From an uncultured Actinomycetes bacterium (GTDB lineage Bacteria; Actinomycetota; Thermoleophilia; UBA2241), in contig CAVWIH010000011.1 of the NCBI GenBank assembly GCA_963755025.1, positions 87,555 through 151,554 of the forward strand: DNA of 64,000 bases, read 5' to 3'. This document shows, in pieces, positions 1-64,000 of the stretch. Position numbers and translations under genes: made by a program. The notes below the pieces were generated by a model, which made no database searches, was not told where the DNA came from, and saw nothing but the letters and a program-made list of their open reading frames with translations. Positions within the stretch are counted from its first letter, which is position 1. Every line of letters begins with the position of its first letter.

Positions 1-165
1 TGACGGCCCCGGTCCGGGCGTGGGCGCGCGAGGCGGCGGCGCCTGGCGCGCCTCGCCGCCGCCCGAGCGCACGTCGCGCACGGTGCGGCGCACCACGAAG
101 AAGACGAACAGGAACAGCAGGACGAGAAAGACGATCTTGAGGATGAAGAGCACGGTGTCTAGCAT
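1..165 (-). CDS. FhaB-like membrane-anchored FHA protein, N-terminal part (runs off window)
   Basis: ATG at 165 gives MLDTVLFILKIVFLVLLFLFVFFVVRRTVRD (TM helix); overlaps the stop of fhaA, matching the usual fhaA-fhaB order. Confidence 0.7.
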   Translation of the reverse strand, partial: MLDTVLFILKIVFLVLLFLFVFFVVRRTVRDVRSGGGEARQAPPPRAPTPGPGPS

Positions 166-962
166 GGCCTGGTCTCGAAGCTCAGGCTGGTGGTGCCGAG
201 TTGCAGCCGGTCGCCATCGGCGAGCGCGACGCGTTTCACCTCCCGGCCATTGACGAGGATGCCGTTGGTCGACTCGAGGTCGACCACGACGTAACCGTCG
301 GCCTCGCGGCGCACTTCGGCGTGGCGCCGCGACACGTTGGGGTCGTTGATGACGACGTCGCACTGGCGGCTGCGGCCCAGCACGGTGGCCGGGCCGTCGA
401 GGCGGTAGACGCGCTCGCCGCGCACCAGCACGGCGCACAGGCGCTGCCCGGGCGCGACCGGCGCGGCCGCCGCGACGCCGGCGGCCGGCGGCTGAAAGAC
501 GATGGTCTGCGACAGGTTGGAGGGCGGCGCGGCCGGCGTGACGACCAGGCCGGTGGGCGGCGGCGTGACGGCCACGCCCGGCTCGGGAGCGCCCTGCGCG
601 CCCATGTGGGCGGCGATGCCGAACTCGCCCAGGGCGAGGTCGTCGTCGGAGTGCAGCGATATGCGCGGCGTCGCGACGAGGGTCCAGCTCTCGCGGTTGG
701 CGTAGGCCACGAGGTAGCTCGCCAGGTCTTCGACCAGCGGGCCCTCGAACGAGCTCAACTGCTCGTAGTCGGCCGGCGACAGGTAGACCTCGTACTCGCT
801 GGGCACGTAGACGCGCGAGACGCTGACCGTCTTGTGGTCGCTCATCTCCTTGGCCAGCTTGTGCGCCAGCTCGACCGGCTGCACGCTCGACTTGAAGGCG
901 CGGCCGAACATGCCCTCGACCATCTTCTCCATGTGCTTCTCGATCGACTTGAGTACGTTCAA
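159..962 (-). CDS. fhaA: DUF3662 + FHA domain protein (FhaA-like)
   Basis: N-term FGRAFKSSVQPVELA (DUF3662); C-term FHA motifs LGR, VSRRHA, DLESTNG. Confidence 0.9.
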   Translation of the reverse strand: MNVLKSIEKHMEKMVEGMFGRAFKSSVQPVELAHKLAKEMSDHKTVSVSRVYVPSEYEVYLSPADYEQLSSFEGPLVEDLASYLVAYANRESWTLVATPRISLHSDDDLALGEFGIAAHMGAQGAPEPGVAVTPPPTGLVVTPAAPPSNLSQTIVFQPPAAGVAAAAPVAPGQRLCAVLVRGERVYRLDGPATVLGRSRQCDVVINDPNVSRRHAEVRREADGYVVVDLESTNGILVNGREVKRVALADGDRLQLGTTSLSFETRPC

Positions 963-1026
963 GCGACGGCTCCCCGCGACGTGTCGGCCCGTGTCAGGCT
1001 GCGACTGAAAAGCCTACCACAGGCTC

Positions 1027-2795
1027 TCAAGCTTGATCCCAGATAGGGTCGCCCTCGGGCACCGGTTCGCGGCGCTCGCCGGGGGTGACGGCGGCCAGCA
1101 CCAGGCCGCTGGCCACGGCCGCGACCACGACGTTGGCGAGCAGCTCGTGCGAGGCCACCGGCAGCCGCCAGACCGTGACCGGTACGATCCAGCCCAGCAG
1201 GTAGAAGACGCTGAAGGCGAGCGACCACAGCCAGAGGCGCGCTTCGAGGCGCGGCAGGCGCAGGGCCACGGCCAGGGCCAGCGCCAGTCCGGCCCAGAGC
1301 GCCACCTGCAGCACGCAGGGCCAGGTGAGCAGCGCGCGGGCGGCGGCCACCAGCAGGGCGACCGGGTTGCCCTCGGTGCTCAGGCGCGCGGCCAGGAGCG
1401 TGGGCGCCTGGTAGCCGGCAAAGGCGGAGCGCGTGGCGGCGGAGAGGTCGACGACGAAGAAGGTGACGACCGCCGTCCAGGCGGCGGCCAGCGGGCCGCG
1501 GCGGCGGCCCAGGGCGGCCGCCGCGCAGACGGCCAGCAACACGCCCGAGACCGGCACCAGCACGATGGCCAGCACGGGCCACACGGCGAGCAGCGGACGG
1601 CGGCGGAACACGACGAAGCCGACCATGGCGACCGGCAGGTAGACGAAGCCGGCCGACATGGACACGTTGAACAGGGGGAAGGCGGCCAGGCCCAGCCACA
1701 GGGCAAGCCCGACGCGGGGCACGACGAACCAGAGCGCCGCCACCACCACGGCCGCGGGCAGCGTCCAGTTCTGCGGGTAGGCCGGCAGGTGGGCGAGCAG
1801 GCCGGCCATGCCCACGCCGGCGAGCGTCGCGCCGAGACCGCGCTCGGCCACCACGCGCAGCCGGCCCAGGGGCGCCAGCAGGCGCCGCGGGCGCAGCCGC
1901 CGGCCGCCGTCGAGGCGGCCGGACAGCGCCCGCAGCGCCTCGCCCATCTCGTCGGCGGCAGGCCGCGCCGCGGCGTTCGTGGCGCAGGCGGCGGCCACCA
2001 CGTCGGACAGCTCGCGGGGCAGGTCAGGGCGCAGCGTCTCGAGGGGCGCGATGCGCCCGGCGAGGATGTTGCCGACGGTCTCGCCGGCGGTCGCGCCGCG
2101 CACCGGGTTGCGGCCGGCGAGCAGCTCGTAGAGCAGCACGCCGGCGGAGTAGACGTCGGTCGGCGAGGCTGACGCGCCGGCCGGCGGCCTGCTCGGGCGA
2201 CATGTAGGCGACGGTGCCCAGCATCTCGCCCTCGGCGGTCATGGTGTCGGCGTCGGCCAGGTGGGCGATGCCGAAGTCCATGACCTTCACGACCCCGCGG
2301 CCGTCGACCATGACGTTCTGCGGCTTGACGTCGCGGTGCACGATGCCCCGGCTGTGGGCGTAGGCGAGCGCGTCGCAGAGCTGGCCGGCGGCGGCCACCG
2401 CCTCGTCGTCGCGCGAGCTCGCCGGCGAGCTCGGCGAGCGACTCGCCGCGCACGAGCTCCCAGACGAGAAAGCTGCGCCGGCCGTCGGAGAAGAAGTCGA
2501 GCAGGGCGACGATGCCGGGGTGGTCGAGGGCGCGCGCGGCTTCGACCTCGCGCACCACGCGGCCGGCGACGGCGCCGCGCTCGTCGACGACCTTGAGGGC
2601 GACGTCGGCGCCGGTCTCGAGGTCGAAGGCCTCGTAGACGTCGGCCGAGCCGCCCGAGCCGATCTTGGCGACGATCTCGTAGCGGTCGCGCCAGTCGGTG
2701 TAGACGGGCGTGCGGTCATACGATGACGCGGGCACTGGCTGACGAGCCTCCCAAATCGGGGCTGTTGCGGACGCCGCTTGTCGGCGCCCTGACAC
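1027..2795 (-). CDS. Ser/Thr protein kinase with multi-TM C-terminus (frameshifts near 2415 and 2165)
   Basis: [43 protein letters not shown] spread over three frames; hydrophobic C-terminal half. Confidence 0.85.
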
Positions 2796-2807
2796 ATCTA
2801 TTCGCTA

Positions 2808-2816
2808 TGGTATAGT
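2808..2816 (+). promoter_or_regulatory. Extended -10 element (TGG-TATAGT) upstream of tRNA-Leu
   Basis: TGnTATAGT about 25 bp before the tRNA 5' end. Confidence 0.5.
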
Positions 2817-2840
2817 CTTCACCCTGTTCGGGGTCCTTGA

Positions 2841-2927
2841 GGGCGAGTGGTGAAACTGGCAGACACGCTAGGTTCAGGACCTAGTGCTCGAAAGAGCTTG
2901 CGGGTTCAAATCCCGCCTCGCCCACCA
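2841..2927 (+). tRNA. tRNA-Leu(CAG)
   Basis: GGGCGAG/CTCGCCC acceptor stem, CTAGG-TTCAGGA-CCTAG anticodon arm, long variable arm, GGTTCAAATCC T-loop, encoded CCA. Confidence 0.95.
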
Positions 2928-2950
2928 TCTCTTCGGCCGGGGAGAAACCA

Positions 2951-4048
2951 GTGTCGTTCTTCGACGATGACGCAGAGGTAACTCAGGTCACGACGCCTGC
3001 CCCGCGCTCGCGCCGCAAACGCAACCGTTCGCGTCTTCGCATTCAGCGCCTGGTCATCGCCCTGGTCGCCCTCTTCGTTCTGGTCTTCGTGCTGGCCCTC
3101 GTCATTCGTTCGTGCCAGCAGAACGCCAAAGAGTCGACCTACCGCTCGTACTTCGGCCAGGTCGGGCAGGTCGAGAGCGACGCCACCAACAAGGTCGGCA
3201 AGCCCATCGCCGCGCTGCTGGCCGACCCCACCAAGTACGGCCGCGCCCAGCTCGAGAGCGAGCTCAACAAGCTGGTCGCCACGCAGAACGAGATCACCAC
3301 GCGCACCGAGCGCATCAGCGCGCCCGGCAAGCTCAAGACCCTGCACCAGATCCTCGTGCAGGGCCAGCAGGTGCGTCTCGCCGGCGTGCAGCAGGTGCGC
3401 GCCGGACTGCTCGCCGCCCTCACCGGCAAGGGCCTGCACGCCACGGCGCGCAAGCTCGCCGCCCTGTCGGGCTACTTCACGGGGCCCGACGTCTACTACA
3501 ACCAGCTTTACCGCACGCAGGCGCAGAAGGTCGTGACCGACGACGGCGTCACCAACGTCGCGGTGCCCGAGGTCGGCTACTTCTCCAGCGCCTCGGTCTT
3601 CTCGCCGACCGCCCTGAACGCGGCGCTCTCGACCGTGTCGTCGTCGGCCAAGCTGAGCGGCGTGCACGGTGTGGGCCTGGCCGGCGTGGCCGTCAAGAGC
3701 AACGGCACCTCGGTTACCCTGACCGCCGGCTCCAGCACGCACTTCACCGCCTCGGTCGGCGTGCTCGTGCTGGTCACGGTGCAGAACCTGGGCACCGTCA
3801 CCGAAGGCAACGTAGCGGTCAAAGTCACCTGGACGGGGCCCGCCGGCACCTCGGCGCAGATCCTCACCGCCACAATCCCCTCGATCGCCCCGGGCCACAA
3901 GGCGACGGCCAGCGTACCCGGCCTCAACATACCGTCTACGGCCATCACCAAGTCGTCGACCCTCAAGGTCGAAGCCGGCCCCGTGCCCGGCGAAAGGGTG
4001 CTGTCCAACAATCACGCCACCTTCACGATCGTCCCGGTCCTCAAGTAA
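2951..4048 (+). CDS. Membrane-anchored protein with C-terminal CARDB/Ig-like domain
   Basis: Basic stretch plus one TM helix; C-term VTVQNLG...GERVLSNN pattern; host-like codon usage. Confidence 0.7.
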   Translation: MSFFDDDAEVTQVTTPAPRSRRKRNRSRLRIQRLVIALVALFVLVFVLALVIRSCQQNAKESTYRSYFGQVGQVESDATNKVGKPIAALLADPTKYGRAQLESELNKLVATQNEITTRTERISAPGKLKTLHQILVQGQQVRLAGVQQVRAGLLAALTGKGLHATARKLAALSGYFTGPDVYYNQLYRTQAQKVVTDDGVTNVAVPEVGYFSSASVFSPTALNAALSTVSSSAKLSGVHGVGLAGVAVKSNGTSVTLTAGSSTHFTASVGVLVLVTVQNLGTVTEGNVAVKVTWTGPAGTSAQILTATIPSIAPGHKATASVPGLNIPSTAITKSSTLKVEAGPVPGERVLSNNHATFTIVPVLK

Positions 4049-4054
4049 GGACCT

Positions 4055-4813
4055 ATGCAGAGCCTGCGTGACATCGCCCCCTACCTGGCGCTCGGCGCCG
4101 CCGTGCTCGGCATCGTCGTGCTGGTGCTCGTCGTGCGCGTCATGGTGGGCCAGCGCCGCCTGCGCCAGGCGCAGCTCGCGGTGCTTGGCGCCCACGGCGA
4201 GCGCGACCTCGTGCTGCACGCCCAGGACCTCGAAGACCAGGTGCGCAACCTGCGCGAAGCGGTGCGCGGCCTCGACGGCCTGCTGGCCAGCTACAAGCTC
4301 GACCTCGACCGCGCCTTCAGCCACCGCGCCATCGTGCGCTACGACGCCTTCCGCGACATCGGCGGCGAGCAGAGCGCCTCGATCGCGCTGCTCGACAACA
4401 CCGCCTCGGGGCTCGTCATCAGCATGATCCACTCGCGCGACTACGCCCGCATCTACGTCAAGCAGCTGCGCCGTTCGGTGCCCGACCGCGCCCTGTCGCC
4501 CGAAGAGGTCGCGGTCGTCGAGCAGGCCCTCATAGGCTGGAGCGAAAAGCCGGCCGCGCTCAACGTGCGCGCCGCCGACGCCATCAAGGCGGCCGGCGCC
4601 AACGCACCGGCCCCGAGCGAACGCCCCGCCGAGCCCGCCGCCGGCGAGCGCGACGCGGCGCCGGGCGAGCGCGACGCGGGGCCGGGTGAGCGCGACGCGG
4701 GGCCGGGTGAGCGCCCCGCGAGCCCGGGTGAGCGCCCCGCGAGCCCGCCGCCGGCCGGCAGAGCGCCGCGCCCCTCCGACGACGACCTCTCCGAACCCTG
4801 GGGACCCGCATGA
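4055..4813 (+). CDS. DUF4446-family protein with repetitive tail
   Basis: TM helix, coiled coil, VRYDAFRDIGGEQSASIALLD, RIYVK, LSPEE. Confidence 0.85.
   Translation: MQSLRDIAPYLALGAAVLGIVVLVLVVRVMVGQRRLRQAQLAVLGAHGERDLVLHAQDLEDQVRNLREAVRGLDGLLASYKLDLDRAFSHRAIVRYDAFRDIGGEQSASIALLDNTASGLVISMIHSRDYARIYVKQLRRSVPDRALSPEEVAVVEQALIGWSEKPAALNVRAADAIKAAGANAPAPSERPAEPAAGERDAAPGERDAGPGERDAGPGERPASPGERPASPPPAGRAPRPSDDDLSEPWGPA
4640..4745 (+). repeat. Five 21-bp in-frame tandem repeats (PGERDAG/PGERPAS)
   Basis: ccggg(c/t)gagcgc(gacgcgggg/cccgcgagc) units in tandem. Confidence 0.85.
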
Positions 4814-5676
4814 CCGACGCCGTTTCGCAGCCCATCGCCTTTCTGGGGCCCGAGGGCACCTTCAGCGAAGAGGCGCTGCTGGGCAACATGCCCGCCGGCG
4901 CCTACCACCCGTTCCCCTACCCCTCCATCCGCGAGGTGCTCCTGGCGGTGCAGGCGGGCGACGCGCCGCTGGGCATCGTGCCCATCGAGAACTCCATCGA
5001 GGGCTCGGTCGTGGTCACCCTCGACAGCCTGGCCTTCGGCTTCGACGACCTGCGCATCGCGCGCGAGGTCACCTGGCAGGTGCACCAGCAGCTGATCGCC
5101 CGGCACCCCGTCGACTTCGCCCGGGTCACCAAGATCGTCAGCATCCCGCACGCCTACGGCCAGTGTCGCGAGTTCATTCGCGAGCACTTGGACGGCGTCG
5201 AGCACGAGCCCACCGACTCGACCGCCGAAGCCGTGCGCCGCGTGAGCCGCGTCGAGCGCCCCTGGGTGGCCATCGGCACCCGCCTGGCGGCCGAGATGTA
5301 CGAGTGCGTGGTGGTCGCCCCCGACGTCGACGACGCCCCCGACAACCGCACGCGCTTCGTGTTCGTGAGCCGCGACGAAGCGCCGCAGGGCGCGCCCGTC
5401 GAGGGCCCCGGCGTCGACACCACCTTCAAGACGAGCATCGTCTGCGGCATCTCCCAGGACCAGCCGGGCAGCCTGCTCATGATCCTCTCCGAGTTCGCCT
5501 ACCGCTACGTCAACCTGACGAAGGTCGAATCGCGCCCCTCCAAGCAGGGCCTCGGCGACTACATCTTCTTCATCGACATGGTGGGCCGGGCGACCGACCC
5601 GCCCATCGCACAAGCGCTCTCGTGCCTGGGCTGCAAACTCACCTGGCTTAAGGTCCTGGGCTCCTACCCAAGCTAA
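4810..5676 (+). CDS. pheA: Prephenate dehydratase
   Basis: FLGPEGTFSE, PIENSIEGSV, NRTRF, ACT domain NLTKVESRP, LGSYP. Confidence 0.95.
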   Translation: MTDAVSQPIAFLGPEGTFSEEALLGNMPAGAYHPFPYPSIREVLLAVQAGDAPLGIVPIENSIEGSVVVTLDSLAFGFDDLRIAREVTWQVHQQLIARHPVDFARVTKIVSIPHAYGQCREFIREHLDGVEHEPTDSTAEAVRRVSRVERPWVAIGTRLAAEMYECVVVAPDVDDAPDNRTRFVFVSRDEAPQGAPVEGPGVDTTFKTSIVCGISQDQPGSLLMILSEFAYRYVNLTKVESRPSKQGLGDYIFFIDMVGRATDPPIAQALSCLGCKLTWLKVLGSYPS

Positions 5677-5692
5677 CCGCGGGGCCCTCGCC

Positions 5693-6754
5693 TTGGCCCG
5701 CCTGAACCCGTTTCGCCGCCACATGCTCATCTTGCGCTTCGACGCGGGCAGCCTGCTCGAGGCGTTCCTCGTGTCGGCGGTCACCGCCCTGCTCGTGGTG
5801 CGCTTCGCGCTCGTCGTGGCCGGCTACCCGACCCTCGGCGGCGGCCACCTGCACATCGCCCACATGCTGTGGGGCGGCCTCGCCATGATGGCCGCCGTCG
5901 TCATGCTGCTCGTGTCGGTCAGCCGCCTGTCGGCCGAGCTCGCCGCGGTGCTCGGCGGCGCCGGCTTCGGCGTTTTCATCGACGAGCTCGGCAAGGTCAT
6001 CAGCCGCGACAACGACTACTTCTTCAGGCCCACCGTGGCCCTCATCTACGTCATCTTCATCGTGCTCGTGCTCGTCTTTCGGCGCCTGGCGCGCACCACG
6101 CCGCGCTCGCCGGCGGCCAACCTGGCCAACGCCCTCGAGCTCACCAAAGAGGCCGTCATCCGCGACTTCGACGCCGAAGACAAGCGTCACGCGCTGGCCC
6201 TGCTCGCGCGCTGCGACCCGGCCGACCCGCTGGTGGTCGCGCTCACCGCCGCCCTTGAGCGCATAGAGCCGGCGCCGCCGACCGCGCCCCACTGGGTCGT
6301 GCAACTGCGCCGCTGGGGCGACCAGAGCTACCGCCGCCTGGTGCGCCGGGTCTGGTTCGGACGCCTCGTGGTGGCCGCCTTCGTGGCGGCCTCGCTGGTG
6401 ACCTTCGTGCAGGCCATCCGTCGCCTGATCGAGCTCGCCGAAACGCCCGACGCCAGCCTCGACAGCGCCACGCGCAACACCCTGCAGCTCGCCCGCGCGG
6501 GCTCGCTCGTGGCGTCGCTCACGGTCGGCGTGCTGGTCGTGGTGGGCATCGCCGTGTTGCGCCGCTCGCGGCTCGACGCCTACCGCTGGTTCCTGCGGGC
6601 GACGCTCGTGTCGATCTTTCTGAGCCAGGTCTTCGCCTTCTACCTGGCCCAGCTCGAGGCGCTCATCGGACTGGCCGTCAGCGTACTGTTCTGGGTCACT
6701 CTGCGGTATACAATCCATGAAGAAGAGGACATGATCGCCGAGCCCAGTCCCTAG
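5693..6754 (+). CDS. Conserved multi-pass membrane protein
   Basis: Several TM helices; HIAHMLWGG and FIDELGK..DNDYFF motifs. Confidence 0.75.
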   Translation: MARLNPFRRHMLILRFDAGSLLEAFLVSAVTALLVVRFALVVAGYPTLGGGHLHIAHMLWGGLAMMAAVVMLLVSVSRLSAELAAVLGGAGFGVFIDELGKVISRDNDYFFRPTVALIYVIFIVLVLVFRRLARTTPRSPAANLANALELTKEAVIRDFDAEDKRHALALLARCDPADPLVVALTAALERIEPAPPTAPHWVVQLRRWGDQSYRRLVRRVWFGRLVVAAFVAASLVTFVQAIRRLIELAETPDASLDSATRNTLQLARAGSLVASLTVGVLVVVGIAVLRRSRLDAYRWFLRATLVSIFLSQVFAFYLAQLEALIGLAVSVLFWVTLRYTIHEEEDMIAEPSP

Positions 6755-6803
6755 CGATTTCGGATGTGCCTGAGACTACTCAGATGAGCGCCGGAGGGTC
6801 GAC

Positions 6804-7265
6804 ATGACACGGGTGAAGGTCGAGATCCGCACCATGCGCAGCGGCGACGAGAGCATGCTGCTCTACCTGGCCGAAGAGACGCTCCACCCCCTGGCCGCCG
6901 GCGCCGGCCACCCCGAGCGCTACGACCCCGGCGAGCTGCTCGCCCTGTTCGGCGAAGCCTCGGTGTTCGTCGCCGAGTCGGGCGGCGAGATCGCCGGCTA
7001 CGTCGCCGTCGAGCGCGCCGCCGAGGCCCTCGAGGTGCGCTGCCTGTGCGTGAGCCCCGCCTTCGAAGCCCAGGCGGTGGCCCACCAGCTCGTCGACTGG
7101 GTCGAGGGCGTGGCCTTCTCGCAACAGGTGGGCCGGCTGCGCGCCCTGGTGCCGGCCAGCGACGAGCGCTCGCAGCGCCTGTATCGCGGCCACGAGTTCG
7201 TGCCCTTGCCGCTGCTCGAAGAGCCCGAGACGATCGTGCTCGAAAAGCGCCTGCGGGCCGACTGA
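6804..7265 (+). CDS. GNAT-family N-acetyltransferase
   Basis: VFVAE..GEIAGY, LCVSP, RLYRGHEF; RBS GGAGGG. Confidence 0.75.
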   Translation: MTRVKVEIRTMRSGDESMLLYLAEETLHPLAAGAGHPERYDPGELLALFGEASVFVAESGGEIAGYVAVERAAEALEVRCLCVSPAFEAQAVAHQLVDWVEGVAFSQQVGRLRALVPASDERSQRLYRGHEFVPLPLLEEPETIVLEKRLRAD

Positions 7266-7335
7266 AGGTCGCAACCGCCCGTCGGGGCGACCCGCCAGGC
7301 ACACGACCTGCCAAGCACACGCACAAGGGGGGACC

Positions 7336-7860
7336 ATGGCCTTGCCGTTCGGGGTGCGTCAAAAGCCGGCGCTCGTCGAGATGCCCGCGCAGAAGATGGC
7401 CGTGGTGCGCTCGCTGGGCGACCCCAGCGCCGTCGCCGAGCAGGTCTTCCCCGCTCTCTACGGCGCCGTCTTCACGCTCAAGTTCAAGGTGCTCAAGCCG
7501 CGCGGCGTGGAGTTCAAGGTGAGCCCGCCGCGAGCGCGCTGGCCGCAGCTCTACGAGCTGCCGCGCGAGGAGTGGACGGGCATCTGGGGCATCCCCGTGC
7601 CCGACGACACCGACGAGCTCCCCCAGACCGTGCCCGACGTGCCGGTCACCATGGAGACCTGGGAGTACGGCACGACGGCCCACATCCTGCACCTGGGGCC
7701 CTACGCCGACGAGGCGCCCACCGTCGCCCGGCTGCAGGAGTTCATCGCCGCGAGCGGCTACGAGATCGCCGGCGTGCACGAAGAGGAGTACCTCTCGCGT
7801 CCCGAGGCCAAGCAGATGAAGACCATCATCCGCTACCCGGTGAGGCCACTCGATGCCTGA
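7336..7860 (+). CDS. GyrI-like small-molecule-binding domain protein
   Basis: ILHLGPYADE, HEEEYLS..KTIIRYPV. Confidence 0.85.
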   Translation: MALPFGVRQKPALVEMPAQKMAVVRSLGDPSAVAEQVFPALYGAVFTLKFKVLKPRGVEFKVSPPRARWPQLYELPREEWTGIWGIPVPDDTDELPQTVPDVPVTMETWEYGTTAHILHLGPYADEAPTVARLQEFIAASGYEIAGVHEEEYLSRPEAKQMKTIIRYPVRPLDA

Positions 7861-7905
7861 GGCCGGGCGCGGCGGCGCGCCGCGCGGCCGCCCCGGATGC
7901 CGCCC

Positions 7906-9222
7906 CTAGATCGCCAGGAACTGCGCGCCGAGCAGGTAGACGTTCAGGGCGATGATGACGCCGGCGACCGCCCAGGCGGCGCCCGTCACGAGCGGCCCGT
8001 TCACGTGCTCGCCCATGACGCGACGGTCCGAGGTAAGGCGCACGAGGGGCACGAGAGCGAAGGGAATGCCGAACGAGAGCACGACCTGGCTCAGCACCAG
8101 GGCGCGCGTCGGGCTTACGTTCACAGCGAGCAGCGCCAGGGCCGGCAGCATGGTCAAGGCACGGCGAAGATAGAGCGGCACTCGCAGGCGCACGAACCCC
8201 GCCATCACCACCTGGCCGGCGTAGGTGCCCACCGACGACGATGAGACCCCCGAGGCGAGCAGGGCGATGGCAAAGGCCAGCGCTGCCCCGCCGCCCACCA
8301 GCCGGGCAAGGCCGGCATGGGCCGCCTCGATGGTCGCGATGCCGGTGTGGCCGGGGTTGTGAAAGAGCGTCGCGGCGAGGGCGAGCATGGCCATGTTGAT
8401 GAGGCCGGCCAGGCCGAGCGCCACCACGACGTCGAGGCGCTCGAATCGCAAGATGCGGCGGCGTTCGCGATCGCTGCGCGCGGGCACGCGCCCGTTGATC
8501 AGCGCCGAGTGCAGGTAGATGGCGTGCGGCATGACGGTGGCGCCGACGATGCCGACCGCCAGCAGGACCGATTCGCGCCCGCCGAGGTGCGGCACGAGGC
8601 CAGCCAGCGACGAGGAGGCCGGCGGGCTGATGCGCAGCGTCTCGTAGAGAAAACCGGCGAAAATCACGCCGAGGAGCGCCGTGATGGCCACCTCGAAGCG
8701 CCGAAAACCGTGGCGCTGCAGCTCGAGGATGGCGAAGGCGATGACGCCGGTGATCAGGCCGGCCGGCAGCAGGGGCACGCCGAAGAGCAGGTTCAGCCCC
8801 AGAGCGGCGCCCATGAACTCGGCGACGTCGGTGGCCATCGCCATGGCCTCGGCCTGCAGCCACAGAAAGACGGTCGTCGCAGGCGAGTAGCGCTCGCGGG
8901 CGAGTTCCGGCAGGTTGTGGTCGGTGACGATGCCGAGCTTGGCCGACAGGTACTGCACGAGCATGGCCATGAGGTCGGCCATGGCCACGACCCACAGCAG
9001 CAGAAAGCCGAACTGGGCGCCGCCGGCCACGTTGGTCGCGAAGTTGCCGGGGTCGACGTAGGCAATCGCCGCAACGAAGGCCGGCCCCAGCATGGCCAAG
9101 GTGGCGCGCAGGCGGCCACGCGCCAGCAGCGCCTCGAGCGGCGTGACGACCACTGCCGCAGGCGCCGGCAGAGTGTAGGAGTCCTGTTCCGGCGGCGTCA
9201 TCGAGCCGAGCTCTGAGACCAA
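7906..9222 (-). CDS. mntH: Nramp Mn2+/Fe2+ transporter
   Basis: AYVDPGNFATN, GATVMPHAIYLHS, VLSQVVLSFGIPFAL. Confidence 0.95.
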   Translation of the reverse strand: MVSELGSMTPPEQDSYTLPAPAAVVVTPLEALLARGRLRATLAMLGPAFVAAIAYVDPGNFATNVAGGAQFGFLLLWVVAMADLMAMLVQYLSAKLGIVTDHNLPELARERYSPATTVFLWLQAEAMAMATDVAEFMGAALGLNLLFGVPLLPAGLITGVIAFAILELQRHGFRRFEVAITALLGVIFAGFLYETLRISPPASSSLAGLVPHLGGRESVLLAVGIVGATVMPHAIYLHSALINGRVPARSDRERRRILRFERLDVVVALGLAGLINMAMLALAATLFHNPGHTGIATIEAAHAGLARLVGGGAALAFAIALLASGVSSSSVGTYAGQVVMAGFVRLRVPLYLRRALTMLPALALLAVNVSPTRALVLSQVVLSFGIPFALVPLVRLTSDRRVMGEHVNGPLVTGAAWAVAGVIIALNVYLLGAQFLAI

Positions 9223-9276
9223 AGGGCGGGCGGAGTCATCGACAGTCCGCTAGTGCCGGGGGACGGCCGGCACCGG

Positions 9277-9945
9277 CTAGTTGACCTCGACCGCCAGCGC
9301 GCGGGCGGCCAGGCGGCCGAGGCTGCGCTGGCGGCCGCGTAGCGACACACGCAGGGAGCCGCCGAAGGGCTCGGGCGCCAGCACCTCGAGCTCGGTACCG
9401 AGCTCGATACCCTGGCGCTCGAGGTAGGCGAGCAGCTCGGGCTCGGCGCCGAGCACGCGCACGACGCGCCCCGTGGCGCCGACCGGAAGGCGTTCCAGGA
9501 TCTGGGTGGCGGCCTCGTCGACTTCGAGCGCGGCAGAGGGAATCGGGTCGCCGTGCGGGTCGCGGACCGGCTCGCCGAGCTTGGCGGCGATCCTCGCCAG
9601 AAGGCGGTCGGAGACGGAGTGTTCGAGAGCCTCGGCCTCGACGTGCACCTCGTCCCAACCCATGCCGAGCTCTTCGACCAGCAGGGTCTCGAGCAGCCGG
9701 TGGCGGCGTACGACGGCGAGCGCGAGACGCCGTCCCGCCGGCGTGAGGCGCACTCCCCCATAGCGCACATGCTCGACCAGGCCTTCGGCCGCGAGCCGGC
9801 CCACCATGCCGCTGGCCGAAGCCGGCCTGACGCGGAGATGGGCGGCCAGGGCGCTCATCGACGTCGAGTCGGATTCCGGCGACTCGAGCAGGTAGATCGC
9901 TTTAAGGTAGTCCTGAACGGCGGCCGTGGTGACAGTAGTGTCCAT
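9277..9945 (-). CDS. mntR: DtxR/MntR-family metal-dependent repressor
   Basis: QDYLKAIY, RRHRLLE, EAEALEH, DPHGDPIP, FeoA-like tail; upstream of mntH. Confidence 0.9.
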   Translation of the reverse strand: MDTTVTTAAVQDYLKAIYLLESPESDSTSMSALAAHLRVRPASASGMVGRLAAEGLVEHVRYGGVRLTPAGRRLALAVVRRHRLLETLLVEELGMGWDEVHVEAEALEHSVSDRLLARIAAKLGEPVRDPHGDPIPSAALEVDEAATQILERLPVGATGRVVRVLGAEPELLAYLERQGIELGTELEVLAPEPFGGSLRVSLRGRQRSLGRLAARALAVEVN

Positions 9946-9960
9946 GGCACTCTGGTTGCC

Positions 9961-10003
9961 ATGTTAGGCACTGCTTAAACGCTTTAATAGGCTTGGCTAA
10001 CAT
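9961..10003. promoter_or_regulatory. Tandem DtxR/MntR-type operator boxes
   Basis: TTAGGCACTGCTTAA and ATAGGCTTGGCTAA inside an ATGTTAG...CTAACAT inverted repeat just upstream of mntR. Confidence 0.65.
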
Positions 10004-10098
10004 TCGCCCCGGCTGAGGACACAGCCGCGGCTCGTCCCGCCGGGCGCCGCCGGCCTCAGGCGTGCGCGACTTCGTTGCGCGCCTAGTCCGCGTCGCGC

Positions 10099-11385
10099 CT
10101 AGTAATGGATGTAGACCGTCTCGCCCACCCAGGACTGCCGGTAGGTCCAGTCGGCCACCCACATGGGCTCGCGCACGCAGCCGTGGCTGGCCGGGTAGGC
10201 CGGCACCTCGGGGTAGCCGTGCATGGCGAAGTTGCCGTAGAAGTCCATGGTGCGCCACAGGGTGGCGGTGCCCAGCCAGGTGCTGGTCGAGGGCGCCTTG
10301 CGCAGTATGTGAAAGCGGCCGACCGGCGTGTTGCCGGTGCGCCCGGTGGAGACGGCGATGATGCCGTACGGCACGCCCTTCTTGACGACCATGAGGATCT
10401 GCCGCGTCTTGTCGATCTCGATGTGCGTGGCCGGCGACGTGTGCACCGCCTTGATGAGGCGGGCGGTGTCGAGCTTGCGCCAGTCGGCGGCGGCGAACAC
10501 GTAGGTGCGCGGCAGGCGGTAGGCCTTCTGGAAGGCGACGATCGAGTCGCCGGCCTGCACCGACAGGGTCGACGACATGCCGGGTATGCGAAAGCGCAGC
10601 GCGGCGAGACGGCCGAGCAGGATGCGCACGTAGGGGCCTTTTGAGCCGACGGCGATGCGCTTGTAGCCGGCGTGCAGGGTGGCCGTCTGCTGCGGCGCGG
10701 CGCTGAGGTCGCCGGCCGCGTCGGCCAGCACGTGCAGCGAGAAGGCGCCTATGCCGGGGGTGGGCGCGGCGAGCGTGAGCTTGCCGCCCGCGGCGTGGCC
10801 CTTGACCGTCGCGACCTTCTTGCCGTGGTGGTAGACGGTGACGGTCACGAGGCCGTCGTAGCTGGCCGGCGCGACGGTGAAGGTGAGCCTGGTGTGGCCC
10901 CACGGCATGGTGGCGCCGGCGCGCCAGGTGACCTTGGGTGCGACCAGCAGGTCCTGGGGGGCGCCCGTCGTGCCGTCGGCCAGGGCGACCGTGACGGCGC
11001 CGCCGCCGGTGGGCGCGAAGGTGAGGCTGAAGGCGCCGCTTGCGTCGGTGGTGGCGGTGAGGGCGGGCTGGGCCACGCCGTCGACGGCCACGGTGAGCAC
11101 GTCGCCGGCCTCGGCCGGCGTGACCGTGCCCTGCGCCGTGACGGACTGCCCGTAGACGACCGCCAGGGGCGCGAGCGACCAGGTGATGGTGGGCGCCGGG
11201 TCGGCGACGGGGCTCGCGGAAGGTGAGGCCGCCCCGGCCGCCGGGGCGGCCGAGGTGCCGGGCGAAGCCTGCGCGCCCGACGCCCAGGCGGCGCCGGCGG
11301 CCACTGCGCAGACGATCAGTGTGACGAGCGCGACGGCGACCGCCCACCGCCCGCTACTGCCGAGTCTCCCGCTGCCTGCGCGCAT
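10099..11385 (-). CDS. Secreted L,D-transpeptidase (YkuD) with PG-binding-like domain
   Basis: Signal peptide; VSTG..TPVG, AMHG, ASHGCVR catalytic motif. Confidence 0.9.
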   Translation of the reverse strand: MRAGSGRLGSSGRWAVAVALVTLIVCAVAAGAAWASGAQASPGTSAAPAAGAASPSASPVADPAPTITWSLAPLAVVYGQSVTAQGTVTPAEAGDVLTVAVDGVAQPALTATTDASGAFSLTFAPTGGGAVTVALADGTTGAPQDLLVAPKVTWRAGATMPWGHTRLTFTVAPASYDGLVTVTVYHHGKKVATVKGHAAGGKLTLAAPTPGIGAFSLHVLADAAGDLSAAPQQTATLHAGYKRIAVGSKGPYVRILLGRLAALRFRIPGMSSTLSVQAGDSIVAFQKAYRLPRTYVFAAADWRKLDTARLIKAVHTSPATHIEIDKTRQILMVVKKGVPYGIIAVSTGRTGNTPVGRFHILRKAPSTSTWLGTATLWRTMDFYGNFAMHGYPEVPAYPASHGCVREPMWVADWTYRQSWVGETVYIHY

Positions 11386-11610
11386 GACGACACCCCCACT
11401 CGCTTGCGTTCCCGCCCCGGATTGTAGCCAGAGGCGCGGCGCACGCGCCAGCGTCGCGTCGTACGTCGTCTTGGGTCGCGCCGCCCCTGCGCGCGCCGCG
11501 CCCTCGCCGCGCCACGGCTGTCTCGCTCCGTCCGTCGCACGCGGGGTACGATACGCACAGGCGTCGCTGCCGGCGTGAGCGACCCCGCCCCCTACGACAG
11601 AGGTGAGTCA

Positions 11611-12870
11611 ATGCTCGACGTGAAGATGGTGCGCTCCAATCCCGACGAGGTCCGCGAATCGCTGCGGCGGCGGGGCGTTCCCACGTCGCCGCTCGACGAG
11701 TTCATCGCCGTCGAAGAGGAGCGTCGCCGCCTCACCACCGAGGTCGAGCTCATGCGCGCCGAGCGCAAGCGCGCGAGCGAGGCCATCGGCGCGCGCAAAA
11801 AGGCGGGCGAAGACGCGAGCGCCGAGATGGCCGCCACCCGCGAGCTCGGCGAGCGCATCAAAGACAGAGAGACCGCGCTGAACGCCAGCGAGACGCGCCT
11901 GCACGACCTGCTGCTCGCCATTCCCAACATCCTGCTCGACGACGTGCCCGACGGCGGCGAAGACGACTCGGTCGTGCTGCGCGAGGTCGGCGAGCGCACC
12001 GTCTTCGACTTCACCCCCAAAGACCACGTCGACCTGGGCGTCGCCCTCGACGTGATCGACATAGAGCGCGCCGCCAAGGTGAGCGGCTCGCGCTTCGTCT
12101 ACCTCAAGGGCGACCTCGTGCTGCTCGAGCTGGCCCTGGTGCGCTACGGCATCGACACGGTCATGGCGCACGGCTTTCGCCCGGTGCTGCCGCCCGTGCT
12201 GGTGCGCGAAGAGGCCATGTACGGCACCGGCTTCTTCCCCACCGACGAGCAGTCCATCTACCGCACGACCGACGGCGAGTGCCTGGTCGGCACGAGCGAG
12301 GTGCCGCTGGCCGGCCTGCACATGGACGAGTACCTCGAAGTCGGTTCGCTGCCGCTGCGCTACGCCGGCTTTTCGACCTGCTTTCGGCGCGAGGCCGGGG
12401 CCGCCGGCAAGGACACCCGCGGCATACTGCGCGTGCACCAGTTCGACAAGCTCGAGATGTTCAGCTTCTGCCTGCCCGACCAGTCGGCCGCCGAGCACGA
12501 GCTGATCCGCTCGATCGAAGAAGAGGTGCTGCAGGGCTTAGAGATCCCCTACCGCGTAGTGAACATCGCCGCCGGCGACCTGGGCGCGCCCGCCGCCAAG
12601 AAGTACGACTGCGAGGCCTGGATGCCCGGCCAGGACCGCTACCGCGAGGTCACGAGCTGCTCGAACTGCACCGACTACCAGGCGCGCCGCCTGAACTGCC
12701 GCTACCGCACCGAGCAGGGGCCGCGCTTCGTGCACACCCTGAACGGCACCACCATCGCCATCGGCCGCACGATCATCGCCATCATGGAGAACCACCAGCG
12801 CGCCGACGGCACCATCGCCGTGCCCAAGGTGCTGGTGCCCTACCTGGGCAAGGACACGATCGGAGCGTAA
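11611..12870 (+). CDS. serS: Serine--tRNA ligase
   Basis: MLDVK start, GTSEVPL, FRREAG, RVHQFDKLE, EVTSCSNCTDYQARR, HTLNGT. Confidence 0.97.
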   Translation: MLDVKMVRSNPDEVRESLRRRGVPTSPLDEFIAVEEERRRLTTEVELMRAERKRASEAIGARKKAGEDASAEMAATRELGERIKDRETALNASETRLHDLLLAIPNILLDDVPDGGEDDSVVLREVGERTVFDFTPKDHVDLGVALDVIDIERAAKVSGSRFVYLKGDLVLLELALVRYGIDTVMAHGFRPVLPPVLVREEAMYGTGFFPTDEQSIYRTTDGECLVGTSEVPLAGLHMDEYLEVGSLPLRYAGFSTCFRREAGAAGKDTRGILRVHQFDKLEMFSFCLPDQSAAEHELIRSIEEEVLQGLEIPYRVVNIAAGDLGAPAAKKYDCEAWMPGQDRYREVTSCSNCTDYQARRLNCRYRTEQGPRFVHTLNGTTIAIGRTIIAIMENHQRADGTIAVPKVLVPYLGKDTIGA

Positions 12871-12963
12871 GGGCGAGCCGGCCGGCGCGGAGGTAGTGGA
12901 CGGGCTCGACGCGCAGGCCAGCGAACGGGCAGGGCACCACGGAGGTGGCTGCCGAACCCGCGA

Positions 12964-13374
12964 TTAGCGAACGAGCTGGGCGCGGCCGAACGAGGCGCCT
13001 TCGGCGGTCTCGTGCCAGGGAATGACGTAGCACTCGACGTCGACCCCGAGGTAGTCGGTCTCGAGGTCGGCCTTTACGCGCAGCAGGTCGCGCGCGAGGA
13101 TGCGCTGCTGGTCGAACCCCAGGCCGCCCAGCGCGCGCTCGTAGGCCAGGCAGTCCTGGTGCGAGACGAGCACGATGCGCCTGATGTCGTGGTAATGCAG
13201 GACCTCCGAGACCCAGCTTCTGATCACGCGCCGTTCGGCGCCGGTTCGCGTTAGCACAAGCGGCCCGCCGGGCAGCAGCAGGCGATCGGCATCTTCGATG
13301 TGCAGGCGCGCCTGCAGGTCGTTTAATGCCTGCACCACGCGTCCGTCTGAGCAAGCCAACAGCAGAGAGTTCAT
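12964..13374 (-). CDS. Beta-carbonic-anhydrase-like protein
   Basis: CxDxR (CSDGR) and HxxC (HQDC) metal-ligand pattern. Confidence 0.6.
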   Translation of the reverse strand: MNSLLLACSDGRVVQALNDLQARLHIEDADRLLLPGGPLVLTRTGAERRVIRSWVSEVLHYHDIRRIVLVSHQDCLAYERALGGLGFDQQRILARDLLRVKADLETDYLGVDVECYVIPWHETAEGASFGRAQLVR

Positions 13375-14089
13375 GGCTCAGTAGTTTCCCGGAAGGTGCT
13401 AAGTTGCCGTTCGGAAGGCCGGGTAGCGAGTCTATGGGCTCCGTTCTGACGCCACGTCAATCGCTGCGCAGTGGCGGATTTGGCCCCTAAGGGCTCCGTG
13501 TGCCGACACGAAGCCGACATGTAGGTACTGGAGCCGCCAGACAGGTTCTCAACAGATCCGGGCACGGCGTCTACTATCTTGAAGGGGCCGGGCTGCATGA
13601 ACTAGACCCTACTCCCTTCTGCGGCCCTTTTCAGTGATCTTGCGCGATGCTGTCGCCGCTCTCGGACCGAACATCCGCAAAACGCGGACCGGCATCGGTG
13701 ACCGCAGCCTCATCAACCACGTGGCGAACTTCGCGCAGAGCTACGTCGACGTCGGTCGCGCGGGTAGCACACACGCCGCGAGGCTGTACTGGCGTGTAAG
13801 GAGCCGCGGACGAGCGGTGCGTCGATGAGACCTACGGCCCCGGTCACGAACCCGTATCAGTCTCAGAGCGGGGTCAACGCGGCGAGCTTCCGATGGGGTT
13901 CCTGTCATTACCGCTGAGCTTCTGGTGCGCGTCGATTCGCACCGCCCCGCCAGGGGACATGCGCACCACAATGGTTTGTCTAGCTCCTGTCTCCCGTGCT
14001 TTCGACGGCCTTCCACGCCTTGCCAGCCTCCAAGACTGGAGTGAGGGTGTCACTTAAGCAAATCAACCCACCACAGAGGAGACGAAGCC

Positions 14090-15336
14090 TTGCAAGGCCA
14101 CATCAGACGGCACGGCACTTCGGGGTCATGGGAGTACATCTTGGACGTGGGTCGCTACGGCGCCCAGCGCTGCCAAGGCTGCGGCAAGCGCTTCTGGACC
14201 GAGCGACGGCCGAAGAAGACCTGTCCATCATGCGGAGGCGAGCTGCGTGACACCGAAGAGCGCCGCCGCGAGACCAAAGGTGGTTTTGCTGCTCGCAAAG
14301 ACTGCCAAGCGGCGCTCGCCGCGAAACTCACAACGCTCGCCGAGCACACCTACGTCCTCCCTACACGCCTGAGCGTGCGCGAGTACCTGACGACGATCTG
14401 GCTGCCGGCGATCGAAAGTGGCGTGCGCGTTTCCACACTTTCCAGCTACCGAACCATCGTCCGGTACCACTTCGTCCCGCACCTCGGGGCGGTGCAGCTG
14501 CAGGGCCTGAACGCGGCTCGAATCAATGCCTTCTATGCTCACCTGCTAAGCGAAGGTCAGGTTCGCAGCTCAGGTGGGCTCTCTCCTAGCACCGTGAACC
14601 ACATCCATGGCATCTTGCATCGCGCCCTGCGCGATGCCGTTAAATGGGGCTATTTGCAGACGAACGCGGCAAGCGTAGCAGACCCGCCGAAAGCTTCAGC
14701 GCAGCACAGAGAGCTAGCGGTCTGGTCTGAGGAACAGCTGCGTGCTTTCTTGCACAGCGTGCGCAAGCATCGCCTTATATCCCCTCTGGCGTTTCTTGGC
14801 GATGACCGGCTGTCGCCGGGGCAAAGCGTTGGGCCTCACCTGGCGTGACCTGGATATCGAAAACGGTCGAGTGACGATCAGGCGCGCTCTGGTGCCGGTC
14901 GACGGTCGGCTGGTTGAGACAGAACCAAAGACACAAGCGCGGGCGGCGGCTAATCGCGCTCGATGCAGCGACAGTGGCCGCGCTCAGAGACCAGGCTGCC
15001 AGACAGCTGACAGAGCAGCATGCAGTGGGCGATCGTTGGCTCGAGAGCGAGCGGGTGTTCACGAAGGAAAATGGCGCTCAGTTGCAGCCTGAGCGCGTCA
15101 GCGACCTATTCATCCGTCTTGCACGAGCCGCCGCACTGCCGCGAATTCCCCTCCACGGGCTGCGACACACCTACGCAAGCTTGGCTCTGTCAAAGGGCGT
15201 CAATGCGGCAATCGTCTCGCGGCGACTGGGGCACGCGTCCGTCGCGTTTACACTCGACGTCTACACGCACGTATTACCCCAAGTCGACGAGCAGGCGGCC
15301 GAGTTCATCGCCACGTTCGCGGCCGACGAGAGCTAG
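14090..15336 (+). CDS. Tyrosine integrase (frameshifts near 14775 and 14935)
   Basis: Arm domain GHIRR..WEYILDVG..KGGF; catalytic TGCRRG, PKT, HGLRHTYA, LGHASVAFTLDVYTH. Confidence 0.9.
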
Positions 15337-15604
15337 ACGCGGACGCACCAAGGACGTCTGAAAACAGCCTTCTTCGTCGGCGCCACGCCAGCGACCGCCC
15401 CAATGCCGCCTACCGTGTCGTGCCCAAGTTTGCCCTGCACACAGCGCGCTGGGCCGACGCGCTACCGGCGCCACAGCGCAATCAACTGCATGCGGAGTCC
15501 CAGCCTCCTAACGTGTGCTCCCGGTGAAATGCCACGTCCATGTCGAGGCCATGCCCTGCGGGAAGCCCACCGCGGCCCGAAGCCGAGGAGCTCGGAGAAG
15601 AAGC

Positions 15605-15654
15605 TGGTGGCGAGGGACAGAATTGAACTGTCGACACCATGATTTTCAGTCGTG
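15605..15654 (-). other. 3' half of tRNA-Phe(GAA); att-site remnant
   Basis: Minus strand CACGACTGAAAATCATGGTGTCGACAGTTCAATTCTGTCCCTCGCCACCA; no 5' half upstream. Confidence 0.85.
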
Positions 15655-16057
15655 TCTGCTGGCTTCGTGTCATCTTGCGTCAGTGATCGGACTCCTCTTT
15701 GCCCAGCCACTCTAGCCATTTTGCAGCCGTTTTCCGCGCCTAGGTCGTGCCGTTTGGGGCTGCTCCACTGACATAAAACGCGTCGTTTTGCTCTCCGCTG
15801 CCCCGAAACGGCGCCGCGAACTGACGTGCCGACGCCCAATTCGACACGAAGGCGGCAGCTTCCAGCATGGATGATCTTCACGCCCCGCGCGACGAGCTCC
15901 CCGGCGTGCGCCGGAAGCTGACGAATCTAGTCATGTCTTTGGCGCTCAACCCTAAAGGAGAGCTTGAGGGTTCGTCGAAGATAGCACCGAACCTGGAAGA
16001 GCACCTGGCCGCAAGGCGTCTCCGGATCCAGTGAGACACGCTGTCAGGAGTCTTGCC

Positions 16058-17360
16058 ATGCGTAACGCACCCACCCCCCTCCCCAGCTCGGCCGACGCTG
16101 CCCGCCTTGACGTGCGCTGGTTGCCGATCGAGCAGATCGTGCCCTACCCCGCAACCCGCGGGATTGCCCGCCAGAGGCGATCGACCTGGTGGCACGAAGC
16201 ATCCGCGAGTTCGGCTTCCTGCAGCCCATCACCACCGATGAACACCACGTCATCCTCACCGGTCACACCCGCCTCCTGGCTGCGCAGCAACTGGGGCTTG
16301 CCAAGGTGCCGGTCATCACGATCGCTGGCCTGAGCGCAGCCCAGGCCCGCGCCTACCGCATCATGGACAACAAAAGCAACGAGGCGACAAGCTGGAACAC
16401 GACGCTGCTGGGCAGCGAGCTCGCCGCCCTGGTCGGCATGGAGATCGATCCCGCACTGACCGGCTTCAGTTCACAGGAGCTGGCCGACCTGCTCGCCCCG
16501 GCCAGCGACGGCACGCTCGGCCTTTGCGACCCAGACGAGACAGTCGAGCCGCCGGCCAAGCCCGTAACGAGGCCCGGCGAGGTACACCTGCTCGGCCGCC
16601 ATCGCCTGATGTGCGGCGACTGCGACCAAGGCCGAGGATGTCAGCCGCCTGATGGCCGGCCGGCGGGCGCACCTCATGGCGACCGACTGGCCTTACGGCG
16701 TGAGCTACGACGGCGGTAACCACCCCACCACCTGGAACAAGACCGGGCGGCGCATCAGCCCAGGTGAGAAGACCCGTCACTGGGACGACTACCGCGACAC
16801 AGACGAGCTCGGCACGTTCTACAGCGACTGTCTGCGCCTCGCCATCGACTACGCCCTGGTGAGCCGCCCCGTCATCTACACCTTCTTTGCCATGATGAAG
16901 GCGCCGGTCGTCTTCACCGCCTGGCAGCAGGTCGGCCTGCTGCCCCACCAGGTCTGCGTGTGGCAGAAGAGCCGCCACGTGCTCTCCCGCTGCGACTACA
17001 TGTGGGACTACGAACCGCTGCTCTACGGCTGGGTCAAGGGCAAGCGCCCGCTCCCCGAGCGCCGGCCGCCCTCCGAGGCGACCACCGTCTGGTCGTGGGC
17101 TCTGCCATCGAGGACGGCCAGAGCGGCCTGCACCCCACGCAGAAGCCGGTCGAGCTCATCCGCCGCCCCATCGAGTACCACACCCGTGTCGGTGAGATCG
17201 TCTACGAGCCCTTCAGCGGAAGCGGCACGGCGCTGATCGCCGCGGAGATGACCGGGCGGACCTGCTATGCGATGGAGCTCTCCCCCGCCTTTTGCGACGC
17301 GGCGACGAGGCGCTGGCAGAACTTCACGGGCGCACGGCGGCCATCGAGGCCCAGCCATGA
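16058..17360 (+). CDS. Phage-type ParB-N + N6/N4 DNA methyltransferase fusion (several frameshifts)
   Basis: SIREFGFLQPI, GHTRLLAA, HRLMCGD, TDWPY, HPTQKPVEL, YEPFSGSGT. Confidence 0.85.
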
Positions 17361-17863
17361 GTCGTTCGGCAAAGTCCGAGTTCGAACGGCGCGTCGATGA
17401 CGTCTACGACCTGCTGGTGAGCCGCGTCACCTGGCGCGCCATCGTCAGTTTCTGCACGGCCAAGTGGGGCGTCAGCGAACGTCAGGCCTGCCGCTACATG
17501 GCCGCCGCCCGCGAGCGCATCCGCGAGCTGCTCGGCCCCTCGCAGTCCGAGCACCTGGCCAAGGCCCTTGCGTCCTATGAGGCGCTCTACGCAAAACAGG
17601 TCGCCGGCGCCCACTACGGCGAAGCCCGCGCCACCCTTGACTCGATCGTCAAGCTTCTCGGTCTGGCCGCCCCCGACAAGCTCGAGGTCTACGACTTCTC
17701 GGGCTACTCCGACAAACAGCTAGCCGAAGAGGTGGCTCGTGAGCTCCCCGGACTCATCAGCGAAGCGGAACGCCTTACGCGCGGAGCTACTCAAAAGGAC
17801 CCAGAGCCGAGCGACCCAGACGGCAAGCTGGGTCCCCCACACCCCGACGCCCAAGCAGGCTGA
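17357..17863 (+). CDS. HTH protein, putative terminase small subunit
   Basis: WGVSERQACRY HTH and KLLGLAAP motif; lies between methylase and TerL. Confidence 0.6.
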   Translation: MSRSAKSEFERRVDDVYDLLVSRVTWRAIVSFCTAKWGVSERQACRYMAAARERIRELLGPSQSEHLAKALASYEALYAKQVAGAHYGEARATLDSIVKLLGLAAPDKLEVYDFSGYSDKQLAEEVARELPGLISEAERLTRGATQKDPEPSDPDGKLGPPHPDAQAG

Positions 17864-19091
17864 GTTTCTCGCCTGCACAGCCAGGGAGGCCTTCTACGGC
17901 GGAGCTGCCGGCGGCGGCAAGACAGACGCCCTGCTGATGGCGGCGCTGGCCTATGTCGATGTGCCCGGCTACCGGGCGCTGCTCTTCCGGCGCAGCTTCC
18001 CCGATCTCAACCTGCCCGGGGCCCTCATGGACCGCGCCCGTGAGTGGCTCGGAGGCAGCGCCGCGCGCTGGAACGCCCACGACCACGTCTGGACCTTCCC
18101 CAGTGGCGCCAGCCTGACCTTCGGCTATCTGGAGAACGAGAAGGATAAGTACCGCTACCAGTCGGCCGAGCTGCAGTACATCGGTTTCGACGAGCTCACT
18201 CAGTTTGCCGAGTCGCAGTACCTCTATCTGTTCTCCCGCCTGCGGCGCCTGGCGGGATCGGCGGTGCCGCTGCGCATGCGGCTGCCTCCAACCCGGGCGG
18301 CCTCGGCCACGAGTGGGTACGGGCGCGCTTCGTCGATGCGCCGCCCGACGGTGGGCGCCTCTTCATCCCGGCCCGCCTGGCAGACAACCCGCACCTGGAC
18401 CGCGACACCTACATGCACAACCTCCACGAGCTCGATCCCGTGACCTGCGCCCAGCTGCTGGAAGGCGACTGGCAGGTGCACCCCGAGGGCGTCATGTTCC
18501 ACCGCGACTGGTTCTGCGTGGTCGAGCAGCGCCCCGGCTGCGCGCAGCGCGTGCGCTACTGGGACAAGGCCGCCACCGCAGGCGGCGGGGCAAGGACGGC
18601 CGGCGTGCTGATCGCCAAGAACACCCAGGGCCTCTACTGGGTCGAGGATGTGGTCTGCGGGCAGTGGTCGGCGCTACACCGTGAAGAGATGATGCGCGCC
18701 ACCGCCGAGCGCGACGGTGACGAGGTCGACGATCTGGCTTGAACAGGAGCCGGGCAGCGGCGGCAAGGAGTCTGCCGAGGCCTCGATCCGCAACCTGGCG
18801 GGCTTTACCGTGCACGCCGACCGGGTGACCGGCGACAAGTGCGAGCGGGCGGCGCCGCTTGCCGCGCAGTGCGAGGCCGGTAACGTGCGTCTGGTGCGCG
18901 GCGCCTGGAACCAGCGCTACCTGGAGGAGCTCTGCGCCTTTCCACTGGGCTCCTATGCCGACCAGGTCGATGCCTCCTCGGGAGCCTTCAACAAGCTCGC
19001 CGCAGCGTGCAGCCGACCCTGGACGATCGCCGAGATCGAAGCCTGGGGAGCCGACGATCTCGAGGAGGCGAGACGGCTGCGGGGAGAATGA
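17739..19091 (+). CDS. Phage terminase large subunit (frameshifts near 18285 and 18730)
   Basis: Walker A YGGAAGGGKT, IGFDELTQF, nuclease WDKA..EQEPGSGGK..DQVDA. Confidence 0.88.
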
Positions 19092-19328
19092 CGCCGGAAC
19101 GCCGCGAGTCCGATCTCGCAAGCCTCGCAGGCGGCCCTCGTTATGGATGGAGAAAAAGGCGGCATGGCTGCCGTCGCTCAGTCGGCGGCTGCGCGAGCTC
19201 GCGACGCTTTCCGACCAGGCTTCTCGAGCGAGGTCACGTGATTGGCAGTCAGCCCACCGAAGATGAAGACTGGGCGATGCCTGGGCTGACCCTCGGTCGA
19301 CTGGGCCAGCCCACGCATCTTGTCGCCC

Positions 19329-19802
19329 TCAGGCCGGCGGTGTCTCGACGACGCCGGCAGGCTCGGCTTGCTGCCGAGCGCCGGTGGGAGACGCCTCACC
19401 CTGCGCCTCAGCCAATCCCACTGCTTCGATCTCGCCCTCGAGTGCGAGGCCTGCACAAACAGACGACAGTAAGGCGAGCACGATTGGAAGCGCCCAGACG
19501 CGCACGTTGGTCATGCGAAAGTCCGCATGCGTGTAGATCAGACATAAAGCAATCACTACGGCAGCTGCGACCAGGACGCCTCCCACCACCCTGCTGCGCA
19601 ACGTGATCAGGCCACCGACGATCATGAGGCTCCCCATGGCGGCCAGCAGTCGCTGCACACTGACGGCGGTGCCGCTGATGCGCCAGACGCCGCCGACCGC
19701 CCAAGGATGCTCGGCGTGGACGTAAAGGCCGATGCCGATGGCGGCGATGCCGGCCGCAACGCCGAGCCCTGCCGACAGTTTGCGCCAGCTTCGCGTGTTC
19801 AT
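19329..19802 (-). CDS. Small four-TM membrane protein
   Basis: Four hydrophobic segments; overlaps the permease stop. Confidence 0.65.
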   Translation of the reverse strand: MNTRSWRKLSAGLGVAAGIAAIGIGLYVHAEHPWAVGGVWRISGTAVSVQRLLAAMGSLMIVGGLITLRSRVVGGVLVAAAVVIALCLIYTHADFRMTNVRVWALPIVLALLSSVCAGLALEGEIEAVGLAEAQGEASPTGARQQAEPAGVVETPPA

Positions 19803-21226
19803 GCCTGGACCTCCACTTCTAGGGCCAGCGGCGTCAGCTCCACCTCAGAGGTGACTACAGAACCTTCAAGGGCTTCGTCGCTGGTACCGCGGTAGATACG
19901 CTTCAAAATCAGGTAGGCGATCGGACCGCTGGCCACGCCGACGAGGCCGCCCACCAGGTAGTCGCTGCCGTTCGTAAACAGCGCGTAGATCGCAATCGCG
20001 ATCGGAAAGCACACGTACACGGCCAGCAGCCAGGTCGGCATTGGCACCCGGAACGGGCGCGCCATGTTGGGCTCGCGCACGCGTAACGCGACCACCGCGA
20101 TGAAGATCGGGATGTAGCTGAACATCAGCAGGAAGACGTCGATTACGATCAGCGTCGTGAATCCGTACCTGATGAGAATGGCATCGACTGTGCCCATCGT
20201 GAGGATAGCGATCCAGGGGGTGCCCCAGCGCTTGTGCGCCCGGCCCATGAAGCGCGGATACAAACGATCGCGCGAGAGCTGATAGGAGGGACGCGAGCCG
20301 CTCGCCAAGTAACCGGTGTACAGGCCGAGGTTGCTGGCGATGGCGGAAGCGAACATGGCCCACAACAGGAAGGCGCCACCGACAATCTGGCCGGCCCTGA
20401 CGAAGTCGACCGCCGTTCCGCCGCCGCTTGAAGCCATGTTGGCCCAGTTGCCTTTGCCGGCCGCCATGATGCCGGCCATCGTGCTGAGCGCATAGGTGAT
20501 GATTACAATCGGCACGGCGATCATGATGGCCCGCGGGATCAGCCTCTGCGGGTTTTCGACTTCGGCGGCAAAGGTCGACATCGACTCATAGCCGGAGTAC
20601 ATCCACATCATGATGGCCAGGCCGAGGTTGCTGGCCGAGATGACGCCCACACCCTTAGGCAGGAAGGGCGAGATCGGATTTCCCGTCCCCTTGGCAAAGG
20701 CCCAGATCACAAGCAGCACAAACGGCACCATGACGATGACCTGGATGACGGTGAGCGCTTTGCCGGTGAGATCGAGGCCGCGGATGTTGATGAAGGTGAA
20801 GACGGCCACCAAACCGATGCCCAGCAGCCAACGCCAGTTGTCGCTGATGTGCCACTTGCTCTGGATGTAGCCGAGGGCAAGCGCGATGTAGACGGCCGAA
20901 TCGACGTACAGCGACAACGTCCACCACCAGCTCGTCTGAAAGCCCCAGTACTCGCCCAGGCCGCGCCTCACCCAGCGCCCGAGGCCGCCCTCCTCAGGGA
21001 TGGCCGAGCCGAGCTCCGAGGCAACGAGTGCCATGGGGATGCTCCAGATGAACGGCAGCAGGACGATCATGAGGATCGTGAAGCCTGGTCCTGACGACGA
21101 CACCACGTCTTCCATGCCAAACGCACCCGAGCAGACCAGGGTAAAGACGATGATCACCGCGGTGAAGATGCGCATCCTCACGCGTCGCAGTGCGGGATCG
21201 GTGAGCAGATTGCCAACATCGGACAT
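19799..21226 (-). CDS. APC-family amino acid/polyamine permease
   Basis: About 12 TM; SGAFGMED, ELGSAIPEEGG, WMYSGYE, EVENP, RPFRVP. Confidence 0.9.
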   Translation of the reverse strand: MSDVGNLLTDPALRRVRMRIFTAVIIVFTLVCSGAFGMEDVVSSSGPGFTILMIVLLPFIWSIPMALVASELGSAIPEEGGLGRWVRRGLGEYWGFQTSWWWTLSLYVDSAVYIALALGYIQSKWHISDNWRWLLGIGLVAVFTFINIRGLDLTGKALTVIQVIVMVPFVLLVIWAFAKGTGNPISPFLPKGVGVISASNLGLAIMMWMYSGYESMSTFAAEVENPQRLIPRAIMIAVPIVIITYALSTMAGIMAAGKGNWANMASSGGGTAVDFVRAGQIVGGAFLLWAMFASAIASNLGLYTGYLASGSRPSYQLSRDRLYPRFMGRAHKRWGTPWIAILTMGTVDAILIRYGFTTLIVIDVFLLMFSYIPIFIAVVALRVREPNMARPFRVPMPTWLLAVYVCFPIAIAIYALFTNGSDYLVGGLVGVASGPIAYLILKRIYRGTSDEALEGSVVTSEVELTPLALEVEVQA

Positions 21227-21359
21227 GCGAACCCCCAGTGCATTCCGAGGGGCTAAGCGCCCCAATCGAGCCTCGAAAGAACTACCCCCTCAGCCTCTTT
21301 TGCTGCTTGCGAACAGGGTAATGCGAAGCGGCGAGTCATCTAAGTCGCCCGTACCTTCC

Positions 21360-21711
21360 TCACTCCTTGAAGATCGCCCGGAACTTTCTGACAGGCGAGA
21401 GGTTCTTCCAAAGACCGGTGCTGCCCTGCGGTGTAATCAGGGCCTCGCCTGGCCCGGCGTGCAGCACGCGACCGTTGTCCAATGGTGAGCTCAACCTCAC
21501 CTTCGATGATGTAGGCGACCTCGTGATAGGGGCTCACAAACCGTTGGCTTTCCAGGTCTCGGCGCCAGTACACCGCACTGAACGAACCCACCTCGAATGC
21601 TGTAAACGCCATCCCCGGCTGATCGCTGTCGTCAGCCTCGCGCGATGATTGCTGCCAAGCTACGTCGCGCGCCGCGATGACGCACGCCTTTCTGTTCACC
21701 TCAGTGCCCAT
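21360..21711 (-). CDS. Cupin (DUF861/EutQ-like), frameshift near 21480
   Basis: HEVAYIIEGEVELT then GRVLHAGPGEALITPQGSTGLW in the next frame. Confidence 0.7.
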
Positions 21712-21800
21712 GACCCCCCTGTTGCAATTTCTCTGGGCACCACTAGTCATCGGTCCCCGCAGCCACGAGATCCCCTGCTCGTGCGAGCAGCGTCTCCTGT

Positions 21801-22472
21801 TCACAGCGCCTGACCCACTGGCAACCCGACGCCCAGCAGGGCCTTGGCGGCCGCTACGGCCTCGATGGCGTCTTCGGCGTAGCCGTCGGCGCCGATCTCG
21901 TCGGCCCAGGCGCGCGTCGTGGGGGCGCCGCCGATCATGACCTTGATGGAGTCGCGCAGACCGGCGGCCTTCAGGGCCTCGATGGTCTTTGCCTGGTTGG
22001 GCATGGTGGTGGTCAGCAGGGCGGAGAGCAGCAGGAGGTTGGGCTTGACCTCTTCGCACTTGGCGACGAAGGTCTCGGGGGCCACGTCGCAGCCCACGTC
22101 GGTGACCTCGAAGCCGGCCGCTGAGAGCATGGAGCAGACGATGGTCTTGCCGATCTCGTGGATGTCGCCGGCCACGGTGCCGGCCACGGCGATGCCGGTC
22201 GCCTTGCGGCCTTCTTTGGAGGCGTCGAGGGCGGGCTGCAGGACGGCCACGGCGGCCTTCATGGCCTCGGCGCCCTGCACCAGCTCGGGCAGGAAGAACT
22301 CGCCCTTGCCGAAGAGCTCGCCGACGTGCTCGATGCCCTTGACGAAGCCCTTGTCGAGGATGTCGGCGGCCGAGAGGCCGGCGTCGAGGCCCTTCTGGGC
22401 CAGCGCGGCGGCGGTGTCGTCTTCGCCGTCGATCACTGACTGGGCCATCTGAGAGTAGTGTTCGTCGGTCAC
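21801..22472 (-). CDS. Methyltransferase cognate corrinoid protein (MttC/MtgC-like)
   Basis: FFLPEL, B12-binding GDIHEIGK, SALLTTT, IGGAP, GADGY. Confidence 0.92.
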   Translation of the reverse strand: MTDEHYSQMAQSVIDGEDDTAAALAQKGLDAGLSAADILDKGFVKGIEHVGELFGKGEFFLPELVQGAEAMKAAVAVLQPALDASKEGRKATGIAVAGTVAGDIHEIGKTIVCSMLSAAGFEVTDVGCDVAPETFVAKCEEVKPNLLLLSALLTTTMPNQAKTIEALKAAGLRDSIKVMIGGAPTTRAWADEIGADGYAEDAIEAVAAAKALLGVGLPVGQAL

Positions 22473-22665
22473 CAGGTCCTCCTATCGGATCGCAGTCGGT
22501 CGCTCAAGCCCAGGGGGTGGGACGTGCCCGAGCGAGAGATTGTCGCGCTGAGCCCCGATAGCATCCGCGCGCCCGAGCCCACCGCCAGCGCCCCGCGTCC
22601 AAAGAGCCATGTCACTCACTCCCGTCCGGTTGGTTTGCCGCAAGCAGCTTCGTTGGGCCCTGCGA

Positions 22666-24093
22666 CTATCGGTCCACCGTCACCACGCGGTAGCCGGCGA
22701 TCACCGCATCGATGTGGCGTTGCAGGTCGTCGGTCAGCGGCGGCACCTCGTGCGAGGCAAGCAGCGCCTGGGCGCGCTCGGCAGCGTCGCTCACCAGGGT
22801 GCGGCCCAGGTAGCTCTCCCAGCCGTCGCGCTGGAACACAGAGGGCCACCAGACCTCGCCCGCCCGATGCCACTGTCGCGTGCTCTTGCGCCCCAGGTAG
22901 TGACCGCCGATGCCCACGGCGACGATGTCGTCGATGAGCGCGGTGGTCTCGTCGATCGGGCCGGAGCGCAAGAAGCGCTCCACCATGCCCACGAGGTCGC
23001 AGTCGAGCACGATCTTGGCCAGGCTGACCGTCTCGGCGCCGTCCATGAGACCGAAGGCCAGCAGGCTGTCGGCGCCGGCAAGTGCCTCGGTGATGGCAGT
23101 GAGCATACCCTCAGCGCCGGCCTGCAGGTTGCTCGCCTTGGCGTCGCTCGTCACGGCACTACCGGTCACAGGCAGCCCGAAGTGGCGACTCATCTCGATG
23201 CAGATGACGTTGGTCAGGCCGACCTCGGGAGCGCCGCACAGATACGCGCCGTTGCGCAGGTCGGCGACGGCCGCTCCGATGCCGGCGATCAATGCACAGC
23301 CGGGCTGCGCGAGCTGGAACAGCACGACCGCTGAGAGCAGCTCGGCCATGTTGATGATGCAACTCCCGAGGACGGTCATCGGTCCGGTCGTGCCGGTGAG
23401 CGGCATGGGCAGAATCAGCACGGGAACACCGGCCCTGACGAGTGCCATGGTCGCCTCGGTCATCTCACGCTCGTGCATGAGCGGGGCGATCGTGCAGTTG
23501 ATGGTGCTGAAGATCGGGCGCTGCCACAGCGAACCACCGGCGACCGCCTCGAAGATCTCGAGCAACGGGGCCACGTGAGCGACCTCGCGCACCTCGTCCT
23601 GCAGGTGCTTGCTGCAGCTCTGCAGGGCGATCGATTCAATCTCGAGGCCGGCGGTGAGCGGGTCAAGGTCGCGCGCTGAGATCGGCGGCCACATGTAGTC
23701 GACTTCGGGCAGCGCGTCGAGCAGCCTCATGGTGTCGCGCATGTCGGCGGCGGTGCCTTCGGTGCGCCGCCCGGTCAGCTCGTCGAGCATGAAGGTACCG
23801 GTGCCGTCGCTGCAGAACAGCAGCGCGCCGTCGCCCAGCACGACGTCGTGACGCGGATCGCGTGCGGCCAGCCTGACCTGTCTGGGGCAGGTCGACAGAC
23901 AGCGCTCCACGAGTTCCCATGGCAGCTTGGCGCGCAGCAGATCGCGATCGACGTCGGCGCCGGCTTCGGCCAGCAGCTCGATTGCCGCCGGGCTGTTATA
24001 GCCCACGCCGACTTCGGCCAGCACGCGGGCCGTCTGTTCGCTTACGAACTCGCGTTCCTGCGCGCTAAGGTAGTTCAGCCTGCCCTTGGCCAT
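22666..24093 (-). CDS. MttB-superfamily corrinoid methyltransferase, non-pyrrolysine
   Basis: GTTGPMT, AELLS, DLRNG..GAPE, TSDAK..QAGAE, VGIGGHYL; no in-frame TAG. Confidence 0.9.
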   Translation of the reverse strand: MAKGRLNYLSAQEREFVSEQTARVLAEVGVGYNSPAAIELLAEAGADVDRDLLRAKLPWELVERCLSTCPRQVRLAARDPRHDVVLGDGALLFCSDGTGTFMLDELTGRRTEGTAADMRDTMRLLDALPEVDYMWPPISARDLDPLTAGLEIESIALQSCSKHLQDEVREVAHVAPLLEIFEAVAGGSLWQRPIFSTINCTIAPLMHEREMTEATMALVRAGVPVLILPMPLTGTTGPMTVLGSCIINMAELLSAVVLFQLAQPGCALIAGIGAAVADLRNGAYLCGAPEVGLTNVICIEMSRHFGLPVTGSAVTSDAKASNLQAGAEGMLTAITEALAGADSLLAFGLMDGAETVSLAKIVLDCDLVGMVERFLRSGPIDETTALIDDIVAVGIGGHYLGRKSTRQWHRAGEVWWPSVFQRDGWESYLGRTLVSDAAERAQALLASHEVPPLTDDLQRHIDAVIAGYRVVTVDR

Positions 24094-24140
24094 GCGGTCC
24101 CCCCCCCAGTCGTGCCAACGCCCTGACGAATCTCGCAGCG

Positions 24141-24170
24141 TTACGACGTAAACTGACGTTCAATCCGTCA
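24141..24170. promoter_or_regulatory. Palindromic candidate operators in the divergent promoter region
   Basis: TTACG-A-CGTAA and TGACG-N7-CGTCA between mttB-like gene and regulator. Confidence 0.4.
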
Positions 24171-24289
24171 AGCAAACCGCAGGGCGAGGGTGATGCCAAG
24201 ATGCAGAACCTCTCAAAATCTCACCGTGTCTCCAAGAAAATCCTGCCGAAGCTCACAGCTTCAGCCTCGCCGTGCGCCGCAGGTGCGCC

Positions 24290-25435
24290 GTGTACCTGAG
24301 CCTCGGCCGGGCCGCCCGTGAGCTGGGCGTCTCGCCGGCCACCGTGCGACGCTGGACGGCGTCGGGTTTTCTGCCCTGCGTGCGCACCGCCGGCGGCCAT
24401 CGACGCATCGCCAAAGAAGACATCGACGAGCTCTCCAGAGCCATCGGTGACAGCAGTCACCTCGAAGCCCAACGGGCCCGCGAGCGCGAGCTTGAGACCC
24501 TGGTCCAGGCCTCGCTCGACGTCGCGTCACGGCTCGACCAGACGGAGCTCCTCGCCGAGATCGCGCGCCACGTCACGCGACTGTGCCGCTGCCACACCTG
24601 CGAGATCATGGAGTACCTGCCCGACGACGAGGCGGTTCGTGTGCTGGCGGAGTACGACGCGAGCGGCCGGCGCTGGCCGACGGAAGGCGTCTACGACCTG
24701 CGCAAGATCCCCGCCACTAAGCGTGTGCTCGACGAACAGATCTCCATGACCATCAACATCGACGACCACGGCGCCGACGCCGCCGAAGTGGCGATCATGC
24801 GCCACTACGGCGAGAAGAGCGTCCTCATGTTGCCGCTCGTCTTTCAGGGAACCGCCATCGGTCTGCTTGAGGCCTGTGACCGCGAAGATTCGCGCAAGTA
24901 CTCGGCGCAGGAGCTGCGCCTTTGCCGCGCCCTGGCGGGCCAGGCGGCCGTAGCCCTGCACAACGCCAGGCTGTTCAGCGCCGTCCACATTGCCGAGGCC
25001 GAGACGGCCCTACTGTGCCGGCGCCTACAGGGGCTCGCTGAAGGGCTCGCCGAGGCAGACGGCCCGCTCGCAGGGCCACAGGCGCTGCAAGCCCTGGCCG
25101 AAGCCACGCGGGCCACCTTCGCGGCACATTCGTGCGTGATTGCGCGCCGCGGCCGCGTAATCGGCGCGGCCGTCGCGGACGACGCTACGACAGCTGCCCT
25201 GGAACGACAGGCATGCGTAGTCCATGACGGCCTCACCGGCACGGCGATCACACTCGTGCTGGGCGAAGCGGCAACAGCGGCTGAAACGAAGCTCCTCAAG
25301 CTCGTTGTGACCATGGTCGCGCGACTCGCCGACCAGCGCCTACCCGGATCCCTGCCGGGGCCATGGCCGCGCGGCCCTGGGGGTGAGCAATCCGGCGGCA
25401 ATGCTGCGTCGGGCTATCGCAGCCGGTGCGACTGA
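24290..25435 (+). CDS. MerR/Xis-like HTH + GAF regulator
   Basis: AARELGVSPATVRRW..RTAGGHRR; GAF motifs LMLPLVFQG..IGLLE, AGQAAVALHNARL. Confidence 0.85.
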   Translation: MYLSLGRAARELGVSPATVRRWTASGFLPCVRTAGGHRRIAKEDIDELSRAIGDSSHLEAQRARERELETLVQASLDVASRLDQTELLAEIARHVTRLCRCHTCEIMEYLPDDEAVRVLAEYDASGRRWPTEGVYDLRKIPATKRVLDEQISMTINIDDHGADAAEVAIMRHYGEKSVLMLPLVFQGTAIGLLEACDREDSRKYSAQELRLCRALAGQAAVALHNARLFSAVHIAEAETALLCRRLQGLAEGLAEADGPLAGPQALQALAEATRATFAAHSCVIARRGRVIGAAVADDATTAALERQACVVHDGLTGTAITLVLGEAATAAETKLLKLVVTMVARLADQRLPGSLPGPWPRGPGGEQSGGNAASGYRSRCD

Positions 25436-25590
25436 AATCATATCGACCCAAGGCGCGACGTAAAGTGGTATCGCCTGAATGTCGAGGAGGCAGCCGACCC
25501 CGACAATGCGCGGCGCGAGCAGGCCCGCAGCGCGCAGGACGCCTTCCGTTGCCGGGAGGGAGCTCCACCCTAGCAGGCGACACGAGGGCC

Positions 25591-26125
25591 CTAGCCGTCG
25601 TCTTCTTGGAACCCGGCCCGCCCGAGCAGAAAGAGCTCAAAGGCAGCCAGCCTCTCGCGTGTCTGCTCGGGCGTCAGAGAGGCGAATGTCTGGCCGATCG
25701 GCGGGGGCACGGGATCCGCGATGCTGAGACGATCCTCAGACGGCGACGCGACGCTGCGCTCCACGTCGAGCCTCCTTTGCGCCCTGGCAGTACTCACACC
25801 AGCAGCCTTCGACGTGCCGCCAGCCCGTTTCGGGGATGTGGGAGGTGGTGCAGGCTCGCAGTCCGGGAGAGCTGGGGAAACGCACGGCGACGTCGTCTCC
25901 CAAGGGCCGATACTCGTAGGTCGCGTCGGCCAGCTCGATGTGTGCCGGCAACCCGGCGGCGCGCACCTGGGTCAAGGTCAGCTCTCTCATATCCTTCCTC
26001 CCTGCGACGAGGTGAAGAGGCGCTCGCAAGGAGAGTGAGTCGACCTTCCTCCCTGCGGGTGGTGGCGACGAGAACTCTAGGGGCCGTTGCTTTCGATCGG
26101 CTTGGGACCTCTTGAGGATACACCC
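25591..26125 (-). repeat. Repeat E copy 1 (about 540 bp), inverted relative to 55262-55812
   Basis: Shared leader, 84-aa ORF and downstream peptide. Confidence 0.9.
25736..25990 (-). CDS. Small Cys/His-rich hypothetical protein
   Basis: RBS GGAGGAAGG; HVEGCWCEYC; paralog at 55398. Confidence 0.75.
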   Translation of the reverse strand: MRELTLTQVRAAGLPAHIELADATYEYRPLGDDVAVRFPSSPGLRACTTSHIPETGWRHVEGCWCEYCQGAKEARRGAQRRVAV

Positions 26126-26410
26126 AGAATATTGGCGCGGTTTGAAGGTCGATGCAGAACTGTTTCAGATGGTCTATGACCACTGCGTGGACCTCGAAGT
26201 GGAGCCTGCAGGACTTGCCGCTTTTGACCGTGGCACTCATGGCGGCACACGGCGCCCGAGGTGTCGATCTTCACCTGGCAGGTCTTGATCAATTCGACGT
26301 TACCGTCGCTTCGATCGCGCTTGCGGAAATCTCCAGGCGCAGTGGATAGTCGAACAGATACCGCCCGCCTGGCGCCAAGGACAGTCGCTGCACCCGTCGA
26401 ACAAAGGCCC

Positions 26411-26620
26411 ATGAATACGCTTGATTTGCTCGGCAAACGCGTCTCCTATAACGACGAGACGGGAGTGGTCGTGAATCACTCCGATCCTGGCTTCGCACGC
26501 CGTGACGGCCTGGCCGCCCAGCGCGGCAGGTCGGTCACGATCCGCATCGAGGGCAGACTCGCCGCACACTTCGTCGAGGTCAGCGAGAGCGATCTCGAGC
26601 GCATCGAAGTCCTCGACTAG
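26411..26620 (+). CDS. Small hypothetical protein
   Basis: 69-aa ORF with plausible codon usage. Confidence 0.5.
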   Translation: MNTLDLLGKRVSYNDETGVVVNHSDPGFARRDGLAAQRGRSVTIRIEGRLAAHFVEVSESDLERIEVLD

Positions 26621-26734
26621 GTAGCGGCGCCTCTGCCCCACGCTAGGCCGCCCCAAGCGGCCACGACGACCGTCACCTGCGCAAAACTCAAGGATTGCGA
26701 CTACCCACCGATAGCCACAGCGATGAGAAGCCCT

Positions 26735-27935
26735 ATGGCGACACTCAGATTCTCAGCGCTGGTCGGCTTTGCGGCGATCATCTGCGCCGTGCTGTTCGCA
26801 CCGGCCGCCCAAGCCCGCACCTTCCCCGACGTTGCCAAGAGCTACTGGGACTACGCCGCCATCAACTGGGTGACCAACCAGGGGCCGGCCGGTGCCAGGC
26901 TGCTCGACGACTACGCCGGCAAGAGGTTCGCCCCAGACCAGCCCATCAGCCGCGAGCAGCTCGCGGCCGCCCTGGTGACTTCCCTGGGCCGCCAGGGCGA
27001 GAGCGTTCCCAGTCCCGTCGCACTGACAGACCTGCCCGCAAGCGATCCCTACTTCCACGTCGTGCAAGTCGCCCTCGCCCTGCACTTCTTCGAAGCCTCC
27101 AAGGGCAAGTTCGATCCAGTGGCGGGAGTGACGGAGTCACAGGCTGATCACGCCCTGGTGCGCATGATCTACCTGCTGCACCCGCACAACGACTGGAGCA
27201 TGCTGCGCGCGCTGGCACCAGGCACCTGGCAACCCAACCCGGGTTGGAAGACGGGCGCCCCCTCGCGCCTGCCCTGGGAGGTCGCGGCACGCTTTCTGGG
27301 GCTGCGCTTCAACCACCTCTCGGCTCCTGCCCTGGAGTTCTCACCCGACCAGGACATCGATCGTGCCGAGGCTGCCTACATGTTCAAGGCCGCACTCACA
27401 GTCGCCCCCTGGCAGCTCGAGGAGCTGTCGTGGTTCGACCAGGTCAGCCTGCCCAGCCTGAGCGCTCGCCAGAGGCAGATCATCGCCTTTGCCTTGCAGT
27501 ACGTCGGCTACCCCTACGTCTGGGGCGGCACCTACCCCACGCCGGACTCGCCCTACGGACTGCAGGCCCACGGCGGCTTCGACTGCTCGGGCTTTGTCTG
27601 GTGGGTCCTGAAGACTGAACTTCGGCTACGCGATCCCCAACGCCCAGCGCACCGCGGCGCAGATGGCGGCCGCCGCAAAGCCCCGTATTCCTATGGCCAA
27701 GCTCGCTCCCTGCGACATCATCTTCTTCGGACCCAAGGGTCCCAAATCCAGTGCCGCCTCGGTCTTCCACACCGCCATCTACCTGGGCAACGGCTGGTTC
27801 ATCGAGTCTTCGAACTTCTTCGACGGTGTCACCCTGGCCAATCTGAAGTGGCCGGGCTGGTACTACGCTTCTGCCTTTGCCTGGGGCAGGCAGGTGCTCA
27901 GTCCCGCGCAGCTCGGCACGGTGGCCGGCACCTAG
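26735..27935 (+). CDS. Secreted SLH + NlpC/P60 cell-wall peptidase (frameshift near 27620)
   Basis: Signal peptide, FPDV..W, ISREQ, YPYVWGG, GFDCSGFV, HTAIYLGNG. Confidence 0.88.
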
Positions 27936-27989
27936 ACAAGCCGCGAAAACGCGTGCGTGTGCCAGACGACTCCCCGAACGATGCGGCCC

Positions 27990-29055
27990 CAGCCGCATAC
28001 TCCAAGGGGACAGCCTCCGGACGGGCTCCTGCGCGGCGCCGCCGATCTCAATCAGGACGTCTCTGTCTGGGGTGTTGCCTAGGCCGAGCTCGCCCCAGAA
28101 GCTGTCGCCGCAGGCCCACAGCGTGCCGTCGCTTCTGAGGGCCATGGTCTGCTCGTAGCCACAGGCGACGGCCTCCAGGCGTGGGCGTGCCGACCCGGGT
28201 CGGGGTGGTGACGGTCTCGTCCATGTGGCCCAGGCCGAGGTTGCCCGAGGTGGTGGAGCCCCAGGCCCAGAGGCTGCCGTCGCTCTGACGGCCAGATTGA
28301 ACCCAAGCCGGCCGAGACGGCCGTCCAGGTGGCGACCGTGCCGACCTGGGTCAGGGTGTGGCGGTCGTTGGTGTCGCCCAGGCCGAGCTGGTAGCTTTCA
28401 TTGTGGCCACAGGCCCACAGGGTGCCGTCGCTGCCCAGCGGCCAGGGTGTACCAGTCGCTGCCCGAGACCGCGACGGCCGTCCAGGTGGTCGAAGCCCAC
28501 TGGGTCGAAGGTGTCGGCTCGATCGGTGCCGCCCAGGCCGAGCTGGCCGCGCGTCGTTGTTGCCGCTGCCCCAGAGAGGTGCCGTATGCTCTGGATGGCC
28601 ATGGTGTAGTCCGAACCGGCAGGAGACGGCCGCCCAGGTGTCGGGCTACCGACCTGGGTCGGCTTGAGGTCGGTCTCGTCGTCATTGTTCAGACCGAGCT
28701 GGCCGGTGTCGTTGTTGCCCCAGCCCCAGAGGCTGCCGTTGACTCTGGATGGCCAGGGTGTAGTCGTAGCCGGCAGAGACGGCAGCTCCAGGTGGTGCCG
28801 GGGTCGACCTGGGTGGGTGAGTTGCTGCGTGGTGTCGCAGTCGCCCAGACCGAGCTTCGCCGTCTATGTTGTCGCCCCAGGCCCACAGCGTGCCGTTGCT
28901 CTTGATGGCAAGCGTGAAGTCCTGGCCAGCCGATACTGCTTTCCAGGTGCTGCCGGGGTCGACCTCGGTGGGGGTGTCTCTTTCGTCGGTGCCGCCCAGC
29001 ACCGAGCTGGCCGTTGTCGTTGTTGCCCCAGGCCCACAGCGTGCCGTCAGTCTCA
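27990..29055 (-). pseudogene. RCC1-repeat beta-propeller fragment, heavily frameshifted
   Basis: Repeated TLAIKSNGTLWAWGDN..GQLG units that jump frames; no 5' start. Confidence 0.75.
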
Positions 29056-29282
29056 CTTCCGAAACGTACACGTCGCCGGTCCCGGCAACGGAATCGCTTA
29101 ATCCAGAGGGCGTTAGCCCGACAGCCTCATCGACGTACCCCCAGCCTGCATCGAAGGCAGAAGCAATCAGGTGTAGCTAGCTCGCCAACTGATGCCTCTG
29201 AAGATATTCTGACGGCTCGACTGCCGTCCTGCGTTCCCATGGGTGGGGCTTGGACGCTGACCGTCCTACAGAGGGGGCATAT

Positions 29283-30696
29283 GTGAAGCGCCCTTGGGTC
29301 ATCCCTGTCATCGCCGCATTCGCCGTAACGCTTGTGCTCGCACCCGCCGCCATGGCCGCAGCTAGGCCGACAGTCACACTCAAGGCCGCAGCGAGTGTTG
29401 CTTCGGCGGCGCACTGCGCCTGACGGGAAGTGTCCATCGCGCCAAGGCCGGCGCAACATCGATCGCCATTCTGGAAAAGGTGGGCACCCGGTGGCAGAAG
29501 ATCGCCACGGCAAAACTATCTGCCGAACACGCCTTCTCGGTCGACATAGCGATAACCAGGACGGCAACTGCCGTCTTCGCGTCAGTCGTCGCGCGGGCTC
29601 GATCACGGCATACAGCAACACGGTTGTGATCGACGTCAAAGCAGCGCCAGTGCCGTGGGTCGATGTAGCCTGCGGCGGCGGCTTCGCCGTGGCCATTGGG
29701 CGAAACGGTACGCTCTGGGCCTGGGGAGGTAACGGCGATGGCCAGCTCGGCCTGAAAGGCGTTGCCGACAGGTATCGCCCGACTAGGGTCGGCAGCGCGA
29801 GAGACTGGGCAGCTGTCGCGTGCGGGGCAAGCGACACGCTGGCTATCAAGAAGAACGGTACGCTCTGGGCCTGGGGCGACAACTATCACGGAGCACTCGG
29901 CCTCGGCGGTACGGCAAACACGGACACGCCGACCCAGGTCGGCAACGCCACGGACTGGGCGGCTGTTTCGTGCGCAGATGACCACACCTTGGCCTTGCGT
30001 ACGGATGGAACCCTTTGGGCCTGGGGCTTCAATGGGGAAGGTCAGCTCGGCTCTGGCGGCACCGACGATGTGTACACCCCGACGCAGGTCGGCAGCGAGA
30101 GCGACTGGGCTGCAGTGGCCGGTGGTGCTGGCGATACCCTGGCCGTAAAGACGGACGGCACGCTTTGGGCCTGGGGCGAGAACGACTATGGGCAGCTGGG
30201 CCTTGGAGCACATCGAACGTGCTGATCCCCACTCAGGTCGGCAACTCCAATGATCGGGTCGACCTCGCGTGCGCTGACGACCAGACCCTGGCCCTGCGGA
30301 CCGATGGCACACTCTGGGCCTGGGGCGACAATGGAGACGGCCAACTCGGCTCCTCGCTACCAGCGGAACGCTGGTGCCGACCCAGGTCGCGACGCCAGCG
30401 ACTCGCCGAAGTCTCTGCGGATAACGACACCTTGGCCATCAAGAAACGGACGCGTGGGCCTGGGGTTCCAGCCTCAGCGGCCAGCTCGGTCTCGGGAGCC
30501 ACGGCAAAGAGCGCAACCCCGGGCGCGTGGGGCACGCCTCCAGCTGGACGACCGTGGCCTGTGCGAACGACTTTACCGTGGCCCTCACGAAGAACGGCGC
30601 CCTCTGGGCTTGGGGCTCGAATGGCGACGGTCAGCTCGGTCGGGCAACACTGCGGGCAGGGACATGCCGTCGCTGGTTTCGAGCGACTCTAAGTAA
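29283..30696 (+). CDS. Secreted RCC1-repeat protein (frameshifted)
   Basis: GTG start with signal peptide; multiple GTLWAWG.N..GQLG repeats. Confidence 0.8.
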
Positions 30697-30700
30697 GCGT

Positions 30701-31632
30701 CTAGGTGTTCAGCTCCATGACCTTGTTGACGGCTTCGAGCCGCGCCATCGGCGTCAGGCCACCCAAGCCGCCATGCGGACGATAGCCATTGTAGTAGGCG
30801 AGGAAGCCCGGTAGGGCTGCGATCCGTTCAGCCGTGGAGTCGTAGGGCCGCCGGTAGGCCCAGCCGTTCTGCACGATCTTCACGAAGGCCTCGGCCTTGC
30901 CGTTGGTCTGCGGATGATAGGGCCGCGTGTAGAGCTGTCTCAGCCCGTGGCCGGCTGCAGCCGCGCGGAAGAGGTGCGAGTGGTACTGCATGCCGTTGTC
31001 GGTGAGCAGGCGCCGCACCTCGATGCCGTGGGCCGCAAAGAAGGCCAGGGCGCGCTCCAGGAAGGCCGCCGTGCTTGTCGGGCGCTCGTCTGTGAGCTCC
31101 TCGGCGTAGGCCAGACGAGTGGGTCGTGACGGCCACGTGCACGAGGTCCCAGCCGATGCCGCGGTTCCTGCGGCTGCGCTGGCAAAGCGCAGCCGCGCTC
31201 CGAGCGCCCAGGCGCTCGGTCGAGGTGCACGAGGTCGCCGGGGACCGGCCAGCAGTAGCGCACGGCGGTCGCCCTCGCGCACAGGTCGCGCAAGCGACCA
31301 AGCCCCAGGCGCCGCAGGGTGCGGTAGACGGTCGAACCGGCCAGTCCCAATCGCCAGGCGATCGGCGCTGGCCCGAGGAGGCGCAGGCGCAGCGAGATCA
31401 CCGGTCGCAGTGAGGGGCCGCTTAGACGGTAGACCACACGGTGCGGCCGGCAGCGGCGGTCGGCCAGACCGACGCTCCCCTCGCGCCGAGCCCGGGCCAG
31501 CCACTTGCTGGCGGTCTGGCGGCTGACGCCGGCGGCTGCGGCAGCCGCCGTGATGGTCCAGCCCTGGCGCTCGATACGCTCGACCAGCAACTGCCTGCCC
31601 AGTGGGGTGAGGCGCGCGTTACCATGAGCCAT
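30701..31632 (-). CDS. IS481 transposase (frameshifted)
   Basis: MAHGNARLTPLGR, LVHLD, LTDNG, RPYHPQTNGKAE, YNGYRPH. Confidence 0.9.
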
Positions 31633-31721
31633 GAGGGCCCTCCTTCTCGGTCTTGGCTTAGGCACCAACAACCGATGAAGGACGGGCCCTCACCTGTCAA
31701 CAAGGTTGTGACTCAGAACAC
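30705..31721 (-). mobile_element. IS481-family insertion sequence
   Basis: Imperfect TIRs GTGTTC..ACCTTGTTGAC; CTAG on both sides; transposase inside. Confidence 0.92.
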
Positions 31722-32200
31722 CTAGGGCCGCCGCAGAGGCCGTTCTAAGCGTGGGCAGATCGGTCCGGGAGCCGCCGCCGCAGTGTCCTGCAACCTCCGT
31801 GCAACCAGCTGCGCCCTGGGGCGGCTCTGACAAGGGGGGCCCTGCTCCACCACCCGCGCGCGCGCCTTCGAGGCTCAGGCCGCTTCGCTCAGAGGCTCGA
31901 TCAACTGAAGGTCGAGCCCGCCGCACACCGGGCAGGAGAGAAGGTCTTCTTCAACATCGGGCAGGAACTCGGTCTTGACGAAGCGGTGACCGCAGTCTTC
32001 GCAGAAGTAGTAAGGCATATCCATCATGCGCCTCCTTCGTATCGGTTGTCCCCCGCAGGCGTCCATTTGGCTCAGGTTCCAACCTGCGCCAGGTGAGCCC
32101 TAGCGAGAGCCTCGCCTGCCTCAACGCACGCCAGCGCCGTGACCTCATCGAGGCGCTGACGCATAGCTCCCTCCACTGACGGGCAGGCAGGCCACACCGC
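31722..32200 (+). repeat. Repeat A copy 1 (X box + TGCAACC dyad + Zn-ribbon gene); direct repeat of 60046-60529
   Basis: Near-identical about 480 bp. Confidence 0.95.
31875..32027 (-). CDS. 50-aa zinc-ribbon protein
   Basis: RBS AAGGAGG; CEDC..CPVCGG; identical protein at 60202. Confidence 0.8.
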   Translation of the reverse strand: MMDMPYYFCEDCGHRFVKTEFLPDVEEDLLSCPVCGGLDLQLIEPLSEAA

Positions 32201-32250
32201 CTTCGGGGCCCGGGTGCGCCCATGAGGTGCGGCCGCGGCCCTGCAGACAG

Positions 32251-32646
32251 TCAGCCGATTCCCACGATCGTCGCGGCCTCCTGCCGATCGCGACAGGCAC
32301 GCAAAGCCACGATCTGGCCCTCGCGGACCGTCACGACATCGTAGTTGCGATCGTTCGCCTGGCGGGCGCGATGGGCGTCGACCCCCGGTTGTCGAACCAC
32401 GACCAGTACATGGTCATCTTGGGCGACTACCTCCTCCAGCTCCATGTGCAGTCCCTGGCCCGCCTGGCGTTTGAGGGCTGCCTTGAGCTCGTTGCGGCCA
32501 TGGCAGACCTGCGGTTCGGGGTCCTCGACTGAGGGATCGAGATAGGTCCATTCCAGATCCGCGTCGATGAAGCTCAGCATGGCCGCCAAGTCGCCGCGTG
32601 CATACGCCTCGTAGGCTCGGCGAACGACCTCTTCAGGGTTCGGCAT
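32251..32646 (-). CDS. SnoaL/NTF2-like protein
   Basis: VVRRAYEAYARGD, HGR, VTVREGQIV. Confidence 0.85.
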   Translation of the reverse strand: MPNPEEVVRRAYEAYARGDLAAMLSFIDADLEWTYLDPSVEDPEPQVCHGRNELKAALKRQAGQGLHMELEEVVAQDDHVLVVVRQPGVDAHRARQANDRNYDVVTVREGQIVALRACRDRQEAATIVGIG

Positions 32647-32746
32647 CAGCTTTCTCCGTGTCGCCCTCGGAAAGTATTCCCGAACAAGGACTCTCGTGGC
32701 GGGTTGGTCAGCGGCCTGCGTGCGATGTTGCCGCCTGCTCGGGGCG

Positions 32747-33110
32747 TCGACTTAGGGCCGGCGCAGGGGCCGCTCTAAGCGTGGGAAGATCGGTCCGGGA
32801 GCCAGCGGGCGAGTCTCGCGCGACCTCCGTGCAACCAGCGGTGGGTGCCAGGGGAGGGGGAGGGGTATCCGACCCGGCCGCCACCTCTGCCACTGTGCCA
32901 CCGCTGAGTTGGGTGCGGTGGCACGGTGGCAAATGCGCGCGACCTCAGGGGAAATCCCCCTCCCCCCTCCGCTTACCCGGCTGGAATCTGCGGCGGGGCA
33001 CCTCTCCGGCGCCGCGGAAGGCGTCTCCGTCGCGCGCGAGCACATCGCAGGTATGCCGGACTTCGTGAAGGACGGCAGGGCCGCGGAAGGCAAGTAAGAG
33101 GCCACGGGAG
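32747..33110 (+). repeat. Master X-Y-Z non-coding repeat
   Basis: Contains the segments seen piecewise at 31722, 33809, 38490, 39111, 41271, 42071, 46930, 54853 and 60046. Confidence 0.85.
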
Positions 33111-33156
33111 GGGAAGACGGCTCCCGGCTCGATTAACGGTCTCCGGCTAAGGACAG

Positions 33157-33519
33157 CTAGAGCACGAAGGCGCAGCCGTCCCAGAAGGCACGCACCCTGC
33201 GTTTGCGGTGGCTCAACTCCAGCACGACCGTCTCCGGCAGACGACTGCCCGCATCGAGCCACAGCTCGAAGCCGTCGGCGTCGAGTCTGGTAAAGCGCGA
33301 AATCGGCCGCGCCGGCGGCTCGACGCCGGTCTCAAGCAGGATGAGGCCGCCGGTGCAGCAGCGGTGCACCACTTTCCACACGTAGAGGCGTCCGCCGTGC
33401 TCGCGCACATAGTCAGCCACGCCTTGGCCGGCTTCCACGCGGGGCCGGCCAGTCTCAACCGCTGGGGCGACCGCCGTCCCTCGCTCCGAATCCGCTCTCG
33501 CTTCTGATCGCTTCTCCAC
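33157..33519 (-). CDS. Hypothetical protein
   Basis: 120-aa ORF with YVREHGGRLYVW..RCC and AFWDGC; start uncertain. Confidence 0.6.
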   Translation of the reverse strand: MEKRSEARADSERGTAVAPAVETGRPRVEAGQGVADYVREHGGRLYVWKVVHRCCTGGLILLETGVEPPARPISRFTRLDADGFELWLDAGSRLPETVVLELSHRKRRVRAFWDGCAFVL

Positions 33520-33645
33520 GCTGTCCTAATGCCCCGTCGTTAGGTGGCCGAAGCGCTTCCGGTGAGCTGCCCTGCCTTCGTGCGGTCCGCTGAGGCGACG
33601 CCGCCTGGGCACTGAGACGACGCCTTATTGTTCGGCGAGCCACAT

Positions 33646-33724
33646 GCTCGCTCCGCCGCCAGGGGTCGGGGGAAGGCTCAAGAACCGGCGGGCGTATAGT
33701 TGGCGAACCAGTCGGGTCGTGCGA
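33646..33724 (+). repeat. Repeat F copy 1 (promoter-like, TATAGT)
   Basis: 38-bp identical core with 62996-63033. Confidence 0.85.
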
Positions 33725-33808
33725 TCTGGCGGGCAACGCTCAGAGCCGCCTGGGCTGGAACAGGCTGGCGGTCAAGTAGCGCCCCGAAAGCCACCCTCGT
33801 GCGCAGCA

Positions 33809-33930
33809 CTTCTCCGGGCCGCGGGCGGCCTCTCCCTCGCGCTGGAGTACACCTAAGCTATGTCGGGCTTCGTGAAGCCCAAGAGGCCGGCGGAAGACAA
33901 GGAAGAGGCCACGGAGGGCATCTCGGCGTG
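33809..33930 (+). repeat. Z repeat copy
   Basis: GAGTAC..CTATGTCGGGCTTCGTGAAG..GGAAGAGGCCACGGAGGGCATC. Confidence 0.85.
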
Positions 33931-33987
33931 TGCTACCGCTCTTACGGATGCCCTCGTCCGACCGACCGTCCGTGGTGTGCGAGTTCG

Positions 33988-34650
33988 TCAGCCGGCCTGA
34001 ATCAGCCCCGATTCATAGGCAATCACGACGAGCTGGGCGCGATCTCGGGCCGCGAGCTTGGTGAGAATACGACTCACGTGCGTCTTGACGGTGGTCAGGC
34101 TCACGCACAGGGAGTCGGCGATCTCTTGGTTGGAGAGCCCGCGCGCCACGAGCAACAGGACCTCGCGTTCGCGCTCGGTGAGCAGCTCGAGGTCGGCTCG
34201 TCGCTCCGTCGGCGTCTGCGATTGCTGTGCGAAGTGTGCAATCAGCCGCCGCGTGACGTTCGGGGCAAGCAGGGCCTCACCGGCGGCGACCACGCGGATC
34301 GCTTCGAGTAGCTCCTCGAGGGGACGGCTCTTGAGCACGAAGCCACTGGCTCCGGCGCGCATCGCGGCAAAGACGTACTCGTCTAAGTCGAAGGTCGTGA
34401 GGATCAGGACTCGCGAATCTTGTCCGGGCTCTGCTGAGGTGATCCGGCGGGTCGCCTCGATGCCGTCCATGACCGGCATGCGCACGTCCATCACAATGAC
34501 GTCCGGTGCGGCGCTCGTTGCCAGGCGGACCGCCTCGACTCCGTCGGCCGCCTGGCCGACGACCGCCATGTCCTCTTCGGCCTCGATCAGGGCAACGAAG
34601 GCGGTGCGCAGCAGCTCCTGGTCGTCGACGACTAAGACGCGGATCGTCAT
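33988..34650 (-). CDS. NarL/LuxR response regulator
   Basis: VVDDQ, MDVRMP, GFVLK, LTEREREVL..TVKTHV. Confidence 0.95.
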   Translation of the reverse strand: MTIRVLVVDDQELLRTAFVALIEAEEDMAVVGQAADGVEAVRLATSAAPDVIVMDVRMPVMDGIEATRRITSAEPGQDSRVLILTTFDLDEYVFAAMRAGASGFVLKSRPLEELLEAIRVVAAGEALLAPNVTRRLIAHFAQQSQTPTERRADLELLTEREREVLLLVARGLSNQEIADSLCVSLTTVKTHVSRILTKLAARDRAQLVVIAYESGLIQAG

Positions 34651-35924
34651 GGCATCACCTGGAGGGGTATGACGGCGCTGATGCGAAAGCCGCCACGAGG
34701 CAGCGGCTCGGCTTCAAGCGAGCCGCCGAAGGCGGCGACCCGCTCCCGCATGCCCACGATACCGTGCTGCGCACTGGAGGTCACGGGCTGCTCGGCTACC
34801 TGTCCGGTGGGGGCTGCCCCGCCGTCGTTGCTGACCACGACGCCGACCTGCTGGGCCGAGACTGTAAGCTCCACGGTAGCCTTGGCTCCCGGGGCGTGCC
34901 TGGCCACATTGGTCAGGGCCTCCTGAACGATGCGATAGATCGACAGCTGCAGGGCCGCCGACAGTCGCCGATCGGTCCCCAGGACGTGAAGTTCCACGGG
35001 AGTGCCGGCGGCTCGCATCATGTTTGCGAGTTCCTCGAGGTCGGCCAGACCGGGCGCCGGGGTAAGCTCGCCGCGTGCACCGTCTCCATCGCGCAACAGC
35101 CCCAACACCGCCCCCAGCTCCTCTTGGGCGGTTCGCGCGGTCTCCTCGATCAAGTGCAGCGTGGTACCGGCGTGCTCGGGCTGCCCTGCCATGAGTCGCC
35201 GACCGACCCCGGCCTGGACTGTGATCACGGTCAGGCTATGGGCGACCACGTCGTGCAGCTCGCGGGCGATCGCCATGCGCTCCTCGCGCAGCGTCTGGCG
35301 GGCACGCTCGGTTTCGATGATGCGCTGCTGGGCTTCCTGCTCGGCCACCCCGGCCCGGTAGGCGCGGCGGGCCGCGACGCCGTCTCCGACAAACCAGGCG
35401 GCCACGAGCGGAATGAGGATCTCGAGGGCGTGCCCCGGGTTGGCGACCTGTCCGACGGCGAGCGCACCGGCGAGGACGATCTCGGCTGTGACGAGGCCGC
35501 GCAGGGCAGCGCGTCGCGCCTGCCGTGTCACCACGATGTAGCCGGCCAGACCGAGCATGACGGCGACCGGCGGCGACGAGCGACCATAGAGGGCCAGCAC
35601 GGCGGCGCCGGTCGTGACGAGACCCAGCGTCGGCAGCGGCCAGCGTCTGCGAAGCCCAATGGGGAGGCAGGCAAGGACGGCGCACGCTTCGAGAAGGCCA
35701 GGCGGCGGAGCGTGGGCCACGATGTCGCGGTCGGCAAGGAAGTGGAAGAGCGGCCCGGGCGATCCGCGAAGGGCGGCGCTCGCACCCAGTAGGCCAAGCA
35801 GGGCGGCCGCCCAGTCGATCGCGACCCACTGCGCCTCACTCAGGCGTCGCGGCGGTGTGGGTGGCGGTTCTCGGTCTGTCGGTCGCGTAGACATGTGTCC
35901 CTTGAGTGTAGCGAGGTCAGGCAT
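34647..35924 (-). CDS. HisKA_3 sensor histidine kinase
   Basis: ERMAIARELHDVVAH, QEALTNVARHA, GIVGMRER. Confidence 0.95.
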   Translation of the reverse strand: MPDLATLKGHMSTRPTDREPPPTPPRRLSEAQWVAIDWAAALLGLLGASAALRGSPGPLFHFLADRDIVAHAPPPGLLEACAVLACLPIGLRRRWPLPTLGLVTTGAAVLALYGRSSPPVAVMLGLAGYIVVTRQARRAALRGLVTAEIVLAGALAVGQVANPGHALEILIPLVAAWFVGDGVAARRAYRAGVAEQEAQQRIIETERARQTLREERMAIARELHDVVAHSLTVITVQAGVGRRLMAGQPEHAGTTLHLIEETARTAQEELGAVLGLLRDGDGARGELTPAPGLADLEELANMMRAAGTPVELHVLGTDRRLSAALQLSIYRIVQEALTNVARHAPGAKATVELTVSAQQVGVVVSNDGGAAPTGQVAEQPVTSSAQHGIVGMRERVAAFGGSLEAEPLPRGGFRISAVIPLQVMP

Positions 35925-37026
35925 CGCGGGTGACCATGCGCCACGCCCCGATCAAAGACCACCCGACGATCCACCCGACGATCACGGCGACCATGGCCCA
36001 GGTCGGCATCGGCGGTATGCCGAGTCCCCCTCGCGCACTCGAGAGCGGGCCACCGCCCGCGCCGCCAAACGCCAGCCCCGCTGGGCGAAGCTGGTCCATG
36101 GCAACGCCGACGATGAGTCGCTGACCGTCGAGCAGATAGGGGATCACGTGGCTGGCGGCAAGCGGTGTCACGATGATCTCAAGGGCGATCAGCACGATGG
36201 TTGAGAGGGTGCGCTGCCCGGTCAGCGATCCCAAGCCGAGCCCCACCAGAAAACCGATCCCGACCTCGAGCTCGAGCCACAGCCCGACCTTGGCCATCTC
36301 GCCGGGGGCCGGATTGAACGCGGCGGTCTCGCTGGTGCTGTACTCGCCGTAGATGATGATCATATCGCGAGCGATGCTCATGTGAGTCTGCGGCAGACCG
36401 AACGCCAGAGCAGCCTGTCGGGGATGCTGCTCGAGCCAGCTCCGTAGCTGGGTCTCGTCGAGGTGGGCCGGCACGGGGACGCCGTTTAGAGCCGAGGCCA
36501 TCGAGGGAGGCTGGGCGGTGCCGTCGTAACTTGTCACCAGGCAGAGGGCGACGAACGCCACGGCAACCAGCGGCAGCAGGATCGCTAGGCCAGCGGGGAT
36601 GCGGGCGAGATAGAGGGCAAGGCGGGATCTGCCGGTGGCCACGAGATGGCGAAAGACGCCCTGGCTCAAGTCCGTGGTCGCCGCCGCGGTGCCCAGCACC
36701 GCCGCGACGATGAAGCCGAACTCGGCTATCACATTGGACAGGCTGGCGAAGGCCAGGGGGCTGCCCGCCGGCCCGTAGGCCTTTGCGTTGATCGCCTGAA
36801 GGAGCAGCCGGAAGCCGAGAACGAGGAGCGGGATACCCACGGTGAGCAGTACCACGACGATCATGAGGCCACGGCGCTTGCGCAGCTCGAGCTGCTTGGT
36901 CGTGATCAGACCCCAGGTTGGGACCCATAGGGGCAAGCGGTGTGTCGGTGCCCCTGCTGACGCTGGTATCGGCGGAGATGGTTCGAGCGGCGTCGGCCGT
37001 CGGCCGGTCGAGGAGGTGCTCGTCAT
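35917..37026 (-). CDS. ABC-2-type permease
   Basis: Multi-TM; DLSQGVFR..TGRSR; ends WRMVTRDA. Confidence 0.8.
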   Translation of the reverse strand: MTSTSSTGRRPTPLEPSPPIPASAGAPTHRLPLWVPTWGLITTKQLELRKRRGLMIVVVLLTVGIPLLVLGFRLLLQAINAKAYGPAGSPLAFASLSNVIAEFGFIVAAVLGTAAATTDLSQGVFRHLVATGRSRLALYLARIPAGLAILLPLVAVAFVALCLVTSYDGTAQPPSMASALNGVPVPAHLDETQLRSWLEQHPRQAALAFGLPQTHMSIARDMIIIYGEYSTSETAAFNPAPGEMAKVGLWLELEVGIGFLVGLGLGSLTGQRTLSTIVLIALEIIVTPLAASHVIPYLLDGQRLIVGVAMDQLRPAGLAFGGAGGGPLSSARGGLGIPPMPTWAMVAVIVGWIVGWSLIGAWRMVTRDA

Positions 37027-38241
37027 GCTTGTTCTCCGAGTCGGGTCGTGACAGATAGGAACCAGTCCTCCAGCGTGGTTTGGACCTCTTGGATGCCATA
37101 GACCGCGATCTCGCCTGCAACGAGTCGGCGGTTGATCTCGGCGACGGTCTCGCGGGATGTCCGTGTCGGCAGGGTCACGGTGATGCCCGTCTCAGTTGAG
37201 GCCGCGCCGGCGGCGATCCCGCCCTCGGCGACGAGTTGGGCAGCCCTGCTCGGCTCGGAGCAGTCCACTCGCAGTACCACGCCGCCAGCCTCCTGGAGCA
37301 ACTCCGTGATGGGGCCCTGGCGGATGACTCGTCCGTGATCGACGATCGCCACGGCGTCGCAGGTGCGCTGCACCTCATCCAGAAGATGCGAGGACAGCAC
37401 CACCGTGCGTCCCTCGCTGACGAAGCTTGCAATCAGCGCCCGCATCTCCTGTATGCCGGCCGGGTCGAGCCCGTTCATGGGCTCGTCCAACACGAGCAGC
37501 TGCGGGTCGCCGAGCAGGCACGACGCCACTCCCAGACGTTGACGCATGCCCATCGAGTAGGTGGCGACCTTGTGGTCGGCCCGCTCTGCCAGCCCCACTC
37601 TGGCTAGCGAAGGAGCGATGCGCGCCCGCGCCTGGCCTCCCCGTGCCGCCGCCAGCAGGCCGAGGTTCTCGCGTGCGGTCAAGTGGGGGTGAAAGCGCGG
37701 CTCGTCGACGATGGCCCCAACGCGGGCGAGGGCTCTGCTGCGCTCAGAGGGCACGGGAACCGCCGAGCAGGGACATCGTGCCGCTGTCGGGGCGCGTCAG
37801 CCCGAGCAGGGTGCGGATCAACGTCGTCTTGCCGGCGCCGTTGGGGCCGAGGTAGCCGAAGGCGCTGCCGCGCGGCACGAGCAGCTCCACGTCGTTGACT
37901 GCAACCGTCGTTCCGAAGCGCTTGGTGAGACCGCGGGTCTCGACGGCCCAGTCCCCTGGTGATTCCTTGGTCCAAGCGACGGGGCGCGCCGGTGGCGAGG
38001 TCTCCACCGCCTTGGTTGCGACAGCGGTCGCCCTTCTGTGGGCGACGCGCGACGCTATATCGGCTGACTCGGTCGGCAGCGACCTGGCCGTGCTCGCAAG
38101 CGCGTCCGGGCCGTCGCTCGATCGGCGCGCGCGCCGTCGTCTCCTGAGAATCACGACAGCGAAGGTCAGCGCGACCAGCACGACCCCGACGTGGATCGGG
38201 AACCCGCCGCGAAACAGGTCAACCGTGCTTATCGTGGACAC
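37023..38241 (-). CDS. ABC ATP-binding protein (frameshift near 37760)
   Basis: GPNGAGKTT, YSMGMRQR, LDEPMNGLDP, SSH. Confidence 0.9.
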
Positions 38242-38357
38242 AAGCAGTGCCTCCCTTGGTCACAGACACCATGGGCGCGCTATCGCGCCGATTACACGAG
38301 CTGAATGATGTCAGTGCACAGATCGTGCACCGTCGGAGGGTCGCTGTCGTCGTGCTG

Positions 38358-38381
38358 GAGGATGAAACGCGTGTCATCCTC
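38358..38381. promoter_or_regulatory. Candidate NarL-type regulator site
   Basis: Perfect GAGGATGA-N8-TCATCCTC upstream of the ABC/two-component operon. Confidence 0.55.
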
Positions 38382-38489
38382 GAGATGTAGGCGACTGTCT
38401 GCTTAGAAACGGCCGCGAAGCTCAGGCACCATTGACGAAGCTGGGCTGGGGAGACAAGGGCATGCAGCTGCCCTGCAAGGGGTCTTGTG

Positions 38490-38725
38490 GCCTCATGTGC
38501 AAACGTGCGGCCAGCTCGGTTTGGAGTTGCGCAGTGTGCGGGTCCGCGATCAGGAGAAAATCCCTCCCCCTTTCTGATTCCGGCTCAATGTGAGGTCAGC
38601 GGGACGTCCTCTCGGAGGTCACCGACAGTATCTCCGTCGCCCTGGAGTACGCCGAGGCTATGCCCGGCTTCGCGAAAGCCAGGAGGCCGACGGAAGGCAA
38701 GGAAGAGGCCACGGAGGTCACCGCC
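38490..38725 (+). repeat. Degenerate Y + Z repeat copy
   Basis: AAAATCCCTCCCCC followed by the Z consensus. Confidence 0.8.
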
Positions 38726-38770
38726 GGGGCGAGCCTTCTGCGGTTAGGCCATGAGGGCGGGCCTGGGCGA

Positions 38771-39001
38771 CTACGCTGCCTTCCTCCTCGGAGGGCTCGG
38801 ACGCCAATTTCTGCGTTTGTCGAGCACCTCGAAGGTTCCCGGCAAGTACACGAGCCACCTCCCATAGAGATGGTGGCCCGGGATGCGGCCCTCACGTAGC
38901 CAGCGGACGACTGTGCTTGTGCTGATCGGGACGTCGTAGCGCTCCCGAATCGCCGCGGCTGCTTCTTCGGGCGTCTTGAGCCAGTTGCGGATGTCGCTCA
39001 T
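38771..39001 (-). CDS. Excisionase-like HTH protein
   Basis: TPEEAA..STSTVVRWLREGRIPG...GRWLV. Confidence 0.75.
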   Translation of the reverse strand: MSDIRNWLKTPEEAAAAIRERYDVPISTSTVVRWLREGRIPGHHLYGRWLVYLPGTFEVLDKRRNWRPSPPRRKAA

Positions 39002-39110
39002 GGTTTGAAGATTCCCGCATGCGGCTGAGTTGGCTCCAGTCGCCTCACTAAGTGTGCGACCCCTGAGTCCTTCCCTGCTCGCCGGTGAGGCTGGGGGTTC
39101 AGCGCGTGCG

Positions 39111-39235
39111 CCTCTCCGACGACACGGGCGGTATCGCCGTCGCGTTCGAGTACGCCGGAGCTATCTCGGGGCCTCTTGAAGAGCAAGAGGCTGACGGAAA
39201 GCCAGGAAGAGGCCAGGGACGCCCATCAGCGCGTG
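39111..39235 (+). repeat. Z repeat copy (diverged)
   Basis: CCTCTCCG..GTATCGCCGTCGCG..GAGTACGCC..GGAAGAGGCC. Confidence 0.75.
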
Positions 39236-39412
39236 CGACTTGCTGTGGTTCCACACAGGGAGCCACGCTTGGGGTTCAGCTTGGCGTGCGACTTCGGGAT
39301 CCCGCCCAACGCTGCGGTTCGCCTCGTGTACGATGGTGTCGTGCACTTGCCTTTGACGCCGCCCTCCAGGCGGCCAGCTAGAGATTCCCTCCGCGCCGCG
39401 ACGGGGTTCGGG

Positions 39413-41245
39413 ATGGCCTCGCGAAGACTGCTGCGCCTACGCCTGCTCGCGGCTCTCGTCGTCTGCCTTTTGTGCGTCGGCTTGGTCTGGGGCTTGGCCG
39501 CGGCCCTCGCCGCAAGCACCACTCCGCCGCCTCCCGGCAAAGTCGTCCTGAGGCTCGGGATCACGGGCGATGCTCCCGACGACCTCAACCCGTTCGCCGG
39601 GCAGAGTCAGTCGAGCCGCGAGATCTGGTCGCTCAACTACGACCTCTTGACCGGCCTTGGCACCGACTACGGCCACCCGCAGGGTGCGGCCGCCACGGGG
39701 CTTGCCGACCGCTGGACGGTATCGGCCGGCGGCAAGGTCTGGACCTTCCACATCAGGTCGGGGGTCACCTGGCAGGACGGCGCGCCGCTCACCGCCCACG
39801 ATGTCGCCTTCACCTACAACTACGTCATCAAGAACCGGCTCACCAACTACACGGCCTACACGACCTTCATCAAGAGTGTCGTGGCCCCCGACGACAACAC
39901 CGTCGTGTTTACCTGCAGCAGGCCCAAGGCCAACATGCTCGACATGTTGGTCTACATCGTGCCGCAGCATATCTGGGGCTCCCTCCCCGGCCAGACGGTG
40001 GCCGACTACGACAACTCGGCGCCGATCGTCGGCAGCGGCCCCTTCCAGCTCACCCAGTACAGGAAATACGCCTACGCTGTGCTGACGGCCAACCCCACAT
40101 ACTGGGGCGGCGCGCCCAAGATCGACGAGGTCGACTTCGTCTACTACCGCGACGCCGACACGATGATGCACGATCTCGCGACGGGTTCGTTGCAAGGGGG
40201 CTGGGGTCTGAGCGAGGCGCAGTATCAGCAGCTCCGCGGGAGCTCCACCTACAGTCCCGCCGCCTACGTCACCCCGGCCGTCGACGAGCTCGGCTTCAAC
40301 TGCTACACGGGCCCCTCGCTGGGCAATCCCGTCCTCAGGGACTGGCGCTTCCGTCAGGCCCTGCAGTGGGCGGTCGACCACAACAAGCTCGTGCAGATCG
40401 CCTACGGCGGCCTCGCCCAGCCGGCCACCTCGGTGCTCGTCTCGCACCTGTGGAGCAACCCCGACTGGCACTGGGAGCCGCCCTCCGGCCAGGCCTACAC
40501 CTTCGACCTGGCCAAGGCCGGCCAGATGCTGACCGCCGCCGGCTACCCGCTCAAGAACGGCGTGCGCTTGGACAAACGAGGCGGGCCGATCGTGCTGCGC
40601 TTGTGGACCAGATCGAGCTCCACGTCGAGCCAGCTTGCCGGCAAGCTGATCGCCGGCTGGTTCGGCGCCTTGGGCCTCAAAATCGAGCTGTCCGCCATGA
40701 GCGACGGCGCCATCGACGACGGGCTGTACAACCAACGCGGCAACACCTTCGAACCCGACTACGACATGTTCCTCTGGGGCTGGGGCGGCGACCCCGACCC
40801 CAACTTCATTTTGAGCCACTTCACGACGCCGCAGATCGACAGCTGGAACGACTGCGCCTGGTCCGATGCCCGCTACGACAAGCTCTTCCTCGAACAGCAG
40901 ACCACGATCGACCAGACCAAGCGGGCGGCCATCGTGCACCGCATGGAGCAGATCGTCTACCAGCAGTCGCCGTACATACCTACCGTCTATCCGGAGTCGG
41001 TCGAGGCCTACAACTCCAAGGCATGGGAGGGGTGGCAGAGCACACCCGGACACGGCGGCGGCGTGTTCTTCACCTCTCCGGTTATGGCGAGCTACCTGAC
41101 CGTTCACGCCGTGAACGTCGCCGCGGCAAGGCGATCCAGTTCGCGCGCGCTACCCATCGCCTTGATCGCCGCAATCGTCGCGACGATGGTCGCAGTGGTG
41201 GTCGCAGTTGCGCTTATGAGCCGACGGGCTCGGGAGGCCGGTTAG
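39413..41245 (+). CDS. Orphan family-5 ABC substrate-binding protein with C-terminal TM anchor
   Basis: LADRW..WTFHIRSGVTWQDGAPLTAHDVAF, VGSGPF, FRQAL; hydrophobic/basic C-terminus. Confidence 0.9.
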   Translation: MASRRLLRLRLLAALVVCLLCVGLVWGLAAALAASTTPPPPGKVVLRLGITGDAPDDLNPFAGQSQSSREIWSLNYDLLTGLGTDYGHPQGAAATGLADRWTVSAGGKVWTFHIRSGVTWQDGAPLTAHDVAFTYNYVIKNRLTNYTAYTTFIKSVVAPDDNTVVFTCSRPKANMLDMLVYIVPQHIWGSLPGQTVADYDNSAPIVGSGPFQLTQYRKYAYAVLTANPTYWGGAPKIDEVDFVYYRDADTMMHDLATGSLQGGWGLSEAQYQQLRGSSTYSPAAYVTPAVDELGFNCYTGPSLGNPVLRDWRFRQALQWAVDHNKLVQIAYGGLAQPATSVLVSHLWSNPDWHWEPPSGQAYTFDLAKAGQMLTAAGYPLKNGVRLDKRGGPIVLRLWTRSSSTSSQLAGKLIAGWFGALGLKIELSAMSDGAIDDGLYNQRGNTFEPDYDMFLWGWGGDPDPNFILSHFTTPQIDSWNDCAWSDARYDKLFLEQQTTIDQTKRAAIVHRMEQIVYQQSPYIPTVYPESVEAYNSKAWEGWQSTPGHGGGVFFTSPVMASYLTVHAVNVAAARRSSSRALPIALIAAIVATMVAVVVAVALMSRRAREAG

Positions 41246-41270
41246 CCCACCTGCCGTCTGCCTTGACGCG

Positions 41271-41395
41271 CCTCCTCCGACACCACGGGTGCTATCTCGG
41301 TCGCGCATGAGTACGCCAGAGCTATGTCGGGCTTCGCGAAGGCCAGGAGGCCGACGGAAGGCAAGGAAGAGGGCACGGAGGGCATCGCCGCGTGG
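41271..41395 (+). repeat. Z repeat copy
   Basis: GAGTACGCC..GGCTTCGCGAAGGCCAGGAGGCCGACGGAAGGCAAGGAAGAGG. Confidence 0.85.
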
Positions 41396-41455
41396 CCGCC
41401 CGTCCACGGCGAGCAGCACGATGGGCGCATCTAGCGGGAAGTGGGAGCAGAATCC

Positions 41456-42010
41456 ATGGATCTCCAACATCTTCCCGAGCTCGGTCCCGGGGGCAAACGG
41501 TGGGTGGCCGACACTCTTCTCGAGGGTAGGTCCCTGGCACGACTCGTGCGGGAGACGGTCGACCTCGACCAGCTGAGCGTGTATGCGGTGGTAAGCGGTG
41601 CCGTGAGTTTCGAACAGCTGGAGCGGTCCCTCAGGGGAGGCCTACTCGCCCACCAAGTCGAACAGCCGGCAGAAGCGAAGCTCACCGGCGCCCTCTCAAG
41701 CTACGCGGGCCGCCATTTCGTTCTCGAACTGCCCATGGACAGTCCGTCCGACCGATGGCTCTCGTATCTCACCGGCGGCACACCGACGCGCATGACCTGC
41801 GGCGAGGACGTCTTTGCCGTGTGCCCCATCGGCGAAGATCGCGATCTCCTGCAGAACACCGTGCTCTATAGCGACGCTACTTGGGGTTATGACGCCTTTG
41901 TCGTCGACGGCCTGCCGCCCGATGAGATCGCGGATGCCCAACGAAGCTCTTCAGGGAAGGCACGATCTCGATTCGGGCAATCGTCGTGAGCGCCTTCGAC
42001 GGCGGGGGTG
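41456..42010 (+). pseudogene. Hypothetical protein, apparently cut by repeat D
   Basis: ORF to 41989; an alternative frame AIVVSAFDGG runs into the D repeat. Confidence 0.45.
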
Positions 42011-42128
42011 TGAAGGCGTCGGGCGTCCATCAATCTGGGCTGCGGGTGTGCGGGCACCGAGTCAGGAAGGCCGTCTCCGCGGCCGCAAAAGGTATCTTCG
42101 TCGCGCCCTGAGATAGTGGTGGCTATCG
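42010..42128 (+). repeat. Repeat D copy 1 (includes 5' half of Z)
   Basis: GTGAAGGCGTCGGGCGTCCATCAATCTGGGC...CCCTGAGATAGTGGTGGCTATCG, also at 54787-54910. Confidence 0.9.
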
Positions 42129-42263
42129 GTGGCCGTCGTGAGCGGGAGAGTCAGGAAAGAGGCGGCGAGGTTCGCCGGGTAGGCGGCGCGTGCGGTCGGC
42201 TCAGTTGCCCACTATCGCCCCCGTGTTACGCTGGCGCTGGCGTAGAGGCGATAGGAGTGGGCC

Positions 42264-42566
42264 GTGCCAACTGTGACACCGCCGGGAGTCCCCCTTTGGA
42301 AGCGGCTAGTCGGTCGTGCCTGTACAGGGGGCGCGCTGTTCTTCGCAATCTGGGCTACGGTCCACTGGCACCTCGGCCTTGCGTCGGTCGCCGGCCTCCT
42401 CATCGCCCTCGTCGTCGCGCTGTGGCTCGTTGTCGGACGGGCACTTGGATTCCCGATCGATTGGTGGTGGCGAGGTTGGAGCATTTTGCAGCCCCCCAAC
42501 ATGCCTTCGCCTCCAACTTCAGAACTTGACCCGACACAGCCGCCCGCACCCCCGGGTAGCTCATGA
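42264..42566 (+). CDS. Small membrane protein
   Basis: Two TM helices; RBS AGGAG. Confidence 0.5.
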   Translation: MPTVTPPGVPLWKRLVGRACTGGALFFAIWATVHWHLGLASVAGLLIALVVALWLVVGRALGFPIDWWWRGWSILQPPNMPSPPTSELDPTQPPAPPGSS

Positions 42567-42639
42567 GGGCCAGCCTCGCGAAGCTCGCCCTCGCCATCCT
42601 CCTTGTGGGCCAAGGAGCGCGAAGGGTCAGGTCGACGAG

Positions 42640-42918
42640 TTAGCCCTCGGTCAGCCCGCTCTTCATCAGGGCAACATGCGCGTCGTGGTACCACTCTCCG
42701 GGCACGCGGATGTGGAAGGGGCCGAAGCCTTCTTCGGGCACCTTCTTTGCTCGGAAGAATCCGCCCCTGAGCAGCGCGCCGCTGTAGGCCCTGGTGGGAC
42801 GTAGCGTCTGTTCCGGCCAAAACTCGACGTGCTGGATGCCCGCGTCCTTGAGCGCCGCGACGATCTGCTCGGCGAGCTTGTGGTCGTGCACGACGATGAG
42901 ATCGACTCCCTCGCCCAC
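42640..42918 (-). CDS. Hypothetical protein (DUF2007-like)
   Basis: AEQIVAALKDAGI..HIRVP..DA pattern. Confidence 0.5.
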   Translation of the reverse strand: MGEGVDLIVVHDHKLAEQIVAALKDAGIQHVEFWPEQTLRPTRAYSGALLRGGFFRAKKVPEEGFGPFHIRVPGEWYHDAHVALMKSGLTEG

Positions 42919-42924
42919 GGCTTT

Positions 42925-43155
42925 CTACCTCTCTAAGTCTTTCAGAAGCGCCTCAGCATCCGTAGCGTCCTCGCGACTGACGCGTATCCGTCCGCGGTAG
43001 TACAGATGCCCGGGCGACTCCCCATCGGCGACGAACGGGATGCCGGCACTTTGGAGGATGGACTTGGTGACCGCGACAAGTCCCGGATCGATTGAGACGA
43101 GGACGGTGACCAGCTCAAGCGGCGGCGGGGAATGCGACTCGTGTCTGGCTGACAC
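42925..43155 (-). CDS. DUF2007-like putative signal-transducing protein
   Basis: KSILQSAGIPF..IRVSREDATDAEALL; RBS GAGGAGG. Confidence 0.7.
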   Translation of the reverse strand: MSARHESHSPPPLELVTVLVSIDPGLVAVTKSILQSAGIPFVADGESPGHLYYRGRIRVSREDATDAEALLKDLER

Positions 43156-43220
43156 GCGGCCTCCTCAAGTGGGAGCACGACGGCACGCAGTGACGGAAGT
43201 CTATGCGAAGCCGGGGTACT

Positions 43221-43543
43221 GCCGCTGAGTGCCGTCAAGTGCCGTTCCATGCCGTCTGTAGCCGCTCCGTTCGGTTGCAGGAGGGTTGCAAGCGGGCTTT
43301 TGGGGGCCTTCTGAAGCAGGCGCAGATACACGAAACCCCTGCGTCTACGCCTGAAGAGGGTGGTAGCGCATACCGGATTCGAACCGGTGTTACCGCCGTG
43401 AGAGGGCATTGGTGTTGGTGTCAGGGAGTGCCGCCGAGCGCCCCAGAATGCCGTCGCACGCGTGAAGAAATGGGCACGACTGCCAGCGAGTGTCAGTGTG
43501 AGCCATGGTCAGCCGCGGCGCGCGGTTGCAGGAGGGTTGCAAG
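43221..43543 (-). other. attP-like site: tRNA-Glu(CTC) 3' half (43361-43407) flanked by arm-type direct repeats
   Basis: Minus strand GCCCTCTCACGGCGGTAACACCGGTTCGAATCCGGTATGCGCTACCA; CGGTTGCAGGAGGGTTGCAAG at 43272 and 43523. Confidence 0.85.
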
Positions 43544-44609
43544 GACGGCACGGCCGGAGACGGATGGTCGAGCATGGCCACGATACCCTTCACCCTGACG
43601 GACTGCGGCGATAGCGGAAGCGCGGCGCACTCGTCTGCCCGTGTCGCGCGGGGCACCGACATCTCGCCTCGACCCGTCGCAGCGCCGGGGCCTAAACCAG
43701 CCCAAAGTTAGGGGGATGTTGATCGAGCGCCCCACAGCCGACCGCGCTTTCAGGGCACGCTCGGCAGCTGATCGCCTTGACTGGCTGAGTCGAGCGAGAA
43801 GCAGCCGCCACCCATGCTTGGTGTCGGGACAGTCGACACGATGCCCGCGATTGTACTAGTAGCGAAGTCATTGTCCGAGCTGTTAGTGCTCGGAACCGGT
43901 GCCGAGGTGGCCGAACGGTCAGGGCCTGCGGTAGCTGTCGCCCCAGCACTGGCGACGGGCCGACGCTCGGCGTTGAACTCGGCAGGGGCGCAGCCTACGG
44001 GCCGTCCGAGGTTCCGAGAGAAGGTATATGATTCTTATAAGAGATTGCTCGTCAGGACCCTCGTGGTGTGGAGGTTGTTTTGCATAGCGCTTCTTGGCGG
44101 CTTGGCTACAGGCATGGAGTCTGCAACCGTTGGGAGAGCCTCTGCGGCGATCCTCTAGAGATCTTTCGCAAGGGAGTTCCGGCGGGTCGACCCTATGCGG
44201 TGACCTAATCGAGCCGTACGGTGGGATGGCGAACTTGAACACTCCGAACTCGTTGTTCAATCTGGGTCGGTACAAACGAGTCTCTTGGTCGCCCCTAGCT
44301 ACAAGGCGTTCGGTAGGACGCTACAGCTCCGCGTTGACCGGTACATCCGCGGCTTGGAGGAGGGGCTTGCGGCTTCTTTCGTCAAGAGAGTCGACGACGA
44401 CAAGCGACGACAGGATGAAATCGACTTAGTAGGACGCCAGAGCGAGGTCCGGCAGGGAGGGTCTTCGGGAGACGCGGTCGCGGCCGCCCCCCTGCTGCAA
44501 ATATCTTCGGAGGGCGCTTCGGCAAGTCCCGTGACTTGATCTTCCCCGTAAGCCTGTCGTCCGGGTCCGTAATGGAACCGGGTGGCCACATGGACCGAAA
44601 GAGGAAGGA

Positions 44610-45704
44610 ATGCCTGGCGCTGAAGTAGAGACACGCGATGCAAGACTCGACGCCTTGAAAGGCGTCGCAATCGTTCTCGTCCTGCTATGGCACCTGCAAC
44701 CCTTCGCCGGGCTGGGACGGTTCTGGCGTCTCACGTGGGTCTTTAACTGGCAGATATCGCTTCTCGGCGTGCCGGTTTTGTTTCTCGTTTCGCTCTACCT
44801 GTTCGATCGGCGCGCCTCCCGCGGCCCGTCATACGCCGCCAAGCGTTTGGGCCGTATCGGCGTACTTCTGGTCATTTGGGGAGTGCTGCAGAGTATCGCC
44901 TATGTGCTTATTGTGCACCGGCTGCCGGCAGTCCAGATCAGCCTCCTTTACATGGGTGGGCCGGCACTGCCTACCGTGGGAGACTCGGTCTTCTACTTTC
45001 TCTTTGACCTCTTGTTGCTCACCGGCGCGTCGTATCTCTACCTCCGCCTGCCCGCACGTGTTCGAGCACTCGTCGGGGTGACGGTCGTTATCGCGAGCCT
45101 CCTCTACTTCGAGGCATGCGCACTGGGGCTTTTAGGAGACATCCCGTACTTCAGCTTGCTGAACTTCGTGGTGTACATCCCGATTGCGGCCTGGCTTGCA
45201 AGTCACAGTCGTTCGTGCGTGCGTTTGCGCCTGCCCCTAGCCTGCGCATGGGTGGTGCTGCTTGTGCACGATGTAGTGCTGCGCGGCCCCATTCCGCACT
45301 CGCTGCAGCTGTCTTCTTTTTCCTACTACGGTCGCGACTCACTGGTGGCTGGCGCGACGCTACTGCTCGTAGCGACCCTCTCGGCGAAGCCACGTCCGAT
45401 GCCGGCGCTGGAGACCGTCGGTCGGTATTCCCTCGGTCTGTTTGCTGTCCACAAGTACGCCTGGTACGCAATCGCCACCGGGCTGGGGGGCTCGTTTCTC
45501 GCGGGGCACGCCAAGAGCGGCCCGATATTAGTGGCGGTACTGACGGTAGCGGTAAGCGCGGCGGTCGTCTGGCTCGTCCTACTGACTCCCCTTTACACGT
45601 TGGTGGGCGGGATCTCAAAGATGAAGTTTGGTGGCCGGGCCGGCTACGACGGACACGAAGGCACAGCTCTCGATGTGGAGTCGGATCCCCTCCCGCCATT
45701 CTGA
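44610..45704 (+). CDS. Acyltransferase-3 family membrane O-acyltransferase
   Basis: RLDALKGVAIVLVLLWH, VPVLFLVS, GRYSLGLFAVH. Confidence 0.88.
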   Translation: MPGAEVETRDARLDALKGVAIVLVLLWHLQPFAGLGRFWRLTWVFNWQISLLGVPVLFLVSLYLFDRRASRGPSYAAKRLGRIGVLLVIWGVLQSIAYVLIVHRLPAVQISLLYMGGPALPTVGDSVFYFLFDLLLLTGASYLYLRLPARVRALVGVTVVIASLLYFEACALGLLGDIPYFSLLNFVVYIPIAAWLASHSRSCVRLRLPLACAWVVLLVHDVVLRGPIPHSLQLSSFSYYGRDSLVAGATLLLVATLSAKPRPMPALETVGRYSLGLFAVHKYAWYAIATGLGGSFLAGHAKSGPILVAVLTVAVSAAVVWLVLLTPLYTLVGGISKMKFGGRAGYDGHEGTALDVESDPLPPF

Positions 45705-45780
45705 AGACGGTCCCCCGACCCCCAGGCGACATTTGGCAACTCGGTGGGGTTGAGACACTCTTAAAGGGCGTCCTTCCGGT

Positions 45781-46761
45781 TCACAAGTGAGCGGGCAGCC
45801 GATTGCCTTGACTGTTGGCGTCAAGCGTCCACACGGCGCGCTTGGCCGGCGTCTGTCCGGCGATGGTACTGCTCGAAAGGTCGTTGCCGGAGCAGTTCGT
45901 CCAGTAGCCCGCGTTCCAGGCGTTGCCCAAGACGAACTTGCACCCGGTCCACACCGAGTTGTTCATGCCGCCTGCCAGAATGAGCCGTGCTGCCGTGCGG
46001 TCGACGGCGACCGCCTGCTTGAGTTGCGAGAAATCGACCACGTCGTTGCGAAAGACCCAGCCGCAGTCTGCGACGTAGCAGTTGAGGTCGAGCCCGGCGT
46101 CGCGACAGGCGTAGATGGTCGTGCTTGTCACGGTGAAGCGAGTCGGGCCGTTGATCTCCAGCCCGTTGCCGTAGGGCTGGCGGGAGTCGCCGGCTCCTTC
46201 GACCACGCAGCCCTCGATCGTGCAGTCGCGGCACCCGGCGCCGCCGTCGTAGCTGATCGCCTCGGCCGCCTGCGGCTTGAAGGTGCAGTCCGTGAGGTCG
46301 ATGTGCGTATAGCCGACAGTGTCCGAGACGGGACGCTGCGTGCACTCAAATCCCATTCTGCCCTGCCCGGCGATGCGGCAGTGGACGAAGGTGACACGGT
46401 AGATGTCGCCGTGTGAAGCGTTGATCGTGATGCCGTTCCAGCCGCCGCCGGCGGCGACCGTGCAGTCGCGGAAGGTCAGGTCGTGGCAGGGCTGGTTGAG
46501 CGTGAGCACGGCAGTCGAAGCGTTCCCCCCGGTGAATGTGCAGCGCTCGTAGACCACGTTGTGGGTGCCGGCGGGTACCGTGTAGGTCGTGAAGGTGCGT
46601 CCGACTATGGCCGTGCCGGGGGCCGGCGGTGTAGACGACACACCAGGCGTGGCAGGTGGTGTGGCTGTGGGCGGCGGACTGCTGGAGTTTCGCGTGACCG
46701 CGAAGACTGTAACGCCTAAGGCTAGGAGTGCGAGCGCCACTGCTGTCCTTCGCCACGGCAT
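45781..46761 (-). CDS. Secreted right-handed beta-helix protein
   Basis: Signal peptide, P/T linker, repeated TFRDCT/IEGCVV strands. Confidence 0.7.
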   Translation of the reverse strand: MPWRRTAVALALLALGVTVFAVTRNSSSPPPTATPPATPGVSSTPPAPGTAIVGRTFTTYTVPAGTHNVVYERCTFTGGNASTAVLTLNQPCHDLTFRDCTVAAGGGWNGITINASHGDIYRVTFVHCRIAGQGRMGFECTQRPVSDTVGYTHIDLTDCTFKPQAAEAISYDGGAGCRDCTIEGCVVEGAGDSRQPYGNGLEINGPTRFTVTSTTIYACRDAGLDLNCYVADCGWVFRNDVVDFSQLKQAVAVDRTAARLILAGGMNNSVWTGCKFVLGNAWNAGYWTNCSGNDLSSSTIAGQTPAKRAVWTLDANSQGNRLPAHL

Positions 46762-46929
46762 CAGGCAGTCACGGTCATCGGCATGCACGATCTCGTGCCC
46801 ACCTTGCTATCGCGCCTTTCTCCGGCTCTTTTGGTCGGGCGTCACCACCACTGCCGGTACCGGGCCAACGAGCCAATTCGCTAAACGGCCGAGCCTGCAC
46901 TATGTTACCGCCTACACAGGCGTGGACTG

Positions 46930-47140
46930 GATGCCGCCGCAAGCGTGAGAGGATCGGTTCTAGCGCCGACGAGCGGGGTTCGTGCAACCCTCATGCAACC
47001 AGCCGTGCCGTGGACGACCCGCCCGAGGGATGGGGGGGTGCCCTCTGCTCCGTCACCTGTGCAACCGCTGAGTTGAGTGTGGTGGCACAGTGGTGCGAGT
47101 GCGAGAGTCCTCGGGCGGAATCCCCCTTCCCCCCTCTTGC
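46930..47140 (+). repeat. X + Y repeat copy
   Basis: AAGCGTGAGAGGATCGGT, TGCAACCCTCATGCAACC, CCGCTGAGTTG..GGTGGCAC, GAATCCCCCTTCCCCC. Confidence 0.85.
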
Positions 47141-47203
47141 CGCGCGGGAAGAGGGCCACGTTCCTCTGGGCCATGGAGACCCGCGCAAGCTTGAAAAGTT
47201 CCC

Positions 47204-47539
47204 TTAGGGCTCCTTGCCCTCCTCGTAGAACTCGCGTCGCTCCCGGGCCATCTCCCCCTCCATGGTCTTCAGCTTGGCCCGGACATCCTCGTTGCGGGTC
47301 TTGAGGAAGTCGTACAACGTCTGGCAGTCCGTCATCCAAAAGCCTGGCATCGGCTCATCGACGCGGATGCCAAGGCCTGCCCAGACCCCGGAACGACACC
47401 GCCGCCGCCACGTCGCATCGCTGATGGGGAAGAAGGCGAGGTGATTGTAGACGTATACGGCCTCGGTCACGGTCAGCCAGCGTGTCCCCTGGTCGTCGTA
47501 GTACCCCCGTGTTTTCGTCAGGACCTTCAGCGGCGCCAT
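47204..47539 (-). CDS. HTH/excisionase-like hypothetical protein
   Basis: WLTVTEA..ISDATWRRRCRSG; RBS AAGGAG; AT-rich upstream region. Confidence 0.6.
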   Translation of the reverse strand: MAPLKVLTKTRGYYDDQGTRWLTVTEAVYVYNHLAFFPISDATWRRRCRSGVWAGLGIRVDEPMPGFWMTDCQTLYDFLKTRNEDVRAKLKTMEGEMARERREFYEEGKEP

Positions 47540-48676
47540 GACGTCTCCTTAGTCGCCCGATTGTAAGCATAGCGTTAATCCGGTGTGGCTGGGTTGGACT
47601 CGAGAGCCTGTAAGCATGATAATTGTCACGAGATGACACTATGATTAGTCTTGACATTTCTCACAATATCTCGATTAAGATACGGCTAGGTGTCCCACCA
47701 ACATCGCCGCCGGGCGGGAGTGTTCATGCCAGGCGGACTGAGTGCGATCGCCAGCAGACCGCCCTGCTCTTCGACCCACCTTCACACTCCGATCGGGTCG
47801 GTCTCCGTCGGCGACTGAGCGTCGGTCCGCGAATGGGACAGCTACGTGAACTGGCGATACGGCAGTCGAGGTGACGGAGTCCCCCGGTATCGTCTCGTCG
47901 CGGGTGCCGCCCAGACCGAGCTGTCGGTTTCGGTTGTCGCCCCGCCTCGCCGGCTTACGGCTCGTAGCAGGCGATGCCACACAGGAAGTCGTCCGACTTG
48001 CCGAGAGGCGTGACTACCGTCCAAGTCTTGCCGCCGTTGACGGTGGCCAGCATGGCCAGATGACCGATCAGCGCGAAGCCGTGGGTGGCGTCGCTGAAGG
48101 CCACCGCGTCGAGGACATCGTCGTTACCACTACGTTGCCGCACCCAAGTGGCGCCGCCGTTATTGGTCGCAAGAATGAGTCCGCCGGTACCGACGGCCCA
48201 GCCGTGTCGCGCATCGGGGAAGGCCACATCCTCGAGCAATCCCGGGGCGTTTGCCACCTGGGTCGTCCAGTGGCCTCCGCCATCACTCGTGGCGATCTCG
48301 CCAGGCTGCGAAACGCCGCGACTCGCCATGCCGACGAGCCAGCAATGGTGGGCGTCGCTGGTGGCGAGTCGCCGCAGCGTGAGGTCGGGTGCGATGTGTC
48401 GTAGGCGCCAATGGCGTCCGCCATCGGCAGTCGAGTAGACGAGGATCCCGTCATGCCGTAGCTGTCGGCGACCGCCCAGCCGTGCCGGGCGTCGCTGAAG
48501 GCGATGGCAGACAGCTCCCCCCGTGTGGTCACATGCTCTTCGTGCCAGCTCTTGCCGCCGTCGCTCGTCGCCATCAGCAGCGAGGTCTGCAGCCCTACGC
48601 CGGGGCGTTCGCCAAGCGCCCACACGTGTCTGGCGTCGGTCGCCACGACATCCCTTGTGCTGGCTATCGCGCCTAG

Positions 48677-49665
48677 ATGATTGATTCCACGCCCACAGCC
48701 TCAGGCGCAGTAGTCGACCAGGGCGCGGCTCGGCCGTCCCAGCCGGTGGTTGAGGCTGATGCAGACCGCCAGGCAGCAGAAGCGTTGCAGGATACGCTCG
48801 CGTAGCCCCGCCATGGTGCGTGCCCCGTGGCGCTCCAGGGTGAGCAGATCCTTGGCCGTCCAGAAGATCGACTCGATGCGCTGGCGGATGGGCGCCAGGT
48901 ACGGGCCGGCTGCGGTCTCGTCCTTGCGCGCAGGGTCGCACCACGAGCACGCCGCGCTCGGCGGCCCCGCGAGCGAAGTCGCGCCCGGCGTAGCCCTTGT
49001 CGCACAGAAGGACTTCACCGCCGCGCGCCGCGCGTCGCAGCAGCTCGAGGGCCACCTCACGTTCGCCGCGGCGGGATCGGCCAGCGTAAAGGCCCGCGGG
49101 GTACCATCGGGAGCGGCCAGCAGGTGCAGGCGAAAGCCCCAGTACCAGCGCGAGTGGGCGGCACAGTAGCCGTAGCCGGCGGCCTCGCCGAGGGCCGAGC
49201 GCTTGGCCGTCTCGCGGCTGGCGGCGCAGGGCACCGGGGTCGAGTCGCACAGCAGAAGGTCGTCATGTGAAGCCCGGGCTTCTGCTGGCGAAGACGCGCC
49301 ATGAGCCACTCGATCGCGTCGGCCAGACGGCGGCGGCGTTTGTGATAGCCGGCCTGGCTGGGCAGTCGCGGGAACAGATGGACGAGGCGCTTGCGGGCCA
49401 TCGGCCAGGAAGCGGCGGTCGGAGGGGATGCCCATGATCGCCTGGGCGACGCAGAGGGTGACGACCTCGGCGTCGCTGACGCGGCGGCGGGCGTTACGCC
49501 GTGCCTCTGGCAGAAGATCGTCGGCTGTGCAATAAACCACGGTGCAGAGAGTGTCGAGGTCGGCGTCCATCGTGGCCTCCGGGCAGACGGTGACTTAGGC
49601 ACCGTCGGCTTCGGCCTCTCTGCTTCTGCTTTCCTTGCCGAGGCGAATCTCGTGGAATCAATCAT
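48677..49665 (-). mobile_element. IS982-family insertion sequence
   Basis: TIR ATGATTGATTCCACG / CGTGGAATCAATCAT; CTAG on both sides. Confidence 0.92.
48701..49570 (-). CDS. IS982 transposase (frameshifted)
   Basis: MDADLDTL, SDAEVVTL, DSTP, YWGFRLH, CDKGY, RQRIESIF. Confidence 0.9.
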   Translation of the reverse strand: MDADLDTLCTVVYCTADDLLPEARRNARRRVSDAEVVTLCVAQAIMGIPSDRRFLADGPQAPRPSVPATAQPGRLSQTPPPSGRRDRVAHGASSPAEARASHDDLLLCDSTPVPCAASRETAKRSALGEAAGYGYCAAHSRWYWGFRLHLLAAPDGTPRAFTLADPAAANVRWPSSCCDARRAAVKSFCATRATPGATSLAGPPSAACSWCDPARKDETAAGPYLAPIRQRIESIFWTAKDLLTLERHGARTMAGLRERILQRFCCLAVCISLNHRLGRPSRALVDYCA

Positions 49666-50033
49666 CTAGGTGGCGGGGCTGCCAGGTCACGCCGCCGTCA
49701 ATCGTCACAAGCAGCGTCATCTCCGCGCGAGCCCCCAACGTCCGGTCGGCCGCCCAACCGTGTTTGGCATCACCGAAGGCGACGTTCCACAGTAGCGGCA
49801 TCGACGTGATCGGCTCGCGGTGCCGCACCGTCCACGTCGCGCCGCCGTCATGGCTTGCCAACACGATGTTTTCGATGCCCACGCCCCAGACCGTCGCGCC
49901 AGGCCGTGCGGGTAGCGGCGGACCCGGCGTAAAGACCGGCTCCGGGCTGCCCGCGTTTTGAGCGCAGCCGGCGAGCGCGAGACAGGCCGCCAGCAAGATC
50001 ACGGCGAGCGAGATGTAACGAAGCAGCCTGGCC

Positions 50034-50346
50034 GACCGGTTGGGCCTGGACGCCGTCTACATCCAAGCCAAGCGCTGGGAAGGCAGTGTCGGCGGCCCGG
50101 TCGTCCAAGCCTTCGCAGGTTCACTCATGGGTCAGAAGGCCAGCAAAGGCGTGATGATCACCACCTCCTACTACACCAAGGATGCACAGGCCTACGTCGA
50201 GAAGATCGAGAAGAAGATCGTGCTGATCGACGGGCCTCGCTTGGCCGAGTTGATGATGGATTTTGGCATCGGCGTGACCGAGGTGGCGAGCTACTTCGAT
50301 CAAGCGCCTCGACAGCGACTACTTCGAGGCCGACGCGGTCCAGTAG
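50034..50346 (+). pseudogene. mrr: Mrr restriction endonuclease C-terminal fragment
   Basis: DRLGLDAVYIQAKRW, KGVMITTS, LIDG..L..LMMDFGIGV; N-terminus missing. Confidence 0.85.
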
Positions 50347-50354
50347 CTCGGCGA

Positions 50355-50873
50355 TCAGACGCTGTAGCCCAGCAGCTGGCCCCCGACGATGTCTTGCGAG
50401 ATGATGCCGATGAACACCTCACCGACGTCTGTCGGGCCGGGTCCCATGATCTCCAGCAGCCCGTGCCGGGCGAAGACCCGTAGCACGTGGTCGACGACCA
50501 GCCTGGGGTAGCCCAGTGCGGCGACCAGCTTCAGGTTGGTGATGTCCGGCGTCTCCTTGATGAGGTACTCGGCCAGCTTGCGGCGCACGCCCAGCTGTTC
50601 TTGCGGGTAGCTCGGCCGGCAGGCCTGCATGTAGCAATCGAGGCCGACGTCGGTGAGGTTGCCTGCCGAGAACGAGCCGATGCCGTCACCCTGCAGCTCG
50701 ACGATGCGCTTCTCGACCAATGTGGCCATGGCCCCGGCGGTCTCCTCGCGGGAGAGACTGAGCTGCGCGCGGACGCGATGGACATCGACCGGTCCGAAGA
50801 ACCAGGTGTTGAGCTCGACGGCGCGGTCTCCGAGGCCGCGCAGAAGCGCCGACATCTGTTCATCGGGTGTCAT
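50355..50873 (-). CDS. Hypothetical protein, possibly winged-helix
   Basis: 172-aa ORF with good codon bias. Confidence 0.55.
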   Translation of the reverse strand: MTPDEQMSALLRGLGDRAVELNTWFFGPVDVHRVRAQLSLSREETAGAMATLVEKRIVELQGDGIGSFSAGNLTDVGLDCYMQACRPSYPQEQLGVRRKLAEYLIKETPDITNLKLVAALGYPRLVVDHVLRVFARHGLLEIMGPGPTDVGEVFIGIISQDIVGGQLLGYSV

Positions 50874-50878
50874 CGGCC

Positions 50879-51172
50879 TCAGCCCCTGGTGCCCTTCGAT
50901 CGGTAACGCTGCGTCGAGCGATGCTGGCCCAGAGCCTTGCAGGCGCGCCGCTCGGAGATGCCCAGCTTCCCTTGTGCGGCCACCACGGTTCCGCGAAAGT
51001 CGGCCCGGCCGGACAGTCTGGCATGCGCGGCATCCTGCAACTTGGCCTTCTCGCTGGTCAGTTTGGCGACCTCCCGGCGCAGCCGCGTGTTCTCGCGTCG
51101 TAGTTCGGCGACGCGTTCGGCCAGGGGTAGCCGGCCTGCGGTCCCCTTCGAGGGTTTACGTCCCAGTGTCAT
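50879..51172 (-). pseudogene. IS3-family transposase remnant (OrfA/OrfB junction)
   Basis: LRRENTRLRREVAKL..EK followed by ISERRACKALGQHRSTQRY. Confidence 0.7.
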
Positions 51173-51221
51173 GACCCAATCTCCTGATTCTTCTGGGTCG
51201 CGGCCGTGACGGCCGCCAGTT

Positions 51222-52559
51222 TCAGCCCAGATCGTCGAGCACAAGGTCGACGTCGTCGCGGCTCGTCAGCGGGTTGATGAAACACAAGCGCAGCACGGCC
51301 TCGCCGTCGTGCCTGGTGGGAACCGCGAAGGCCAGGCCCCGTTGCAGGGCCTGTGCCGACCAGGAGTCGTAGTCGGCTGCATTCCAGCCGCAACGACGCA
51401 CGAGCAGCACAGTGAGAGCCGGCTCGAGCACGAGCTCAAGCCGCGGGTGCAGGGCGACCTGCTCGGCGGCGTAGGCGGCGATCGCAAAGCAGCACTCGAC
51501 GGCCTCAGCGTAGGCGCCCCAGCCGTAGGCCTGCAGCGAGACCCACAGTGGCACGCCGCGAATGCGGCGCGTGAGGTGGATGGCAAGGTCCGAGGGGTTG
51601 TCGCCGGCCGTACCGGAGAGCCAGTCGAGGTAGTCGGCCTCCTGGGTGTGCGCCGGCCGCGCCACTGCGGCGTCGCGGTAGAGCACAGCGGCACAGTCAA
51701 ACGGCGCATACAGCCACTTGTGCGGATCGACGATGAAGGAGTCGGCCCGCTCGATGCCGGCAAACAGCGGGCGAGCCCGGGGGGCCAGCAGGGCCGCGCC
51801 GCCATAGGCGCCGTCGACGTGCAGCCAGATGCCACGCTTCTGGCACAGGGCAGCCAGGCCGGCGAGGTCGTCGACGGCACCGTTGTTGGTCGCCCCCGCG
51901 GTAGCGACGACGGCCACGATGTCGTCGGGGTCGCGGCCGTCGAGGGCGACTCTGAGGGTCTCGGGGGTGAGGCGACCGTAGGCATCGGCCGGGGGCGCCG
52001 TGACGCACTCGCAGCCCATGATGCGTGCTGCCGCCATAACCGAGGCGTGCGCCGAGGAGCCGGCGACGATGACCTGCCGGCGAGCGGTGGCGAAGCGTTC
52101 CCCGCGGGCGGCTACCAGGGCGCTCAGCGTGGCGATCGAACCGCCGCTCACAAAGGTGCCCCCGGCGCTGTCCGGAAACCCCACCACGTCGGCAAGCCAG
52201 CGGATCACGGCGTCCTCGGCATCGGCGGCCAGGCCGGCCTCCGCACGGCTGCCGCCGTAGACCATCGCCGCCGAGAGGGCCATGTCGGCGATCGCTGAGG
52301 CGACCGTAGGCGCCCCGGGGATGAAGGCCAGGTAGCGAGGGTGATCGGGCGGCACGGCGGTGGGCAACACGACGCCGAGCAGTAACTCGACGGCGGCCTG
52401 GATGCCGATGCCTTGCGCGCTCAGCTCGGGCAGCGTCGCGGGCGCTGCTGGTGGCAAGACCGCCTCGCGATCGGCAAGCCTCGTCAAGGACCAGGCGAGC
52501 ACCCGCTGTGCTGCGGCGACGTCGGCGGGTGTCGGTTCATGGAGCGACATGGGTGTCAT
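51222..52559 (-). CDS. Group II PLP-dependent amino acid decarboxylase
   Basis: HPRYLAFIP, FVSGGS, AHAS, WLHVDGAYGG, DPHKWL. Confidence 0.92.
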   Translation of the reverse strand: MTPMSLHEPTPADVAAAQRVLAWSLTRLADREAVLPPAAPATLPELSAQGIGIQAAVELLLGVVLPTAVPPDHPRYLAFIPGAPTVASAIADMALSAAMVYGGSRAEAGLAADAEDAVIRWLADVVGFPDSAGGTFVSGGSIATLSALVAARGERFATARRQVIVAGSSAHASVMAAARIMGCECVTAPPADAYGRLTPETLRVALDGRDPDDIVAVVATAGATNNGAVDDLAGLAALCQKRGIWLHVDGAYGGAALLAPRARPLFAGIERADSFIVDPHKWLYAPFDCAAVLYRDAAVARPAHTQEADYLDWLSGTAGDNPSDLAIHLTRRIRGVPLWVSLQAYGWGAYAEAVECCFAIAAYAAEQVALHPRLELVLEPALTVLLVRRCGWNAADYDSWSAQALQRGLAFAVPTRHDGEAVLRLCFINPLTSRDDVDLVLDDLG

Positions 52560-52708
52560 GGTACAGGTGGCCGTGCTGCAGGTTAAAGCCTTGGTGGGAA
52601 CCAGCGCCGGTTCAGACTGGCCGCACGACGGTCCACGGCGACCACGACGGGTAAGTTCACACTGCAGCCAGCGACTGCGATTTGGGCGTGGTGCCGTAAA
52701 GGGAACCG

Positions 52709-53038
52709 ATGCAGAGCTATCTGGCATGCTGGCGGAGATTCGCCGATTTCACCGGTCGAGCTTCTCGCATGGAGTTCTGGCTGTTCACGTCGATCAACGC
52801 CATGATCTACCTGTTCTTGGCGTTTCCCCTGCATTCCATCGTGCTGTCGGCGCTCTGGACGCTTGCGGCTCTTGCCCCTAGCCTCGCCGTGGGGGCACGG
52901 CGGCTGCATGACTCTACTCACAGCGCGGCGTGGCTGTTGCTGGCTCTTGTCCCGTTCGGGGTCCTAGCCCTTGCAATCTTCATGCTCCTAGCGAGCACGC
53001 CGACCGTCAACAAATACGGACTTCCGAGCCGCGCGTAG
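52709..53038 (+). CDS. DUF805 family membrane protein
   Basis: FTGRASRMEFW, ARRLHD, NKYG. Confidence 0.9.
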   Translation: MQSYLACWRRFADFTGRASRMEFWLFTSINAMIYLFLAFPLHSIVLSALWTLAALAPSLAVGARRLHDSTHSAAWLLLALVPFGVLALAIFMLLASTPTVNKYGLPSRA

Positions 53039-53096
53039 GCAAACGACTGCCCGGTGAGACGGGAAACGAGCCCCCAGGCCAGCTCTGCTCTCTTCG

Positions 53097-53237
53097 TCAG
53101 GCGGCGCGCCGAAAGCCGCGCTCGAACAGACGCCTGGCACACACTGAGCAGACCTCCACGACACGCTGCTCGCGAGCGAGACGCTTCGTCTCCTCGCCGA
53201 CCAGCAGCGTCCGGCCGCATCCTCTGCAGATCGCCAT
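53097..53237 (-). CDS. 46-aa zinc-finger-like protein
   Basis: CRGC..CSVC; RBS GAGAGG. Confidence 0.55.
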   Translation of the reverse strand: MAICRGCGRTLLVGEETKRLAREQRVVEVCSVCARRLFERGFRRAA

Positions 53238-53350
53238 GGGATACAAGGAGACCTCTCGAACGACGCGCACCTGCGAAGCTGGGCGTGCGCCTCCGGGTCG
53301 CTGCGACCTTTCAGGCATCTGTCACCCCCCTCGGTCCGAGTCTGGCGTTG

Positions 53351-53650
53351 CTACCTCACGAGGGCTGCGACCGGGCGTCGCGGCTGTCTGGAGCGCGCCT
53401 CTTCGTCGAGCCACTCGTAGTAGGCGGCGACGCAGGACCACTGGATCTCACACATCTCCTCGGCGGCGAAGCGCATGCCGGCGCGCGGCATTTCGTGGTC
53501 CACGTCGCAGCGCTCGGCGAGATCGCGGTCGGCAAGCTCGTGGGGCTCCTCGCCACGAGCCTCGAAGAGGTGGTAGCGTTCCCAGTCCGGCTGGGGCACG
53601 AGGGGGATGAGGTCAGCCCAGTCTCTGCGCCGTTTGAAGAAGCCCCGCAT
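53351..53650 (-). CDS. Hypothetical protein
   Basis: 99-aa ORF with RBS GGAGGG. Confidence 0.5.
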   Translation of the reverse strand: MRGFFKRRRDWADLIPLVPQPDWERYHLFEARGEEPHELADRDLAERCDVDHEMPRAGMRFAAEEMCEIQWSCVAAYYEWLDEEARSRQPRRPVAALVR

Positions 53651-53916
53651 ATCTCACCCTCCATCGCGCTCACCTTACCGATACGAGAACTGTCACCGTC
53701 GTTTCGAAAGGCAAACGCAATCGTCATGATGGGCACGCCGGCGGTGAGTTCGCCGCCTCTTAGTGTCGGGACCGCCGAGGAAGGCATCTCCGCTGCGCAT
53801 AGTGATGGCTATCTTGGGCCGGTGCGGCCCGCGGAAACGCGAGGGATTGCCCAACGCTAGCGCCCCGAATAATGTAGAGCGCACGATGTCGCGTCCAGAA
53901 GACATGTCGGTGGACA

Positions 53917-54141
53917 ATGACGCCGATCCTCGCGCCGCCGGGCGATTATCCGGGAGGGCGAGTGGCGCGCCTGCTCATGGCGCTCGGCTTTGCCGGTGTC
54001 TTCTTCTTGTGCGCGGTAGCGACCCACATCTTGGCTGTGGCCGGCTTCGGAGTCGCCGCCTTGGTCATGGCTGTCGTTGTGTTGATACGCGACTTCCTGA
54101 GGGCACCCACGATACCGTCCGCCCCTTCCGACACGCCCTAG
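53917..54141 (+). CDS. Small two-TM protein
   Basis: Two hydrophobic helices. Confidence 0.45.
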   Translation: MTPILAPPGDYPGGRVARLLMALGFAGVFFLCAVATHILAVAGFGVAALVMAVVVLIRDFLRAPTIPSAPSDTP

Positions 54142-54786
54142 CGCCGACGCGCCCGCGCGCATGCGAGCGTCTGTGCGGCGGGTGGAGCGGTGGCTTCGAA
54201 GACCCTTGAAGCGACGGAAGGTATCGCCACCATCGTGGACACGCCAGCGCGAGAATCGGTGAGGAGTGCGGAGGGCGTCAGGGATCTCTCGAACCCCGAC
54301 ACCCTCCAGGAGTCACCGGCGTCAGGGGGGGCCTGGGGGTGCCGGCAGCGGGACTCTACCTTGTCGACGCCAACGTGGCCACTGCCCGCGTCGGACCGCT
54401 CCAGCCCCGTCTCGACGTCTCACCCCGACGCCCCACGTGTTTGCGGTCAGCACGTAGCCAGAGGTGTCGAAGGTCGGAGCTTGGAGTATGCGGAAGGTCC
54501 GCGGCCCGCTCTGACGACAACCGGGTGGCCCATGGTACCCTGCGTAACGAGAGGGTTCGGGTTGAGGAGTCGACCGGGCCCTCTCGCTGTGCGGAGATAC
54601 CGTGCAGGCGCGCCGAGTACCCCCAGTAAGCCAAGGAGAGCGCCAGCCGAGCCCCCGTCTAGGCGGCGCTCTCCTTGCGGGGTGCTACCAGCGCCTCGTG
54701 GGGGCGAGTCGCCGGTGCGCGAATCCTACGCCAAGACCGACCGCCAGGGACCTTCGAATGACTGCTGCCACCGCGGCTCCGGGTTC

Positions 54787-54910
54787 GTGAAGGCGTCGGG
54801 CGTCCATCAATCTGGGCCGCGGGTGTGCGGGTGGCTATGGGTAGCGGGAGGACCGTCTCCCCGGCCACGGAAGGTATCTCCGTCGCGCCCTGAGATAGTG
54901 GTGGCTATCG
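54787..54910 (+). repeat. Repeat D copy 2
   Basis: Matches 42010-42128. Confidence 0.9.
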
Positions 54911-55233
54911 AGGGCTTTTCGCATCTGTACTTGATCTTTGAGCTCGATCGCTGCGCTCCGGCCGAGATGACGCGCGTGCCTTTCCTAAGCGACCAGCCCC
55001 ACGGCCTCTTCGCCTGCCGCCACCCGGCCCGGCCCAACCCCATCGGCTTGACTGTCGTCACGCTCCAGGGGCGCGAGGGCACCGCGCTCACGGTTGGCGG
55101 CGTCGACATGCTCGATGGCACGCCGCTGCTCGATATCAAACCTTATCTGCCGCAGTTCGACAGCTTCCCCGAAGCCAGTGAGGGCTGGTTCGCCGGCCAG
55201 GGCGATCGTCCCAAGCCGGCCGGAAGGGAGTGA
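54907..55233 (+). pseudogene. trmO: TrmO/TsaA tRNA methyltransferase, 5'-truncated
   Basis: IEGFSHL, HGLFACR.P.RPNPIGL, VDMLDGTPLLDIKPY; N-terminus replaced by repeat D. Confidence 0.85.
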
Positions 55234-55261
55234 GGATCAGCCGGCTACGCGCCGACCGCGA

Positions 55262-55812
55262 GGTGTATCCTCAGCACCTCCTAAGCCAATCACAAGCAAC
55301 GGCTTCTAGAGTGTTCTCATCGTCACCGCCCGCGGGGATGAAGGTCGACTCACTCTCCTTGCGAGCGCCTCTTCACCTCGTTGCAGGGAGGTAGGACATG
55401 AGAGAGCTGACCTTGACCCAAGTGCGCGCCGCCGGGTTGCCCGCACACATCGAGCTGGCCGACGCGACCTACGAGTATCGGCCACTGGGAGAGGACGTCG
55501 CCGTGCGGTTCCCCAGCTCTCCCGGACTGCGGGCCTGCACCACCTCCCACATCCCCGAAGCCGGCTGGCTTCACAGTGAGGGCTGCCCGTGTACCTACTG
55601 CCAGACAGCAGAGGAGGCCCAAGGTGAGAGACGACGTCGTGTCGCCATCTGAGGACGATCTCGGCAGCGCAGACAATACTCGAGGTCTCGAGCCGCCCCA
55701 CCGGACCGGCCGCGAGAGTGACGCTGCGACACTCGATGTGGCACGCGAGAGGCTGGCGACTTTCGAGCTCTTCCTGCTCGGACGGCCGGGACTGCAGGAA
55801 GACGACGGCTAG
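55262..55812 (+). repeat. Repeat E copy 2
   Basis: Inverted homolog of 25591-26125. Confidence 0.9.
55398..55652 (+). CDS. Small Cys/His-rich hypothetical protein (paralog of 25736)
   Basis: MRELTLTQVRAAGLPAHIEL..HSEGCPCTYC. Confidence 0.75.
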   Translation: MRELTLTQVRAAGLPAHIELADATYEYRPLGEDVAVRFPSSPGLRACTTSHIPEAGWLHSEGCPCTYCQTAEEAQGERRRRVAI

Positions 55813-55939
55813 AGACGGGTCGCTCGCTGCGCCGTTCTTACGCCGACCTTACGGCCCGTTTTGTACTGTGCCGCGAAGACGTTGGCCCGGACCGACAGCA
55901 TCACGGTCGAGCCTAAGGAGCTTTGGAGCGAAGACTGAG

Positions 55940-56224
55940 ATGCACCAGGATCGACTGAAATGGCTCATGCTCGAGGGGCGGCGTGCCGGCTTTGAGGAAG
56001 CGCTGCTGTGGCAACAGCCCGACGGGACTTGGGGCGTCGAACTTACCGGTGTGGCCGACCTCGGCAACCTGGTGCCCAACAGACCCCTCGCGCTGGCTGC
56101 CCAGTCCGAGGGTGGCACGCGGTTCATGGGCAAGGTCGTCGTGCTGAGCCTCGGTGGACTCGACGTCTCAACCGACCGCCTGCACCTGTCCGGAGCTGAT
56201 CAGTTGAGGACGATTGCGGGCTGA
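55940..56224 (+). CDS. Hypothetical protein
   Basis: 94-aa ORF with RBS GGAG. Confidence 0.5.
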   Translation: MHQDRLKWLMLEGRRAGFEEALLWQQPDGTWGVELTGVADLGNLVPNRPLALAAQSEGGTRFMGKVVVLSLGGLDVSTDRLHLSGADQLRTIAG

Positions 56225-56333
56225 TCGCGGGGCGGGCGGATCGCTCCAAGGGGATGTCGGTGCCGGTGGTGGTGCCCAGCGATGAGTCTGCCATCCCGGG
56301 GAAGAGGCGGTCGACACTACGAAGAGATGCTCG

Positions 56334-56681
56334 TCAGGAAGTGGCGTTGCGATACAGCCAAAACGCGATGGCAAAGAAGACAACAAGAATGCCCGCACAC
56401 CAGGCCAGCGACAGCCAGACCCAGTGGGCCGCCGGGCCACCCTCCAACAAGGCACGTACGGCGGGGATAACCACGCTCAGAGGCTGGTTGCGGGCAAAAG
56501 GTTGCAGCCAGCCAGGCATGGTGGCAACCGGCACGATCGCCGAGCTTGCGAACATCAAAATGAAGAAGGGCAGGATGCCCGTGACCTGGGCGGTCTCGGG
56601 GTCCTTGGTGGCCAGGCCGATCGCGGCATATACCCAGGAGAAGGCATAGCCGAAGGCCAGCACGAGCGCCAACCCCGCCAT
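56334..56681 (-). pseudogene. ABC-2 (DrrB-like) permease C-terminal fragment
   Basis: FASSAIVPVATMPGWLQPFARNQP; N-terminal half absent. Confidence 0.8.
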
Positions 56682-56791
56682 AATCGCGCCAGTGGGTCTC
56701 CCCTCCCAAACGGCTCCGGCCTACTGGCCTCACTGGGAATCTTAGCTGTGGGCACTGCCTGGTTGAGAAGTCGAACTAAGGGAGCCGAGCT

Positions 56792-57112
56792 GTGAGCGTC
56801 TGCGAAGAGATCCGCCAGTCGGTCGAGGTGAACGTCCCGGTCGATGAGGCCAACGAGCGATGGACGCGCTTTCTGTTTTGGAACCTCTACCACCGCCCGC
56901 TCAAGACCCCGGATATCAGTGAGGCCGAACCCGACGCGGGCTTCGTTCACCTGGAGGCGGTCGATGAGCACACGACGCGGGCCACGGTAGACCTCAACTA
57001 CTGCTCGCACTTCGCCGGCATCAGCGACGCCGAGGAGATCGCTCAGGTCCGCCAACACCTGAGCGAGACGCTCGCTCGCTACAAGGAGTTCGTCGAGTCC
57101 CACAAGGGCTAA
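56792..57112 (+). CDS. SRPBCC/cyclase-like small protein
   Basis: IRQSVEVNVPV..WT.F, LARYKEFVES. Confidence 0.65.
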   Translation: MSVCEEIRQSVEVNVPVDEANERWTRFLFWNLYHRPLKTPDISEAEPDAGFVHLEAVDEHTTRATVDLNYCSHFAGISDAEEIAQVRQHLSETLARYKEFVESHKG

Positions 57113-57126
57113 CAAGGGGAGTGACG

Positions 57127-57528
57127 ATGGCCGAAGCGCAGAAGATCGCAGCGATGCTCATGTTCACCGGGCAGGCCGAGGAGGCGATGGCTTTCTACGG
57201 CGGCCTGTTCGACGATTTTGAGATCGAGTTCTTACAACGCTACGGGGCAGACTACCCCGGTCCCGAAGGTCAGGTCGTACATGCGCGCTTTCGGCTCGCC
57301 GGGCAGAGCTTCCTGGCGATGGACAGCGCAGTGCCGCAGGACTCGCAGTTCAACCCGCGCATCTCGTTTTGCGTCACTTGCGCTAACGAGGCGGAGGTCG
57401 ACCGCCTCTTTGCGGCGCTCTCCGACCAGGGCGAGGTCCTGATGGCCCTCGATCACTATCCCTTCGCAGCCAAGTACGCCTGGGTGCAGGACCGCTTCGG
57501 CGTGTCCTGGCAGCTCATTCTCTACTGA
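57127..57528 (+). CDS. VOC/PhnB-like protein
   Basis: LMFTGQAEEAMAFY, WVQDRFGVSWQL. Confidence 0.9.
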   Translation: MAEAQKIAAMLMFTGQAEEAMAFYGGLFDDFEIEFLQRYGADYPGPEGQVVHARFRLAGQSFLAMDSAVPQDSQFNPRISFCVTCANEAEVDRLFAALSDQGEVLMALDHYPFAAKYAWVQDRFGVSWQLILY

Positions 57529-57716
57529 GGGTTTCTGAAGGAGGCCTGCTCGGCCTTGGTCGATACCTACCTTCTCGCCTGCCACGGCTTCACTTCCAGG
57601 CCTACGCAGACCACCGATGACCCGCTGGTGGTCCTGGCTGGGGCGGCAGATGATCGCTCTCCGTCAGAGACCATTGCGACGCCAGCCCAGCTTCTAGGTA
57701 GCCGCTCGACCACGCC

Positions 57717-58619
57717 ATGACAGGGAATGCAAACAGTGCGCGGCACCTGGCCGCCATCTACAACCCCACCTCGGGCGGCGGCCACTTCCGGCGTGACGTG
57801 CCGCTGATCGTCGAGTCACTTAAGGGCCTGGGCTTCACGGTGGAGCAGTGTCCCACTGAGCGCGCAGGCCACGCCACCGAGCTTGCCCGTCACGCGGTGG
57901 GCGACGGGGTCGATGTAGTCTGCGCGATCGGCGGCGACGGCACGGTCAACGAGGTGGTCAACGGCATGGCGGGCAGCGACGTGCCGCTGGCTGTCATCCC
58001 GACCGGTACCGTCAACGTCCTAGCCACCGAGCTCGGCATCCCGCTCGATCCGCCCGATGCCTGCCGGCTGGCCGCGGAAGGTCACGCTATCACCATCGAC
58101 CTCGGCCTGGCCGGCGAGCGCTACTTCGCGCTGATGGCCGGCGCAGGCATCGATGCCGCGGTGGTCTCATCGCTGAACCCGACCCTAAAGAAGGCTCTCC
58201 ACGAAGCGGCCTTCGCCGTCCAGGGGTTTGCCAAGTATCTCACGGGCCACTCGCCGCTGATCCGCATCGAGGCCGACGAGGAATGCGTCGACGGCTACTT
58301 CGTGGTGCTCGGCAACGCCGCCAACTACGGCGGCAACTTCGGCGTGACGCCGCTGGCCGACATGCGCGACGGCCTGCTCGATGTCTGCGTGCTCACCGAC
58401 AACTCGTTCTTCGAGTTCGCCGGCTACTGGCTGGCGGCGCTGCTCAGCGCCCCCATGCAACACTCCAAGGTGCGCTACTTCCGCACAAGGGCCGCGCGCC
58501 TCTCCGTGGCCCCCGGGGAGGTGGGCGAGGTGCTCGTGCAGACCGACGGCGAGCCCGCCGGGAAGCTGCCCGCTGACTGCAGGATCGTGCCAGGTGCGCT
58601 GCGTGTCGTCGTCCCCTGA
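57717..58619 (+). CDS. Diacylglycerol kinase family lipid kinase
   Basis: NPTSG, GGDGTVNEV, PTGTVN, DGLLD, QTDGE. Confidence 0.93.
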   Translation: MTGNANSARHLAAIYNPTSGGGHFRRDVPLIVESLKGLGFTVEQCPTERAGHATELARHAVGDGVDVVCAIGGDGTVNEVVNGMAGSDVPLAVIPTGTVNVLATELGIPLDPPDACRLAAEGHAITIDLGLAGERYFALMAGAGIDAAVVSSLNPTLKKALHEAAFAVQGFAKYLTGHSPLIRIEADEECVDGYFVVLGNAANYGGNFGVTPLADMRDGLLDVCVLTDNSFFEFAGYWLAALLSAPMQHSKVRYFRTRAARLSVAPGEVGEVLVQTDGEPAGKLPADCRIVPGALRVVVP

Positions 58620-58755
58620 GCCGCCTTGGCCGGGTCAGAGCTGATTTCGCCGAGGGGCCGTCTGCTCGCTTGGAACGGGGTAGGACAGAAGGCGCTCGGG
58701 CAGCACTGCTTTGCGCCCAGATCAAGTGCGGTCCCCACAAGACAAGGAGAACGAG

Positions 58756-59073
58756 ATGGCCAAGTTCCTGTTCGCCTACAAAGGTGGCGGCATGGGTCCC
58801 TCGCCCGAAGCACAGCAGAAGGCCATGGAGGCCTGGATGGGCTGGTTCGGCTCCCTGGGCGGGCAGCTGGTCGACCAGGGCAGTCCGTTCGCGCCAGGCT
58901 CCACGACGATCTCGCCCGACGGGAGCGTCAACGCCGGCAGCCCCTCACCGCTCACCGGCTACTCGATCATCTCGGCCGACTCGCTGGCCGAGGCCAATGC
59001 GAAGGCCAAGGGTTGTCCGGTCCTGACAAGCGGCGGCTCGATCGAGGTCTACGAGGCCTTGGAGATGGGCTGA
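58756..59073 (+). CDS. YciI/DGPF-family protein
   Basis: WMGWFGSLG..VDQG.P, GYSII.A, AKGCP..GGSIEV. Confidence 0.8.
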   Translation: MAKFLFAYKGGGMGPSPEAQQKAMEAWMGWFGSLGGQLVDQGSPFAPGSTTISPDGSVNAGSPSPLTGYSIISADSLAEANAKAKGCPVLTSGGSIEVYEALEMG

Positions 59074-59147
59074 GGCTCTTCGGGTGCAGGCCCAAGCCCA
59101 GCGAAGCCGACAGGGCACGCACACCGTCGCGGGACTGGGCCATGGCC

Positions 59148-59280
59148 CTAGTAAAGAAGCGCAAGTAGTCCCTTTGCCGTGTAGATGCCACCGATCACGA
59201 CGAACAGGACCAGCAACACTGGACGGTCGTAGCGCGCCAGCCACGCCTGCGCACGGGCTACGCTTACCGCAACGCGCTCA
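59148..59280 (-). pseudogene. Membrane-protein C-terminal fragment (GAP/Sap-like)
   Basis: AWLARYDRPVLLVLFVVIGG..KG. Confidence 0.4.
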
Positions 59281-59385
59281 CGAGTGATAGGGCGACACCC
59301 ACGATGAGGCCCGGCAGCGCGCAGGCGACCGCACGACAAGCCTCCTGGCTGCACGAACGGTTATCGCCCGGATTGGGCGCGGAAC

Positions 59386-59796
59386 ATGCCCTGCGGGTAC
59401 GACTCACCGCCAGGGAGGTTTGCGGCGATGTACTGCGGGCCGGTCACCATCCACGGCGTGGTCTGCAGCCCTGACGGCGAGCGGGGTCTTGTCAAGCCAA
59501 GCCAGGGCGCGAAGACCTACGGCGTCGGCCGACACTGCGCGATCGAAGGCTGTGCGACCGTCCTGTCCCGGTACAACCCGAGTAGCACCTGCGCGATGCA
59601 CGGTCGCGGCTGGAAGGCCGAACTGCGGCCCGTCACGCGTCACACCCAGAAGGGCCCCGAACGCATCGCCTACTGCCAAAATCCGAGATGCGGCGCTGAG
59701 TTTGTCACCAGCAATCCAGCTCGCAAGTACTGCTCGGACCGCTGCCGCATGCAGACCTATCAGCTCCGCCTGACTGCCGGGACCCAGCGCCGGTGA
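59386..59796 (+). CDS. Double zinc-finger protein (CGNR-like C-terminus)
   Basis: CAIEGC..C.MH and CQNPRC..KYCSDRCR; start uncertain. Confidence 0.6.
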   Translation: MPCGYDSPPGRFAAMYCGPVTIHGVVCSPDGERGLVKPSQGAKTYGVGRHCAIEGCATVLSRYNPSSTCAMHGRGWKAELRPVTRHTQKGPERIAYCQNPRCGAEFVTSNPARKYCSDRCRMQTYQLRLTAGTQRR

Positions 59797-59831
59797 CGCT
59801 GACGATCGAGGCAGGCTGCACCTAGCCGCGC

Positions 59832-60029
59832 GTGGTGATGGAGCGTAGCGACCAGATCCTTGCTCAAATCCTGGAAGACGCCATCGGTTGCCGCGCCGTG
59901 GTGGCCGGCATGCTGCTCCTGGACCTTCCCCCGGATATCGACGAGGAGCTTGCCGCCTGCGATCAGGACCTCACGCGCCTCATCGTGGCCGCACTGCGCC
60001 ATCTGGGTCTCTCGGTTCAACTCAACTGA
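59832..60029 (+). CDS. Small hypothetical protein
   Basis: 65-aa amphipathic ORF. Confidence 0.35.
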   Translation: MVMERSDQILAQILEDAIGCRAVVAGMLLLDLPPDIDEELAACDQDLTRLIVAALRHLGLSVQLN

Positions 60030-60045
60030 GCGTCCCGTCCGGTCG

Positions 60046-60529
60046 ACTTGGGGCCGCCGCAGAGGCCGCTCTAAGCGTGGGCAGACCGATCCGGGAGCCG
60101 CCGCCGCAGTGTCCTGCAACCACCGTGCAACCAGCTGCGCCCTGGGGCGGCTCTGACAAGGGGGGCCCTGCTCCCACCACCCGCGCGCGCGCCTTCGAGG
60201 CTCAGGCCGCTTCGCTCAGAGGCTCGATCAACTGAAGGTCGAGCCCGCCGCACACCGGGCAGGAGAGAAGGTCTTCTTCAACATCGGGCAGGAACTCGGT
60301 CTTGACGAAGCGGTGACCGCAGTCTTCGCAGAAGTAGTAAGGCATATCCATCATGCGCCTCCTTCGTATCGGTTGTCCCCCGCAGGCGTCCATTTGGCTC
60401 AGGTTCCAACCTGCGCCAGGTGAGCCCTAGCGAGAGCCTCGCCTGCCTCAACGCACGCCAGCGCCGTGACCTCATCGAGGCGCTGACACACAGCCCCTCC
60501 AACTGACGGGTAGGGCGGACCGCACCGTC
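60046..60529 (+). repeat. Repeat A copy 2
   Basis: Near-identical to 31722-32200. Confidence 0.95.
60202..60354 (-). CDS. 50-aa zinc-ribbon protein (identical to 31875)
   Basis: Same protein sequence and RBS. Confidence 0.8.
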   Translation of the reverse strand: MMDMPYYFCEDCGHRFVKTEFLPDVEEDLLSCPVCGGLDLQLIEPLSEAA

Positions 60530-61758
60530 TAAGGCTCGCTTCGTGAGGCGTTGACGTCGAACTCTCCGAGTCGCTCCGCCGGCTCACAGTGGCACGCACG
60601 TTCCGCCCGCAGGGACAGCCTAGGCGACCGCGACCCGGTCTTACCGAGCTGCTTGGCGCGGTACAGGGCGTGATCGGCCGCCTCGACTAGGCTGTCGACC
60701 GTCTCTGCATGATCGTTCAGGCCGGCCACCCCGATGCTCACAGTGATGACCGGTGGGGTCTTTGCCGTGCCGAAGGTCTCGCTCTCCACCGTGCGTCGGA
60801 TGCGCTCGCCGACTGCGTGCGCCGCGGTGGGGCCGTCGTGCTCGCCGGCTTTGGGCTCCGAGGAAGGCAAGCGCACTGCGATCTCGCATTCGGCAGTCTC
60901 GACGATGGCCGCGCAGAGCCGCTCGCCGGCGCGCAGGCCGCCCGGCGCTGCGGTGCTCGGCAGGATGATGGCGAACTCCTCACCGCCGTAGCGGGCGACG
61001 ATGTCGACCTGGCGACGCGTCTGCGACAGCAGCACGCCCGCCAGGGCACGCAGCAGGTCATCGCCGCCGAGGTGACCGACGGCGTCGTTGTAGACCTTGA
61101 AATCGTCGATGTCGATCATCAGCAGCGAGAGCGGCAGCTGGTAGCGCCGCGCACGCTTCACCTCCTCGGCTAAGCGCTCGAAGAAGTGGCGGTGGTTGTA
61201 GAGGCCGGTGAGGCCGTCGGTGATGGCGAGCTGCTGGACGCGACTGTAGAGACGGGCGTTCTGGATGGCCACCGCCGCCAGGGCCGCCAGGGTGGAGGCG
61301 AGCTGCTCTTCGTCTGCTGTGAAGCGCCGCAGCCGGCGCTTCTCGATCAGCTCAAGGCAGCCGATCACCTCGTCTTTGAAGACCAGCGGCACCAGCAGAC
61401 AGCTTTGCTCGCCCCAGAACTCCATGCGGCTGCGGTCGGCTTGGGGCAGACCGGGGTCGTCGATGTGGTTGGCGAGCGTGCAGCGCTCGGTCAGCACGCG
61501 CCGAAAGCTGGGCTGCTCGGCGAGATCATGGCTCGAGCCCAGCCAGTCGCCCCCGGCTGGGTGTGGCTTTACGGTCCACATGGCTTGCGCCAGCGTGGCA
61601 TTCTCAGTCGGGCGGTACTCGTAGATGTCGCATTCCCACAGGTCGAGGACCTCGGCCGTGTGACGGGCCACGCTGGCCAGCACCTCGTCTAGGACAAGGC
61701 TGGAGGTGATGGCGGCAACGACCTCTGCGGTGACCGGGAATCGCTCTGCGGCTGACAT
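60529..61758 (-). CDS. GAF-GGDEF diguanylate cyclase
   Basis: GAF; TDGLTGLYN, DIDDFK, RQVD I-site, GGEEF, ADHALYRAK; true end probably near 60620 (one-base indel would give GKNRVAVA*). Confidence 0.93.
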   Translation of the reverse strand: MSAAERFPVTAEVVAAITSSLVLDEVLASVARHTAEVLDLWECDIYEYRPTENATLAQAMWTVKPHPAGGDWLGSSHDLAEQPSFRRVLTERCTLANHIDDPGLPQADRSRMEFWGEQSCLLVPLVFKDEVIGCLELIEKRRLRRFTADEEQLASTLAALAAVAIQNARLYSRVQQLAITDGLTGLYNHRHFFERLAEEVKRARRYQLPLSLLMIDIDDFKVYNDAVGHLGGDDLLRALAGVLLSQTRRQVDIVARYGGEEFAIILPSTAAPGGLRAGERLCAAIVETAECEIAVRLPSSEPKAGEHDGPTAAHAVGERIRRTVESETFGTAKTPPVITVSIGVAGLNDHAETVDSLVEAADHALYRAKQLGKTGSRSPRLSLRAERACHCEPAERLGEFDVNASRSEP

Positions 61759-61995
61759 CTTCCCTCCCCCCACGGTTCGCTGTCGCCAAGTCGCGGGCGC
61801 TGTCGCACTAGTCTTGTCGCTTTGCTATCGGATTCCTGCCGGGCGCACGATAGTGCGCATGGTGTGGTCGCCGCTCAGCAGAGTCCTGCACTTCCGGGGA
61901 CTTGGCGGTTCATGGAGACGACTGATCGCTTGGAGTGCCGATCGGTGAAGGGGTCGACGGCCTGCGTCACCTCTGCAACTCCGCGCGGGGTCGTC

Positions 61996-62787
61996 TCAGG
62001 CAGAAGCGAGAAGCAACTTCCGCGCCCCAAGAATATGCACGATGGTGGGCAGCTGGTCTGGCGCGACGGGTCGCGAGTAGCGGTTGCCCTGAGCTGCGGA
62101 GAAGCCCAGCTCGACGAGTCGCGTCGCCTGGGCGGGCCCGTCCACACCGCAGGCGATGGCCGTGATCTTGAACCTCCGGGCCAGTGCGGCAACGGCGGCG
62201 ACCAAGGTGGCGTCGGCGCTACCGGGACCGGCCACACCGGCGGTCAGCGACCTGTCGAGCTTCAGCGTCGCGGCCGGGAAGCGCTTCAGGTAAGCCAGCG
62301 ACGAATAGTCCATGCCGAAGTGGTCGATGGCGACGCCCACTCCCAAGAAGCGAAGCTTCGCCACGATCGCCGCCACGCGGCTTGGGTCTTCGATGGCCAG
62401 TGACTCGGGCAGCTGCAGACACAGCGATGATCCCGAGAGGCCGTTCCCCCCTAGGACGTCCGTGATGCGCGCGACCAGGTGCTCGTCGTAGAGCCGTGAT
62501 CGAGAGACGTTGATGAAGGCAGTGAGGGCCTTCGTCGCTGGAGATCCTCGCTGCCACTCGCCAAGCTGCTGCGTGGCCTCCTCAAGGACCCAGTCTGCGA
62601 TCTCGTCTGTGAGCGCGCAGCGCTCGGCTGCCGCGCTGAGCTCGCCATCGGAGATCACACCGCAGGTCGGATGCTCCCAGCACAGCGACACCTCGACGCC
62701 CACGGCCGGTCCTCGGGGGAGATGGACGATGGGCTGATAGAGCAGTTGCAGCTGGCCGTCGGCGAGCGCGCCGGGCAGAGCGCGCAC
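61996..62787 (-). CDS. Stand-alone degenerate EAL-domain protein
   Basis: YQPIV, EVSLC, IDHFG, LKLDRS, ACGVD, AQG. Confidence 0.8.
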   Translation of the reverse strand: MRALPGALADGQLQLLYQPIVHLPRGPAVGVEVSLCWEHPTCGVISDGELSAAAERCALTDEIADWVLEEATQQLGEWQRGSPATKALTAFINVSRSRLYDEHLVARITDVLGGNGLSGSSLCLQLPESLAIEDPSRVAAIVAKLRFLGVGVAIDHFGMDYSSLAYLKRFPAATLKLDRSLTAGVAGPGSADATLVAAVAALARRFKITAIACGVDGPAQATRLVELGFSAAQGNRYSRPVAPDQLPTIVHILGARKLLLASA

Positions 62788-62953
62788 GATCTCATCTTCT
62801 CTGAGGTGCTGCGCCGAGATAACCGTCCCCCCGGTCCGGTAGTCCGCGTGCCTTTAGGCGGTCAATAGGCACGATAGTCTCGTCTTTGTCGTAAGAAATC
62901 TTCGCACCCGGTTGGAGGACGGTCAACACGACTTGAGTCGACCTAGATGAGGG

Positions 62954-63033
62954 GCTCACTCTGCCGCCAGGGGGGTCGGGTAAGGGCCAGGGACTGGCGG
63001 GCGTATAGTTGGCGAACCAGTCGGGTCGTGCGA
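62954..63033 (+). promoter_or_regulatory. Repeat F copy 2, putative promoter of the downstream gene
   Basis: TATAGT about 70 bp upstream of ATG 63078. Confidence 0.6.
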
Positions 63034-63077
63034 GTCGCGCCGCCGGCTGCTCGGCACACGGATCCTGGGGGGTCGCC

Positions 63078-64000
63078 ATGAGGAAGGTCCTGCTCAGTCT
63101 CTCGCTCGGCATCCTGCTCACACTTGCCCTAGCGGGCACAGCTGCCGCCGATCCCTCCAGTCCCGCCGCCGTCAGGCTGGCCCCGGCAGGAAGTGCCGGC
63201 CCGGTGACCCTGCTTTCCGATGACTTCGAGTCCGGTCAGCACTGGGACGCTGGCTTTTCGGGCTGGAACATCGTCACCCCCGACGCCTCTTTCGATCCGC
63301 TACCCAGTCCCACGCATGCGGCTTACGCCGCGGAGTTCGACTCACCGATGCTTGTCTATGGCCCCTTCGACCTCAGCCACGCCACCGCAGCCACGCTCTC
63401 CTTCGAACTGTGGTACGACTCACCGAGCTTGGTGATCTCCCCGTACACGCAGTGCGGTGCCTTCCTGATCGGCTATTCCACGAACGGCTCCGACTTCGCC
63501 TTTCCCACGCAGTGGAGCGGCAGCACGGATCAGAGCTGGCAGCAGATGCAGGTCGACCTGAGCAGCGGGCACGACGAGACAAGTCAGAGCACGATCAGCC
63601 TGCTCGGCGACCCTCAGGTCTGGATCGCCCTCTCAAGCTCAGTCACCTCGCCGACCTGGGCGAATTCGACCGAGGGCTCCTACGTCGACGACCTCAGCCT
63701 GACCGCGACCATCCCCGACACGACTCCGCCGACGACCACCGTCTCCGGCTGTGACGCCAACTGGCACCGCACGCCGGTCACGCTGCACTTCAGCGCAACC
63801 GACAACGCCGGCGGCTCGGGGGTCGACTATACGCAGTACTCGACCGACGGGGGTCGTAACAACTGGACACAGGGCGATTCGGTGACAATCCCCGCCCCTG
63901 CCGATCACTTGGGCGATGGCGTCCACACGATCTCCTACAGGTCGGTCGACAACGCCGGGAACTGGGAGACCGCCAAGACCTGTCAAGTGAAGATCGATAC
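63078..64000 (+). CDS. Secreted protein with jelly-roll-like and Ig-like domains (runs off window)
   Basis: Signal peptide MRKVLLSL..AAA; SDDFESG, LSFELWY, YVDDL, DTTPPTT, YRSVDNAGN. Confidence 0.8.
   Translation, partial: MRKVLLSLSLGILLTLALAGTAAADPSSPAAVRLAPAGSAGPVTLLSDDFESGQHWDAGFSGWNIVTPDASFDPLPSPTHAAYAAEFDSPMLVYGPFDLSHATAATLSFELWYDSPSLVISPYTQCGAFLIGYSTNGSDFAFPTQWSGSTDQSWQQMQVDLSSGHDETSQSTISLLGDPQVWIALSSSVTSPTWANSTEGSYVDDLSLTATIPDTTPPTTTVSGCDANWHRTPVTLHFSATDNAGGSGVDYTQYSTDGGRNNWTQGDSVTIPAPADHLGDGVHTISYRSVDNAGNWETAKTCQVKID

What the first reader, a model, noticed from the sequence alone, without database searches (positions are those of the whole stretch)
31722..60529. Candidate new system: same-orientation X-Y-Z repeat family that partitions the island into gene cassettes
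Seen: a roughly 360-bp master (32747-33110) recurs in pieces, always on +. X is at 31722, 32747, 46930 and 60046; Y at 32851, about 38500 and 47018; Z at 33001, 33809, 38608, 39111 and 41271; half-Z at 42071 and 54853. Between 31.7 and 42.1 kb each interval holds one coherent unit: Zn-ribbon+SnoaL, a hypothetical, the four-gene ABC/two-component operon, a Xis-like gene, an orphan SBP, and a hypothetical. X carries the same TGCAACC-N4-TGCAACC dyad as the arms of the tRNA-Glu att site (first half degenerate in the master copy). The repeats do not look like CRISPR repeats, attC sites or TIR-bounded MITEs. Inference: an integron-like capture/shuffling platform built from integrase arm sites, or tandem decayed mini-elements recombining through shared anchors.
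Basis: partly seen in the sequence, partly recalled or inferred. Interest (0 to 1): 0.85.

Follow-up and report, generated by a model that had tools for sequence, protein, structure and literature searches.

The report
Repeat-punctuated gene island at tRNA-Glu
The repeats are real and mark the joints of a patchwork of small gene units that piled up next to a tRNA-Glu gene in an uncultured soil actinobacterium, most likely leftovers of attachment sites of small integrating elements rather than a proven new gene-capture machine.

Summary
X (4 copies), Z/half-Z (7) and Y (2 good, 1 doubtful) all lie on + at the stated places. In the 3.37 Mb assembly they occur only here and, for Z, on the end of contig C1.

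They are not coding, not structured RNA, not attC-like hairpins and not scattered MITE/REP elements.

They belong to a tRNA-Glu(CTC) island complex:
- The window holds a 47-nt tRNA-Glu 3' fragment (43361-43407, minus) between two 'arm' repeats carrying TGCAACC-N4-TGCAACC.
- The real tRNA-Glu lies on C1, which probably abuts the window's right end.
- With that join, 31.7-43.4 kb and 60.05-~71.8 kb are two collinear, related ~11.7 kb elements with different cargo.

Relatives in four genera show the same grammar: tRNA-Glu, arms on its strand, Z-type repeats on the opposite strand, cargo differing between them. The heptamer pair follows tRNA-Glu, tRNA-Ile and tRNA-Ala genes across the family. X ends in an anticodon-arm-like hairpin.

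Best reading (0.5): tandem accretion and decay of small, mostly integrase-less integrative units whose junction modules (Z-Y-X or arm) persist as anchors. A true integron-like, trans-acting cassette system is not excluded (about 0.2). No recombinase lies in the array, and no excision junction was seen.

The parts
31702..31858 (+). X copy; its left end is cut by an IS. Part of the 480-bp repeat 31725-32202.
   Evidence: nhmmer; alignment; IS inverted repeat I1; rve domains
31875..32030 (-). 51-aa Zn-ribbon gene inside the 480-bp repeat; second copy in the frame 60202-60426
   Evidence: Pfam Zn_ribbon_8 below cut-off; repeat D1; BLAST 97%
32724..33135 (+). Master junction module: X (32724-32886), Y (32841-32997), Z (32996-33135)
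   Evidence: Y hairpin z -4.43; same layout as hZ'-palindrome-arm junctions in relatives
33806..33943 (+). Z copy, preceded by a collapsed N-terminal plus C-terminal remnant of a large secreted-protein gene (33646-33805)
33988..38241 (-). Cargo: LuxR-type response regulator, histidine kinase, permease-like ORF, ABC ATPase (split)
   Evidence: Pfam; 76% homologue on another contig of G004 with borders 32 and 48 nt from the repeats
38441..38736 (+). Doubtful Y (38441-38603) plus Z copy (38600-38736)
38771..39001 (-). Cargo: 76-aa HTH protein (weak HTH_17, Xis-like)
   Evidence: 22.4 bits, cut-off 27
39104..39248 (+). Z copy
39176..41245 (+). Cargo: family-5 solute-binding protein (likely start near 39414)
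   Evidence: Pfam; translation; homologues elsewhere match only 39433-41214
41266..41408 (+). Z copy, 21 nt after the SBP stop codon
42003..42196 (+). hZ copy with its left extension (D13 plus D7)
42640..43155 (-). 92-aa gene and DUF2007-like gene, backbone genes next to the att arm; 78-90% to C1
43201..43310 (-). Arm repeat (P'-type) with TTGCAACCCTCCTGCAACC and GRYGGCAC-type repeats
43361..43407 (-). 47-nt 3' fragment of tRNA-Glu(CTC), from the anticodon loop to CCA
   Evidence: BLAST to C1:38533-38579; sequence
43451..43557 (-). [quoted passage not shown]
46902..47165 (+). X-Y module without Z
54780..54983 (+). hZ copy fused to a 5'-truncated TrmO paralogue (54907-55233)
60028..60530 (+). 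X copy plus Zn-ribbon gene; distal end of the tRNA-proximal element

Best explanation
X, Y, Z/hZ and the 'arm' repeats are pieces of the attachment-site (junction) region of a family of small integrative elements that target the 3' half of tRNA genes, here tRNA-Glu(CTC).

The stretch from 31.7 kb to the window's end, probably continuing about 7.8 kb into contig C1 up to the real tRNA-Glu, is an accretion array. Related elements inserted one behind another and then lost integrase and parts of their junctions. They survive as integrase-less units, cis-mobilizable or fixed.

A full junction reads, in the tRNA's direction: Z', then a G/C-rich palindrome (Y'), then a heptamer-pair segment (arm or X'), with or without a tRNA fragment. 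Most junctions in the window are reduced to Z' alone.

The heptamers (TGCAACC, 11-bp phased) and the anticodon-arm-like hairpin at the outer end of X would be the arm-type and core-type sites of a tyrosine integrase supplied in trans. Cargo is replaced at these anchors by site-specific or homologous recombination.

Shown: the repeats, their confinement to the island, their fixed orientation relative to tRNA-Glu, the tRNA fragment, the two paralogous elements, differing cargo, and breakpoints at the repeats.

Inferred: that the repeats are protein-binding att parts, that an integrase acts on them, and that units still move.
For: 1. tRNA target and displaced fragment. The true tRNA-Glu(CTC) is at C1:38504-38579, followed by arm and DUF2007 genes 90% identical to window 43407-42812. 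The 47-nt fragment in the window is flanked by two arms.

2. Contig join. The window's 3'-open ORF (63009-63998) matches residues 713-803 of a 956-aa homologue. C1's 5'-open ORF matches residues 806-900 of the same protein, but weakly (26%, E 0.01). With that join, 31725-43407 and 60051-~71829 share five collinear anchors (97, 86, 86, 78, 90%) around different cargo.

3. Same grammar in relatives.
- G010: tRNA-Glu, then 3 arms on its strand, 2 with tRNA fragments, and 3 Z-type copies on the other strand.
- G005, G009 and G007 behave likewise.
- G031, another genus: tRNA-Glu, 7 arm hits on its strand (6 loci, 2 of them adjacent) and one partial hit on the other strand, 3 Z copies on the other strand, one 385-aa tyrosine integrase inside, and a tRNA-like T-loop/acceptor fragment at the far end.

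4. Co-orientation. All contigs with 2 or more Z copies in the genus search are uniform. So are 9 of 9 metagenome contigs with 2 or more copies, and arms are opposite to Z in 4 of 4. Those contigs were picked by holding the core 21-mer.

5. Heptamer pair.
- 7 in the own genome, all in the C1/C11 island.
- Present in 31 of 61 family genomes, with 0 for the reversed control in all 61.
- About 55 nt behind the 3' end of tRNA-Glu, tRNA-Ile or tRNA-like ends in 5 of 6 single sites fetched; an arm also lies beside tRNA-Ala in G031.

6. X copies share sequence up to GACGCC-N7-GGCGGYAACA, which aligns with the tRNA-Glu anticodon arm. They diverge right after it in 4 of 5 copies with an intact left end.

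7. Junction modules in G009 and G005 read Z', short palindrome or G/C palindrome, then arm. This is the same order as the master Z'Y'X'.

8. Breakpoints at the repeats.
- TrmO homology to the intact G010 orthologue stops at GGCTATC|GAGGGCTT.
- A 92-aa gene is truncated at an hZ end in G004.
- C1/window homology ends inside Z_33806.

9. Known precedent. Tandem islands bounded by target-gene fragments, many without integration modules, occur in Dehalococcoides (PMC3146451, passages read). CIME and accretion are reviewed in PMC5704250 (passages read).
Against: - Only one tRNA fragment lies in the window. Six consecutive units (33.0-42.2 kb) are separated by Z alone, without arm or tRNA fragment. 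Ordinary accretion predicts a whole junction each time, so six separate partial deletions must be assumed.
- No integrase lies between 31.7 and 60.5 kb. The nearest is a broken one at 14045-15336 with no heptamers near it.
- No integrase was seen among the 30 large ORFs of related islands scanned against Pfam; 20 lay in loci of four genus relatives and 10 in loci of G031 and G014 in other genera. The search was not exhaustive; the one integrase found came from a whole-genome PF00589 search.
- The loops of the hairpin in X differ from the tRNA-Glu anticodon loop, so X is not a simple recombination product with tRNA-Glu.
- Units are very small, down to one 76-83-aa ORF per 0.5-0.8 kb in contig L036. 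This is unlike known integrative elements.
- No protein binding, excision or circular form has been shown.
- The C11-C1 join rests on one weak protein match.
- The genome is a metagenome bin, 84% complete with 5% contamination.
Confidence: 0.5

Rival explanations
1. A true cassette platform that works like an integron but is built differently. Z' is the recombination site carried by each small cassette, acting as double-stranded DNA. The tRNA-Glu-proximal arm, or the Z'Y'X' module, is the primary site. A tyrosine recombinase encoded elsewhere inserts, excises and reshuffles single-gene cassettes.
For: - The array arm-[cargo-Z']xn in the tRNA direction matches the attI-[ORF-attC]n layout.
- Units can be one small ORF plus one repeat: L036 has three in 2 kb.
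- Repeat ends lie 11-47 nt from stop codons in 12 cases.
- Cargo borders are tight around ordinary chromosomal-type genes such as the SBP and the ABC/two-component operon.
- Six Z-only junctions in a row are hard to get by accretion.
- The conserved left part of Z ends at GCTATC, with different right flanks.
- Distribution is patchy: 12 of 61 genomes and 4 of 11 genera.
Against: - No linked recombinase.
- Z has no fold excess: mean z -0.38 and -0.86 over 42 copies. It has no consensus structure.
- Cargo genes point both ways.
- No circular or deletion junction was found in four public runs, though only fragmentary contigs were available.
- The junctions at GCTATC lie at two different offsets. 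They can equally be the inner edge of a conserved att region.
Confidence: 0.2
2. The repeats are passive homology. They are relics of segmental duplication of one ancestral island, with its intergenic regions kept alike by gene conversion. Cargo is exchanged between strains by ordinary homologous recombination at these anchors, and no dedicated protein acts on them.
For: - There are two collinear 11.7-kb paralogous elements.
- A 480-bp repeat has 97% identity.
- A [gene-Z] unit is present once whole and once collapsed.
- The region holds many pseudogenes and IS elements.
Against: - The Z core is kept across four genera and 37 distinct copies, with near-invariant blocks while the flanks are unrelated.
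- Copies in the window are only 75-87% alike, so they are neither recent duplicates nor homogenised.
- Strict co-orientation relative to tRNA-Glu holds in every locus seen.
- The heptamer pair is conserved family-wide next to several different tRNA genes.
Confidence: 0.13
3. Regulatory punctuation. The arms carry a promoter/operator, with TGCAACC pairs as the site of an island regulator. Z acts as an insulator or terminator at 3' ends of genes. The repeats travel with cargo but do not drive recombination.
For: - By my reading of the feature lists, the gene after an arm is co-oriented and starts within about 200 nt in 8 of 11 cases.
- Z mostly lies behind stop codons: 26 upstream co-oriented genes against 16 opposite, and 23 convergent downstream genes against 15.
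- A small hairpin followed by a purine-rich run lies in the right part of Z.
Against: - Arms are tied to tRNA 3' ends and to duplicated tRNA fragments, which regulation does not explain.
- Z has no strong hairpin or T-run.
- Z has a fixed orientation whatever the direction of the flanking genes.
- No transcript data exist.
Confidence: 0.12
4. Assembly artefact: a chimeric or mis-joined contig of a metagenome bin creates apparent repeats.
For: The genome is a bin with 5% contamination and 39 contigs. The repeats sit near a contig end.
Against: - Copies are diverged (67-97%), not collapsed identical repeats.
- The same families and grammar recur in 11 other genomes of the family and in 15 independent metagenome contigs.
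Confidence: 0.03

Closest known systems
Tandem target-gene-specific genomic islands, e.g. the Dehalococcoides ssrA-specific islands (PMC3146451; passages read)
   Same: - Several islands lie in a row downstream of one small-RNA gene.
- They are bounded by the gene and by direct repeats of its 3' end.
- Conserved sequence sits next to those repeats.
- Cargo is strain-specific.
- Many units lack an integration module and were proposed to be cis-mobilizable.
   Different: - There the boundaries are always the 20-bp target repeat, the integrase is a serine recombinase, and 16 islands keep a six-gene integration module.
- Here most boundaries are Z or X repeats that are not target duplications.
- Units go down to one small ORF.
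- No integration module lies in the array.
CIMEs and site-specific accretion of ICE/IME-type elements (review PMC5704250; passages read)
   Same: Decayed elements keep att sites but lose integrase. New elements insert into a resident att site, giving tandems with internal att sites.
   Different: - CIMEs are defined by retained attL and attR holding the target identity segment. Only one such fragment is present in the window.
- No conjugation or mobilisation genes were seen.
Sedentary chromosomal integrons and CALINs (PMC4889954; passages read)
   Same: - Array of small gene units, each with one copy of a locus-specific, co-oriented repeat of about 100-140 bp.
- Repeats are more alike within a locus or lineage than between them.
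- Cargo is varied.
   Different: - No IntI.
- The repeats are not imperfect palindromes.
- ORFs point both ways.
- The array is anchored at a tRNA gene with arm-type repeats.
- That paper reports that the Actinobacteria genomes it analysed lacked complete integrons.
Lambda-type attP organisation: arm-type sites, core-type sites, accessory sites (textbook knowledge, recalled, not from a call)
   Same: Phased short direct repeats lie on both sides of a core that mimics a symmetric tRNA stem-loop. A second repeat type (GRYGGCAC) is present, and palindromes lie nearby.
   Different: No binding protein has been identified. The heptamers in X are inverted relative to those in the arms. Function is untested.

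Membership tests
Integron / CALIN | Integron integrase (IntI) next to the array | tested here: not met
   No PF00589 or PF00239 hit falls between 31.7 and 60.5 kb of the window; the own-genome hits lie elsewhere. Pfam scans of the ORFs agree. The IntI-specific insertion was not examined.
Integron / CALIN | attC: imperfect palindrome that folds as a single-strand hairpin | tested here: not met
   42 Z/hZ copies give mean fold z -0.38 on the given strand and -0.86 on the reverse. RNAalifold predicts 0 pairs on 23 copies. R'/R'' box motifs were not searched.
Integron / CALIN | Cassettes of mostly one ORF, co-oriented, site at the 3' end | tested here: inconclusive
   One-gene units exist and repeat ends lie 11-47 nt from stops in 12 cases. 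Orientation is mixed: downstream gene opposite in 23, same in 15, none in 10 of 48 copies (own rough gene calls).
Tandem tRNA-targeted genomic islands / CIME accretion | Intact target tRNA plus displaced 3' fragment as direct repeat | tested here: met
   tRNA-Glu(CTC) at C1:38504-38579 and the 47-nt fragment at window 43361-43407. Further fragments occur in G010, G005, G009 and G007. Adjacency of C1 and C11 is inferred.
Tandem tRNA-targeted genomic islands / CIME accretion | Every unit bounded by att sites holding the target identity segment | tested here: not met
   Units between 33.0 and 42.2 kb are bounded by Z only. BLAST of the att region finds no further tRNA fragment in the window.
Tandem tRNA-targeted genomic islands / CIME accretion | Cognate integrase in at least some members of the family | tested here: inconclusive
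   One 385-aa tyrosine integrase lies inside the G031 tRNA-Glu island. No integrase was found among the 30 large ORFs scanned in related islands; 20 came from loci of four genus relatives and 10 from loci of G031 and G014. Its specificity is unknown.
Tandem tRNA-targeted genomic islands / CIME accretion | Excision to a circular form or an empty site | tested here: inconclusive
   Four public runs were laid but held only short contigs, and no circular junction appeared. The one back-joint (38717>33157) is a diverged orthologue.
MITE / REP-type interspersed repeats | Many copies scattered over the genome, both orientations, terminal inverted repeats and target duplications | tested here: not met
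   9 to 10 Z copies, all in one island complex and in one relative orientation. X and Y occur only in the window. No terminal inverted repeats or target duplications were seen in the alignments.
CRISPR array | Short near-identical repeats at regular spacing with unique spacers | tested here: not met
   Repeats are 100-160 bp and 67-88% alike, with spacing 504-4800 bp.
Structured non-coding RNA (Rfam families) | Match to a covariance model, or conserved pairs with covariation | tested here: not met
   Rfam at gathering level finds only tRNA-Leu in the window. An E<=1 search of 31500-43000 finds nothing. No consensus structure.

The most novel reading that the evidence does not exclude
An uncultured Thermoleophilia-type family carries a cassette platform anchored at tRNA-Glu. 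Single genes or operons are each tagged by a ~100-nt double-stranded site (the Z core TCTCCG-N15-TCTCCGTCGCGC...GCTATC). A trans-encoded tyrosine recombinase that also reads TGCAACC arm repeats inserts, excises and reshuffles them. This would be an integron analogue that evolved independently, in a phylum where the cited survey found no complete integrons.
Probability: 0.2. Interest if true: 0.8.

Novelty: new variant of a known kind. Interest (0 to 1): 0.5.

Why it matters
If the repeats are active sites, this would be a way of building and reshuffling arrays of single accessory genes at a tRNA gene, without a linked integrase and without hairpin sites. It would occur in an abundant but uncultured soil and peat actinobacterial family. 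It would widen the known set of gene-capture platforms and bear on the open question of how cassettes are formed from ordinary genes.

If the repeats are only decayed att parts, the locus is still a clear example of fine-grained accretion and decay at a tRNA hot spot. The heptamer pair and Z core also give ready markers for finding such islands in metagenomes.

Tried and rejected
- Z as a 5' fragment of TrmO: rejected. A protein-level resemblance (…VAPEYAE…) suggested it. But the intact G010 orthologue shows that TrmO homology begins only at ATCGAGGGCTT and the sequence to its left is unrelated. The intact TrmO on C33 is not hit by the Z profile.

- Z as a small ORF or leader peptide (MSGF[AV]KA…): rejected. 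Only about 20 codons are shared, one copy has an in-frame stop and another a frameshift. Column variability shows no 3-base period: 0.726, 0.756 and 0.725.

- Z, X or Y as known RNA: no Rfam match. No consensus fold for Z. No fold excess for X (z -0.43 and +0.31).

- Y as a family of three: only two copies are convincing.

- Reads: the look-up of sequencing runs gave 17 holders, the best with 0.33 of the sampled words, all kept as contigs. Read laying on 31001-51000 with X1-X4 gave short pieces only. The joint 38717>33157 (X2, X4) carries 40 other letters and 25 mismatches in 293 nt, so it is a diverged relative. The skip 43245>43500 has only 26 letters on its shorter side. Parts without cover say nothing.

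- Linked recombinase upstream of tRNA-Glu: the 401-aa gene beside it in G031 is a membrane protein without homologues at the other loci.

- An ECF-type promoter reading of TGCAACC was considered from memory only. No matching -10 element was seen by eye, and it was not tested.

- Exact-pattern scans: viral contigs gave 0 matches and the genome collection only 3. These were exact-match scans of one 26-mer, so they say little about absence.

Supplementary files of the papers were not opened; the island maps and alignments of PMC3146451 lie partly in its additional files. Structure prediction, complex prediction, the large protein searches and the protein atlas were not used.

Full report
**What the window is.** It is G000:C11:87555-151554 and ends at the end of its contig. 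The genome is a metagenome bin of 3.37 Mb in 39 contigs, 84% complete with 5% contamination. Titles of related records call them uncultured Thermoleophilia/Actinomycetota. G+C is about 0.70-0.73 up to 12 kb and 0.61-0.69 from 12 kb onward.

**Checking the observation.**
- X has four copies. Z has five, plus two of a second subfamily ('half-Z').
- Y has two convincing copies and one doubtful.
- In the whole assembly, the Z profile hits only the window (7 copies, +) and contig C1 (2 copies, minus). X and Y hit only the window. A sequence-only covariance model adds one weak copy at 53773-53851.
- The heptamer pair TGCAACC-N4-TGCAACC occurs 6 times in the window with at most 2 mismatches, against 0.49 expected. 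It occurs 7 times exactly in the genome, all in C11 or C1, while the single heptamer occurs 134 times.

**Gene content**.
- An IS with rve domains lies at 30701-31725 and abuts X_31722.
- In order then come: a Zn-ribbon gene, a SnoaL-like gene, the X-Y-Z master, a hypothetical, Z, a LuxR/HK/permease/ABC operon with a split ATPase, (Y)Z, a small HTH gene, Z, a family-5 SBP, Z, a hypothetical, hZ, ORF137, a 92-aa gene, a DUF2007-like gene, arm, tRNA-Glu fragment, arm.
- Further right lie an acyltransferase, a beta-helix protein, X-Y, a BNR protein, an IS5-like element, a PLP decarboxylase, hZ fused to a truncated TrmO, a diacylglycerol-kinase-like gene, X plus a second Zn-ribbon gene, a split GGDEF/EAL gene, and a large secreted protein running off the contig.
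- No recombinase lies between 31.7 and 60.5 kb. A broken tyrosine integrase sits at 14045-15336 beside a terminase-like gene.

**What Z is not.**
- Not coding: no 3-base periodicity over 37 distinct copies. The shared 'ORF' is about 20 codons, with a stop or frameshift in two copies.
- Not a known or structured RNA.
- Not hairpin-forming: mean z -0.38 and -0.86 over 42 copies.
- Not derived from TrmO. The intact orthologue in G010 shows that the TrmO paralogue here lost its first ~45 codons, and that homology begins exactly after GGCTATC of hZ.
- Its consensus core is CcTCTCCGaGGCCaCGGAaGGTATCTCCGTCGCGC..GAG..GCTAT. Many hZ copies have three phased TGCGGG words to the left, and a small hairpin plus a purine run to the right.

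**The tRNA-Glu connection.**
- The sequence between the two minus-strand heptamer pairs holds the last 47 nt of tRNA-Glu(CTC).
- The only tRNA-Glu(CTC) gene of the assembly is on C1. It is followed by an arm and DUF2007 genes 90% identical to window 43407-42812, an hZ copy, a second arm and, near the contig end, a Z copy. All orientations are opposite to those in the window.
- The window's last ORF, open at its 3' end, matches residues 713-803 of a 956-aa homologue. C1's last ORF, open at its 5' end, matches residues 806-900, but weakly. C11 therefore most likely runs into the reverse of C1, putting the real tRNA-Glu about 7.8 kb beyond the window.
- With that join, BLAST shows two collinear elements of about 11.7 kb: 31725-43407 and 60051-~71829. 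Each starts with X plus the Zn-ribbon gene and ends with the 92-aa gene, DUF2007, arm and tRNA-Glu (or its fragment).
- Their shared anchors are 97, 86, 86, 78 and 90% identical, but the cargo between differs.
- The 28.3-kb spacing of the two best X copies is thus the spacing of two related elements.

**Relatives.**
- In the genus, 8 of 12 genomes have Z/hZ copies. Wherever a contig holds several, they share one strand: G005:C8 5, G009:C38 4, G010:C5 4, G004:C28 7, G003:C174 4.
- In the family, 12 of 61 genomes and 4 of 11 genera have them.
- In G010, tRNA-Gln and tRNA-Glu are followed by an arm, 4 kb of cargo, Z', a tRNA fragment plus arm, 8 kb of cargo, Z', Z', then 115 nt later another fragment plus arm.
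- G005, G009 and G007 are similar.
- G031, from another genus, has the same layout with one integrase inside.
- Cargo differs everywhere: serpin, aldo-keto reductase, proteases, an MreB paralogue, sulfatase, MFS transporter.
- G004:C28 shares with the window a PLP decarboxylase (91% aa) and the hZ+ORF137 unit (84% nt). It has about 2.4 kb more between ORF137 and the 92-aa gene, ending in an hZ copy that truncates that gene.
- Fifteen metagenome contigs holding the core 21-mer show the same features. Nine of 9 with two or more copies are co-oriented, arms are opposite in 4 of 4, and L036 has three one-ORF units within 2 kb.

**The heptamer pair and X.**
- The pair occurs in 31 of 61 family genomes, and the reversed control in none.
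- In other genera it sits about 55 nt behind the 3' end of tRNA-Glu or tRNA-Ile, and an arm lies next to tRNA-Ala. It is followed by three or four GRYGGCAC-like words. That is the layout expected of the element-side arm of an att site of tRNA-targeting integrative elements.
- X carries the pair in the opposite orientation. At its outer end it carries GACGCC-N7-GGCGGYAACA, which aligns with the tRNA-Glu anticodon arm. Four of 5 X copies with an intact end share it and diverge immediately after.
- Junctions in G009 and G005 read Z', palindrome, arm. A site in G014 reads heptamer pair, TGCGGG palindrome, hZ.
- The master X-Y-Z is therefore one complete junction module, and the other copies are partial ones.

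**Position relative to genes.**
- Z lies in short intergenic gaps, often 11-47 nt from the stop of a convergent gene or 21-123 nt behind a co-oriented one. It keeps its orientation whatever the genes do (own rough gene calls).
- Homologues of the SBP and of the ABC/two-component operon elsewhere match only the genes themselves, with borders 32-185 nt from the repeats.

**Interpretation.**
- The data fit a tRNA-Glu hot spot where related small integrative elements accreted and decayed. This is a known kind of structure (PMC3146451 and PMC5704250, passages read). X, Y, Z and the arms are the conserved junction parts.
- Two things do not fit simple accretion: the run of six Z-only junctions, and the very small units.
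- These keep open an integron-like mechanism with Z as a double-stranded cassette site and a trans recombinase.
- Complete integrons were not found in the Actinobacteria genomes analysed in PMC4889954 (passage read). Z fails the attC hairpin test, so this would be an analogue, not a member.
- No excision product was seen, but the public runs gave only fragmentary contigs.

**Verdict.** This is a new variant of a known kind, tandem tRNA-linked island arrays, with unusual fine-grained, orientation-locked punctuation repeats conserved across four genera. Interest 0.5.

Noticed in passing
window 14045-18443: A tyrosine integrase is split into two frames (14045-14848 SAM-like N-terminal part, 14875-15336 catalytic part). 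A terminase large-subunit-like ORF lies at 17724-18443. This is probably a prophage remnant at the left of the low-G+C region, with no heptamer pairs near it.
   Followed up: partly
window 19799-25435: Amino-acid permease, B12-binding corrinoid protein, MttB-family methyltransferase and a MerR/GAF regulator, forming a methylamine or betaine-type methyltransferase cluster inside the low-G+C region.
   Followed up: no
window 28071-30640: Tandem ~150-bp coding repeats (G..LWAWG.N..GQLG-like) on + at 28.07-29.05 kb, and their inverted counterpart at 29.7-30.6 kb. These look like two beta-propeller-repeat genes facing each other.
   Followed up: no
window 30701-31725: An IS with rve/rve_3 domains and 41-nt imperfect terminal inverted repeats (30701-30741 / 31685-31725). 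It is inserted exactly at the left end of X_31722.
   Followed up: partly
window 48673-49669: An IS5-like element (289-aa DDE transposase), 86% identical to a copy on metagenome contig L036, where it lies next to three hZ-bounded mini-units.
   Followed up: partly
window 25591-26124 and 55262-55812: A 553-bp inverted repeat of 81% identity whose ORFs have no Pfam match. It links the region left of the array with the region near hZ-TrmO.
   Followed up: no
window 37023-38241; 60529-62787: Likely pseudogenes. The ABC ATPase is split into two overlapping frames, and a GAF-GGDEF ORF and an EAL ORF are separated by about 220 nt. Together with the truncated TrmO they point to decay of the island.
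   Followed up: no
G031:C4:633-777 kb and G031:C5:118-164 kb: One genome of another genus has 38 exact heptamer pairs, often as triplets in 11-bp phase. They are spread over about 140 kb and 45 kb in blocks of either orientation, a far larger array of the same kind of sites.
   Followed up: partly
L021 9461-10862 (G004:C28): The only X copy outside the window lies directly upstream of an MreB/Mbl-family gene inside the G004 island, probably an extra paralogue carried as cargo.
   Followed up: no
L013 9025-9525 (G000:C1:39025-39525): Two 120-bp copies (78% identical) of the start of the 92-aa gene flank a 260-bp stretch holding an hZ copy. This is either a small gene duplication or an insertion with a long duplication.
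   Followed up: partly
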